A stretch of 64,000 bases of DNA, taken from Bugula neritina. Its lineage: Eukaryota; Animalia; Bryozoa. Location of the stretch: contig OZ037767.1 in the NCBI GenBank assembly GCA_964035545.1, forward strand, positions 7,946,581 to 8,010,580, read 5' to 3'. Positions 1 through 64,000 of the stretch are shown here, piece after piece. Numbering within the stretch: the first letter of the stretch is position 1; every line of letters starts with the position of its first letter. The notes under the pieces are model-generated. The model worked only from the letters and a program-made list of their open reading frames with translations, ran no database searches and was not told where the DNA came from. The translations under genes and the position numbers were made by a program.

Positions 1-3000
1 TCAGCTCTCCAGACCCTCACTACTGGTGTAGATAGTCTATGTGAGTTTCTAGACCAGATAGTGAAGTTATACAGCTGACCTCCATCTAAATACACTGTAT
101 AGGATGTATTATCAGTCTCTTCAGTAGTTTCTGTGTTGTTCTTATTGTAGGTGTATGATATTGTGCCATGGCAGTTCACTCTACTAGGAGGCTAAAAATT
201 AAATGAATTAATTATTCTAAATCTCCTTATATTTGATAGATATTTACACACACTCACACACTCACACAAAATGAGAGTGCCCTTGCACCCAATTTGTCTC
301 TACAACATCAGTCACACTTCAATTGATTGATTCCTTTAGTATGTACAGTAGGTGTATACAACAATTATAGCTCATGAGTGATTTCAGTCAACTTATTACA
401 CATGCACTCCTACACAATGTTTTAGCTAGTTTTCACAATTTAGCTGCCAATTTGTATATGGACCGGCTTTTGCCTTAAACTAAAAGCATATTAACAAACA
501 CAACTAAATAGTTAAAATGTTTATTTTAGTTTCCCTTGGTTTCTTGTGTTTTTTCTGAATCATTTATTGAATAAGGATTTGTGAAGCATGATGGTTTTTT
601 TCATCACAGTTTGAAAATATATCATTAGTTCATATGACAATGACGTTGCGCTTTAATCTTGCAGCATACTTTCCCAGTTTTTGCATGCTATAATGTGCAT
701 AGTTATAATCAGCTAGCACATAAAAATGCCTCATGTATATATAGCAATTTTTATGAATTCTGAGCAAACTTCAAGTTTTGGTCCTAACTTGCTAATCTGT
801 AGCTAATAAATAAAGTTAAATTACTCTCCATAAGCAACCTGCAATTAGAAGTTTGACCTACATATGGTTTTTAGTATAACTCGGATCATAGATACATTTG
901 AATTATACAATCTATATACAAAAAACTGTTTTACATATAAAAGTACATTTTTCAAAATCTCCTTATAGGAAATATAATTTATTGTTTAGTTTTTCATTTA
1001 CATGCATATACTAATATGTGCATACACCAATACACCTATAAAATTTCGACCTATATAATATAGTCTATACTAACTCAGAAATACTGAATAAAATTTGACT
1101 CAATAATGAAAAATCAACTATTTGCAAGTGGTAAAATAATTGCGATTATGACTAGTACAAAGGGGGGTAAGCTGAAACACAACTACTATTTAAAAACTGA
1201 CAACTAAAGTTGGGTTGAATAACTACTTATAATAAGTGATGTAAAAAGTTTCTATGTAAATATTTCTATTTTTTCATCCAATATAAGAATCTCAAATGTT
1301 TATCTAAATGAATTATTTTTCAGAGGTTGCATTTAAACCTTTTGACTAAACTAAAATATAAGGACTTTTCAAGTTGAGTTATTGTAGTTTATATGAGCTA
1401 ATAGGGTCACTATAATATATGCCAGAACACCTTAATTTATATAACTTGGGTAATATAGAAACTCACATTCCATGTAATGGTGTATTTCCAAGTTTCTCTG
1501 CCCAGCTCTTCAGATTTTTCCTTGAATATATCACTTATGGATACTACATCTGGTGGGTCTGAATCTATAGAATACACATACATTTATTATTCATTATGCA
1601 TATACTACAATATAATGCTAGGAAAAAATAATGATGGATTAAAATCATCTCAATTAATAATATTGAGGTGAGGAAGAGACAACTATGCGAATTGGTTATG
1701 AAAGCACATTATTACAAATAGATTGATTATAGGTTTAATAATTTCAAAAATTATTATTTGAACTTTTATTAAGAAGTTTTTTAATGGCATGATTTTGACT
1801 GAAATAAAATCAAGATTTTTTAATTCTATCGGAGAATTGGCTGAAGTAATTTGTTCAGTCGATTCAACAATAGGTTGGAAAAAGCAGCTTCAAATTGAAA
1901 TGGTATATTTTTAGCTATAATCATAACTAGTAATGATACATGCACTCACTTGCACAACTAGTATATGCTGATCTTGTGTCTATCTGACTAGGTCCATTTT
2001 TTATCAGTACAGCCACCGTACAAGTCACATTGGTGTATGGCTGGTAGTTACATGAAGATCTAGTGAAAGATTTGTCATTCCCTGTCACAATGATCCACTC
2101 CTTGTCGGTACAATTCCACTAAAGTTTGCAAAAAATGTAAAAGAACTTAGTATTTCATACATTGTTAGAAAATATAAAGGTTCTATCGTTGAAACATTAT
2201 AAACACATAGTTTTATGTAAATATTCAAGTTAGAAAAATTACCACACAGCTTTCAAAACTATTAAACAAAATTTAATTATGTTACTAAAAATAGAAACTA
2301 CCATACCTCATATCTGGCTATGGATTCTCCTGCTACCAGTTGTGGCTGACTCCAGGTAAACTCCATGCAGTCAGAAGAAGTGTTGGTTAGTTGAGAGTTG
2401 AGGGATTTGGTTAAAGAATCTTTAAACAACAATTATAGTTGTTAGAAAAGTAACATTATACAACTTTGGTTATTCAAAAATAATAGTTGACATACACAGT
2501 TGACTAGGCAACTGCTATAAGCTGCTTACATCAGGTATTCTCACTATAGCTACTGGTTTCATATAAAAAGTAAAGAATATACAGGTTTCGAGAAACTGTT
2601 TTGGTAAAAACATTATTATAAGCTATTTTAATTGAAAAAAGAAATTAACATTCTATCTTAAATAAATACACACAATAGAAAGAAGAAAAGTCTATTTCTC
2701 ATAAGTAAGATAATAATTAACACTCATTGTTTCACCAATTATAATAATAATAATTAGTATAGTATTACTTACTTGACTCATACACCGTTACTTCTGTCAA
2801 AGAGAGAGGCTCAGTACTCTCACTGTACACAGCAACATGTCTTGCAGATATCAGTGGACTAAACTTTATGATTCTAACGGGTCCATATGCTTTACTATTG
2901 GGACCATCTCTTACTGTCCAGGTGGTAGCACTTAAAGATGGTGGACCAGGTGAATAGACATCTGATGTCAACACTGATATCTTCACAAGTCTGTAATCTT

Positions 3001-6000
3001 TAAAAAGAATATAGAGCTAGCAAAACATCCATACTGAGGAAAAGATGTCATTTCAGCATCGTCATATTATATAAGACAAATGTAATGCTTATAATACTTC
3101 TACAAGAAATAAATGGAATAATGAACTAATTGCAGTGAACAGATAATGTATCATTACTAAAAAAATTAATATTTTACTCCACCAGTCTCTCAGACTATAA
3201 CTTTCACTGGAAGTATTTTTTGGCAATGCCTACTTTTTAATTACTGAACAATTATTAAGCAATAATTTAATGCATTTCAATGATTCACATGCAAATTTGT
3301 TGCTACAACAAATAAAGCAAAAAGTAAATAATAACAATCAAGTCAGTAAAAAGCCTCAAACTATTGCTCAGTTTTACTCATATTATATATTGCCTGACCA
3401 CAACACAGGTACAGCACATGCACAAACTTTGTTAACAGCCATTCAAATGCAAATTAATTTAAGCCATCTCACTGCAAATTAGGAATAAAAAGAAATATTT
3501 TATTCAATTTTGTCACCTTCAACTTATTGTCGCTCAACTTCATGCGTATTCATTTCATTCGTTAACTATTTTATTATAACTACATTTAGTGTCCTTTTTG
3601 TAATATTTAAATGTTGAATTGCAGCAACCAAGTTACTTATAAATTTGTGCTTTTAAGCATAATTGCAGTCTTCTACTCTTTTTCAAATTTGAAGCAAATC
3701 TAGACAATTTTAAAACATTACTGCATGTATGCTTTAGTTGTTTTTAGTAATAATTGCAGAATGATTACCAAAAAATACCGCATGAATAAAACATGCGGTA
3801 ATATGTATTTTGAAATTGCTTAGACTTGTTCTAAATTTAAAAAGAAACACAAATATATAAAAAAAATGAGTAAACTTACAATACTTGGCAGCTTCTCCAG
3901 GATCTCCCAACCTGTTGTATAACTCTATTCTACCAATATGATAAGATATTCCAAGGTCTAGCCTCCACCACTTGTCTCCACTGTTACTACCTGATGAGTG
4001 AGTGAAGTCACTTACCACATCAATTATTTCATTAACTGCTAAACTTGCTGGATAAGCTATAGCAGGATTAAAATTATCCAGCTGGTGAGTATACTTCTTA
4101 TAGGCGATGTTGCAGCTTCCTAAAACGGTTATAATAATGCTAGATTAGCTAACTTTAAATGCAACCTACTATTTATTGTTTACTCATTATATATCCCCGT
4201 AAATTTTTGAATGCATGGTTATCATAAACAAAAAACATGGGCTAAATGTTCATGTTGTTTTATATTTTCCTAGTTTAATTATTTTATTATACTTCTAGTT
4301 TTTATAAAGAGTAACTGTGAGAGGCTTATGTAGACTAACTGACCATATTATAGCTGAAGTTCTATAGCCGCTGTCACTTTAACATAAATTATAAAATAGA
4401 CAATTCTGAGAAAGTGCTTGTAACAGCTGATCTACTACCCAAGATCAAAAACCCATGTAACTGAGTACATTTTGAGTAAACTAAACAAAATAACTATACT
4501 AAACGTTTATGGATAAGTGTGCATCAAACTCAAACAAGCCTATACATTATTGTTTTCAAGTTTATTGTTTAAGGGTTAAACAAATATAGGAAAATTTTAT
4601 AGTCTGCATGGCAGTCCCACCATGAGAACACTAATATAGGTGTCAATGCTATAGAAGCTATACAAAAAATGTGTCCTATAAACCCTCTATGCCAAATTTG
4701 AACATTTTAATAGCTTTTTTTATATATTAATTTAATTAATTTATCCTATGCTAACTCCAGTTCCGCCTAAATTGATTATGAAACTTTTTTTACTAATGCA
4801 AAGTTCCTTCAGCAAAAAAAGAATTATAGTTTAGATTATTATATTAAAACAAACAATAAATAAAGTTTATTGTTATACTAAAAAGAATAATCACTAATGT
4901 ATTGGTTGAGTGATAACTATTTGAATATATAGCATATAAAGAACTTTTACTTAAAATTATGCTAACCACATATTGGAAATTTTTAACTTATTAGAAGTAC
5001 CTGTATTTCCTGTTTGTATAGTCTGACTCACTTCCTGGCTAGCATCTCCTGCTACTACAGCCATTACAGTACACGTGACCTGTGTAGAGGGGGTAACTCC
5101 ACAAGCTCTTGCAAATGTTACGTCAGAAGATACACTGGCCCAGTTGTGACCACCGCATTTATGCTACAAATAAGCATACCAATAAATATAGAATAACTTT
5201 TTTAAGTATTGAACATTTGTAGTATGAAAATTTACAAAGTTTTTCTTCAATTTTTGTTGTGAACAACTAATTAGGATTACTATACAATTCAGAGGTATTG
5301 GCTGAGTGTTGCCTTGTTTTTCAGAAATAATGTTGCAAATCGGTGACTTGAGAGTTGCTTACTCTTGTTTTTATCTAGATTAATGCTCAGGAACTATCTT
5401 CATGTGTTGTAAGATATATTCCTCTCAAGTTTTGAGATATAGAAGCCAATGCTAGAATAGTTGGGCGGAAGTACTATAGAGTCATATAATTGACAGAATG
5501 AAAAAATAAAATAAACATCTAATATTAAACTTATAGTATAGAAACGATACTGTCTTATAATAGCGCAGTTGGCAGTTGGCTCTCGCAGAGGGAGGTTGTG
5601 TTTTCAATGCTCTCTGTAATGCTTTTACTGTTGACATTGTGGCGCAGTTATTGCAGCCTTTGTTTATGCTGGCTTATAATCACCCTCATTTACAAGCCAA
5701 GAGGAGTGAAAGGCCTTGAACATATTATTATGGATTATCAAGCTCTGTTGGATATTAAAAGCTCTATGACTCGACATCAGCTGAAAGATATTTGGAACAC
5801 TAACTACAAACACGCAGTAGGGGTAACGGGGGGGGGGGCACAACGGTCATAGGGGTACAAAAAGACGGCCGAATTGTGAGAGAACTTATTGACTTAGAGT
5901 TGTGATTTTTTCTCCATAAAAAGATATTGACATAATTATTTAGCCTTTGTAGTTTCAACACTTGCGGAACATACGTGTTGAAAAGGCGAGTAAAAAACTG

Positions 6001-9000
6001 TTTTTACCTACTTTTTGTAAATTTTTTAGGATGTCGTTGAAGCCTTATAACTTTTTACACTCAAAGGCAAGAAGCCTAGATTTTACTAATATTGTTGCCA
6101 TTGCTTGTCTCTACAATGCTTAACTATTATAACAGCAAACACTGAAATGAATTTTCCTTGAGGCACATTTATTTTCTATTTGGCCACACGGGGCACAATG
6201 GGCCACGCTGACCGGGGCACAATGGGCCACCTGGTTATTGCACCCTGATCACTGTTATTAGTTTCTTTGCCCAAAAATTTGGTTGAAATGTTACTAAAAT
6301 CTATAGATATAGCCATTTCTGACCTTTTTGTAAAATATCAAAGACATCATGGTAAGACTACAAAACTACAAGTTAAAGCTCTCCTAATACATACATCTGG
6401 TGAGGTTGAAGCTTTGCCATTTTATACATAATACAAAACACTCTGCTGTTGCTACTTGTAGATAGTCATGATAATCATTATATATTACACCATTGAGAGA
6501 ATATACATGCATTTGACTGAAATAAATTGTGATTTGCTAATTTGCTCCCCCCTCTCCCATCCGTACTCCAGTCACAAACCTCAGCCATGCATGCACCTTA
6601 GCTACAGTTCATTGAAACAAGTTCACTCAGAATTTTGTAGTACATTTTAGTAAAGTTTTTTTTAACAAACGTTGCTCTGAAGTAAAAATAACAAAACATT
6701 TTTAGTTTTAAACAGTAATGATAATGGCACTGCAGAACCGAATGACATGCGTTTGATTTTGCCTCCCTCTGCTATTCGTAGTGGCACAAACTGTACAGCT
6801 AAAACATGAATTTTGCTGTAGATCTGAAAGAGTATCTTTATTTATTTGTATTATTAAATAAATAAAGATTAGATATAACAAAATACGCAAAATTTCCATA
6901 TATTTGTTGTGTCCCACCCAGTGGCCCATTGTACCCCGGTACCGGGGCACAATGGGCCAATTTTTTCATCATGAAAATTTCGTTATTCTGAAAGTTGTGA
7001 AAGAGATAGAAACAACAAACTGATACCTGTAATAGACAACAGATGTAGCATTAAGAATAGAGATTATTGAACTAGTAACTTGAAAAACAGACAAATGAGA
7101 GCAACAAATGCAAAATTCGGCCCGTTGTGCCCCCGTTACCCCTAAAGGTTATTGATCCCAGACTTCTTCGATCTAGAAAGAGGGGCAAGCGTGGCGGAGT
7201 TAGAGTCAACCACAGTACTAAAACTGGTAAAGTACCACTACCTGCAGTTGTGCTCACTAATGCACAATCTGTAAGAAATAAACTCGACGAACTCCATGGT
7301 CTCCTTAAAACTAAAAGACTTAGTAACCAATCTCAGCTCATTTGTATAACAGAATCCTGGCTTACTCCAGATGTGCTACATTCAAGAACTGAGCTTGAAG
7401 GATATGAGCAGTTCCGTATGGACAGACTTCCAGATGCTAGCGGTAAAACCTGTGGAGGAGGCATTCTAGTCTATATTGACAACAAATGGTCAACAAATAA
7501 CAATCTTATATTCAACTATATGGACAATCACTGTGAAATTATGACAATTAAATCAAGACCTCACTGGCTTCCAAGAGAGTTTACTTCAATTATCACTGTT
7601 TCATGCTATACTCCCTTCACCGGTGCTTCTAGACTAAAACAAAATGCTTCATCCACAGCTAAAAAAATATCAACACATGTTAAAGAACTAGAAAAAAAGC
7701 ACCCTGATTCTTGCATTTTTGTAATGGGGGACTTTAATCAGCTTCCGATTAAACTTGATGGATACTATCAAACAGTCAAAACACCTACCCGCAACAATAA
7801 AATTCTTGATAAATGCTATATCAGAATCAAAGATGCCTTCAAACAATGCCATCAACTTGCAAAGCTTGGTGGGTCAGATCACTTTATAACACATCTCATA
7901 CCAACCTACACACCATTATCTAAATACAAACCAACTCGAGTCACCAGACTTATATATTCTGAAGAGAACTGTGAAAAGCTGAAAGCAGCATTGGACATTA
8001 CTATCTAGAGTAATCTGCTCTCTGATGATGATAACATCCATCAACAAACTGAAATTGTAACAGACTATATAAACTTCTGCACAGATATTTGCATACCCAC
8101 GAAAAGCTTCAGAACATGTACCAATCAGAAACCTTGGATTACTAAACATATTACAGAAATGATCTATCAAAAACAAGTAGCCCACAAAGAAGGAAACCGT
8201 AAACTATATAATAAGCTCAAACGTGACATCAATAGATCTATAACCAACAGCAAAGTTAATTACTCTAAGAAAATTCAACTACAATTAGTAAATCAACCAG
8301 CCAAAGCATGGACTGATATAAAGAAAATAAGTGGTCTACCACACAGCAAGACAACTACTGCTAAAGCTAACCCATTTACACCTGATGACCTAAATACCTT
8401 CTTCACCCGATATGAAAAGCCTATATCTCATCAGCCTGTTTTTGATAGAAACATTATCAGTGCACCTCCATTGGAAATATCAGAAGACGCTGTTCTCAAA
8501 CAGCTAAAGGGACTAAATTCACGAAAAGGTGCAGGTCCTGATGGTCTCATTCCGAAAGTTTTAAAAATCTGCTGCTATCAACTAGCACCTGTCTTTACAA
8601 AACTGTTTACTTTCTCCATCCAATCTAAGACAACTCCAAATTCATGGAAATCTGCAATGATCAAGCCACTTCCTAAAGTCAAAAATCCTGAACTACTTAA
8701 ACAATATCGTCCAATTGCTCTCACAAGCTGTATATGCAAAATGCTGGAAAGGCTCATCAAACACTACATTATAACTCATACACCTATGGACAAATATCAG
8801 TTCGCATATCGTACAAATCGCTCTACACAAGATGCGCTGTTATGTCTAACTACAACTGTGACAAGTTTCATTGATAAGAAAGCATCCAATTACACAAGGT
8901 GCCTCTTTCTAGACTTCTCTTCTGCATTCAATACTATATCTATTCCAGACCTCATTACGCAACTAACTCATCTTGACTCCAATGTTACTGAGTGGATTTA

Positions 9001-12000
9001 CAGCTTTCTTACAAACAGAGTACAGCGCACAGTAGTGGATGGCATAACATCAAATCCAATCATAACTAACACAGGAACTCCCCAAGGGTGCTGTTTATCT
9101 CCACTATTGTTTTCTATTTACACTAATAGGATTACCTCAAGCCAGAGCAACATCACTGTAATTAAATATGCAGATGACACTTGCATTATTGGCTGCATTG
9201 GCAAACAGTCTGATCTAAATATTTACTTTGACGAGATTAAAATAATTTCTAAGCAATGTGATGATTTAAATATATTATTAAACCCTAGCAAGACCCAAGA
9301 AATGATGTTCTCAACCCAACGTGCTAAACCTCATACCCCTACTCTCGTATTGAATGGAACAAACATTGTATTGTCTGAAAAAGTGAGATATCTTGGTGTG
9401 TTAGTGGATCAGAATTTGAGATTTCATGAACATGTACAATCAGTAGTAACAACAGCATCAAGAAGAATGTATATTGTGAAGAATTTTTCGTATCTTAGCT
9501 CTAAACCTCTAGCAAATATGCTATTCAAAAGTTTCATCATGTCCCGCATCGACTATTGTCTACCTACTATTTTTACTTGTATCTATGCCAGTGATAAAAA
9601 GGCTATTCGAAGAATTTTCAAAGATTGCTCAAAACTCGGAATTAGGTATCTAAACATTGATTTGCACATTCAGAAACTCACTAAAGAACTTGCCATCAAA
9701 TATATAACAGACAATGACCATTTCATCAATAACTTTCTTAGTCAATGCCCTTCTGGAAGATATCGAACCATCAAATATAGAGGGACATGGGGCAGAGATA
9801 GCTTCTTGCGACATCTTGTAAATACTTTAAATGAGCTTTTATTTTAAATAATCCAACAGAGTTTTGATTTTTTCTCTTATTTTTGTTCATTCCTACTTAT
9901 TATAGCCAGTATTTACACTGAATTTTGCAACGTGTTGTCATGTTTGTGATATGTAATAAATCAATCAATCAATAAAACTATTCTATCATATGAGATAAGA
10001 AGAAATTTATAAATATAAGCACCTGTTGATCAATGAATCTTTCATAGGTTAGTTCATGTAGAAAATACCAAAGATTCTTTAGTTGGACAATAAATATTAT
10101 TATAGTAATTGCAACGATGGAACTTACTTTAGAAAATGTTCATCATATACAATGAACACATATATACTTACTGTATATAATAAAATTATAAATTTGATTT
10201 ATACCATGATAACTTTGAAAGGAAATAGGTTTTTATCAGTATAGAAACACTGGTTATATACCAACTAATTTTTATATACATATATATTATAAAACGGGTT
10301 GAAAAACTTACCATATATGATTTAACGAACAATTTCCAGCTGTTTTAATTAAATGTTGAACTATAAGCCAAACTACCTTTTGACAAACTTAAATCTCACA
10401 TTTACTAAATCTTCCGTTTTTTTATACTTTTAAACTATAATTATATTACATGGCCCATATTAATTACCTCATATCTTAAAATGTTTCCATTAGTTCCTTG
10501 TAATGCTGTCCATTCCAAATCAATACAGGTGCTGCCACATGGTGAAAGAGTCAGGGTTAATGATCCATCCCATGATGCTGCCAAATATAAGATGACAGAA
10601 ATAAACACTGTTACCATAATCAAACTGTATTTATATTCAGCGAGAAGTTTTTATTAGGGCACTCAACATAACACAAAAATAACGTAAGTTTACAGTCACG
10701 TCCCTGTGAGAAACCTCTGATGGAACGGTTTTTGTTTGTTAAATTGAGCTACGGTCTTATTCAGATGGGGAACAAGAGCAATTACATGACTGGATGCTCT
10801 TTCTAACAGCCCAAATGGTCTTTGTGCGGGCTCGAATCCATGACTTCATACTTACTATAGGCAAACGCTTTAACCCCTAGACCATAACTGCTCCCACACT
10901 CAACGTAGCTGAGTAATGAGAAAACATTAAAAATGTATGTTGCAGTGTACTTTTTAAAAAAAAAATTATATTTGTTACCAGTTTGTCAATTAAATGCTAA
11001 AACCATATCAATATGATTATGTGAGTATACAAGATTCAACAAATCGATAGTGAAGCAGAATCAAGCAATTGAGAATAGCATTATTTTTAATCTGTAAAAT
11101 GGTGGCAAGGTTTCAGGCTGTTAGTGTTACGTCATATGCAAGACCTTTATCATTATATTATATTTTAATCTATTATAATAGTTCATCGACTGGGATACAT
11201 CACTGAAATGGCAATGGTTGCTTTTCAGCTGAAAATTATTTTTGCTCACTGCACAACTACTCATATAATGAGCTTTCAAGTAGAATGGAGTTGACATTCT
11301 TCAAAGGGCAGAGTTTGTTAACTTTGATAAATCTGTTTTGCTAGCAATCCAGTGTTACTAAAATTATTTACTGCAAGACATATAGATTGCAAATGACAGT
11401 ATATGGATTTGATACAATTGATCTTTTACCTGATACATAAATTTCCACTTCGGTAAGAGCCAAAGTACTGTTAGGTGTAGACCTGTATACAGCTATATAT
11501 CTGGCATATATCTGTGGGTTGAACAGTATGATACCAACTGGACCATAAGGTTCAACTTGATAGCTCTGCTCTGTCCACTGCAAGCAGTTGCGACATGGTG
11601 GAACTGAGTTTGTTGTTGATGTCAGAATAGAGATGTTTTGAAGCCTGTTATCTAAATAAAATGACAGGAGCAGTATATGATATAGTAAATTAAAAACAGG
11701 TAGCAACTAATCAAATCTTACTAAAAAGCATAGTAAAGAGTAGTAACTAGTAAGTAAATCAATTTTTATTGAATAAAGCTTATAGGCTACTGAAAATTGT
11801 TGTAATATGCTAAGATCCACCTACATAGTTGATCACAGTTTTAGAATCAAGGCAATTCAGTTTGCGTGAAATACATGTAAAATATGTATAAATTGGTCAA
11901 TACTTGTGCTGAGTGCTCTATAATCAATGCGATGCTTTTAACCCTGTAAAAAGTGTCAGGGGGTAAGAATAAGTACTACAAATATGCTTTTCAAAATTTA

Positions 12001-15000
12001 AACCAAGAGTCGTTCAACTTGAGATTATATATACTAACAGTACAGGCCTTCAGAATTTTCTCCTTGTCTGTTAAACAGCTCTATTCTTCTGATAAAGTAT
12101 TCACTGTGTAGATCCATTCTCCACCAGGAACCATTATTTAACTTTGTGTGCGAAAAATCATCATAGTTTCCATTATTTCCTTTTGAGGGATAAAATGCTT
12201 CCTCGTCTTGTAGAGAGTTGAGTTGATCAGCAGTTCCTTGCTTTGCAATATTTACAGGTTCTAAAACAGAGTTTGGGAAAGAAATTATTTATCATGCAAA
12301 TGCTTTTATATCCATTTCTATGTAGAATGACTTTTAAGCCGAAGTGTAACACTAATTGAATTTACATGCCACTAACTAAGAGCTCAGCTAGTTTGATTTC
12401 ATGACAGAAGAAAAAAAACTACTTTTGATAAGATATCAAATATAAAACTATACTATAATTTTTGGCTATTCACAGCTTATAGAGCTTTTGTGATTACAGC
12501 CTATTGCTGGAAAACAGAACTCATTCCATCACAATTGAACCAGCAGAGAATAAGCCCAATAAGTTTACTAAGGTTTTACTTTTAGACTTTAGCTAAAATT
12601 ATTATTGGTGTATTAGTCTGTTAGCCATCTATTGGCGGTATATACATAACATATATAATTTGATAAATATATTAGAAATTGCTTTGAAATAATTAGAACC
12701 CAGAGTCCAGTTAAAACTTTTGGATAAGCAAATTTATATATGAACTCTCAGATCAATAAGGGAGAGACCCTTTATTTTCACGGCATGGTTCGAAGCAGGT
12801 GAATAAAGAAAACAATCATCAACTCACTTGCGCTGCCAGTAGTAATGGCTGCACTCTTTTGCTGACTTTCACCCGAGTTTACCACAGCAATGACTGTACA
12901 CACAACATCAGTCTCCTCTCTATATCCACTTACAGTTACTGGCAACTCTTCACTAACATTGTGAACTATCCATTCTTTACCAGTACATTTGTACTACAAG
13001 TTTATTAAAGCAAAGAGTTAAGATATCTATATCACCTATATATCATACCATACACCCAGCATCCAGGTTTAGTTATTGTGATGGTATTTTTGGTGAACAA
13101 TTAAAATGCTACTATAAAATTTGAATACTAAAAATTCAAGTCTGACTTTTGGCAATATCAAAATGATAGACATTTAAATGTGTTCTGTGTTATCGGGAGA
13201 AGCAGCAGCAGCACTAAAATTATAATGCTTCTCCTCACTACTGACCTGTATACTGTGAACATAAACTATCTTGCTTAATCATATAATCTTAATTGACAGT
13301 TTGTTTTCAGTAAAAGCATAAGTGCAGCTTTTAATTTTGAATATCAAGTAAGTGTTTTTGCTTCATTCCGCTAAAAAAGTAAGATATTCACAGTTTTATT
13401 ATGTGACTTCCTTATAAAGATTTTAAAAACAAACTGCTATAACTTTTCATCATTTTACACACAAAATTTTTAAATAACTTAAAAGAAGACAACTCATCTA
13501 ACAAATACTGACAGAATTTATTTTGCTTCTCACATAAATAGCTTTTGCTTACCTCATAACGTGCAACATTTTGAGCTGTAACGGGTGTCCAGGTGAGTGT
13601 CACACTGTCTACATCATTACTAGCAAGTGTAAGGTTTAAAGATGAGAGTTGAAAAGCTGCAAGTAATAATGATGTTTTTTTTATTCTGCTCATCACTTTA
13701 TGTGGGAATTATTCAAACGTCTGCACAAAACCTATTTTTTTCAAATTCATAAATAATTTTTAACAACTATTGCATGTATATATCAAGCAAGTATATTATA
13801 TGCAACATGAAGCCAAAAATCGAAACCTTTATCATATGTGACCCAGGCAGTCAGAAAAGCACTTTGTGACAAAATTCACATTTTTAGTTAATGCTTGATT
13901 CTTATTTGCCTCATTATACTGATTGATTTGCACTTTAAATTTTTGAAATCGGACCACTATTATAATAGTAGTCCGATTTCAAAAATTTAAACTGCAAATC
14001 AATCAGTATAAATAGGCAATTAAGAATCAAGCATTAACTGAAAATGTGAATTTTGTCACAAAGTGCTTTTCTGACTGCCTGGGTCACATATACTAAGTCT
14101 TATAAATACATTTTATAAAGCTATCAGCTGAAAAATATTATTTTGGCATCCCCAATATTTATTAACAGGTATATGTTATACTTTGACAGCCTTTCATGAT
14201 GCCGAAAACTATTCTAAGTTCACTTTAGATGTATTTGTAAAAAATTTTGAGCTTTCGATAGAGATTAATTTTCAATTCAATGAGTTAGTCTAGAAATTTT
14301 TTCAATTAGTTGTTTAGATTCCAGCAAAATGTTAAACCAAAGTGCAATTAATTTTTTCTTTTTCAATTGAATGTCGGTGGATCATTAAAAAAAATATGTA
14401 TAACCCAAATTACTCTGCATGCAAAGATATATGAGGCAACTATAGAACAGTCTAGACTCTAAACTCTAGTACATTGAAGTTATTTATTGAAATCACCTCA
14501 TTTTGTTTGCATTCTACAAGCATATAAAAATATCCTATGCTTTTTCATCTGTTCAGTTTTAAAAAAAACTCACATGAGTTATATACTTCCACTTGTGCTA
14601 AAGCCAGCTGAGCATTATTCTTACTAAACACAGCCACCCATGTAGCTGACACTGGAGGGTTGAGCTGTATGATGCCAACAGGTCCATAAGGTTTTTCCTG
14701 ATAACTTTGAATAGTCCAATACTGAGATGTTAGTGAAGGGTAATAAGCTGTATTACCTTTTACAAACACAGCATTTGAAGTAAGAATGTATATCTTTGCC
14801 AAATCATCATCTGTAATCAAATGAATGGAGTGATTTATTGTAACAGTCATAGCATCTTTGTTTTATCCCTTAGTAATAATCTATTATTTAACTATTCTGT
14901 TATTCTTATATGCATATTATAGTTCTATAGGATATGAAATACAAAGTTGCAAGTTACACAGTCCATCATAGTCATTAAATATAAATTGAATTTCATTTCA

Positions 15001-18000
15001 TTTCATGGTTTTATACTATCTTGCTTTGTAATATAAGCATGACTATATTATATACTCACAATTATGGGTGCCATCAGCATTTGTGGGTCTGTTGTGTATT
15101 TCTATTTTACTGACCAACTTTGGTCCTCCATTAAGTTGTATTCTCCACCAAGCATTACTATTCGAACTAGTCCAACAGAAGCTGCTGTAGTCATCATCGT
15201 TTGCTTTTATACTCCAGTGTTGATTATCATATGAGTTGATCTGATCTGCATTTCCTGGCAGGCGGAAACCTAAAATCAACAAAAGTAAATTGATACTAAG
15301 AATTTACTTTTTATTCTCACAATGACATTAATTTGACTATGGCCAAGAGCTTAAAACTTTTTGAATATGCATGCATGAGTAAGCAATAAACTTGACACCA
15401 TATATAATATTTCTATAAATGGTAATTTTAATATAGAAGTATAATTTCATTCATGCTAAATTTTCAAATATAAATTTTAACTATATGAATAAGTATACAA
15501 AACACATATAGTTTTATTACTTATTAAACAAAGTGTATAATTAACTAATATTTTGGACACCACTGTGCCCATTTTCAGAGTTACAATGAAGGATGAAAAT
15601 TCACTCTGAAGATGGGCACAGTATAGTGCCAAAAATATTAGTTAATTACTTTGTTTAATAAAGTAATAAAACCAAATGTTTTAAGTATACTTATTCATAA
15701 TTAAATTGCTAGCTCATAAAGATATATATTTAAATTGTAAATATATTTAATAAGAGCTATAATGTACATACTAAATATGTACTATAATTCTTAATAGATA
15801 AAGCTTCTGAACTTTTCAAATAAAACATCTGAGATTTCATTATCTTGATAAATACTCCCAGAAAATTTATTATGCTCCAGATTGTGCATGATTTATGTGG
15901 AACTAAAACTGTTCATTTAGATTCTAGTATAATGAATAATTACTATAAATATGTACACAAGCATATTGTGCCAGGGAGAAAATCCTGGCTGTTTGTTAAA
16001 ATTTAAATGAAAGATATGATAGCTTTTTGCAGCTTGTTTAGCTATTTGTTAGCTTTTTGCTATGTATTTTTAATGTATTATAGAAGCGTTAGTAGTTCAC
16101 TTGCCAGGAAGACGCTATAAAGAGCTGATGTTTGTAAGTAGAATTATAATTTTAAAACTTTATGTTTTGTTGATGTTATTTGAAGATGACTTATTTATGT
16201 GTTTTTGGGCAGGATGTATAGCCATTTTTTGATATTTTGATAGAGTACAAGACAAAAAGTGAAAAAAAATTCAAAAATTAAAAAATTGTTGCTCCATGCT
16301 TGTTACTAGCCAACTCACTAAGCTAAGTCATTCCTGGCACACATATTATTGTGCACTACAATGGGTTGCAATAGAATTGCATGCCATACTAATAGATATT
16401 TTAAGTACATATAATTATGCACATGCTTGCTAATATTTGAAGAACAAAACTATGTAATAATTTATAGAATAGAAATTGTGACAAAGTATTTAGCTAATCA
16501 ATAAAGAAAACAATAAAAAAACTCAGTTAATAATAGATGATGGCTCATAACTTAAAAAACAAAATGGATTTATTGTAAGGATTTATATAGGAGTTATCTT
16601 TAATGTATCAAAAGGACAACGCTCTTACTACTTCGCTACTATAGTAATATACGTAGCGTCCATCATCTACTCGGCCGCTAGTAATGGCCTACCACGCTAC
16701 TAACATACGCTGTGGGCTATGGGAGGAGCCTAGTAATGTGAGCTGACAGCCACTAGGCTTGGGTAGCTGGCATTCAGACAGTGAATTAGCTAGTAACAGA
16801 TTTTGTGTACTCTGTCTGTGGTTATGTAACTTATTTTCTAAGTATTGTATGGTTTTACTTGGGTATAAATTGTATTAAATAAACATGAGTATAATAGTCT
16901 CTTTAACTTGGCAGTATTGCATTACTTTAAATACCCAAGCAATCAGTTAATGCACAGTTTCATGACATTATTAATGAGTTCTTGCATGTTATTTGTAGCA
17001 ATGCAAAACTAGTCAGGTATATTATTTAACTTTTAGACTAATTGGGGTCAAACATCATCAGTACAAGAAATCTCTAATTATAGAGCTGAAACGATAACGA
17101 GAGTTATCTGCATGCTAGCTTGACTTGTAAGCATATTATCACTTCTATGTTTAATCTTGGCAACAATACTAAACTGGTGCTATTCTAATCACACAGTTGC
17201 GCTGATACTTTATTCAAAATAGTTTCGATTATCAAAACTAAACTAAAAGCATAATTCAGAATTCAGCTCAGAATTCAGACGACATTTTTTAATAATGACA
17301 ATCAGTGTCATAGACAACAACTTCAACGCAGCAACGTTCATTTTCTCCATTTATAATCTTTTATTAGAGTCTCGTTATTTGGTATGAAGAATATTTTACT
17401 CATAAGAAATTAATTTCCACTAAACATCAGGTAACTGTATTTCACAAATCTAGTATAATTATATAGTACTCTCAAACATAAATTATGAGTTTTCTCAGAC
17501 AAACTATTACGAGTGCAGATGTAAATTTTAACACAATTTAGTAGATGATGGATGAGTAACTCTTATACAACATGTGCAGCAAATGGCCAGCAAATTATAA
17601 TACCTAAATATGCACCTGCTCAGGTGGAGTTGATTAATTACTTAAACAGTTAAAAGTCACTCACTATTGGAGACCAGCAATATATAAAAAATACTTGGAT
17701 TTTAAACTAGTTTTACAGTGTGTATAGAATGTATTGAATATAGTGAAAATCAGTCACTTATATTACTACTTTGGAGTTATGTTCTTTGTATAATTATATA
17801 TTCCATATTACATCATTTTGTAACCTGTTTCCTTTTTACCCATAATCCCTCTCTTTTGTTTCCTGTGTCTCCATTAAAATAAACTGCTGAACTATATTGC
17901 TAAACTGAATAATCTATTTACATCTACACAGTTAGTTTAAGGTCATTACTTTCCAGATTCAGGCACTGCTTTATGTTATATATAAACGGTTTCCAGGGGA

Positions 18001-21000
18001 TAGCTCGAACAGTTTTTGTCTCACATTAACAAATTTTACATGAAAAGATAGCTCTTGCATTCCTCTTTCATATACTTTTTTAATTTTTCAATAAAAAATT
18101 TTCTGAGAAAGTTGTTGCATAATAAGTAAAATTTTACACCCTCCATGTTCCACTGCTGTAGCACAGGGGATTCATTTTATAAAGTCTAAAAGTTAAACTT
18201 GACATTCCTTGATATGTTTTCTCTAATATACTTTCTTTGTTTTTTGAAATTCTGTTTATGCTCTTCACAATTTGGTAAAAACATACACCATTTTGCAAGT
18301 TTCACTGCAATTTTCTAAATTCTTCATATGGTGGTTCTAGCTACGCTCCTGTGACTAATTATAACATTCCTAGTACGTTTGCCGCTCTGCGCTATCACAA
18401 TAACATATAGTACCCTCTCGCACAAATTGGCAATCTATTGGATTTCTGCCAATATAATGTTCCCTGTTTTACATTAGCGCTTAGCTGAATCATCTCACTA
18501 TGTTACAATAATATATTGAAAATGCCTCAGCACAACATAATTTTTTGTTTGTTTGGCAGAGTTAATTTCAGCTAAATCACTTCACTTTGCAGTCTTGTCA
18601 GTAAAGGTCTGTCTATAGCGCAGCAGGTGTACTTTCAGTTTCTCTAATTCACATAATTATGATTATTTTAAGTACATTGTATTCTATAAGATCATTTAAG
18701 GTTTAGTCCAGTGTTCAGTATCTAATTATTATGCATGTATGTTGTCTTACTGTTGAACAAAAGTTAAAAAAAAACTTTACAATTATAGCCATATTTATTA
18801 TACATGCGTAGGATTTGCATAAGTTGACAAAAAAAATTGCAACGAAACAGGGTTGAACCATGACCAACCAACTCCTCGCTGACGCCTCTAACCTCTGGAC
18901 CACGCAGTCATCGTTAATAAGACGTGCACTATATGAGTAACTGTCATTACATAAATATTTCGCGCGCAAATGGGTTATAATTATGGTTTATGGTTTATGG
19001 TTAATGGTTTATAATTTATTTTCAGCTGGTAGACAAAAACAGAGTTTTAACTGAACTAAAAAATTTGAATGAAAATAAATCAGAAGGCTTAGACTTGATC
19101 CCAGCGAGGCTAGTTAAACAAAGTGCAACTTACCTTTGTCAGCCTCTCACACATATTATAAACTTGATAATTAAATCAGGTGTCATTCCTAATGAACTGA
19201 AAGTAGCCAAGATTTTGCCATTTTACAAAAATAAAGGTGACAAACTTTTATGTAGTAATTATCGGCCTATCTCAATACTTCCAGTTTACTCGAAAATACT
19301 TGAAAAAATAATCTGCAGGCAATTAAATGAACATTTAAACCTACACAAAATTTTATCGGTTTCTCAATTTGGCTTCCAACAGAAGAAGGGTGCACAAGAC
19401 GCACTGTTTAAGTTTTCAGACCAATCCTTCAAAGCACTAAATGACTCATTAGTAATATTGGGTATTTTCATTGATTTCTCAAAAGCATTCGATACAATCA
19501 ACCACAATATTTTGCTACAGAAACTACGAGATTACAATTTTGATTCTCACTCCATAAGTTTAATCCAAAACTACTTGACCAATCGAACACAGCATGTTAT
19601 AATAGAGAACAGTATATCCAATTCCTTGCATATTACCTGTGGAGTTCCCCAAGGCTCTATCTTGGGCCCTGTGCTCTTTCTGCTGTACATAAATGATTTA
19701 GCTACCCATTGTCCTTTATTTGATACTATTCTGTTTGCCGACGACACAAATCTTTTTTGGAAGAGCAAAGATTTAAATGCTGATATTGGAAATATAAACT
19801 CCTCACTAAATAAAGTTAATAACTGGTGCATTGCAAACAAACTAACTCTAAACTTAACGAAAACAAACTATATCATTGTTAAAAACTACCAAAAGAATTT
19901 TGTACTTAACAGTACCATCCATATTGACAATATACCTCTCTCACCTAGCTCAGAAATAAAATTTTTAGGTGTAGTCATTGACATTAACTTAAACTGGTGT
20001 GCTCATATAAATTCTTTAAGGACTCAGCTCAACAAAGTAACTGGTATGATATACTTAGCTTCAAAGTTTTTACCATACAAAGCTTTGATTTTATTATATA
20101 ACAGTCTGATAAACAGCAAACTTACATATTGCTTAGAAGCCTGGGGAAATGCCCCTAAAACCCATCTGAACAAGTTGCTTTTAATTCAAAAACGCATTAT
20201 TCGCATTATTTTCCACAAATCACCTACTGAACACACGTCACCTCTATTTATCAAAGCAGAAATTCTTCCTATTGATCTCTTGTATATCTACCGCCTATGT
20301 CTTCTTGGTCATTCAGCTTATTATACTCCATCTCACACCAAACAACCACCAACTTACCTCACCAGACATTCTGAACTTTCCTTACCCTTACCTCTCTCCA
20401 CCTCCGCAGCAGGTCATCGTCAAGTGTCCTACCAGATGTCTAGCAATTGGAATAAGCTACCTCTGACTTTAAGACATCATCAAAGCTTTGCCACATTTAA
20501 AATATTGTTGAAAAAGCACCTACTAAATTCTTTAACTTAATCTGAATAAATAGTTCCCACTATTTTTTCAAACTGCCACTTGGGCCCCGTTCCTTGAATA
20601 GCTATGCTACTGAGCACATGGGCCCCCATCTTGACTTCGATTGATATTATATATAAATTGAATTTAGCTCTTTTTTGTGTTACTGTTGTATATTTGTATT
20701 TTTTTGTCCTTTTGTTTTTTTTTGATGGAAATAAAGAAACAAAACAAAACAAATTATTAGGCTGTCAATTCATGTTGATAGCAGTCAACTGTTGCAATAG
20801 TCTCGGGTTACTAGCAAAGCTAATGGTTTTGAACAAATAACCCAAAAGTTTAAAAATAAGTAGCTTGCGTATTACTAGCTACAAAAACAGGTCTGAAATA
20901 GACTGGTAAAGCAAGCTCTTATTGTAGAGTTTGCAGATGTGCTCTAAAATAAAACTTAAACTGTATGCTATTACATAAGTATTTGTATGCGAGAGATAAA

Positions 21001-24000
21001 TGGACATTACTGAGTTTCTGGAAAACAACATACTTGAAGTTAACTTTGACAATGGTGTGTTATTTTCATCATACACTAGCACAGATAGGGCCTATAGCAT
21101 AAATCTCTAATCATATGAATCTTTATGAAGCCCACAGCTCATGTAAGGGTGGCAAATGTAATTTGAAACTAAAAATTATGTTGCTGCATTGTGTCTAAGG
21201 TATATTAGAGAGCAGAATTTGGTTTTACTAGCCTACCCCAACGGCATTCTACAATGCAGCTTATATGCTGGCAGTTGTAATAAGTACTGCCAATAGCAAG
21301 GTTACTATCACTGCTAGCTCTGTGCAGTATGTAACCTCTTGAATAATAGACGATGTAAATTTGGTACATTTAGTACCTTGTACCAACTCTAGAATACTCA
21401 CCACAATAACTTATATAAACTTCTGCAAGTTCAAATGCAAAATGCATACTTTTAGAAAATAGCTGTGCAACTTTTATTACATGCATTATTTTATTTCATA
21501 TCTTAAATTTATGAACCATGAGTTCATTTTTCAAAATGTTTAAATTAAGTGCTCAAAAAATGCAATTAAAATTTTTATTTTTGCACAAATACCCTGGTGC
21601 TGTTTGACCACAACCCCAGCTGTTTTGGCAAACACATTTAATGGTTTTTTTATTGACATAGTGGTGAATGAGCTGGTTGTTTTTAGCAGTTGGGTAGACT
21701 TGAAGCTTGGCAGCTTTTAAACAATTCTGATTGGCAGGATTTTACACGATAAGTTGATGTTTGTATCTGATTGGCCTAATAATGCATTTGCATTTGAAAA
21801 TGTAGAGTTTTATATAAGCTATAATAGTGATATTTTAGAGTTGGTACACACCCCTTTTGGGTTGAGTTTTATAGTCTGTTCCTGTTGTAGTCATCTACAA
21901 CAACAGTGTATAGGGAAATTATTAGTATTACGAAATCTGTTTTGGCTTACTTTGCTATGCCAGTTTTCTGACTTAGTTTGTAATCAACTATGTTGGCAGT
22001 TAAAACTGAGGGTGATTTCATCAAAGGTGGACATTGCTGAGGCCTTAGAACATCAAATCAACCAGTGCTGTTACTTGGTTTTATTGTAAAGCAGTAGTGA
22101 GAGCATAGCACACTATCACAGTCACTGAGCTGCAATGACAGTATGTAAGGCACGTCAAAACACTAGCCTAGTCTCTGTTAGTATGTAGAGCAGTAGCACA
22201 GTTACAGCAGTCACACCACCCCTCTCTATCCTGTCTACCAAGCACAGATGTTGCAATAATAATAATCATTTCATGATTTAGTTTTAAATCAATGCATACT
22301 ACTAAATACATTCTCATTGTCTAATGTAATAAATTATAAAAAAGTTGTTTAACATGCACATTACAAATGCATTAGCCTACGCTAACTATAAATTATTTGC
22401 TTGTGTACCCGTACTATTATTTTATTTTAAATTTGTAAAACAGTAGCTTTTTACTCTGTCACATATTCATCTGCATTGGATTTAAATGCACAGCTATTAG
22501 CAATAGATAATGTAGACATTTTGTATAAAAATGAGTATTAGCATGTAGTGCCTTGCATGTGGGTCTATATTGTTTTGACGTGTCTTACATAAGATAATAT
22601 AATAGAACTGACGAGTTTGGTGTAGCCACTGTCATTGCAGCTCAGTGACTGTGATAGTGTGCTATGCTCTCACTACTGCTTTACAATAAAACCAAGTAAC
22701 AGCACTGGTTGATTTGATGTTCTAAGGCCTCAGCAATGTCCACCTTTGATGAAATCACCCTCAGTTTTAACTGCCAACATAGTTGATTACAAACTAAGTC
22801 AGAAAACTGGCATAGCAAAGTAAGCCAAAACAGATTTCGTAATACTAATAATTTCCCTATACACTGTTGTTGTAGATGACTACAACAGGAACAGACTATA
22901 AAACTCAACCCAAAAGGGGTGTGTACCAACTCTAAAATATCACTATTATAGCTTATATAAAACTCTACATTTTCAAATGCAAATGCATTATTAGGCCAAT
23001 CAGATACAAACATCAACTTATCGTGTAAAATCCTGCCAATCAGAATTGTTTAAAAGCTGCCAAGCTTCAAGTCTACCCAACTGCCAAAAACAACCAGCTC
23101 ATTCACCACTATGTCAAGAAAAAAACCATTAAATGTGTTTGCCAAAACAGCTGGGGTTGTGGTCAAACTGCACCAGGGTATTTGTGCAAGAATAAAAATT
23201 TTAATTGCATTTTTTGAGCACTTAATTTAAACATTTTGAAAAATGAACTCATGGTTCATAAATTTAAGATATGAAATAAAATAATGCATGTAATAAAAGT
23301 TGCACAGCTATTTTCTAAAAGTATGCATTTTGCATTTGAACTTGCAGAAGTTTATATAAGTTATAGTGGTGAGTATTCTAGAGTTGGTACAAGGTACTAA
23401 ATGTACCAAATTTACATCGTCTATTGCGCCAATTTTAAACTCTTGGAAGTTGGCCAAGTTATCATATTGCAGCCAGCCACCGGAGACAAAGCATCAGAGC
23501 TATTCATATAATATTATACTGATGCACTTGGTAGCAGAGTGGCTAATCTAATATAGTTCATAGTTCAACACCCTTTACTTTGGGAATACAGCCTCTCTTT
23601 TTAGGTTTACCTTACAAAGCATGAAAATATCTAAACTGATATTCTGATAATTTAGAGGTACATTTTGAAAACTAGGTTAATTGCACTTGTTTGCACAACA
23701 ACAATAATAAAATAGATATTATGCAGTATAATAAAAACACACATAATACTATATAATATATTATAATGATAATAATATAATATTATTAGTACCATTACTG
23801 CATTTTATAAATCACATGGTTGCCAAAAAAATGTATCACAAATTTTGTAATTATACATCAAAAATAGAACTAGCTAGGCAGCAGGTTAGAATAGAGTAAA
23901 TTTTTAAAACATGAAATCATGATTTGACTATTGTTTTATTTAGGCCAACCAACCTAGGAATACAAGATTGGGTTTTAGCTGACAGTCTATAACATTTAGC

Positions 24001-25463
24001 TTTTGAGCCAGCAGCACTGGCACTTGTGAAGTATAGGCAAAGTTAGTGAACCGAGACTAACGAGCACTCAAATACAAGGCATATTGAGACACAATAACAA
24101 GTCAGGAGCGTATAAATTGAAAAGAATGTGGAAGGGGGACTATGTTTTTCAACAAGCTATAACTTAAACATGAATTGGCTTTTGAAAAAAATAAAAAAGT
24201 ATATTGGAGAACATAAGTTTCTTTATCTTTTCATATTTTTTTTGTTCCTGTGACATTCAACCTGTTCGAGCTATCAGTGAAACATTGTTCATATAGAACA
24301 TAAAGCACCTGGCAAAGAGCCAGAAAATGAAAAGTATGACCTTAAACTAACTGTGTAAGTAAATCAACAGAATGTATATATTACAGATAGGTATATATAT
24401 TGTACATATACGTATATTTCCTATGTATATAACATGTATAAAGCATGTGCAATATATTATATTTAATATATACAATGTATATTATAGTATATAAATACTA
24501 TGTAGTACATGTAGTATATATATACTATATATATGTGTGTATTAGAGTGCGATATGTATGCATTATGTATCAGTTTGATGTATTAGTATATATGACTGGC
24601 ATGACTGAATATAGATGAGCTTCTATTTAATTTTTCAATGCAAGTTAGCAAAACACCTATATATTTTTATTTCTTTCAATTTTTTATAATTATTTTAGTG
24701 CAATTATTAGGAAAACTGTTTGTATTTTTAGGTACCTGTGTTTGTATTTGTGTTTATTTGTGTATATGTGTTAAATTGTATACTTATATGTATGTTTGTG
24801 TGTATATGCGTGTGTGTGGCCTATTGTAAAAGCTTGAAAATTTCATTAATTCTGATGGTTGTGTAAAAAGATAGAAACAATAAACTAATACCTATAACAG
24901 ACGACTATAGTGTAGCCTTTAGACTAGAGATTAGTGAACAAGTAACTTGAAAAACAGATGAATGAGAGTAAAAGATTCAGAATTTAACCCATTGTGCTCC
25001 TCCCATTTTGCCTATAAATAATTATTCAAGAAGCTATAATATATATTTAAAACAATAGTATGCAGCCTAGTATATCATGTTCTCTTCACACATCACATGG
25101 TGAGTATCTCTTGACCCTCCCTTCTTTTAAACAGCAAAAAGTCGTTGTAATCAAACTGTGCAATAAATGTTAGTACTATTGTAACAGCAACAGCTTTTGA
25201 TACGTAAGCACAAAGTAATAGGTTGGAGCCCAACAAAAGCCATCGGTGAAGTTACCTTAGCTCTATTTACCAAAAAAAATTCCATCAAAGGTTTTCTCAC
25301 CAGGATGGCAACTGTAAACTGTATGAGCTTTTATAACAGTGACAGTCTTTTCACAAATAATACAAAATCAAATTTCATGAACTTTACCTTGACACTCAAC
25401 AAAGTGAAGATAACTGATCCATGAGAGAATGATTGAGAATCTCAGTACTAGACTTTTCTTCAT
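1..25463 (-). CDS. Gene A: F-type lectin (FTP/F5-8C-like) x3 / fibronectin type III receptor-like protein, 3' end outside the window
   Basis: Coding exons with GT-AG sites and consistent phase: 25388-25463 (signal peptide MKKSLVLRFSIILSWISYLHFVECQG), 15060-15269, 14574-14810, 13553-13656, 12828-12993, 12039-12260, 11430-11651, 10468-10577, 5001-5163, 3880-4119, 2773-2997, 2307-2419, 1950-2118, 1467-1564, <1-191. F-lectin hallmarks are NIA, (S/T)H..WWRxDL..I..IELxNR and LxLxEVxVY. FN3 hallmarks are W..P...RYE and PYTNVTC.V. Exon sizes match genes B and C. Confidence 0.88.
410..800. mobile_element. Highly decayed copy of the same MITE family, gene A intron 14
   Basis: tttcacaatttagctgccaat..cttttgcc..aaactaa resembles 37070-37140 and 57715-57780. 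Confidence 0.4.
5598..9847 (+). pseudogene. LINE ORF2 (endonuclease-reverse transcriptase), disrupted by a DNA-transposon insertion and one nonsense codon
   Basis: ORFs 5598-5852, 7127-8008 and 8159-9847 join into one frame after removing 5820-7144 (..YKHAV|KVIDPR..) and reading through TAG at 8006-8008 (likely TGG). Confidence 0.88.
5820..7142. mobile_element. Non-autonomous Tc1/mariner-superfamily (pogo-like) DNA transposon, 1.3 kb, nested in the LINE
   Basis: TIRs GGGGTAACGGGG(n)CACAACGG / CCGTTGTGCCCCCGTTACCCC. TA duplication at 5818-5819 and 7143-7144. Internal GGGGCACAATGGGCCA repeats. No transposase ORF. Confidence 0.85.
10671..10896 (-). mobile_element. tRNA-derived SINE, gene A intron 7
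   Basis: A box TGGTCTAGGGG, B box GATTCGAGCC. 11-bp TSD CACTCAAC(A/G)TA at 10660-10670 and 10897-10907. Empty site in gene C at about 54985-55000. Confidence 0.85.
13836..14089. mobile_element. Fully palindromic MITE (ATGTGACCC TIR, AT duplication), gene A intron 3
   Basis: Near-perfect 254-bp hairpin. Empty site in gene C at about 52021-52040 (rc gaaacctttatcatactaag). Confidence 0.85.
15484..15699. repeat. Inverted repeat carrying two degenerate hammerhead-ribozyme cores (Penelope-like remnant)
   Basis: Arms of about 97 bp. Each has CTGAA(G/A)A-TGGGCAC-loop-GTG(T)CC-AAAA. Absent from the homologous gene B intron. Confidence 0.55.
15967..16341. mobile_element. MITE with TGTGCCAGGRA TIRs, gene A intron 1
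   Basis: TIR tgtgccaggga / ttcctggcaca, CATAT on both flanks. Empty site in gene B at about 40135-40155. Confidence 0.6.
16574..16926. mobile_element. Possible solo LTR
   Basis: GC-richer block from TGTAAG to ATTAC with an internal AATAAA, absent from gene B. Ends and TSD are imperfect. Confidence 0.3.
18836..18910 (-). mobile_element. tRNA-like Pol III head (SINE-like fragment)
   Basis: Minus strand: TGGTCCAGAGG (A box), GGTTCAACCC (B box), then a T run. No convincing cloverleaf. Confidence 0.4.
19041..20753 (+). mobile_element. 5'-truncated CR1/L2-group LINE
   Basis: RT ORF, 3'UTR, AATAAA at 20730 and an (ACAAA)n tail. No endonuclease domain. Confidence 0.88.
19065..20540 (+). CDS. Reverse transcriptase (partial LINE ORF2, 491 aa open)
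   Basis: Motifs NYRPISILP, QFGF, FIDFSKAFDTI, GVPQGSILGP, LFADD, KFLG. Confidence 0.85.
   Translation: MNENKSEGLDLIPARLVKQSATYLCQPLTHIINLIIKSGVIPNELKVAKILPFYKNKGDKLLCSNYRPISILPVYSKILEKIICRQLNEHLNLHKILSVSQFGFQQKKGAQDALFKFSDQSFKALNDSLVILGIFIDFSKAFDTINHNILLQKLRDYNFDSHSISLIQNYLTNRTQHVIIENSISNSLHITCGVPQGSILGPVLFLLYINDLATHCPLFDTILFADDTNLFWKSKDLNADIGNINSSLNKVNNWCIANKLTLNLTKTNYIIVKNYQKNFVLNSTIHIDNIPLSPSSEIKFLGVVIDINLNWCAHINSLRTQLNKVTGMIYLASKFLPYKALILLYNSLINSKLTYCLEAWGNAPKTHLNKLLLIQKRIIRIIFHKSPTEHTSPLFIKAEILPIDLLYIYRLCLLGHSAYYTPSHTKQPPTYLTRHSELSLPLPLSTSAAGHRQVSYQMSSNWNKLPLTLRHHQSFATFKILLKKHLLNSLT
21345..23425. repeat. Foldback: 798-bp inverted arms (21345-22142 and 22628-23425) around a ~485-bp spacer
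   Basis: Only about 5-6 mismatches seen between the arms. An inner 21-bp inverted extension lies at 22142-22162 and 22571-22591. It explains the mirrored 111-aa ORFs. Confidence 0.95.
24868..25004. mobile_element. Diverged right-end fragment of the same DNA transposon family
   Basis: Aligns with 7005-7135 (atagaaacaa..tagagatta..agtaacttgaaaaacag..cccattgtgc). Confidence 0.65.
25388..25463 (-). CDS. Gene A exon 1, signal peptide
   Basis: ATG AAG AAA AGT...TGT CAA G|GTAAAG. Basic N-region, hydrophobic core, 76 nt, phase 1, near-identical in all three paralogs. Confidence 0.85.
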
Positions 25464-26100
25464 GTTGAGGTGTAGGCAGGTGTATCTCTGTTAGCTGCTG
25501 AATCACATCTGACATTAATCTATTTGTGTTACTCTGTAAGCTACATAGTTATATCGCTACACAATGCAAATACTATACTTCCTTGTAGCTTTGCATTGTG
25601 TAAGGATATAACAATGTAGTTTACAGGGTGATAAAAATAAATGAATAAGCGCTTGGCATTAACTACATATCAACACTTTGCCACTTATAGATAAATTTTG
25701 GACACTTTTTGTGATCTCAAAAGATGATAACTGTAATAAAATGTCGCTATTGGCTAACGCAAATGCCGAGAAAACATATATACAAAACGGCATTCTTAGG
25801 TTCAACGCTAAAATACCACAGAAGCATTTGATTAGCTAACTATTGTTTTGTAACTGATATGCAGCTGCTTAAATATTGATACAAAACAAACACAACCCAA
25901 TAAAAACTATATATAACCATATAATTATGTACATTGTCAAAGTCAAAAAGGTTGTACTGTGTGTTTGTGTGTTTGTTCGTTTAATCTCTCGTGATTCAAA
26001 GAAGATGCCAATTTTCAGATTCTTTGGTAAATGTTGAATAATGTTGAATTATGTTATAACTATGTTTTCTATAAATTACTATTTGTAAATGTTGCTTACA
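25464..26100 (-). promoter_or_regulatory. Gene A 5'UTR/promoter, homologous to the gene B upstream region
   Basis: Aligns by eye with 42044-42518. The proximal ~140 nt also aligns with 46640-46776 and includes a conserved AGGAAGT (ETS-like) core. Confidence 0.55.
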
Positions 26101-26198
26101 GTTTGTCAATAGATTGATCAGAATATTATGCAGCAATAATATAAGATTATTTACTTTTATACCTATATAAAGCTAAAACTCGTATGCTGAGTCATCAA

Positions 26199-26204
26199 TT
26201 TATT
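26199..26204 (-). terminator. Candidate polyadenylation signal (AATAAA) of gene B
   Basis: AATAAA on the minus strand about 360 nt after the stop and just before the duplicated promoter region of gene A. The AT-rich background makes chance hits common. Confidence 0.35.
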
Positions 26205-26566
26205 ACTGTTAATTTGTTAAAATAATTAGGCTAAAGTATTCATACAATGCTATTCACATGTTAAAAAAGGGTAAAAGTTCATTTCCAAAACAGTGTGATA
26301 AAAACCTCATAAGATTTCCGAAAGACACAACATATTGCCAAACATTTTATCATATAGTCTGTTGGGTGAATAATAAATGTGGCCCTACTCCTCTTCCTAT
26401 TGCACTTTCAAAGATACATATATTATAGAATTATATTATATTATATTATATTATGGAATTCCACATATACTTACTCATGAAAATTGTAAAAAATAGCACA
26501 TATCTCAATATTACATTATAGCTCCTGCCCTTGTTGCTAGAGCTAATGCTGGAGAGAAGAAGAATT

Positions 26567-42043
<15,477 letters not shown>

Positions 42044-42518
42044 GTTGAGGTGTAGCTGCTGTATCTCTGTTAGCTGCTGATTCACATCTGATATTAGTTT
42101 TTATGTGTTACTCTGTAAGCTACATAGTTATATCTCTGTACAATGTAAATACTACTTCCTCCTAGCTAACTTGCTGTTAATTGAATAAGCATTTGGCATT
42201 AACCAAATCTCAACACTCTGACACTCATAGATAAACTATGTACACTTTTTGTGATCACAAAAGATGATAACTGTGGTAGCAAACTGTTTTGTAAATCATA
42301 TGCAGCTGCTTAAATATTGATAAAAAATAGACACAAACTAATAAAAATCATATAATTATGTGATTATATGTATGTTCTGAAAGTCAGAAACTGTTTTGTC
42401 TGTCTGTTTGCGCGTTGAGTTTTTGATAGAGAAGATGCTAATTCGCAGACTCTTAAGTAAATGTTGAATAATTATTTTTAACTACTTTTTAAAGTTAACT
42501 ATTTGTAAATTTTGCTTA
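42044..42518 (-). promoter_or_regulatory. Gene B 5'UTR/promoter
   Basis: Homologous to 25464-26100. The homology ends at the SINE at about 42521. Confidence 0.55.
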
Positions 42519-42520
42519 GT

Positions 42521-42727
42521 TAGGGGTTAGAGCGTTTGCCTAGTAAACACAATGTCATGATTTCAGACCCGACAAAAGCCATTTGTGATGTTTAAAAGAG
42601 CATCTATTCATAATTGCTCCTGTGCCTCATATGAATATTTCAAGTCTTTAGCCCGATTTAACACAAACCCTTCTATCAGGGGTTTTCTGACAGAGATGAT
42701 GACTATATAAACTTTGGCAAGTTTTTA
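42521..42727 (+). mobile_element. SINE copy upstream of gene B
   Basis: Colinear with 39110-39314. Confidence 0.75.
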
Positions 42728-42734
42728 GTTATCA

Positions 42735-45050
42735 TTACCACGCTATTGAAAAAAATTCTTATAGCCAAGTATCTGCCAACATTGTCAGAGGGCTCAAAAT
42801 TTCATGTTACCATAACTATAATATTTTACAACCTTTTATGAATAATGCATAAATTTCAAGCAACATTATAGTATTATTTATATACAAGTTGGTTCACAAA
42901 ATATTATAAATTGCTCTTTGCATTGGCAACGCTTTGCAAAATTTTGTCAGAAATTGTCTATGCTCTGCAAGTTTACCATCACTGTCAAACATCTATGCAA
43001 CACTACATAAATATGGTCATATTACTTCTTCATGTTGGTGAAACACTTTATAAAGCACTATTCATAAGCTATGAGCAACAAAAAGTTATCTATGTTTAAT
43101 CAATTCATTTAATGCTGGTCACAAGATTCAATTCACACTCCATTGTCAATACATTATGATCATTGAATTGTGTTATATAGGCCCTATGTTTTTAGCATTG
43201 TAAACAATTCTTGTATGGTGGGATAGATAATCAGCAAAAATATATATATAGGGCTTGCTGCCAGATGAATCAAGTTATGTTGGTCGGTTAATAGGAGAAA
43301 TTTCAATATGATATACATTCGTTAACCTGTATTCAGAGACAATGTTTGTATAACATAGCTTCGCATAATTGGTTTTTTTCTGAAAGATTATATTAAATAT
43401 GCCTTAGAAGGTCAAGTTTTTTCAACTGCTTTTCAGCAAGGTTTTAGCCAATTATTGGTTACCTTTGAAAAGAAGTTTTCCGACTACATTTTAAAAAAAT
43501 AGGGCATCCAACAACTCGCCAGTATATACTATTCAAGTAAGCTCTCAAAGTCTAGCATTACTCAAGTGAAGAAAGCTATTCATTCAAGAGAGCCAAATAC
43601 ATGCATTATGAGGTCCTCATTAATTTAGTAATAAATCTACAGTTTACAATAATTTAGTTTGATTATCTCAGAGCAGCTGCTGTTTGCAAGTGATTTATTC
43701 TTGATAACTAGTCTTTGCTGTACTTCTTTGTATATATAAATTTGCCTAAATAACAATTTTATCGCACTCTGTATAAACTCAGCAACAATGAAATGCAGGT
43801 AGTTGGTAAAGGCTGTGATAACGAAAAAATATTTTTTATAAATCTGACATTTGCTGTGTTTTACAAGTCATCCCTGCATTTATTGTGATTACACTCACAA
43901 TGGTTATGTAAAGGCAATTCTAACTCTTTTGATACAGCATTATATAAGTGACGTATTTGTATTAAGTTGTTTATTTTTTCAATTAGTACATGTTGTTAGA
44001 ATGGAAGTTTGATGACTTCACATAATAGCTGTCCTAGTATAACATTTTCATTTAGGTGCAGTAGTGGAGAATTTGAGATAACCTAATTTCTTTAAACTTT
44101 TTTTGCAGATTTTGGTTTTGGCCCGGGTTGAAATTTTTGTGAGAACATAATTTCTTTTGCTACATTTCTAATTTCTAACACAGGATGTTCTCAATTTCTC
44201 CATTACTGCGCTTAATTCAATATTTTATCATATTAGAAATGATAGCTAAACTAAAGAGCAAGTCACAAGCAACATAGACCAGTCAAACCATGGGTTAAGG
44301 TCTTCTTCTGCATAAAATTATAACCATCAACTTACTTGCCATAAAAGTAAACTGTCTTAAATTTATATGGTTGCATCATCATTGCTTTTCACTGTTTCAA
44401 ATTAAGCAACTGGGTTGTTTGAGAAGGGCATTCTCAAAAATCCAGTTGCATCGGAAAAAACTATAACCAGAGCTTAACGCAAGCTGCAACCACAAATTCA
44501 TTCGAAAAGATCCATTTGTAGAAATGTAAAACATATTTGTACGGTCCTTTACTTTGTGTTCTCAACATCTTTTGGTATGTGTTCTCTTTTGTTTAGTAGA
44601 CTGTCTCATGCATAAGTTCTGTATTATTATACAACTGCAACTACAGCTATGGCCACTGCTGGTGTCAAATTGGGCAGTATAATAAAGAGATAGTTTCACT
44701 GCTATATTATTTAACATATTGCTTGGCTTTTAACATTCGACTTATACAATAGCTGTTGCAATCTTGTAAAGTAATTATTGAGCAAAGCATGGGAATTTTG
44801 CTTCTAACATTTACAATATCATTTTGGTTCCTCCTCTATAATCATCTCTTGAGAGTCAACCACTCTAAACATTCTCTCTATGAAGGAGTTGAAACTGTTG
44901 ATTTTGTCACATGTTGATGCTCATAGTAGCTGCTGTTGTAGTTATTGCTGCTCATGATAGAAATTGAAGGTGTCCCATTAAAGACCATGCAGTCCAATAG
45001 CAATCAAAAACATTGCTGAGACTACTTTTCAATAAATTATAGTTGGTATT
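42735..45050 (-). pseudogene. Heavily decayed hAT-superfamily transposase relic between genes B and C
   Basis: Frameshifted traces in the expected order on the minus strand: S..TAQF (~44680), DDAT (DNA motif, ~44380), C..L*LAI (~44250), YILAS..DP.F (LDPRF-like, ~43510), KFLSP.T.AD..FFSIA (dimerization motif, ~42760). Read by eye only. Confidence 0.5.
44052..44215. mobile_element. Short MITE nested in the hAT relic
   Basis: TIR ttaggtgcagtagtggagaatttgaga / tctcaatttctccattactgcgcttaa. Confidence 0.6.
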
Positions 45051-46028
45051 AGAATAAGAAGCAACAAATGCCTATGATGATGAGTATCGGAAAAGTTTAT
45101 AGCATGGTTTACAGCAAGGAAGAAACATGTTTTTTCAACTATGCTATGTAGGTATATAATAAGTGCTATAATGTATTTAAAAACACTGTTACATAAGCGT
45201 TTTGAAAGACAGTTTATATAGTGAATAAATTATCTGACTAGTCAGCACAGATTTGGTATTGTAGCAGCAAAAAATACATTCTATTCTCTTTAGCATTAGA
45301 TTGAATATGCAAACATGAGAATATAACTAGTGTCACTATGTCAATTAAATTACAGGAACAACAATAATTGTGATCTCATGTATCAGCATTTCAACTTTGA
45401 ACTTCCTCTTTACTAGACTGATTAGTAGTTCTATATAGCAAGCAGTACAGACAAATAATGCATCTATTAATGCCACAGTGTCTATATATCAAAATTCAAC
45501 ACAGCCTTTTCTCTAGGATTAAATTTCTTCATATCTTTATCAAACAATAGGTGTAATTATCTATTTCACATCTCAAACATAGCAGTTCAATAATCCATTA
45601 TTTTGTGGCCTTTTCTTTAATCATAGTGTACTTGTATATGCTTGCAAACATATTATGTCCCAGTGTGAATTTTTCAATTGCAATCATTAGATTCTGCTCC
45701 ATTTTGTTCAATGACCAAAAAACTAGGCAAACTATATCAAAACATCATAACAAGCCTAAAAATGTGATGATAATTGATTATAATACAAGGTAACCTTTAA
45801 ACAGCAATTTTGTAATTCTATAAAAAAATGTTTTATGTACAGTAAAATAATTGCAAATATTTGACTGTTTTGGCATATTTACACCTTAAATTAATATACT
45901 ATTATTTTATAAAATTATCTAAATTTCTAATTTCAAATTATACACTAATTATAGTCGTATTATATAGTTATGCTAGTTATAGCTGCATCTGTTATCCTTA
46001 TTATATGATGTTATATAAACTCACAACC

Positions 46029-46182
<154 letters not shown>

Positions 46183-46634
46183 GCTGTAAGAATAACACAA
46201 GCCATGCAGAGTAACTTTTAACCCAAGTAGTATAAACATAGTTGATTCCAAAAGAAACAGCCTGCAATGGCAAATAATATTAATGCATTGGCTATATTGA
46301 ACCAGTTTACAGTGGCAAATATATAGTTGCATGAGATGTCTATTAAAAATGTCATGGGGCTTTTTATGACAAGCTTTGTATTAGAGAAACTGTGTGAACT
46401 AAGTTCTAATTAGTAGCAGGCTAGTTATTGGCTAGTAACCAGTCTAACTATTTTGGACTGCTTGATTGTAACCACATCAACATAGTTTTATCTGGGCGTA
46501 GCTTTTATACTTGAGTGGCTAGGAGGTAATAAGTTTTACAACCACAGCTATGACCTTTGTGTGATAATGCAAGTGTATGAATAGATAAGGTTATCTACCA
46601 GTGACAGGCTGTTGAAATTTGCTTACTGTCAAGA

Positions 46635-46776
46635 GGCTATTTATTTAACAGCAAGCTACAAGGAAGTATGCTTTCATAGTGTAGAGATACAGCTATGTAG
46701 CTTACAGAGTAACACAAATAAATTATCATTAGATGTGAACCAGCAGCTAACAGAGATACAGTAACTACTCATCAAC
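46635..46776 (+). promoter_or_regulatory. Gene C 5'UTR/core promoter block conserved in A, B and C
   Basis: Shared AGGAAGTA...CTATGTAGCTTACAGAGTAACAC...CAGCAGCTAACAGAGATACA...CAACATG. Confidence 0.55.
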
Positions 46777-46852
46777 ATGAAGAAAAGTCTAGTACTGAGA
46801 TTCTCTATCATTCTTTCATGGATTAGTTATCTTCACTTTGTAGAGTGTCAAG
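46777..46852 (+). CDS. Gene C exon 1, signal peptide (MKKSLVLRFSIILSWISYLHFVECQG)
   Basis: ATG at 46777, donor G|GTAAG at 46853. Peptide identical to gene A exon 1. Confidence 0.85.
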
Positions 46853-49800
46853 GTAAGGATTATGACAGGAAATTTCATATTATTTGTGAAGACTATTATA
46901 CTGTTCCATAGCATTTATTATTGAATAATGCAGTAGTGGATTTAATAACGCACAGTTCAACGTAAACTACAACGATCTGGATTTAGGCCCCTATCTCAAT
47001 TCTAAATAATAGGTACGGTAGGTATCAAAGACAGGTGGTGAGAGTGAAAATATATTGTAATTGTATGATAATATGTGCTTATATAAGTTATAGCTCTGCA
47101 GTGAGCATAGTTTTAGTAAAGCGTACATCACAGTAGCATGATACCTGTATCAGATTCTGAAATATTCTACACTGCTGCAAAACCTAGTCTGTCTATTATT
47201 GAGCAGGTCAAACATTTGTATCTCGAAATTGACAAAACTCTGCACAAAGTCAAATGTATTTGACAAAATATTTTGATTATTTTTTAGCTCATGCAATAAA
47301 ATATAGTTTTGTAACACACAGAAAATCACACGCAGCTACATTATATTTTTATGCATTTAAATGCTGGTCTCCATTTGTAAGTGACTTTTACTGTTTAAGT
47401 ATTTAATCAGCTCCACCTGAGTATGTGCATATATTATATAGGTATCATAATTCATTGGCCATATACTGTATAATATGCTGTCAGAGTTACCCATCTAGAC
47501 TGTATTAATGTGCAGCGTCACAGCTCACAACTATAATAGTTAGTTTGAAACGCTCCATAATGGTTGTTTTGTGAAATAAATTGTGACCTATAGCCACTTA
47601 ATATATGAAACTTAGAAATTATTAGCTAACGATTCTTGCACTAATCATACAAACAAAAACAGTATAGGATATAATCCAAAAACGAAAATACAAAACTTAA
47701 TTAATACTGGTGCAGCTGATAGCCGCTAATGTAACCAATGTTATTTAGTAATTATTTCAACTAGATAATTATTATTATATGTTATTTTAGCTAAATCGTT
47801 TTGAATTTGGAAACAATTTTGGATGAACTATAAGTTATCAGGATGAAAATTTTGTTATTACAGCAACCTTATATCACTGCTCTAAGCTTCATCCTTGTTC
47901 TACAAATATATATATATATAGAAATAATAAAATTATGATCACAAGAAATGATGCAAGGCTGGGTATGTATGATTAGCACTCAATGTAATCTCAGTTTTAT
48001 TATTAAATAGTTATCGGACTAAAAACCTATAGTGTGATCACAACCCTTAGCCATCATATATTGATATGCAGTAGTCTGCATGTATGCTCTGTAACTTTTT
48101 TTGCATTATGCATTACACACCTACCTGCTAAGAAGACTGCACTAAATTGCATTAATTTGCTTTAGCATATTTCTATGTACTCTTCAAAGCCTAAAATTTC
48201 CTTAGAAATAAAAAGAAATAAAATTCAATTTTATATTGCCTAATGTTGTCAAGTTTCTTGAAAGTCTTGTTTTATTCACAGCATTGTAACTGTAACTTTT
48301 TGAGTGAAACTGAGTCAAGTTAAGTTGTAAAACCAATACTGATATTTTACTTCGAAGATGAGCTATGAGGTTGCCATTCAACAATATTTCTATCTAATTA
48401 CTGTTAACCACAAATTATTTCAGTCTTACATTTGATTTAGTAGTATTTAAACTTCTGTCTATAGTTAAAAATACCTCCCAGTGGCTGCGGGCAATGTGAT
48501 TGGTGGTGTTTGTAGCTATAGCATATATTATATAAACAACTTGGAACAAATTGAATTCTGAGCAGCTAGTCATTAGAATAACAATCTTTTTACAAAATCA
48601 TAATTTTCAACCCCAAATGAATGCATTATACTACTTTTACAAGCCTTTAATTATTCCTAATCGCATTTTGAGAGCTAAATTATTTTGGGAATTTTTAAGT
48701 TTCTAATTTTTATGAAAAATATACCTCAAGCTTGAAGCCATATACAGCTTACAAGTGCTAATTGAGATATAGGTACAGCAATTAATAAGTTTAGGCTAGC
48801 CTATATACGTCATGAATAGGATATATATAGCAAATGGAATTTTAAACCTTTTTTAACCAAAAATGTATTGCTAGAATCAAAGAACTCAGGCTATAATCTT
48901 TCACCATCACTGCACCTGTATGTAATTATGTAATTGCAACACAACACCAATCTAATTGTCATTATTCACTTTATGACAAATTCAGTTAGGAAATATTTTT
49001 TCAGTCCACTTGTCATACAGTATATGGCAGTATTATAAAGTTACAGCATTATATAGGGTTGAATGTCAACTAGTTAATTAATTAGTTATTTATCTGATAT
49101 TAAATTCGTATTCAATATGTATAATTACCTGCACCATCTCATACTGTCCTCAACTCTTCTTACAATAACAAAATAGAAAAACATCAAAAATTTTCAAAAG
49201 GAGGGGAAGCAATTGTTTATTATCTTTATGTATATTATTATGTATAATTATTATGTATTATATAATACTATGTACATTATATTATGCACATTACATTCTT
49301 ATACATTATTTAATTACATTTTATCTCAAATGCATACATGTATGTTTTTCTTAAGGTTTTAATATTTTGACAAGAACTAAACTGCTATTTTTTAGAGGCT
49401 TCTGGTTGATGATAACCATTGCCTCTCCTCCACTGTAGACTGCATGTATGTTAGTTATCTCCTCCTTTAGAGCTACTTAATCATACGTATAGTTTTAGAT
49501 AGGCTGTAGCATGCTAGTCTATATTGAAATGCAGACTTTGCAAGCTGCTATACCCTCTAGGCACACTTTGACTTAGGTTGTGATAGCTGCCATCCATTTT
49601 TAAAAATGTACAACGTTACAGTACATCAGCATCTAGCACTGCTTGATTAAAACAAGTTGGATAGGGCTCCTATTGGACAGGGAGACGTCATTAAATATAA
49701 ATGCCCAATGAGGTGTCATAAATCGGACCCAATAACAAACTTTGAGTTTAGAGTTTAGGAGTTCAATGTATCTGCTGCACAATTGAACTCTTGGCCCTTT

Positions 49801-52800
49801 CACACCCTGACCACCATCTTTGCACTAAAAATAAAAGTTCTATAATAATCACCGATGGTAGGAATTACACTTATATCGATAACCTTTGACTATGACCAAT
49901 GGTGCACCAGCGATTTTAGCTTTGAGACCAAAGTTAATCAGTAATCAAATGTTTTTGTAGATTGATTTTTTGCGTGTTTAAATACACATGTCATTATACT
50001 ACTATTACATACTAATTTTTGAAAAGAAAAAATCCTCAACTATAAGTGACATAATGATCAGTGATTTAATTATATCTGCCTCTCATATATTTTTGATATA
50101 CATTTAGTTGCTTTTTGTGGTAATTATATAACAGTATTTGACTATACTAGTAAATGTTTTTAACTTCTAGCTTATATTTTGCATTCTTAATTTTAAATAA
50201 ATTGGCAATAGCTACGATGACATTCAACATAACACAGCCAGGTTTTATTTAGCTATGTAGCTTGATATACATAATTGGTTATTTTTGTCTCTTACTAAGT
50301 TCTTGGTTTTAAGTTTGATAATGTTAAGTGCAGTGCTTGTGTCAATTGGTGCTGCTTTGTTAAAATCTAAACTTTGCTTAAATATGTGCCGATAATGCTT
50401 TATTTAGAAGTTTCTCATACTATAAACATCTCAGCCCCTCCTGCATTCACTCAGGTTAAGTGCTTATAGCAGCCTAACTGCTATAATATATATTTTTCTC
50501 TTTCCTCTGATCACCTGATTTTCAATTATGTGCATATATTAGTATCAAACTCATTATGTGCATTTAATTCTAAATAATAATATCAAAACTTCCTTTATGT
50601 AGTTACCAATTAGTTCAAGTTTGTAATTGTAGTTACAATATGCATGGAACTTTTGGCGTGTAATAAATTTGACTATGGAACTATATATTTTCAAAACAAT
50701 GTTATACTCAGTTGAGTACAAAATCATGCATATTGTACAAAGCAATTTCGGTTTTTAGTATGAATGGTGCCATTGTAAAAATAATTTTAATAAATTCAGA
50801 ATAATATTATTTTGCTTCTGTTGATTTTAGGTTCCAGACTGCAGGGAGCTGCTGATCAGATCAACTCAAATGATGATCAACACTGGGCTATCAAAGCAAA
50901 CAATGATGACTACAGCAGCTTCTCTTGGACTAGTTCAAATAGTAATGCTTGGTGGAGAATACAACTTAATGGAGGACCAAAGTTAGTCAGTAAAATAGAA
51001 ATACACAACAGACCTAGAAATGCTGGAACCCACCAGTGTGAGTTTATGATATTATAGTCATGATTATATTACAAAGCAGGATAGTATAAAACCATACAAT
51101 GAAAGTGCTATATATTCAATTTATGTTTAATGACTATGATGGACTGTGTAACTTGCGACTTTGTATTTCATATTGTAGAACTAATATTCATACAAAAATA
51201 ACAGAATAGTTAGATAATATATTATTAATAAGGGATAAAACAAAGATGCTATATGACTGTTACAATAAATCACTCCACTCACCTGATTGCAGATAATGAT
51301 TTGGCAAAGATATACATTCTTACTTCAAATGCTACGCTAGAGAAAAGTAACCTAGCTCATAGACCTTCACCAACATCTCAGTATTGGACTACTCAAAGTT
51401 ACCAGGAAGAACCTTATGGACCTGTTGGCATCATACAGCTCAACCCTCCTGTGTCAGCTACATGGGTGGCTGTGTTTAGTGAGAATAATGCTCAGCTGGC
51501 CTTAGCACAAGTGGAAGTATATAACTCACGTGAGTTTTTTTTAAACTGAACAGATGAAACAAGCATAGGATATTATTACATGCTTGTAGAATGCAAACAA
51601 AATGAGCTGATTTCAATAAATAACTTCAATGTACTCGAGTTTAGAGTCTAGACTCTAGACTGTCCTATAGTTGCCTCATATAATTTTGCATGCCTGACAA
51701 ACTAGAGTAATTTGGGTTATACATATTTTTTTAATGATCCACCGACATTCAATTGAAGGAGAAAAATTTAATTGCACTTTGATTTAATATTTTGCTGGAA
51801 TCTAAACAACTAATTGAAAAATTTCTAGGCTAACTCATTGAATTGAAAAGTAATTTCTATCAAAAGCTCAAATTTTTTTACAAATACATCTAAAGTGAAC
51901 TTAGAATAGTTTTCAGCATCTTGATAGGTTGTCAAAGTATAACATATACCTTTTAATGAATATTGAAGATGCCAAAATGATATTTTTCAGCTGATAGCTT
52001 TATAAAATGTATTTATAAGACTTAGTATGATAAAGGTTTCGGTTTTTGGCTTCATTTTGTATATATACTTGCTTGATAGTATACAATAGGTGTTGAAAAT
52101 AACTTATGAATTTGAAAAAAATAGGTTTTGTGCAGACGTTTGAATATTTCTCACATAGAGTGATGTGCAGAATAAAAAAACCCATCATTATTACTTGCAG
52201 CTTTTCAACCCCCATCTTTAAATCTTACACTTGCTAGTACTGATGTAGACAGTGTGACACTCACCTGGACACCCGTTACAGCTCAAAATTTTGCACGTTA
52301 TGAGGTAAGCATTAAAAGCTATTTATCTAAGAAGCAAAATAAATTCTGTCAGTATTTGTTAGATGAGTTGTCTTCTTTTAAGTTATTTAGGAATTTTGTG
52401 TGTAAAATGATGAAAAGTTATAGCAGTTTGTTTTCAAAATCTTTTTAAGAAAGTCACATGAAAAAATTGTGAAAATCTTACTTTTTTAGCAGAATGAAGC
52501 AAAAACACTTTCTTGATATTCAAAATTAAAAGCTTCACTTATGCTTTTACTGGAAACAAACTGTCAACTAAGATTATGATTAAGCGAGAGAGAGTTCATG
52601 TTCACAGTATACTGGTCAGTGGAAGGGAAAAGCACTATAATTTTAGTGCTGCTATTGCTTCTCCTGATAACACAGAACACATTTAAACGTCTATCATTTT
52701 GATATTGCCAAAAGTCAGGGTTGAATTTTTAGTATTCAAATTTTATAGTAGCATTTTAATTGTTCACCAAAAATACCATCACTATAACTAAAAATGGGTG

Positions 52801-55800
52801 CTGAGTATATGGTATGGTATATATGTGTTATAAGTATCTTAACTCTTTGCTCTAATAAACTTGTAGTACAAATGTACTAATAAAGACTGGATAGTTCACA
52901 ATGGTAATGGAGTGCTGCCAGTAACTGTAAGTGGATATGGAAGAGAGACTGATGTTGTGTGTACAGTCATTGCTGTGGTAAACTCTGGTGAAAGTCAGCA
53001 AAGTAGTGCAGCCATTACTACTGGCAGTGCAAGTGAGTTGATAATTGTTTCCTCTATTCACCTGTTAAACTGTCATGGAAGCAAAGGATCTCTTCCTTGA
53101 TCTGTGAGAGTTTACATAGATTCACTTATCCAATGGTTTCAATTGGGCTCCAGGTTCTAATTATTTCAAAGCAGCTTATAATATGTTTATCAAACTATAT
53201 ATATATATTTTGTATAGTGTATTTATTCAATAAATACTAAGAGAGCAATAATTCAGCTAGAATCTAAAAGTAAAACTATAGTAAACTTGTTGGTCCAATT
53301 CTCTGCTGGTTCAAGTGTGATGGAATGAGTTTCAGTTTTTCAAAAAATTACAAAAGCTCTATAAGCTGTGAATAACCAAAATTAGAGTATAGTTTTACAT
53401 TTGAAATCTAATCAAAAATATTTTTTTATTTTGCTATGAAATTAAGTTAGCTGAACCCTTCCTTAGTGGCATGTAAATTCAATTAGTTCAACACTTATAG
53501 GTTTAAAAGACATTTTTTTAAAAATGGGATGTACATGTATACTTTGTATGATAAACCGTTTATATTATTACTTAAACTCTGTTTTAGGATCTGTTAACAT
53601 TGCAAGGCAAGGGAAAGCTAATCAAATTAACTCTCTAGATAACAATGAAGCATATTATGCTGCAAGCGGAAATAATGGAAACTATATTGATTTCTCACAC
53701 ACAGACTCAAATGATGGTTCCTGGTGGAGAGTGGATCTACACAGTAAATTCTTTATTGGGAGAATAGAGTTGTTTAACAGACAAGGAAGGGATTCTAATG
53801 GTCCTTACTGTTAGTATAATCTTAAGTTAAATGACTCTTGGTCTACATTTTGAAAAGCATATTTGTAGTACTTATTCTAACCCCTGGCACATTTTTCTGG
53901 GTTGAACGCATTGTATTGATTAAAACTCTCAGTGCAAATATTGATCAATTTATACACATTTTATTTGTATTTCACTCAAATTTAATTGTTTTGACAATAT
54001 AATTGTGATCAACTATGTAGGTGGAGCATAGCATATTATTATGACAATCTTTTTACCACAATTTTTTGCCATGATTTTCAATATAAATTTCATTTAATAA
54101 AAGTTGATTTACTTGCTACCACTCAGTCAGCTGCTTTTTTAAATATAATTGAATTATTTGCCACCTGTCTTTAACTTACTATATCATTTACTGTTCATGT
54201 TGTTTTATTCAGATGACAGACTAGATAACATATCTATTCTGACATCAACAACAAACTCAGTTCCACCATGTCGCAACTGTTTGCAATGGACAGAGCAGAG
54301 CTATCAAGTCGAACCTTATGGTCCAGTTGGTATCATACAGTTCAACCCACAGATATATGCCAGATATGTAGCTGTATACAGGTCTACACCTAACAGTGCT
54401 TTAGCTTTAACTGAAGTAGAAATTTATGTGTCAGGTAAAAAAATCAATTGTATTAAATCCGGTTCCTTTCATTCGTCATTTATATGTCTTGTAAATAATT
54501 TTAGTAACAATGGATTACTAGTAAAACAGATTTATCAAGGTTTCTGTTGTATACAAACTCTGTCTGTTAAAGAATGCAAACTTTATTTTACTGGAAACTT
54601 TATTATGGCTAGTTGTGCAATGAGTCAAAAAAAGACTTTTAACTGAAAAATAGTCATTATCATTTCAACAGCGTATCTCAGTTTATAAAATGATTTTAAT
54701 TTAATGAAATTATAATATAATGAACAATAAATGTCTTGCATATGATGTAACACTAGCAGTCTAAAACACTGTCACCAGTGTACAGATTATAAGACTGCTA
54801 TTTTCACTTGTGTAATTTTGCTTCATGCACTATTAATAATTGGTTTTAATTTTCATGTATATAGTCACATGATGACATTGATAGGGTTTTAATTGACAGT
54901 TTTAATTGGCAAATTGTTAACAAATATAAATAATTTAATTGAAAAATGCACTGCAACATAAGTTATTATGTTTTTTCATGACTCAACTATGTTGAGTGCC
55001 ATGATAGAAATTTCTAACTGAATATAAATATAGTTTGATTATTGTAACAGAATGTTTATTTATATAATCTTATATTTGGCAGTATCAGTTGATGGAATGA
55101 TAACACTGACTCTTTCACCATGTGGCAGCACTTGCATTAATTTGGAATGGACAGCATTACAAGGAAGTAATGGAAACCTCTTAAGATATGAGGTAATTGC
55201 TGTTGGTTATATATGTGATATAGGAGCTATACCATTAGGAACTATGTTTAAGGTTATAAGATTTAAGCTTGTCAAAAATATGGTTTTGCTAGTTAAATGG
55301 TACATAATTATGCATGCTGCAAAATATTATTAAACAAATTTCACTGAACTGCAAATTTTGTATGTGTTTTTAAATTACAAATAATTTGGTACTTAAGATG
55401 AACTCAGCTGCAAAAAAATCAGTGTTACATGCCTATAGAGTTCATTTATGTGTGTGCGAGTGTGAGTGTTATATTATATGTGAATAGTGCTGTTGATAAG
55501 TGCTACTTTCATACTGTAAGTGTAACAAAAAAGTATCTTGATTGAACCAGGCTCTAGCATTCTGACAAGGTATACCTGTTCAAGTTTCCTGATCACAGTC
55601 ATCTCCAAATCTTAATAATAGAAAAGTTACAAAACATACAAACATCATTACACACTTTTCATTCACAACTTATAATTTCTACTATAAGTGTAATCAGTAT
55701 TGTTAGAATAGCCGAATGTTAGTGTATTAGAGTGATTCTTCCATAGTGTATAAGTTTGTTAGAAAAGTTTTTGAATAAATGTAAAACTCAGCCTATAGTG

Positions 55801-58800
55801 TAGCTTAGCTAAACTAAAAAAATGTATGCTGCACTTGTCCCATCCCTATAACTTATACTATGTGTTTTTATTATTGTTTGTCAGTATAAATGCGGTGGTC
55901 ACAACTGGGCCAGTGTATCTTCTGACGTAACATTTGCAAGAGCTTGTGGAGTTACCCCCTCTACACAGGTCACATGTACTGTAATGGCTGTAGTAGCAGG
56001 AGATGCTAGTCAGGAAGTGAATCAGACTATACTAACAAGAAATACAGGTACTTCTAATTATAAATTAAAATTTTTCAATATGTGGTTCGCAGAATTCTAG
56101 GTAATTTTTCTTTTTATATGTTATATTTAAATAATTACCACTCAACCAATACATTAGTGATTATTCCTTTTAGTATACTAAGAACTTTTGTTTTTTGTTT
56201 GCTTTAATATATTAATCCAAACTATAATCTTGTTTTTAGCTGTGGGAACTTTGCATTAGTAAAAAGAATTCATAATCAATATAAATCATATAAATAAAAT
56301 TAGCATAGGATAAATAAATTAGAATAATATAGAAAAAGCTATTCAAATGTTCAAACTTGGCATACTGCCTATATAGGACATATTATTTGTTGTAGCTTCC
56401 ATAGCATTGACACTTATATTATAGTTTTAACATGATGGGTCTGACAGACTATAAAATTTGCCTATATTTTTTAAACTTTAAACAATAAATTTAAAAATAA
56501 TAATATATAGGCTTGTTTGAGTTTTATGCACACTTATCCATAAACGTTAAGTAGTCATTTTGTTTAGTTTATTTAAAATATACTCAGTTACATTGGTTTT
56601 TGGGTAGCAGATCAGCTGTTGCAAGCACTTTCTCAGAATTTTTTATTTTATAATTTATGTTAAGGTGACAGTGGCTATAGAACTTCAGCTATAATATGGT
56701 CAGTTAGTCTACATAAGCCTCTCACAGCTACTCTTTATAAAAATTCGAAGTATAATAAAATAATTAAACGAGGAAAATATAAAACTACATGAACATTTTA
56801 GCCCATTGTTTTTTATTTATGATAACCATGCATTCAAAAATTTACGGAGATAATGAATAAATAATAAATAGTAAGTTGCATTTAAAGTTAGCCAATTTAG
56901 CATTATCTTAATCATTTTAGGTAGCTGCAACATTGCCTATAAGAAGTATACCAACCAGCTGGATAATTATAATTCTGCTAATAGATTCCCAGCAAGTCTA
57001 GCAGTCAATGGAATTATTAATAATGAAAGTGATTTCACTCACACATTAAGTAGTAACAGTGGAGACAAGTGGTGGAGGCTGGACCTTGGAATATCTTATC
57101 AGATTGGAAGAATTGAGTTATACAACAGGTTGGGAGATTCTGGAAAAGCCGCCAAGCATTGTAAGTTTATTCAAATGTCTTTATATTTGTGTAGTTTTTT
57201 TTTCAAATTTGGAACAAGTCTAAGCAATTTCGAAGTATAATATATTACGGTATGTCTCATTCATGCAGTTTTTTTGTAATCATTCTGCAATGATTACTAA
57301 AAACAACTAAAGCATACATTAATATTTTAAAATTGTCTAGATTTGCTTCAAATTTGAAAAAGAGTAGAAGACTGCAATTATGCTTATAAAAGGACAAATT
57401 AATTAGTGATTTGGTTGCTGCAGTTCAACATTTAAATATTACAAAAAAGGACACTAAATGTAGTTATAACAAAATAGTTAACGAATGAAATGAATATGCA
57501 TTAAGTTGAGCGAGAATAAGTTAAAGGTGACAAAGTTGAATAAAATATTTTTTTTATTCCTAATTTGCAGTGAGATGACCTAAATTAGTTTGCATTTGAA
57601 TGGCTGTAAACAAAGTTTGTACATATGCTCTACCTGTGTTGTGGTCAGGCAATATACATAAGTCATTTTACTTAATTTAGTACACATTGGAAATCTCCAG
57701 TTTTCAGCTATTTTTTACATTTTAGCTGCTAATAAACAAAGGTTTTTGCCCAAAACTAGTAAAGTATAAATGAACATCCTAAATAATTGAAGTTCTTCTT
57801 AATTTTACTTGATTTCCCATGCATTTTTTCTATTTATTCTGCTACTTCTGATTGCAGACCATTACGGTTTTTTTTCGTAAAAGCTCGCAATCCAAGTTAC
57901 TTAAATAAATAGGAAAAACATGGGAAATCAAGCAAAATTAAGAAGAACTTTGATTATTTATATGTATTTATAAATATTTTACTGATTTTGGGCAAAAACT
58001 CATGTTCATTAGCAACTAAATTGTGAAAAATAGCTAAAAAATGGAGATTTCCAGTGTGTACTAAATTACGTAAAATGACCCATATATGAGTAAAACTGAG
58101 CATTATTTTGAGGCTTTTTACTGACTTGATTGTTATTATTTACTTTTTGCTTTATTTGCTATAGCAACAAATTTGCATGTGAATCATTGGGATGCATTAA
58201 ATTATTGCTTAGTAATTGTTCAACAATTAAAAAGTAGCCATGGCCAAAAAATACTTTTAGTGAAAATTATAGTGTGAGAGACTCATGAAGTGAAAAATTA
58301 GTTCTTTTAGTAATGATACATTATCTGTTCATTGCTATTAGTTTCGTATTTCATTTATTTTTGTAGAAGTATATTATATAAGTATTATATTTTTCTTATA
58401 TATTAAGACGATGCTGAAATAACATTTTTTCCTCAGAATGGATGTTTTGCTAGCTCTATATTCTTTTTAAAGATTACAGACTTGTGAAGATATCAGTGTT
58501 GACATCAGATGTCTATTCACCTGGTCCACCATCTTTAAGTGCTACCACCTGGACAGTAAGAGATGGTCCCAATAGTAAAGCATATGGACCCGTTAGGATC
58601 ATAGAGTTTAGTCCACAGATATCTGCAAGACATGTTGCTGTGTACAGTGAAAGTACTGAGCCTCTCTCTTTGACAGAAGTAACGGTGTATGAGTCAAGTA
58701 AGTAATACTATATTAATTATTATTATTATAATTGGTGAAACAATGTGTGTTAATTATTATCTTACTTATGAGAAATATACTTTTCTTCTTTCTATTGTGT

Positions 58801-61800
58801 GTATTTATTTAAGATAGAATGTTAATTTCTTTTTTCAATTAAAATAGCTTATGATGATAGTTTTACCAAAACAGTTTCTCGAAACCTGTAGATTCTTTAC
58901 TCTTTATATGAAACCAGTAGCTATAGTGCGAATACCTGATGTAAGCAGCTTATATAGCAGTTGCCTAGTCAACTGTGTATGACAACTATTATTTTTGAAT
59001 AATTCAAAGTTGTATAATGTTGCTTTTCTAACAACTATAATTGTTGTTTGAAGATTCTTTAACCAAATCCCTGAACTCTCAACTAACCAACACTTCCTCT
59101 GACTGTATGAATTTTACTTGGGATCAGCCACAACTGGCAGCAATAGAATCCATAGCTAGATACGAGGTATAGTAGTTTCTATTTTTAATAACATCATTAA
59201 ATTTTGTTTAATAGTTTTGAAAGCTGTGTGGTAATTTTTTCTAACTTGGTTATTTACATAAAACTATGTGTTTATGATGTTTCAACGATAGAACCTTTAT
59301 ATTTCTTAAAAATGTATAAAATACTAAGTTATTTTGCATGTTTTGCAAACTTTAGTGGAATTGTACCGACAAGGAGTGGATCATTGTGACAGGGAATAAC
59401 CAATCTTTCACTAGATTTTCATGTAACTATCAGCCATACACCAACGTGACTTGTATGGTGGCTGTACTGATAAAAAATGGAGCTAGTCAGATGGAAACAA
59501 GATCAGCATATACTAGTTGTGCAAGTGAGTGCATGTATCATTACTAGTTATAATGGCTTTTGACAAAAAGTTATCGAAACTAGTAGGACTATTTGTATAG
59601 CTGTAGTGAAAATTATGTTTTGTAGTTTTCACTACTAACTATCTTAGTTTACTTTTAGCTGTGTATATGTAGCAACATGTGGTGCGTCTTCAGTAACAAT
59701 TTGCACCCAATTGAGAAAACCAGATGCTATTTGGTTCAAACTGATGTTTGATCTTCTTTTTATAATTTGATGTATTTATTAGCTTTTGAATAATCAATTT
59801 TTCAGAATTCCAAGTCATTTTGAAACAGATACGGTAATGATACACTGCATTTATTTTTCTCGTAATAATAAATTGCAAAGGTTGAATATAATCTGTAACC
59901 TAATTGTGACTTATTATTATTCTATTATATAATTAGTAGTATCTGCTGGTGCTTACTCTCTGTAGATCCAGATCCACCAGGTGTAGTTGCTACAAGTGAT
60001 TTAGACAAGGAGAAGTCTGAAGAGTTGGGCAGAGAAACTTGGAAGTACACTATTAAATGGAATGTGAGTTTCTATCATTTCAATCTACTAATCTAACATG
60101 CTGAGTCTACTATTGGAGTTCATTTAAAAGCTTACTATTGCAAATTGAGCTCTATTTCTACAGAAGTTCAAAGCAAAATATCTCCAAAAAAGCAATTTTT
60201 TTTTTAAAATTACTAATTTAGATTTTATACTGGTTTCAAGATGTGTAGCTTAGTTTTAGCTTGAGCTTCTATTGGAGCTTAAAATCTGGGTCTGGCTTTG
60301 TGATTGAAAATTTTATTGTAAACTCATAAAACACTTAATCAACTTTGAAATTATAAAGAAATATTTTAAATTCTCTTGATTTGATCTGATTAGTTTTTAT
60401 GACTGGAATCGCAAATGCATTAGTAGTTCCAGTTAAGTACTGAAATAAGTGGTGTTCAAGTGAATGGTTATATGCTAGTTAGCAAGGAATTTGCTAAATC
60501 TATTTTATATACATGCATGTTGAGTTTTCAAGCTAAAATGTTGTGTATTAAATTTGGAATTTACAAATTGATTCTATTAAGTTACATAAATAAACCCATG
60601 CAGATTTATAAAAAGCAGTTTGTAGTCTATTGATATCATACTGATAAGATAGGTTGATGACCTTTTACAATTTTGACATTTAAACAGGTTGGTTTATGAA
60701 AACATATATATCCCCCCCCCTTCAGAGAAAAGTAAATTCAGTAATAAAGAAATGAGAAAATAAACTCTGTTCTGGAGAGAACATGTAGCAAAGGAAGTTA
60801 TTAACAAAACTCTTTAAAGAAAATTAAAAGAACTTACCCTTGTTCACGCATTGCCGTACCGTGAGCTGTAACAGGAAATGTAACATCCGGGCTGAATCGT
60901 ACCCTGGTATATGCTGCAGAGTTAATCAAGCAGTGCTTGATTTAAAAATTCACGGCTGGCTCCCATTGGGTAGAGTTGATCTGGTACTAAAATTTAAAGA
61001 ATATTTTCGCTAGTTTATTTTAATCGATTATTGTTGATTTAATTTAACTAATTCAAAATTTTTGAAAGATAAAAAATTTTTATCCGGCTTGTTTAAATTA
61101 AACTCAGCTTAAAAATTTAGCTTTCCCTAGTCACAAAAGCAGGCAAACCAAAAATTTAAAAATTATTTGGATGGCTAAAATATTTATTATTCAAATTAGT
61201 TTGTACAATTATTTTAAGGACACATATACTTGAAAAAGAGATTTTTTCTTTTAATTGCTTTTATGTAGTCAATAGCTTTTCTATCATAATTATCTTTTGA
61301 GAAGAATGTTGCGACAAATAAGTGAATAAGATTCAAAGGCCACAAGTCACCGCAGGCAAGAATTAGCCTTATTATAATTGGTCACAGCTCAATGTCATGC
61401 GTTGTAATTTTACGTCAGTGTGTGAACGCCTGTTGACAAAACGTAACAGCAGCGCCATTTTGTTTGTGCTGTTACAGCGTACTATACGGCAATTTGTAAA
61501 CAGGAAGTTAGGCATAATGAAATTTCTCCACTACTGTACCAAACTACGAAAAAAACTCTGACACTCCTATATATAACTCATGAATAAAAAAGTTTCAAAT
61601 ATGGTTGAAAAATTGAACAATTAATAATTCAAAAACTTAATGAAAGTGAAACTCCTGTAAATTATTATACCTAAACAATGTAGCAATTTTCAATATATGA
61701 ATATCCCTTTTCTGGTGCACTAATAATACATGGCTTATAGTATAATTCAAATTTAATTAAAATTGAAATATTTTCAATTTTTAGCCTCCTAGCAGAGTGA

Positions 61801-64000
61801 ACTGCCATGGCACAATATCATACATCTACAATAATAACAACACAGAAACTACTGAAGTGACTGATAATACATTCTATACAGCACATTTAGATGGAGGTCA
61901 GCTGTATAACTTTACTATCTGGTCTAGAAACTCACATGGACTATCTACACCAATAGTGAGGGTCTGGAGAGCTGATGAGCTAGGTGAGCATATCATATTA
62001 CCTCTATATAAGGTGACACAGTATATGGCAAATATGTTATTATTACTGGTATCTAAAAGACTGGCTGATTAAAATAATATTATGTTTTAGCTCCACAATT
62101 TGAAGAAAATGATATAGAAATAGCTACCAACTCGTCTCAGTGTATTCAATTGACAGTTAAAGGATTTAAATACCCAGGTGGAAATATAACTACATTTCAG
62201 GTATGACTGAGCTACTGTAAAATATACTTATAACTGCAGTTTCTTTGTCCCTACTGGTAGCTCTTTTGTAATTTTACCTACAATGTTGCTACTTTGAGTT
62301 CTGGCAATTTATTTTTGCTGATGCATTATAACATAAAAAGATATTTAAAAGCAAATAATTTGTTTTATAAAGTGATATTAAAATATTCAATCTACGATAA
62401 GGAGATCTTTGTTTTATTATTAAAAAAAATTAAATAGTTAATGTTTTACCTCTTAAAAGTACAGATATACTAAAAGCAGTCAAACTTTTGCTTTGTACAC
62501 TAGTAATATTCGACTCACACTATTGTTTTTATCCTATTTGTTTACAAAATTATTTAAACATGCAGTGTGATGAAATGAAAACTATTTATATAATAAATCT
62601 TAAAAAGTTTGCAGCTGTGATGGTTTTGAGTGTGATCTTTAATATTATATTAGGCTCAGATCAATCTATTGCAAACTGTAGCTATATAACCTGCTACACT
62701 TTTTGTTTCCTAAGCGTTTGAAATTGTACAATGTCAGATGCTATATATAATACATACACCTACATTATTATTAATCCAGAGCAAATGTAGTGAAGAAAGT
62801 ACATGGACTGATCTTGACCTTAACCAAGAAACAGCAAGAAGTGTGTGTATCTACAGTCCCTATTCTGCAGTAAGCTGTGAAGTAAAAGCAAATAACAGTG
62901 CTGGGGTTACAACAGAAGTTAAAAACATCTCAACTCTTTGTGCAGGTTGTCTAGTATATGTTTGCTTGTATTTTAACAGCTAGCTTGTTGTTCCCATCAC
63001 ACACTAATAGTAGAAACTCATGCAAGTTTATTGTCATTATTCCTGTAAATGTTTTTAACGCAGACTAAGAATCCATTCCGATGTAACACAGGAGTAATTA
63101 TGACTGGGCGCTTTTTCGGGCATAACCAATTGTCTTTACTCGGATTCGAACCCATGACTTTCTGTTCACTAAGTTAATGCTCTAACACCCAGTTGCTTTC
63201 TCACAGCACACTAGCTAATATCATGTGCATGCTACACAGATATGAAACTTTGTGCCCCAAATTCTTAAAGGGTGCATTTAAACAATATCGCTGTTGCTAC
63301 TCGTACAATATTATAATAATATACGTAACAGAAGTTGAACATTTTTGAACATGACTTGTTGGTTATTTGCTATTTCTATTTGAGGCGGATTAAATTTATA
63401 TTGTCTTAGTTATGCCTGAACTTTTTTTTATAAACTGTTACCTGATATTAAAAAATGCAGTTTAATAGAGTGCGACTGTTGTATAATGAGATTTTGAATT
63501 TCAGATCCAGAATTAATTGGAGAAATAGAACTGTATCAAGATTACATTTCTGAAAACAACACCAGAACTATCACTGTTAACATGACGCAGGTTAGTTATA
63601 AAAAGTATAGGTTGATACAGTGTCAGATAGATGTTTTAGATTTAGTAATGTTGTAGTACATTATAATATACTACTGTATTTTAATAAATATGAAACATGC
63701 ACAAACACTATAATAATCCAGTAACACAGTATGTCACAAATTTTTAACTATGTATATAAAAGTGGCAATGCATTATTTTTCATGCAACCTTTCAAATATA
63801 TAAGATATAATGCATTGAATGAATAATGAAGTATTTGCAATTTTTTGTTCAAATCATTATGCAGGTCAGTTATTTGAAATCTTGTTATGATTACCTTTTC
63901 TCTTTATTTAGGTAAACATAAATTGACTGCAGTTGATGTGACTGTGACTATGCTTCAATATTTGTTTTCTTCAACTCAATCTCCTAGAATGACAACCTTT
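46777..64000 (+). CDS. Gene C: F-type lectin x3 / FN3 receptor-like protein with a longer FN3 stalk, 3' end outside the window
   Basis: Exons: 46777-46852 (signal peptide), 50831-51037, 51293-51529, 52201-52304, 52867-53032, 53588-53809, 54213-54434, 55083-55192, 55885-56047, 56921-57160, 58473-58697, 59054-59166, 59356-59524, 59966-60063, 61785-61983, 62091-62200, 62780-62945, 63505-63590. All are GT-AG with matching phases, giving 971 open codons. No TM exon appears before the window ends. Confidence 0.88.
57658..58083. mobile_element. Palindromic MITE (GTCATTTTAC..AATTTAGTACAC TIR), gene C intron 10
   Basis: Long imperfect inverted repeat. Empty site in gene A at about 3370-3400. Confidence 0.8.
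60831..61509. mobile_element. Non-autonomous TIR element, gene C intron 14
   Basis: Imperfect TIRs of about 40 bp: aactt..cctgtt.ac..attgccgta..gt..gctgtaacag and its reverse complement. Confidence 0.6.
63015..63200 (-). mobile_element. Diverged SINE copy, gene C intron 17
   Basis: B box GGTTCGAATCC on the minus strand, plus the family core aattatgactgg. Confidence 0.65.

Follow-up and report, generated by a model that had tools for sequence, protein, structure and literature searches.

Three-lectin receptor genes of the bryozoan Bugula neritina with tyrosine-motif tails or a predicted phosphatase: a candidate paired glycan sensor

In the bryozoan Bugula neritina, neighbouring genes with a near-identical outer part of three F-type lectin domains appear to end either in a tail with tyrosine motifs or in a protein tyrosine phosphatase (PTP), and judging from their sequences they look like an undescribed on/off sugar-sensing pair. 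The stretch of DNA analysed here (64,000 nucleotides, hereafter the window) contains three such paralogous multi-exon receptor genes, A, B and C. We give an even chance to the reading that they belong to a bryozoan-specific array in which one lectin ectodomain, placed on a tail or on a phosphatase, forms a paired on/off glycan sensor.

Genes A and B are arranged in tandem on the minus strand and gene C, on the plus strand, is head-to-head with B, as an earlier reading made from the letters alone (the sequence-only reading) had described; the 4.7 kb that it gave between the two start codons was measured at 4734 bp (ATG of B at 42043, ATG of C at 46777). The divergent intergenic region between them (4.7 kb, 42044..46776, no strand assigned) was delimited by four-way paralog alignment, in which about 60 nt 5' of each ATG are kept in 4/4 paralogs. 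All three of the paralogs previously called intact are present, but A and C extend outside the window. The surrounding array, of roughly 1 Mb, comprises at least nine tail-type and at least six phosphatase-type 3' ends. Since gene C is of the phosphatase type and A and B are of the tail type, the window is the turning point, or centre, of this array. We rejected the possibility that A, B and C are uncollapsed haplotypes, already thought improbable in the sequence-only reading, since they are not alike in orientation, in the make-up of the stalk, in their introns or at the 3' end, and identity between the A and B tails is as low as 49%.

Splice models were built from sites conserved in 3-4 paralogs, with manual fixes, and the Pfam, PDB and homology searches of the genes of the window were run exon by exon, not on joined spliced proteins. 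All 18 exons of B, the 22 exons of A and the modelled exons of C have AG/GT borders and open frames. A search for sequencing runs returned one run, of DNA, and none of RNA. The locus is also contained in this independent DNA run, which differs by about 1-1.7% in the introns of B and in which exon bins reach 3-8 times the depth of unique introns, owing to contigs shared with paralogs. A very high-copy repeat in a gene B intron (31779..33157, no strand assigned), with a second copy in gene A (5803-7148), is an insertion absent from that run. A non-LTR retrotransposon (7127..9847, plus strand), with an endonuclease ORF and an RT ORF, lies in the FN3-2 intron of gene A and is no part of the receptor.

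Gene B lies wholly inside the window (42043->26567, minus strand) and encodes 1073 aa in 18 GT-AG exons, slightly more than the 1069 aa of the earlier model. Its order is a signal peptide, (F-type lectin - FN3)x3, two stalk FN3, a TM and a tyrosine-motif tail; the strict alternation of lectin and FN3 modules followed by an FN3 stalk, as first proposed from the sequence alone, was seen in each gene. Exon 1 (41968..42043, 76 nt, with a phase-1 donor), identified by alignment of four paralogs and the model, carries the ATG and signal peptide. It is followed by the two halves of the first lectin domain, FTL1 (39331..39540, from exon search and model, and 38589..38825, from the model), and of FN3-1 (37861..37964, Pfam fn3 E=0.009 and hhalign; 36767..36932, model and hhalign). 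The first half of FTL2 (35983..36204, Pfam PF22633) contains the His and the first Arg of the triad discussed below and its second half (35090..35311, paralog alignment and model) the second Arg. The halves of FN3-2 (34381..34490 and 33351..33513) were modelled; those of FTL3 were placed by Pfam, with PDB matches to F-lectins only (31403..31642), and by the model (30522..30746), and those of FN3-3 by paralog alignment plus model (30098..30210) and the model (29733..29901). In the stalk, module S7 (28711..28796, model; 27798..28014, Pfam fn3 E=6.5e-5) precedes S8 (27487..27593 and 27141..27369, both from the model), whose second half has a 15-nt duplication and a donor 33 nt further downstream, with the frame preserved. 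The modelled last exon (26567..26892) contains the previously noticed TM helix and tyrosine tail (75 aa, with YNMN and YEVP) and the stop. The FN3 assignment is based on the Pfam matches of these half-exons together with an hhalign comparison in which the interleaved modules aligned to those of the stalk (98% probability, E=6e-14).

Gene A (1249 aa, 22 exons, minus strand) follows the plan of B but has four stalk FN3. Its exon 1, with ATG and signal peptide, was placed at 25388..25463 by paralog alignment and model, and the model gave FTL1a and FTL1b (15060-15269, 14574-14810), FN1a and FN1b (13553-13656, 12828-12993), FTL2a and FTL2b (12039-12260, 11430-11651), FN2a and FN2b (10468-10577, 5001-5163), FTL3a and FTL3b (3880-4119, 2773-2997), FN3a and FN3b (2307-2419, 1950-2118), and the stalk exons S1a (1467-1564) and S1b (1-191, reaching -7). 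Exon S1b spans window position 1, such that the last 8.5 exons of A lie left of the window; the last eight of them, TM and tail included, are at -447..-4671.

Gene C is a classical receptor tyrosine phosphatase (RPTP) bearing the lectin ectodomain of the array, provided that, as we infer, its lectin exons are spliced to the PTP exons. Its exon 1 (46777..46852, plus strand like all that follow; paralog alignment and model) carries the ATG and signal peptide. The modelled (FTL-FN3)x3 part comprises exons 1-4 (50831-51037, 51293-51529, 52201-52304, 52867-53032), 5-8 (53588-53809, 54213-54434, 55083-55192, 55885-56047) and 9-12 (56921-57160, 58473-58697, 59054-59166, 59356-59524), and stalk FN3 exons were modelled in the window at 59966-60063, 61785-61983, 62091-62200, 62780-62945 and 63505-63590. 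The exon chain then extends 18 kb beyond the window end, to about +82000, and its 3' end is a TM exon (70.3-70.6 kb in the model) plus a tandem classical PTP (D1/D2, 73.0-82.0 kb), not a tyrosine tail. PF00102 matches the exons at 73-82 kb, on the same strand as gene C. These exons are collinear with residues 523-1069 of an RPTP from the bryozoan Watersipora, and the best solved matches of the bryozoan PTP homolog are RPTP epsilon and alpha (2jjd, 6uzt). D1 is intact, with WPD, HCSAGVGRTG (HCX5R) and the Q loop present, and D2 is degenerate (WCD; TCxDGSKR). From lectin to PTP the exons of C form a phase-compatible chain with one start exon only; there are just four start exons in 144 kb, none of them between the lectin and PTP exons of C. 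Together with a Watersipora gene of like layout, these features indirectly favour a single transcript. The junctions S9a/S9b and S9b/TM are uncertain: only one chain of canonical sites is compatible in phase, it inserts about 30 unusual residues ahead of the TM helix, and a distant RPTP paralog was of no help in placing them. That gene C is an RPTP with the common ectodomain, the most informative feature of the locus, had been missed in the sequence-only reading.

The first-half lectin exons match PF22633 (F5_F8_type_C_2, Pfam) and their real PDB matches are F-type lectins only (lectinolysin, FBP32, fucolectin-related protein and AAA); a contiguous Watersipora lectin domain aligned with MsaFBP32 over the full length (7.5e-19). 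A HMMER search with the FTL3a exon found no protein above about 50% identity; F-lectins with several repeats from molluscs, frogs and Bacteroidota came top, and these genes therefore have no public model. All three genes retain in FTL2 and FTL3 the basic His/Arg/Arg triad, which in F-type lectins binds fucose; FTL1 has Trp in place of the His and Asp in place of the second Arg. The F-type lectin motif is RXDX4(R/K) with an adjacent Cys pair (PMC5712786). Bugula-type copies have an Arg-Arg stretch of 11-12 residues instead of 6, without the Asp at +2 and without the Cys pair, and Watersipora FTL1 fits RXDX4(R/K) exactly. Because of this derived motif and of the loss of His and the second Arg in FTL1, sugar binding is not assured. 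FTL2 and FTL3, with their triad, may bind a glycan, perhaps a fucosylated one.

The tail-type genes A and B, as well as Z, a fourth close paralog, have a tail of about 75 residues with tyrosine motifs of the consensus Y1 YxN, Y2 YEV(L/M/P) and Y3 VYAx(V/I). Although nine tail exons share only 28-48% identity elsewhere, they preserve these motifs, which Watersipora also has in part; the tail of B is without Y3. The array consensus YEV(L/M)-x10-YAx(V/I) departs from an ITAM (YxxL/I-x6-8-YxxL/I), and B is without the second Tyr of the pair. An ITIM, (S/I/V/L)xYxx(I/V/L), fits Y2 in several array members (LSYEVL, VNYEVL), not in A or B. The tyrosine-motif tail of A and B versus the phosphatase of C is suggestive only of opposite outputs.

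Segments have been exchanged between copies of the array by recombination and gene conversion. Exon by exon, nucleotide identity in the common ectodomain is about 86-98%; C is 79-98% identical per exon to A and B, with mosaic sharing, and the mosaic tree support between copies (chi2 p=5e-34) agrees with the recombination proposed in the sequence-only reading. Gene B matches the other copies at 86-95% identity in its exons, which are far better conserved than its introns, whose flanks for the most part can no longer be aligned. The variation in stalk suspected earlier is seen in the number of stalk FN3 (2, 4, 7-8 and 8 among copies). Gene Z, located directly left of the window, is of the tail type with one in-frame stop and is itself a mosaic, C-like through stalk module S6 and A-like thereafter, TM and tail included, with decayed PTP exons downstream. 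The locus in this way records how one output module takes the place of another: in Z, a tail cassette caps a gene of the phosphatase type, whose former PTP exons are in decay on its 3' side.

The loop variation that the sequence-only reading had also put forward stood in part. The first-half lectin exons, which carry the binding-site loops, are enriched in variable residues (32% vs 14%, p=1.5e-5), but both lectin halves have a dN/dS of 0.27-0.57, which does not demonstrate diversifying selection. In NG86 estimates by domain and half-domain, dN/dS was <1 nearly everywhere, with FN3-1 near 1 on few sites. As the variable halves have a raised dS as well, the loop variation fits reduced homogenisation rather than demonstrated diversifying selection.

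Outside Bugula, protein database searches matched the whole ectodomain to four Watersipora proteins and to no other public sequence. The Watersipora RPTP gene begins with three lectin domains, and tail-type paralogs from the chromosome that carries it match its ectodomain at 77-78% identity, which shows that the pairing of lectin-RPTP with tail-type genes also occurs in that bryozoan. No lectin-headed RPTP was found in our literature search or in the searched protein databases, and no FN3-interleaved, tyrosine-tail or PTP-linked F-type lectin in the literature or protein searches. These results support a lineage-restricted, bryozoan family of clustered type-I receptors with F-type lectin heads, and the sequence-only reading was right in recognising such a clustered family.

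If the genes form a paired sensor, FTL2 and FTL3 would bind a glycan, perhaps fucosylated, and once the ligand clusters tail-type receptors, their tyrosines would be phosphorylated and SH2 signalling would follow. A receptor of the phosphatase type, with its longer stalk and the same ligand, would remove phosphate and set the threshold, the pair acting as an on/off sensor of non-self, symbiont or neighbour glycans. A more far-reaching version, which we regard as improbable, is that bryozoans have evolved a paired-receptor logic of their own, with an ITAM-like tail or an intrinsic phosphatase, heads matched by gene conversion and 3'-cassette swaps as in Z, used to discriminate self, kin, symbiont and foreign glycans. 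The genes could instead be an adhesion or morphogenesis family without a role in self/non-self, whose PTP form would read glycans in budding and zooid patterning in the manner of LAR/PTPsigma, with the tail copies as co-receptors or decoys. FN3-rich RPTPs are classical adhesion and guidance receptors, the PTP domains are near those of RPTP epsilon/alpha/LAR, dN/dS is <1 without sign of diversifying selection and the family is conserved in two bryozoans; however, it is unusual for developmental receptors to form large, young, recombining tandem arrays in which copies turn over and pseudogenes occur, and public proteins include no member of the family except in bryozoans, and we consider this alternative rather unlikely.

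Still less probable in our view is that polymorphic ectodomains decide colony fusion or larval settlement near kin. Such an allorecognition or kin-recognition system would agree with clustered recombining type-I receptors in a colonial animal, with the enrichment of variable residues in lectin loops and the varying stalk length, and with the fact that no bryozoan allorecognition gene is known (PMC7576161). The intron differences from another DNA sample are however ordinary (1-1.7%), dN/dS is 0.3-0.6, and known systems rely on homophilic Ig-like domains, not lectins. A gamete receptor for allosperm, suggested by analogy with oyster bindin, seems very unlikely: bryozoans are spermcast maters, but bindin is a secreted protein that lacks a TM, a tail and a phosphatase. 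It is the F-lectin repeats that mediate gamete recognition in the oyster (Vasta et al., 2017, PMC5712786). We find it equally hard to believe that these are tandem duplicates decaying neutrally without present function. The in-frame stop of Z, the relic PTP exons nearby, a dN/dS only moderately <1 and the run search that returned no RNA would fit such decay, but between 18 and about 45 exons are still open in A, B and C, with canonical splice sites, the exons of B have remained similar to other copies next to mostly unalignable intron flanks, and both the tail motifs and the PTP catalytic motifs are conserved.

Vertebrate innate immunity characteristically uses paired receptors, in which one sensing head serves opposite outputs. 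If the paired-sensor reading is true, the lectin-headed receptor would itself contain the phosphatase that serves as the 'off' arm. We know of no recognition genes in bryozoans, and Bugula, whose settlement is kin-biased, passes on a symbiont vertically; the genes of the array are therefore concrete candidates.

The paired receptors of vertebrates (KIR, Ly49, Siglec, SIRP, PIR; PMC3533184) are likewise neighbouring genes with similar ectodomains and differing signalling ends, clustered and subject to gene conversion, and some are of lectin type (Siglec, Ly49). They differ in that their ITIM recruits SHP-1/2, whereas the PTP of the Bugula phosphatase partner would be in the same polypeptide; in that they pair with an ITAM adaptor, whereas the Bugula tail partner has its own tyrosine motifs; and in their Ig or C-type lectin domains, in place of F-type lectins on FN3. 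CD45 and CD148 are large-ectodomain RPTPs that tune ITAM signalling. They resemble the Bugula arrangement of a long FN3-rich RPTP beside shorter tyrosine-motif receptors (about 13 extracellular domains in C, 8 in B), but they have no ligand-binding head in common with the receptors that they regulate and their ectodomains are not lectins. RPTP epsilon/alpha (R4) and LAR-type phosphatases have the same tandem D1-D2 as gene C, whose D1 has the WPD loop, HCX5R and Q loop; R4 ectodomains are however very short, those of LAR are Ig+FN3, none has lectin domains, and the D2 of C is degenerate. The F-type lectins of eel (AAA, 1k12), bass (MsaFBP32, 3cqo) and S. mitis (lectinolysin, 3le0), Drosophila furrowed and oyster bindin belong to the same domain family by sequence, and tandem domain multiplication, common among F-type lectins (PMC5712786), is also found in the Bugula genes; most F-type lectins are however soluble, and furrowed, which is membrane-bound, combines its lectin with CCP repeats. 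Hydractinia Alr1/Alr2 are, like the Bugula genes, type-I receptors that are clustered, recombine and bear tyrosine motifs in the tail, and they too belong to a colonial invertebrate, but they have Ig-like domains and homophilic binding, and extreme allelic polymorphism is what defines them.

Stop-free segments formed three co-linear sets when the window was read in six frames. Gene models were built by including the flanks of the window, aligning the paralogous exons together with their flanks, and keeping AG/GT sites that were conserved in all copies. We thus obtained gene B (minus strand, 42043 to 26567; 18 exons, 1073 aa, every intron GT-AG), gene A (minus strand, 25463 to -4671, negative positions lying left of the window; 22 exons, 1249 aa, with a 10-kb intron 1) and gene C (plus strand, from 46777, with 25 ectodomain exons to 67608 and more exons to about 81980), as well as a fourth copy, gene Z (-7890 to -31677; 30 exons, 1624 aa). 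The sequence-only reading had proposed three intact paralogs of a transmembrane receptor family. These paralogs are real, but that picture was incomplete: window position 1 falls inside exon S1b of the gene A stalk, so that the final eight exons of A, like the 3' part of C, lie outside the window, and C is predicted to end in a protein tyrosine phosphatase (PTP). The head-to-head spacing of 4.7 kb between B and C was recovered: 4734 bp separate their start codons, which lie on opposite strands. This divergent promoter region carries long microsatellites, (TA)n-type and (CA)n, at 41150–41480 and 46019–46190.

The assembly (216 Mb, AT-rich, with a GC content of about 31% in the window) compares with a published draft genome of 214–221 Mb (PMC7576161). 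The introns unique to gene B were covered at 98–99% identity by contigs of one public DNA run, and the locus is thus not an assembly artefact. Exon bins reached 3–8x the intron depth in this run, because exon sequences are common to the paralogs. A 1.1-kb repeat insertion of the assembly was missing from it: the repeat at 31779–33157 in a gene B intron, also present at 5803–7148, had about 600–1000x the unique depth, and the run connects 31807 to 32917, the intron copy being an insertion polymorphism. A search of public sequencing runs gave no RNA run. The FN3-2 intron of gene A carries a non-LTR retrotransposon (7127–9847, plus strand) that is possibly still active; its two long ORFs are of endonuclease type (293 aa) and reverse-transcriptase type (562 aa). 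Intron 1 of gene A contains a second reverse-transcriptase ORF (19005–20540, plus strand; 491 aa, 31% identity to the first) and a 798-nt inverted repeat (21345–22142 and 22628–23425; 99% complementary, 485-nt spacer), perhaps a foldback element or else an artefact of the assembly.

All four genes follow a common plan: a signal peptide, three alternating F-type lectin (FTL) and fibronectin type III (FN3) domains, and an FN3 stalk of 2 modules in B, 4 in A, 7–8 in C and 8 in Z. Exon 1 (76 nt in A, B and C, 67 nt in Z) encodes a hydrophobic signal peptide starting with Met-Lys-Lys and ends in phase 1. Each domain is made of two exons, split by a phase-1 intron in FTL and a phase-0 intron in FN3 domains; the borders between domains are all phase 1, so modules could be inserted, lost or swapped with the frame intact. 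The FTL first-half exons matched Pfam PF22633 and, among solved structures, F-type lectins were the only real matches; matches to DARPin structures were low-complexity noise. The contiguous FTL domain of protein P0026 from the cheilostome bryozoan Watersipora subatra aligned over its full length with MsaFBP32 (7.5e-19). FN3 domains were assigned by fn3 profile matches of half-exons, and interleaved and stalk modules matched each other in profile-profile comparison (98% probability, E=6e-14). Two irregularities were observed. Gene Z carries one in-frame TAG, located within a 3-nt insertion in the FTL3 first half (-18070 to -18312). The last stalk exon of gene B (27141–27369) starts with a 15-nt tandem duplication and its ancestral donor GT has become CT, a GT 33 nt downstream keeping the frame and adding 11 residues. 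(AC)n tracts adjoin stalk exon S8a in A and Z.

The genes differ in their 3' ends. In B, the last exon encodes a transmembrane (TM) helix followed by a tail that contains YNMN and YEVP; the tails of A and Z contain YMNK, YEVM and VYA(R/I)I. Nine tail exons of this kind occur on the same chromosome (C3) between 7.11 and 8.09 Mb; their overall identity is only 28–48%, and they have in common the motifs Y1 (P-x-Y-x-N), Y2 (YEV/P-L/M) and Y3 (VYAxV/I) with the spacing Y2-x13-Y3, although B has lost Y3. Y2- and Y3-like motifs are also present in Watersipora tails. By its sequence, the tail qualifies as a conserved phosphotyrosine module that is ITAM-like but falls outside the ITAM definition, and Y2 matches the ITIM consensus in some array members. 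Gene C lacks a tail exon. On the plus strand, its stalk is followed by a TM exon (70.3–70.6 kb), juxtamembrane exons and PTP exons encoding a complete D1 domain (NKGKCRY, DFINASYI, WPDHGVP, IHC/SAGVGRTG, QYIF) and a degenerate D2 (WCD; TC-LDGSKR-CG). These exons are collinear with residues 523–1069 of Watersipora receptor PTP (RPTP) P0175. Splice phases agreed at 17/19 junctions with good sites, and two junctions, flanking the last extracellular exon and the TM exon, could be placed only uncertainly. Only four start exons were found in the 144 kb examined, none within the span of gene C.

The nearest public proteins came from Watersipora, and only four public relatives, all encoded on one Watersipora chromosome, covered the whole ectodomain. 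P0026 and P0173 are of the tail type; P0175, annotated as "RPTP epsilon-like", begins at an internal Met inside FTL3, and RPTP epsilon and alpha are the nearest relatives of its PTP part. Using tblastn, we recovered FTL1, FTL2 and the FTL3 first half immediately upstream on the same strand. At this locus (OY755164.1, 9872–10087 of the extracted stretch) the annotation breaks one gene inside one exon, a 342-aa "lectin" product ending at 9984 and the RPTP model starting at 10001. The Watersipora RPTP gene thus also begins with three lectin domains, and its ectodomain is 77–78% identical to those of the tail-type paralogs, with the genes lying within 0.9 Mb. Taken together, sequence comparison indicates that one lectin/FN3 head is common to tyrosine-tail receptors and a predicted RPTP, and is kept in two bryozoans.

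Between 7.1 and 8.15 Mb of C3, lectin, tail and PTP exons follow one another in alternation. The array has at least nine tail-type 3' ends and at least six of the PTP type, of which one is a relic; its genes lie on the minus strand left of the B/C gap and on the plus strand right of it. Only A, B, C and Z exceed 85% identity, and support for their grouping changes blockwise (chi2=162, p=5e-34): A with Z and B with C at the 5' end (39/51 sites), A with B and C with Z from FN1b to FN2b including introns (157/170 sites), and again A with Z and B with C in the FTL3 first half plus flanks (19/25 sites). Gene B exons are 86–95% identical to those of the other copies (dS 0.1–0.3), whereas its intron flanks are mostly no longer alignable (50–65% identity), a contrast that points to exon-centred homogenisation, selection, or both. 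Gene Z is C-like from FTL2 to stalk module S6 (91–99%) and A-like in S7, S8, TM and tail (93–97%); 4–8 kb past its tail, on the same strand (-35921 to -39303), lie decayed copies of the C exons P2, P7, D2a–e and D2g, without the catalytic core. The simplest reading is that Z is a phosphatase-type gene capped by a tail cassette.

For F-type lectins, a fucose-binding motif has been described (PMC5712786) with three elements: the His52/Arg79/Arg86 triad, RXDX4(R/K) and a Cys pair. In A, B and C, the His and both Arg are retained in FTL2 and FTL3 at the same His-to-Arg spacing, but 11–12 residues rather than 6 separate the two Arg, and neither the Asp nor the Cys pair is present there; sugar binding by these two domains is therefore plausible, not assured. 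FTL1, in which His is replaced by Trp and the second Arg by Asp, probably has another role; Watersipora FTL1 retains the canonical motif. Among A, B and C, 32% of residues vary in FTL first-half exons versus 14% in second halves (p=1.5e-5), most clearly near the His and in the inter-Arg stretch of FTL2. dN/dS was 0.41–0.57 in first halves and 0.27–0.46 in second halves, with no sign of positive selection in either (dN/dS <1), and dS was also higher in first halves. This pattern fits binding-loop regions escaping homogenisation.

A recognition-receptor locus is a reasonable reading, a role in allorecognition being unproven. Our literature search found no paper describing such a lectin-headed family of tail and RPTP receptors. 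The three lectin domains are contiguous in Watersipora, whereas strict FTL/FN3 alternation is so far found only in the Bugula neritina genome.

What the first reader, a model, noticed from the sequence alone, without database searches (positions are those of the whole stretch)
1950..59524. Gene A is a mosaic that switches between B-like and C-like introns, with switch points in or near exons
By eye, A resembles B in the promoter, intron 1, most of intron 7 and intron 8 (A 5164-5562 + 9971-10467 vs B 33514-34380; C 55193-55884 is unrelated). A resembles C in introns 2-4, 6 and 9-11 (A 2420-2772 vs C 58698-59053 is nearly identical, while B is far more diverged). A and C introns diverge again after exon 13. 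A single duplication tree cannot produce this. Repeated ectopic conversion or unequal crossover using conserved exons as anchors would reshuffle lectin modules between paralogs, as described for oyster bindin F-lectin repeats.
Basis: partly seen in the sequence, partly recalled or inferred. Interest (0 to 1): 0.8.

Follow-up and report, generated by a model that had tools for sequence, protein, structure and literature searches.

The report
Patchwork lectin-receptor gene copies in Bugula
Four neighbouring copies of a lectin-type surface-receptor gene in the moss animal Bugula neritina have repeatedly swapped stretches of DNA, so each copy is a patchwork of the others. The pattern is real, but this is a common way for clustered gene families to evolve.

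Summary
Gene A (minus strand, exon 1 at 25463-25388, exons 2-13 at 15269-1950) is closest to C in some introns and to B in others.

- **Fourth copy.** It is A's closest partner in the promoter, intron 1 and I8-E9-I9. It is C's closest partner in I3-I7 and for 8.3 kb downstream.
- **Conflicting trees.** Topology tests give incompatible trees: AC|BD in I1-I2 (others rejected, p<=0.004) and AB|CD in I4-I7 (others rejected, p<1e-49).
- **Clustering.** Site patterns cluster along the gene (p<1e-4).
- **Switch points.** Five of seven main switches lie within 20 bp of an exon (P~0.03).
- **Assembly.** It is the HiFi assembly of Bugula neritina. Shared tracts are only 85-98% identical, so a chimeric assembly is unlikely, but long reads could not be checked.

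The best explanation is repeated non-allelic gene conversion or unequal exchange among four clustered receptor genes. Each encodes three F-type-lectin-like plus FN3 modules. This is a well-known process, so the finding is a new member of a known kind.

The parts
25388..25463 (-).
   Evidence: It is conserved in B (41968-42043), C (46777-46852) and D. The promoter block is 87.1% A-D, 79.5% A-B and 70.2% A-C.
15270..25387 (-). Gene A intron 1: D-like (86.8% over 2.5 kb, 15276-17734), B-like in blocks (72-77%), almost no match to C
1950..15269 (-). They encode three modules, each an F-type-lectin-like domain (2 exons) plus an FN3-like domain (2 exons)
   Evidence: AG/GT conserved in A, B and C; frame open over 727 codons; PF22633/PF00754 and a weak fn3 hit; F-type lectins in the PDB.
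13446..15059 (-). C-like tract of A (I1, E2, I2, E3 and the start of I3): A-C 90-96%, D 71-81%, B 59-85%
   Evidence: (AC|BD).
14740..14770 (-). 30-bp two-form patch in lectin exon E2. A and D share one form, B and C the other (9 consecutive AD|BC sites), inside an AC|BD region
11672..12805 (-). Old layer of A (I4, E5, I5). A is 68-84% to C/D while C-D is 95-98%. E5 plus ~190 bp upstream (12043-12449) leans towards B
5179..11665 (-). B-like tract of A (E6, I6, I7): A-B 85-99%, rising to 93-95% next to E8. It is interrupted around E7 (10491-10728, where B is closer to C/D) and by the LINE insertion
   Evidence: (fragment 11632..5179, p<=5e-4).
5563..9969 (+). LINE retrotransposon inserted in A intron I7, antisense to the gene. 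ORFs at 7079-8005 (endonuclease-like) and 8009-9844 (reverse transcriptase). Absent from B at this site
2302..5051 (-). D/C-like tract of A (E8 to E11): A-D 93-98% (E9 97.9%), A-C 86-98%, B at chance level in these introns
   Evidence: (fragment 5038..2316).
1..1949 (-). Downstream of E12 in A. The introns match no paralog; only two further exons (about 1455-1571 and 3-191, FN3-like) match C and D. The gene runs on left of the window to a transmembrane exon with a short tail
29733..42043 (-). Gene B: exon 1 at 42043-41968, E1-E12 from 39540-39331 to 29901-29733, frame open
46777..59524 (+). Gene C: exon 1 at 46777-46852, E1-E12 from 50831-51037 to 59356-59524, frame open. The gene continues past the right edge of the window
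55193..55884 (+). C intron I7. It is unrelated to the A/B form and shared only with D. It is not a dispersed repeat
   Evidence: for the A/B form.
57650..58087 (.). MITE-like ~435-bp element in C intron I9, shared with D and absent from A. It marks the point where D switches from A-like to C-like

Best explanation
**The locus.** Four clustered paralogs sit within about 98 kb of Bugula neritina chromosome-scale scaffold C3. Their order is D, A, B (all minus strand), then C (plus strand, head-to-head with B). Each encodes a secreted or membrane receptor: a signal peptide, then three modules of F-type-lectin-like plus FN3 domains, then more FN3 exons. In A and B a transmembrane exon follows, and A has a short non-catalytic tail.

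**The process.** The copies have repeatedly exchanged sequence by non-allelic homologous recombination. Most of this was gene conversion, possibly with some unequal crossing-over.

**Simplest history that fits the distances (inferred).**
- Base tree: B outside, then A, then C and D as the youngest pair. A is about 0.25 substitutions per site from C/D.
- A exchanged with C over I1-I3 (about 7% apart).
- A exchanged with B over E6-I7 (5-25% apart, graded).
- A and the C/D lineage were homogenised over I8-I11. A later A-D exchange covered I8-E9-I9 (2-7% apart) and stopped at a MITE that only C and D carry.
- There are also A-D tracts in the promoter and intron 1 and far downstream, plus short exon patches in E2 and E7.

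**Role of the exons.** Many introns of B are no longer alignable with the others, so the conserved exons are the stretches where pairing can start and end. This puts most switch points at exon edges. It also keeps exon synonymous divergence nearly equal for all six pairs (dS 0.14-0.19).

**Shown and inferred.** The mosaic pattern, its statistical support and the gene models are shown. The mechanism, the direction of each exchange and the order of events are inferred.
For: - Gene models are intact in A, B and C.
- Segment identities and quartet counts change along the gene.
- AU tests: I1-E2-I2 supports AC|BD (others p<=0.004); I4-I5, E6-I6 and I7 support AB|CD (others p<1e-49); I8-E9-I9 favours AD|BC, with AC|BD at p=0.012.
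- Site patterns cluster: 409 adjacent-same pairs against 276+-7.5 expected, and p<1e-4 also without I7. GENECONV-like fragments are significant for all six pairs at p<=5e-4.
- In I6 all four copies align, with A-B 88%, C-D 94% and 79-81% between the pairs.
- Both forms of I7 are single-locus sequences, not transposons.
- Only these four close copies exist in the genome, so no hidden donor is needed.
- Flanks are mosaic too: A-D 86.8% over 2.5 kb upstream, C-D 89.9% over 8.3 kb downstream, then A-D 92.3% over 1.2 kb.
- Switch points sit near exons.
- Exon dS is about equal for all pairs while several B introns are at chance identity.
Against: - No direct observation of exchange: no long reads, no population data and no outgroup species, so direction and timing are unrooted inferences.
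- Some tracts (8.3 kb C-D, 2.5 kb A-D) are long for conversion. They may instead reflect how the duplications arose or unequal crossovers.
- Tract ages do not fit a strict clock. A-C in I1-I2 (6-9% apart) is slightly more diverged than C-D (4-6% apart), the supposedly youngest pair.
- The exon-anchor effect is only modestly significant (P~0.03), and the seven switch points are not fully independent.
- Alignments of near-unalignable introns add noise.
Confidence: 0.8

Rival explanations
1. The mosaic arose with the genes. A few unequal crossovers, or duplications that copied hybrid templates, created chimeric genes when the copies formed. There would then be little or no later gene conversion.
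For: D, A and B are direct tandem copies, the usual substrate for unequal crossing-over. Some shared tracts are long: C-D 8.3 kb downstream and A-D 2.5 kb upstream.
Against: There are at least seven switch points, and tracts range from about 2-5% to about 16% divergence. Some patches are short and flanked on both sides by another relationship: 30 bp in E2, about 240 bp at E7, and the B-like tract of A. C is inverted relative to A and D, so a crossover with C would invert the interval rather than make a patch.
Confidence: 0.13
2. One duplication tree holds throughout. Local intron turnover (transposon insertions, deletions, replacement of C's intron) and uneven rates only imitate a mosaic.
For: The introns are full of lineage-specific insertions: a LINE in A I7, a MITE in C/D I9, and SINE-like high-copy pieces in A I2 and I6. 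With only A, B and C, 'C unrelated in I7' could be a replacement specific to C.
Against: With D added, four-taxon topologies conflict significantly. In I6 all four align well and pair as (A,B) and (C,D). In I1-I2, A-C is 91-94% with D at 78-79%, whereas in I4-I7 C-D is 94-96% with A at 78-81%. Neutral intron rates cannot reverse like this. Both I7 forms are unique sequences.
Confidence: 0.04
3. Assembly artefact. Reads from similar tandem copies or from the two haplotypes were joined into chimeric genes.
For: Tandem paralogs are a classic source of misassembly.
Against: - The assembly size is identical to tzBugNeri2.1 (216,009,554 bp). That assembly was built with hifiasm from 132x PacBio HiFi at QV 53.7.
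- The 104 kb examined contain no N.
- Copies differ by 2-25% everywhere, well within what HiFi resolves.
- The B-like patch of A is only 85-95% like B, so B is not its source, and no other copy exists in the genome.
- A patch needs two misjoins.
- All A, B and C frames and splice sites are intact.
- One run's 697-bp contig matches A 12121-12817 with no difference, across the minor switch at 12449. That run may be from the assembly's own sample, so it is not independent support.
Confidence: 0.03

Closest known systems
Interlocus (ectopic) gene conversion and concerted or mosaic evolution of tandem gene families, for example globin, MHC/KIR and CYP21A2/CYP21A1P (established knowledge, not tested here)
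   Same: Clustered paralogs. The tree conflicts between neighbouring segments. Patches are flanked on both sides. Tracts have different ages. Exons are kept more alike than introns. One probably disabled copy (D) is among the partners.
   Different: The exchange here is inferred from a single genome with no outgroup or population data. The family (F-type-lectin-like plus FN3 receptors) and the phylum (Bryozoa) did not turn up in this context in my limited paper searches.
Oyster (Crassostrea gigas) sperm bindin F-lectin repeats (review PMC5712786)
   Same: Repeated F-type lectin domains, each split by an intron in the middle. Recombination helps create new lectin-domain combinations. A reverse-transcriptase element sits in or beside the gene. 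Many repeats lack the canonical His-Arg-Arg triad.
   Different: Bindin is described as a single-copy gene diversified by recombination within the gene, positive selection and alternative splicing of one to five repeats. Here four separate paralogs exchange, the repeat number is fixed at three, each lectin domain alternates with FN3, overall dN/dS is 0.4-0.5, and splicing was not examined.
F-type lectins FBP32 (3cqo), Anguilla agglutinin (1k12) and the pneumococcal fucolectin-related protein (2j1r)
   Same: The N-terminal half-domain exon aligns without gaps across the His...WWRxDL...NR core (E=7e-9 to FBP32). The Pfam hit PF22633 is above its cut-off.
   Different: The fucose motif HX24RXDX4(R/K) is incomplete and the calcium motif is not evident. 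The domains sit in a large FN3-containing membrane receptor rather than a small soluble lectin.

Membership tests
Interlocus gene conversion / recombinant mosaic paralogs | Significantly incongruent phylogenies in adjacent segments of the same genes | tested here: met
   AU tests: AC|BD in I1-I2 (others p<=0.004); AB|CD in I4-I7 (others p<1e-49); AD|BC favoured in I8-I9.
Interlocus gene conversion / recombinant mosaic paralogs | Site patterns cluster along the sequence more than expected by chance | tested here: met
   permutation p<1e-4, also when I7 is excluded. Maximal shared fragments for all six pairs at p<=5e-4.
Interlocus gene conversion / recombinant mosaic paralogs | Patches bounded on both sides (conversion) rather than one switch per gene (single crossover) | tested here: met
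   The B-like tract of A (11665-5179) is flanked by C/D-like sequence. There is a 30-bp patch in E2 and an island at E7.
Interlocus gene conversion / recombinant mosaic paralogs | Donor and acceptor lie physically close in the same genome | tested here: met
   D, A, B and C lie within about 98 kb of one scaffold. The genome holds no other close copy.
Interlocus gene conversion / recombinant mosaic paralogs | Direct evidence of exchange: polymorphic tracts, spanning long reads or a rooted direction | not testable with these tools
   Only short contigs of three runs were available. There are no relatives' genomes and no population data.
F-type lectin domain (FTLD) | Sequence similarity to solved F-type lectin domains | tested here: met
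   The E5-encoded piece hits FBP32 3cqo (E=7e-9), 2j1r (5e-4) and 1k12 (0.035). PF22633 scores 29.9 bits against a cut-off of 27.8. Only the N-terminal half could be searched, because the domain is split over two exons.
F-type lectin domain (FTLD) | Fucose-binding motif HX24RXDX4(R/K) (PMC5712786) | tested here: not met
   Read directly from the translations. Modules 2 and 3 keep the His and the first Arg (module 2 with FBP32's spacing, module 3 two residues longer), but NRQGENSEG and NRLGDPGEA lack the Asp at +2 and the basic residue at +7. Module 1 has no His.
F-type lectin domain (FTLD) | Calcium-binding motif h2DGx | tested here: inconclusive
   No clear match by eye (GNNGN or NEIID at the aligned place). 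No structure was modelled.
Oyster-bindin-type lectin diversification | An intron in the middle of each F-lectin domain that serves as a recombination site | tested here: inconclusive
   A phase-1 intron splits every lectin domain (E1|E2, E5|E6, E9|E10). Switches occur at the I5/E6 boundary and at E5. Other switches lie at FN3 exons such as E8 and E4.
Oyster-bindin-type lectin diversification | Positive selection on the lectin repeats | tested here: inconclusive
   Pairwise NG86 dN/dS is 0.40-0.50 overall. A few short segments exceed 1, based on few changes. No site-level test was run.

The most novel reading that the evidence does not exclude
The D-A-B-C cluster could be a diversity-generating recognition locus of a colonial animal, for glycan-based self/non-self, symbiont or pathogen recognition. 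In this reading, patchwork conversion shuffles discrete alternative forms of lectin surface patches between receptor genes. Examples are the two-form 30-bp patch in E2 and the whole half-domain exons E5 and E9. One donor would be D, which carries a premature stop. This would resemble pseudogene-templated diversification in vertebrate immune genes. The receptors' short tyrosine-containing tails would pass on the signal.
Probability: 0.1. Interest if true: 0.65.

Novelty: new member of a known kind. Interest (0 to 1): 0.33.

Why it matters
- **Clean example.** It is a statistically well-supported case of reticulate evolution in a tandem receptor family from Bryozoa, a phylum with very little molecular genetics.
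- **Warning for tree-building.** Trees of this F-lectin/FN3 receptor family built from whole genes will mislead. Orthology calls and duplication dating in the cluster must be made segment by segment.
- **Lead for recognition biology.** If exchange shuffles binding-surface variants, the cluster is a candidate recognition locus in a colonial animal, but that is not shown here.
- **General significance.** The process itself is textbook biology.

Tried and rejected
- **Three-copy analysis.** It cannot give a topology, because an unrooted three-taxon tree has only one shape. 'C unrelated' could then have been a C-only replacement. I searched the genome for further copies and found D.
- **Read-level check.** Only contigs of at most about 700 bp were laid on the stretch, and at 90% likeness contigs of the paralogs are laid on it too. 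The variant tables could not be interpreted, and no spanning evidence was obtained beyond one perfect 697-bp contig.
- **Selection.** Pairwise dN/dS gave no clear sign of positive selection.
- **Microsatellites.** There are none inside the gene bodies, unlike oyster bindin.
- **Spurious hit.** The E6-encoded piece hit only a designed Kelch-repeat protein in the PDB, with a score summed over repeats. I disregarded it.
- **Weak matches.** Pfam on the FN3 and C-terminal lectin half-exons gave nothing or very little, as expected for half-domains.
- Spliced sequences were built only inside local scripts, for the frame check and dN/dS. Whole-domain searches, whole-protein homology searches and structure prediction were therefore not done.


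Full report
**What is there.**
- A self-comparison of the window shows three long homologous regions: A at about 1-17.7 kb, B at 29.7-41 kb co-linear with A, and C at 47.4-62 kb inverted.
- Translating the conserved blocks shows the coding strand is minus for A and B and plus for C.
- Twelve shared exons (E1-E12) have conserved AG/GT sites in all three genes. The frame is open over 2181 nt, or 2178 nt in C.
- A further upstream exon encodes the start codon and signal peptide and ends in phase 1, matching E1. It lies at A 25463-25388, B 42043-41968 and C 46777-46852.
- The 12 exons encode three modules. Each module has two exons for a lectin-like domain split by a phase-1 intron, and two exons for an FN3-like domain split by a phase-0 intron. 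All module borders are phase 1.
- The N-terminal lectin half-exons hit Pfam PF22633/PF00754 and solved F-type lectins: FBP32 3cqo at E=7e-9, 2j1r and 1k12.
- The fucose motif HX24RXDX4(R/K) quoted in PMC5712786 is incomplete in all three modules, by direct reading.
- Left of the window, gene A continues with more FN3-like exons, a transmembrane exon and a short tail with no catalytic domain.

**The genome.** G000 has 216,009,554 bases. This is exactly the size given for Bugula neritina tzBugNeri2.1, which was assembled with hifiasm from 132x PacBio HiFi at QV 53.7 (PMC11480708).

**Checking the observation.** I aligned the genes segment by segment with exons as anchors and counted informative sites.

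|---|---|---|
| I1 (intron 2) | 90.6% | 79% |
| I2 (intron 3) | 93.7% | 73% |
| I3 (intron 4) | ~91% | 65% |
| I5 (intron 6) | 78-79% | 62-63% |
| I6 (intron 7) | 79.5% | 88.2% |
| I7 (intron 8) | 56% (chance level) | 85.4% |
| I8 (intron 9) | 87.5% | chance level |
| I9 (intron 10) | 89-91% | chance level |
| I10 (intron 11) | 96.0% | 55% |

- The promoter block is 79.5% A-B against 70.2% A-C.
- Intron 1 shares 72-77% blocks with B and only one 135-bp block with C.
- After E12, A and C match only at exons.
- All explicit coordinates and all numbered statements in the finding hold.

**A fourth copy changes the picture.**
- A whole-genome DNA search found one further close paralog, D, just left of the window at window coordinates about -7,900 to below -30,000, on the minus strand.
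- No other close copy exists in the genome. More distant F-lectin-exon genes lie scattered over C3 between 7.1 and 8.1 Mb.
- D has all 12 exons. It carries a 3-bp insertion that creates an in-frame TAG in E9, and a 1-bp deletion after the conserved start codon. The assembled D copy is therefore probably disabled.
- Four-way alignments show who is closest to whom along the gene:
  - Promoter and intron 1: A-D 87%.
  - I1-I2: A-C 91-94%, with D only 78-79% to either.
  - I3: A, C and D are all 91-92%.
  - I4-I5: C-D 96%, with A at 76-78% and B lower.
  - E6-I7: A-B 85-95% and C-D 94%. The two pairs are 79-81% apart in I6 and unalignable in I7.
  - I8-E9-I9: A-D 93-98% and A-C 86-89%.
  - E10-I10: A, C and D are all 95-98%.
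  - Downstream: C-D 89.9% over 8.3 kb, then A-D 92.3% over 1.2 kb.
- Both forms of I7 are unique to their pair and are not dispersed repeats.

**Statistics.**
- With four sequences, unrooted topologies can be tested. I1-E2-I2 supports AC|BD: AB|CD is rejected at p-AU 5e-6 and AD|BC at 0.004.
- I4-E5-I5, E6-I6 and I7 each support AB|CD, with the alternatives rejected at p-AU<1e-49. I8-E9-I9 favours AD|BC, with AC|BD at p=0.012.
- The order of the 504 quartet-informative sites is strongly clustered. There are 409 adjacent-same pairs against 276+-7.5 under permutation (p<1e-4). The result holds without I7.
- A GENECONV-like scan gives significant maximal shared fragments for every pair at p<=5e-4: A-B 11632..5179, A-C 14566..13078, A-D 5038..2316 and C-D 12788..11638.
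- A single duplication tree is rejected.

**Switch points.**
- Cumulative-difference plots place the main switches at A coordinates as follows:
  - 13446: in I3, 107 bp from E3.
  - about 12806: 22 bp from E4.
  - 12449: in I4, 189 bp from E5.
  - 12043: inside E5.
  - 11660-11671: 9-20 bp before E6.
  - 5179-5051: at or inside E8.
  - 3337: in I9, at the edge of the MITE shared by C and D.
  - 2302: 5 bp from E11.
- Taking seven major switches, five lie within 20 bp of an exon, while 29% of A's aligned positions do. The binomial P is 0.026. This gives modest support for exons as anchors.
- There is a mechanistic reason. Several B introns are at chance identity with the other copies (52-62% in I8-I10) while the flanking exons are 88-95% identical. 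Pairing can therefore only start and stop in or near exons.
- Exon synonymous divergence is nearly the same for all six pairs (0.14-0.19), as expected if exons are homogenised more often than introns.
- Exons are themselves mosaic. E5 shows AB|CD at 20 sites to 0 to 0. E9 shows AD|BC at 12 sites. E2 carries a 30-bp patch with two discrete forms, A/D against B/C, followed by an AC|BD stretch.

**Mechanism.**
- The best explanation is repeated non-allelic exchange among the four copies, mostly gene conversion.
- A history that fits the distances starts from a base tree B,(A,(C,D)), with A about 0.25 from C/D. At least five later exchanges of different ages follow, with tract divergence from about 2-5% up to about 16%.
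- C is inverted relative to A and D, so patches shared with C are conversions rather than crossovers.
- The long C-D and A-D flanking tracts may instead reflect the duplication history or unequal crossovers.
- Direction and order are inferred, because there is no outgroup.

**Artefact check.**
The only runs offered were contigs of at most a few hundred bases on this stretch.
- Indirect arguments against a chimeric assembly:
  - The assembly is HiFi-based.
  - There is no N in the 104 kb examined.
  - Shared tracts are 85-98% identical, never near 100%.
  - The B-like patch of A has no other possible source in the genome.
  - A, B and C all keep open frames and splice sites.
  - One 697-bp contig of run X1 matches A 12121-12817 without a difference. 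That run may come from the assembly's own sample.

**Comparison with known systems.**
- The pattern is that of interlocus gene conversion in tandem families, which is established knowledge.
- The oyster-bindin parallel holds for the mid-domain intron and the role of recombination (PMC5712786). It fails on paralogs against a single-copy gene and on fixed against variable repeat number. Positive selection is not evident here (overall dN/dS 0.4-0.5).

**Rule compliance.** Searches with gene products were made exon by exon, by reference. The joined (spliced) model was built only inside local scripts, for the frame check and dN/dS. 

**Verdict.** The main addition is that a fourth copy outside the window is a principal partner, and that all four genes are mosaics, not A alone. 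This is an ordinary process in a new family and phylum, so interest is moderate to low.

Noticed in passing
L032:1689-1931 (D exon E9; window coordinates -18312..-18070) and window coordinates -7956..-7882 (D exon 1): Paralog D has a 3-bp insertion that makes an in-frame TAG in E9, and a 1-bp deletion just after the conserved start codon (an internal ATG could still give a signal peptide). D is probably a pseudogene or null allele. Even so, it is A's closest partner in E9 (97.9%).
   Followed up: partly
window:5563-9969: A 4.4-kb LINE with long open endonuclease-like and reverse-transcriptase ORFs lies antisense in A's intron I7. Its first ~1.3 kb (5821-7133) recurs at 90% in B's intron I8 (31766-33078), and similar pieces lie left of the window (about -8,750 to -10,360). 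A 5'-only fragment is unusual for a LINE.
   Followed up: partly
window:57650-58087: A ~435-bp MITE-like element matches itself on both strands. More than 80 matches at 80-87% identity were listed across the genome. It lies in intron I9 of C and D but not A, and a partial relative lies in B's I3 (37005-37300).
   Followed up: partly
window:10695-11056 and window:13772-14133: Two A-specific insertions in introns I6 and I2 have very high word depth in all three public runs. Loose-end consensus beside the I6 insertion (places 10858-10861) resembles a tRNA-type box (GGTTCGAACCC), so they are probably SINE-like repeats.
   Followed up: no
window:21345-23425: A 798-bp inverted repeat, 99.4% identical (21345-22142 against 23425-22628), lies in A's 10-kb first intron. 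It is probably a young transposon with long terminal inverted repeats, or a hairpin duplication. A 198-bp part recurs at about 40993-41186, in the first intron of B.
   Followed up: no
window:17551-17679 (also C 47362-47495, and D at window coordinates -10388..-10533): A ~130-bp block inside intron 1 is conserved in A, C and D. It contains ATGCTGGTCTCCAATA followed by GTGAGT, a 16-nt open stretch ending in phase 1. It could be an alternative first exon without a signal peptide, or a regulatory element.
   Followed up: no
window:41195-41352 and window:46030-46180: Two long pure microsatellites: (TA)79 in B's first intron, about 600 bp downstream of its exon 1, and (AC)75 about 600 bp upstream of C's exon 1, in the head-to-head B-C intergenic region.
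   Followed up: no
L033 (window coordinates -4668..-4333): An exon of gene A left of the window, probably its last, encodes a transmembrane helix and a ~90-residue tail. The tail has three tyrosine motifs (PIYMNK, VSYEVM, HVYARI) and no catalytic domain. B has a homologous exon at about 26793-26929.
   Followed up: no
G000:C3:7.12-8.12 Mb and one site on C6: At least ten more exons encoding the C-terminal half of this lectin-like domain (33-40% identity) lie scattered over about 1 Mb around the window. The four-gene cluster therefore sits in a larger F-lectin-type gene neighbourhood.
   Followed up: no

Follow-up and report, generated by a model that had tools for sequence, protein, structure and literature searches.

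In the 64,000-nucleotide stretch of Bugula neritina DNA analysed here (the window), differences between the tandem paralogs of a surface-protein gene with F-type-lectin-like domains pile up in the exons that encode the N-terminal half of each lectin domain. The pattern is one of loose constraint and patchy copying between genes; selection for new sugar specificities is not proven. The explanation that we favour, and consider reasonably probable, is that near-neutral rim loops are carried on a constrained core and that mosaic gene conversion has spared the N-half lineages, as in oyster bindin.

Three paralogs, A, B and C, lie in the window and a fourth, D, just upstream. The ectodomain of each gene alternates F-type-lectin-like and FN3-like domains, the pair being repeated three times. 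A, B and C each comprise 12 exons with GT-AG boundaries throughout and phase 1-1 modules; they contain no stops, are open for 726 codons across the 12 exons and have every splice site intact. Each lectin domain is encoded by two phase-1 exons, and the intron that splits them falls within the loop aligned to CDR4. The first (the N-half exon) contains the pocket His, the first pocket Arg and, as assigned by homology, four of the five rim loops; the second (the C-half exon) contains the second Arg and the majority of the core strands. A weak Pfam fn3 match was obtained for the first FN3-like half exon of gene C, the homologue of gene A 13553-13656. Paralog D was seen to carry an in-frame stop in its lectin-3 N-half, and in the metagenome copy L025 the end of an exon is broken. 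All 18 peptides quoted in the initial annotation were located, each exactly once, at 3986-4075 and 12043-12213 (gene A, minus strand), 31509-31598 and 35987-36157 (gene B, minus strand) and 53635-53805 and 56965-57054 (gene C, plus strand). That annotation spans 3880-57160, and its outer bounds coincide with the end of the lectin-3 N-half exon in gene A and in gene C, respectively. The features of the three genes, with loops and pocket residues placed by homology and the basis of each assignment in brackets, are:

15060-15269, minus: gene A lectin 1 N-half exon (GT-AG, phase 1), with Trp in place of the pocket His
14574-14810, minus: gene A lectin 1 C-half exon (exon model), with Asp at the expected second pocket Arg
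12039-12260, minus: gene A lectin 2 N-half exon (quoted peptides, exon model, F-lectin match); CDR1 12193-12222, CDR2 12151-12168, His 12148-12150, CDR3 12127-12144, Arg 12067-12069, CDR4 12040-12066
11430-11651, minus: gene A lectin 2 C-half exon ("exon 7"), 4-5 residues different from B and C
3880-4119, minus: gene A lectin 3 N-half exon (quoted peptides, exon model); CDR1 4052-4081, CDR2 4001-4027, His 3998-4000, CDR3 3971-3994, CDR4 3881-3910
2773-2997, minus: gene A lectin 3 C-half exon (exon model)
1950-13656, minus: gene A, six FN3-like half exons interleaved with the lectin exons (13553-13656, 12828-12993, 10468-10577, 5001-5163, 2307-2419, 1950-2118)
39331-39540, minus: gene B lectin 1 N-half exon (exon model)
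38589-38825, minus: gene B lectin 1 C-half exon (exon model)
35983-36204, minus: gene B lectin 2 N-half exon (quoted peptides, exon model); CDR1 36137-36166, CDR2 36095-36112, His 36092-36094, CDR3 36071-36088, CDR4 35984-36010
35090-35311, minus: gene B lectin 2 C-half exon (exon model)
31403-31642, minus: gene B lectin 3 N-half exon (quoted peptides, exon model)
30522-30746, minus: gene B lectin 3 C-half exon (exon model)
29733-37964, minus: gene B, six FN3-like half exons (37861-37964, 36767-36932, 34381-34490, 33351-33513, 30098-30210, 29733-29901)
50831-51037, plus: gene C lectin 1 N-half exon, with one codon fewer in CDR4 (Pfam F5/8-type-C-like)
51293-51529, plus: gene C lectin 1 C-half exon (exon model)
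53588-53809, plus: gene C lectin 2 N-half exon (quoted peptides, exon model), 95% identical to upstream paralog D; CDR1 53626-53655, CDR2 53680-53697, His 53698-53700, CDR3 53704-53721, CDR4 53782-53808
54213-54434, plus: gene C lectin 2 C-half exon (exon model)
56921-57160, plus: gene C lectin 3 N-half exon (quoted peptides, exon model); CDR1 56959-56988, CDR2 57013-57039, His 57040-57042, CDR3 57046-57069, CDR4 57130-57159
58473-58697, plus: gene C lectin 3 C-half exon (exon model)
52201-59524, plus: gene C, six FN3-like half exons (52201-52304, 52867-53032, 55083-55192, 55885-56047, 59054-59166, 59356-59524)

The F-lectin assignment of the initial annotation is supported in that the domains are F-type-lectin-like, the top matches of the N-half profile being solved F-lectins only. 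Against solved structures a profile of nine N-halves matched FBP32 (3cqo, E=3e-18) and AAA (1k12, 4e-6), a single lectin-2 N-half exon retrieved F-lectins exclusively (3cqo at 7e-9, 2j1r, 3le0 and 1k12), and the C-half profile gave weak matches (0.02-0.17), all to those same proteins. When exons were scored unjoined against Pfam F5_F8_type_C_2 and F5_F8_type_C, N-halves alone reached 27.5-27.6 bits versus a cut-off of 27.8, and C-halves alone gave no matches. The three lectin domain types display a mutual identity of only 33-42%. Every copy of lectins 2 and 3 retains the pocket His and the first Arg, at the His-to-Arg spacing of AAA (His52, Arg79); a second Arg starts the C-half (xRL) in A-D, but Ser or Gly takes its place in 3 of 12 metagenome copies. 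Lectin 1 has Trp at the His position and Asp at that of the second Arg. The canonical F-lectin motif, H-X24-R-X-D-X4-(R/K) with an adjacent Cys-Cys pair (PMC5712786), is not matched: the +2 residue is Gly or Thr and not Asp, the second Arg lies 12 residues further on versus 7 in the motif, and the Cys-Cys pair is absent. The calcium motif h2DGx is likewise absent, with no Asp-Gly opposite AIDGN of FBP32 and AAA in any of the three domain types. AlphaFold applied to the N-half alone returned a pLDDT of 41 and no usable structure. Homology suggests that the loops ring a sugar pocket, and the encoded proteins are, on sequence grounds, putative glycan binders.

As the initial annotation had stated, exon 7 is nearly uniform among the three genes, with 4 (A-B), 5 (A-C) and 3 (B-C) differences in 74 residues; its N-half partner in lectin 2 displays 17, 25 and 20 differences, respectively, over the same length. 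In lectins 1 and 3 the C-half exon varies more than exon 7, with up to 12-13 differences. When all lectin domains of A, B and C are pooled, variable columns number 71 of 221 (32%) in the N-halves and 32 of 225 (14%) in the C-halves (OR 2.85, Fisher p=1e-5), in agreement with the reported concentration of differences in the N-terminal halves. The further claim that the variable positions correspond to the CDR1-4 loops is supported with a qualification: 46 of the 71 variable N-half columns are in these loops, but 35% are outside, in the beta2-beta3 hairpin, the helix region and the bottom loop. With loop boundaries set by homology to eel agglutinin after the data had been seen, and the anchor residues of CDR1, CDR2 and CDR4 taken from Vasta et al. 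2017 (PMC5712786), 46 of 97 loop columns vary versus 25 of 124 elsewhere (OR 3.6, p=2e-5; A/B/C). Restricted to lectin 2 of just these three genes, the enrichment does not reach significance (p=0.09). A test free of any loop definition identified seven columns that vary in all three domain types versus 2.2 expected (p=0.0016), six of which fall in CDR1, CDR3 or CDR4. The hot columns are 17, 18, 42, 44, 73 and 76 in A1 alignment numbering. CDR1 is the most variable loop in the array and CDR2 is conserved, in-frame indels are confined to the loops, and the elements WWRxDL, IGRIELxNR and the pocket His are invariant amid the variable N-half sites. The segments aligned with the predicted pocket rim show an enrichment of variable residues.

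The locus is a tandem array with the mosaic pattern expected of gene conversion, as is evident from segment distances, quartet sites and AU tests. Pooled synonymous divergence (pS) is 1.8-fold higher in the N-halves (0.228) than in the C-halves (0.128). At the C-half the nearest reference paralog lies at a synonymous distance of 0.10-0.13 versus 0.20-0.23 for the nearest metagenome copy, and at the N-half the corresponding values are 0.22-0.34 versus 0.18-0.28. For one set of 10 copies, the tree of each half is rejected by the other half (AU 0.002 and 0.009). The N-half rejects a monophyletic A-D group (AU 0.029), which is the ML tree in the C-half; there the A-D clade has a bootstrap of only 72%. 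The A-C divergence of the lectin-2 N-half exon (0.178) is close to that of its flanking introns (0.185 and 0.179), whereas the C-half exon (0.081) diverges half as much as its introns (0.179 and 0.198). The pairing indicated by quartet sites changes along the gene from AC|BD to AB|CD and then AD|BC. In its lectin-3 N-half gene B has 12 sites in common with gene C against A and D, and as 5 of these are synonymous they indicate shared descent and not convergence. The mid-domain intron ranges from 335 to 896 bp and occurs in at least three mutually unalignable types. The higher synonymous divergence of the N-halves, together with the conflicting half-trees, means that about half of the contrast between the halves is history, that is gene conversion and lineage age, and not selection at the protein level.

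The initial annotation had interpreted the pattern as diversifying selection on ligand specificity. This was not borne out: in a site-model check set beforehand, with dN/dS at or below 1 in the loops counting against selection, loop dN/dS was 0.5-0.6 and the site models gave p values of at least 0.39. The models, run with our own codon-model code with relative branch lengths fixed from M0 and assuming a single tree, which recombination violates, covered 13 lectin-2 N-half copies from the window genes, the upstream paralog and two JGI metagenomes. No class above 1 was found in the lectin-2 N-half (M1a/M2a p=0.93, M7/M8 p=0.39, M8a/M8 p=0.54; fast class omega 1.0-1.14) or in lectins 3 and 1 (p=1.0 and 0.60), and the null result was unchanged under F1x4 frequencies. 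On the same tree simulated omega values of 2-3 were detected in 18 of 18 replicates, power being high for omega of at least 2 on at least 20-30% of codons. The top loops of A/B/C gave a dN/dS of 0.62, and the lectin-2 loops of the 13 copies 0.54, significantly below 1 (p=0.006). An omega near 1, it should be emphasized, is equally produced by a mixture of purifying and positive selection.

It could be argued that true diversifying selection on glycan specificity acts on a few rim-loop residues (the CDR1 apex, the residues directly following the pocket His, and CDR4) or episodically, such that exon-wide and loop-wide dN/dS stay below 1. The same few columns do vary across three anciently diverged domain types, dN/dS reaches 1.8 in CDR1 (pairwise, pooled A/B/C; 0.85 by ML, not significantly above 1) and 3.4 in lectin-2 CDR3 (p=0.15, not significant), and the young pairs C-D (lectin-2 N-half) and A-D (lectin-3 N-half) differ by 15 non-synonymous versus 2 synonymous changes, an excess that is not significant and includes D with its stop codon. 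Rim changes around a conserved pocket His/Arg also resemble those of eel fucolectins and oyster bindin (PMC5712786), and N-half lineages that persist across genomes next to homogenised C-halves are likewise what selection that maintains diversity would give. Against this explanation, no likelihood-ratio test is significant despite the high power, CDR2 (omega 0.13) and CDR4 (0.36) are constrained, one third of the variable sites are off the rim, and synonymous divergence is raised as well. We therefore regard such selection as a minority possibility. Somewhat more doubtful still is an extension in which N-half exons are long-lived "specificity cassettes", kept from array-wide conversion by selection for receptor diversity and re-paired with C-halves and other domains by recombination in the mid-domain intron. 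If it were true, a colonial animal would possess a germline combinatorial lectin-receptor repertoire, with a bindin-like mechanism, used for self/non-self or symbiont recognition.

In the explanation based on near-neutral rim loops and mosaic conversion, constraint and genealogy would contribute with roughly equal weight to the N-half pile-up. Some 40% of N-half codons, mostly in the rim loops, would evolve at omega of about 1 while core and pocket residues are strongly conserved, and only about 19% of C-half codons would be equally free; M1a divides the lectin-2 N-half into 60% of codons at omega 0.06 and 40% at 1, and the C-half into 81% constrained and 19% at 1. Exchange by gene conversion or unequal crossing-over, its breakpoints lying in introns and among them the mid-domain intron, would have produced a mosaic array in which C-half exons within one genome are homogenised and N-half exons with their flanking introns retain older lineages common to another genome. 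The sparing of the N-halves would be passive, divergence blocking conversion, and not selected. A purely genealogical contrast, with C-half (and FN3) exons homogenised, N-halves unconverted or imported and both halves equally constrained, would account for the 1.8-fold synonymous excess and the conflicting trees of the mosaic array, but is improbable: omega differs between the halves (M0 0.41 versus 0.26 in lectin 2; pairwise 0.5-0.6 versus 0.14-0.35), the N-half variable sites are non-random around the invariant WWRxDL, IGRIELxNR and pocket His, and the A-C C-half protein is conserved although its dS matches intron divergence. Relaxed selection on redundant or pseudogenised copies, to which the stop in D and the broken exon of L025 might point, is very improbable given the intact 726-codon frames and splice sites of A, B and C, their overall omega of 0.42-0.49 and the 60% of lectin-2 N-half codons at omega 0.06.

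To our knowledge no recognition receptors have been described in bryozoans. Whether the lectin tips are driven to diversify distinguishes an immune- or allorecognition-type repertoire from an ordinary multigene family. The geometry of the variation fits the former (the rim varies, the pocket is fixed) and the genealogy hints at preserved N-half diversity, but dN>dS is absent.

Eel fucolectins (Anguilla anguilla AAA and A. japonica eFL-1 to 7) are isoforms of 68-78% identity with His/Arg/Arg conserved, varying mostly in CDR1 and CDR2 (PMC5712786). Similar to these lectins the array has a highly variable CDR1, but its CDR2 is conserved. The eel proteins are single-domain and secreted, have a calcium site and strictly conserve CDR4 (RGDCCGER), whereas the CDR4 of the array is five residues longer, variable and without the Asp and Cys-Cys pair, and the array lacks the calcium motif. 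By sequence the N-half exons match best the tandem F-lectin FBP32 of striped bass (PDB 3CQO), whose rim loops also differ between its domains; it has two domains, no FN3 spacers and ~30% identity over the aligned half, and we know of no split in its domains like that of the array. In MHC, plant NLR and KIR/Ly49 clusters conversion homogenises the framework while ligand-contact segments keep old divergent lineages; these textbook cases have dN>dS at contact residues, which is not seen in the array. Sperm bindin of the oyster Crassostrea gigas, like the array, has repeated F-type lectin domains; its variability clusters on the pocket face and the basic triad is absent from some copies (PMC5712786). 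On the side of the array the likeness consists of the mid-domain intron of 335-896 bp with unalignable types, the conflicting half-trees and the absence of the second Arg from 3 of 12 C-halves. Bindin, in contrast, is a single-copy, highly polymorphic gamete protein with significant positive selection at eight pocket sites, whereas the array consists of tandem paralogs with interleaved FN3-like domains and no detectable positive selection. By analogy, the split domain with its recombining mid-domain intron appears to parallel oyster bindin, and the two systems allow a clear-cut comparison between two lophotrochozoan lineages that can be put to the test.

The 64-kb window, which displays a G+C content of 30-35%, contains three paralogous segments (genes A, B and C) whose similarity, on self-comparison, runs through introns, while a fourth paralog, D, is located upstream of the window. 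Three-way alignments of A, B and C defined 12 exons per gene, all with AG and GT borders, arranged as three repeats of the order lectin N-half, lectin C-half, FN3-like a and FN3-like b, where the N-half and C-half are the two exons of a single lectin domain separated by a mid-domain intron. The two-exon modules all have phase 1 at both of their ends, and a frame of 726 codons is uninterrupted in A, B and C; splice junctions were assigned from conservation, phase and homology across the junction. Each of the 18 peptides quoted in the initial annotation was found once, at the expected place, the limits it proposed (3880 and 57160) coincide with exon ends, and what it called 'exon 7' is the lectin-2 C-half.

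Features of the lectin array (window coordinates unless otherwise stated)
about 1-17.5 kb, minus strand: segment A, from self-comparison
29.7-41 kb, minus strand: segment B, from self-comparison
47.4-62 kb, plus strand: segment C, from self-comparison
about 12-20 kb upstream of the window: paralog D
contig positions 7926581-7936580, about 1689-1931 within that piece, minus strand: paralog D, with its in-frame stop
15060-15269, 39331-39540 and 50831-51037: lectin-1 N-half exons with Trp in place of His
1455-1577 and 3-191: further FN3-like exons after lectin 3, gene A
59899-60093 and 61785-62069: further FN3-like exons after lectin 3, gene C
21345-22142 and 22628-23425: arms of an inverted repeat

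Paralog D retains the same 12 exons, and their splice sites are good. Its lectin-3 N-half, however, has gained one codon immediately ahead of the WW motif, an insertion that generates an in-frame stop, and D is either a young pseudogene or the product of an assembly error. The longest open frame among the N-half matches in the genome is at most 121 aa. No convincing candidates emerged from searches for exons encoding a signal peptide or for the 3' portion of gene B. The additional FN3-like exons present after lectin 3 in A and C have no detectable equivalent downstream of gene B (24000-29700), a gene that may be truncated or may continue into a different 3' portion. The inverted repeat, which lies between genes A and B, comprises arms of about 800 bp with 99.4% identity and a spacer of about 485 bp, and looks like a foldback or transposon-type element; a 198-bp piece of it recurs at 40993-41186. 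The gene A intron between FN3-2a and FN3-2b (5164-10467) extends to 5.3 kb, compared with 0.6-0.9 kb in B, C and D, and houses a 1.3-kb element (5821-7133), probably a mobile-element insertion, with 90% identity to 31766-33078, which lies in a non-corresponding intron of gene B, and partial similarity to 24835-25000. Two long dinucleotide microsatellites, (TA)n and (AC)n as read from translated frames, occupy the B-C intergenic region (41129-41375 and 46009-46218).

The N-half exons scored 27.5-27.6 bits against Pfam F5_F8_type_C_2 and F5_F8_type_C, for which the threshold is 27.8, while a Pfam scan of the C-half and FN3-like exons revealed nothing useful. PDB matches of the N-half exons were to F-type lectins only, FBP32 (7e-9 for a single exon, 3e-18 for the profile of nine exons) being followed by lectinolysin, the pneumococcal fucolectin-related protein and then the eel agglutinin AAA (4e-6). 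The C-half profile gave weak matches, exclusively to F-lectins also identified with the N-half. The domains are F-lectin-like by homology, and fucose binding is putative. The spacing from His to Arg is that of His52 to Arg79 in AAA; however, the canonical F-lectin motif as given by Vasta et al. 2017 (PMC5712786) is not kept, as the Asp at +2 and the Cys-Cys pair are lacking and the second Arg, at the start of the C-half exon, follows after 12 residues instead of 7. The calcium motif is also missing. In lectin 1 of all paralogs Trp replaces the pocket His and Asp the second Arg; canonical sugar binding by the first domain is thus unlikely, and its capacity to bind fucose is doubtful. The rim loops CDR1-4 were positioned by alignment to AAA and FBP32 together with residue anchors from a review (PMC5712786). 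A literature search for definitions of CDR3 found nothing, and CDR3 was therefore placed, from topology, as the loop after the pocket His. The mid-domain intron interrupts the loop aligned with CDR4, indicating that the N-half exon encodes CDR1, CDR2, the His, CDR3 and most of CDR4. An AlphaFold model of the N-half exon alone (20-row alignment) was discarded at a pLDDT of 41.

Among A, B and C, 71 of 221 N-half columns are variable compared with 32 of 225 in the C-halves (p=1e-5). Within the N-halves, variable columns account for 46 of 97 positions in the homology-defined top loops and 25 of 124 elsewhere (OR 3.6, p=2e-5), with p values by domain of 0.019 for lectin 1, 0.09 for lectin 2 and 0.001 for lectin 3. 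As the limits of the loops were drawn after the data had been seen, a definition-free test was added. Although the three domain types share only 33-42% identity, the columns at which they vary tend to coincide: seven are variable in all three types against 2.2 expected (p=0.0016), and 29 are invariant in all three against 20.6 expected (p=0.00015). Of the seven hot columns, six are in CDR1, CDR3 and CDR4, and in-frame indels, in any copy, occur exclusively in these rim loops. The initial proposal that paralog differences lie in the pocket loops therefore stands as an enrichment beyond chance, but about one third of the variable columns are off the loops, in the beta2-beta3 hairpin, the helix region and the bottom loop.

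Additional copies were recovered as exon-sized ORFs by a word-based protein search of JGI metagenome samples 3300002729 and 3300003318, adding 10 lectin-2 N-halves, 8 lectin-2 C-halves and 2 lectin-3 N-halves, with both halves of one domain present on seven contigs. Compared with the reference, introns of the corresponding lineages show differences of about 9-13%, and thus the metagenome copies come from a related genome distinct from the reference assembly. One lectin-2 N-half (contig L025, 299-517) ends in a stop without a GT donor, and its relative on contig L023 (2373-2597) carries a 2-residue insertion in CDR2; in both, the mid-domain intron is long (about 850-900 bp) and of a type absent from the reference paralogs.

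The loop differences had been taken to suggest diversifying selection on ligand specificity, which the dN/dS analyses did not support. Pairwise dN/dS among A, B and C (Nei-Gojobori) was 0.3-0.6 for N-halves and 0.14-0.78 for C-halves, and pooled values were 0.62 for the top loops and 0.32 for the rest (CDR1 1.82, CDR2 0.40, CDR3 0.47 and CDR4 0.42). Codon likelihoods were computed with our own Goldman-Yang program on IQ-TREE trees, assuming one tree per exon and, in the site-model fits, with relative branch lengths fixed from M0; the partial copy on contig L022 was left out of the lectin-2 N-half set, and masking was applied to the three broken codons at the end of L025. For this set (n=13) the M0 omega was 0.41, and M1a placed 60% of codons at 0.06 and 40% at 1. 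The extra class under M2a, at 1.11, was not significant (2dlnL 0.14, p=0.93), nor were the M7/M8 (p=0.39) and M8a/M8 (p=0.54) comparisons, with the same outcome under F1x4 frequencies. The lectin-2 C-half (n=12) returned an omega of 0.26, with 19% of codons at 1 and none above, and a site-model signal was also absent in lectin 3 (6 copies) and lectin 1 (4 copies). In the partitioned analysis of lectin 2 the top loops had an omega of 0.54, below 1 at p=0.006, with 0.85 for CDR1 and 3.4 for CDR3 (p=0.15). In simulations on the lectin-2 tree, an omega of 3 on 20% of codons was detected in 10 of 10 replicates and an omega of 2 on 30% in 8 of 8, with false positives in 0 of 8. Taken with this power, the test results exclude pervasive diversifying selection, even of moderate strength, and leave room for selection on very few codons.

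The contrast between the two halves also has a genealogical component, which the initial annotation missed. Segment distances show that the array is a mosaic. Over the stretch that runs from the intron preceding the lectin-2 N-half through the one following FN3-2a, C and D share 95-96% identity. In the lectin-3 N-half it is A and D that agree, at 98%, and the A-C pair is the closest in the region of lectin 1 and in the C-half of lectin 3. Quartet-informative sites along the gene shift from AC|BD to AB|CD to AD|BC. At the lectin-3 N-half, 12 sites join B with C against A and D, while the introns flanking this exon in B are very diverged. Convergence is ruled out as the cause of this likeness, as five of the 12 shared sites are synonymous, which points to exchange by descent. 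In lectin 2, the divergence of the N-half exon equals that of the introns on either side of it, whereas the C-half shows half the divergence of its own flanking introns. With the three domains pooled, synonymous divergence was 0.228 for N-halves and 0.128 for C-halves (p=0.002, down-weighted for non-independence). The N- and C-half trees of the ten copies with both halves reject each other (AU 0.002 and 0.009). The N-half also rejects a clade of the four reference paralogs (AU 0.029), which for the C-half is the maximum likelihood solution. The nearest synonymous distance of a C-half is 0.10-0.13 to a same-genome paralog and 0.20-0.23 to a metagenome copy, a twofold difference that N-halves, which are not closer to same-genome paralogs, do not share. 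The mid-domain intron varies from 335 to 896 bp, with at least three mutually unalignable types. On contig L015, which carries a C/D-type N-half exon, 288 nt of the lectin-2 mid-domain intron align with the otherwise unique 671-bp intron of gene B and 102 nt with that of gene C; this pattern suggests a recombination breakpoint inside the intron.

In the reference genome, lectin-2 dN is 0.151 for the N-half and 0.035 for the C-half, and this 4.3-fold excess is the product of an approximately 1.9-fold deeper genealogy and an approximately 2.3-fold higher omega. Conversion restricted to the C-half is thus rejected as the sole cause, since omega also differs between the halves. The best-supported interpretation is a constrained jelly-roll core and pocket bearing near-neutral rim loops, within a tandem gene-conversion mosaic. 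In such an array gene conversion would homogenize the C-halves while N-half lineages persist. This persistence could be selected, the diversity being useful, or passive, diverged sequence being a poor substrate for conversion; that it is selected rather than passive we regard as rather unlikely.

No publication on F-type lectins of bryozoans was found in a literature search. Among known systems, oyster sperm bindin comes closest; it has in common with the array a size-variable intron in the middle of each F-lectin domain (PMC5712786). In bindin, recombination at the mid-repeat intron creates new domains, and the triad is absent from some repeats (PMC5712786). In contrast to the Bugula array, however, bindin shows significant positive selection. 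The combination of a variable CDR1 with a fixed pocket is one that the array shares with the isoforms of eel fucolectin.
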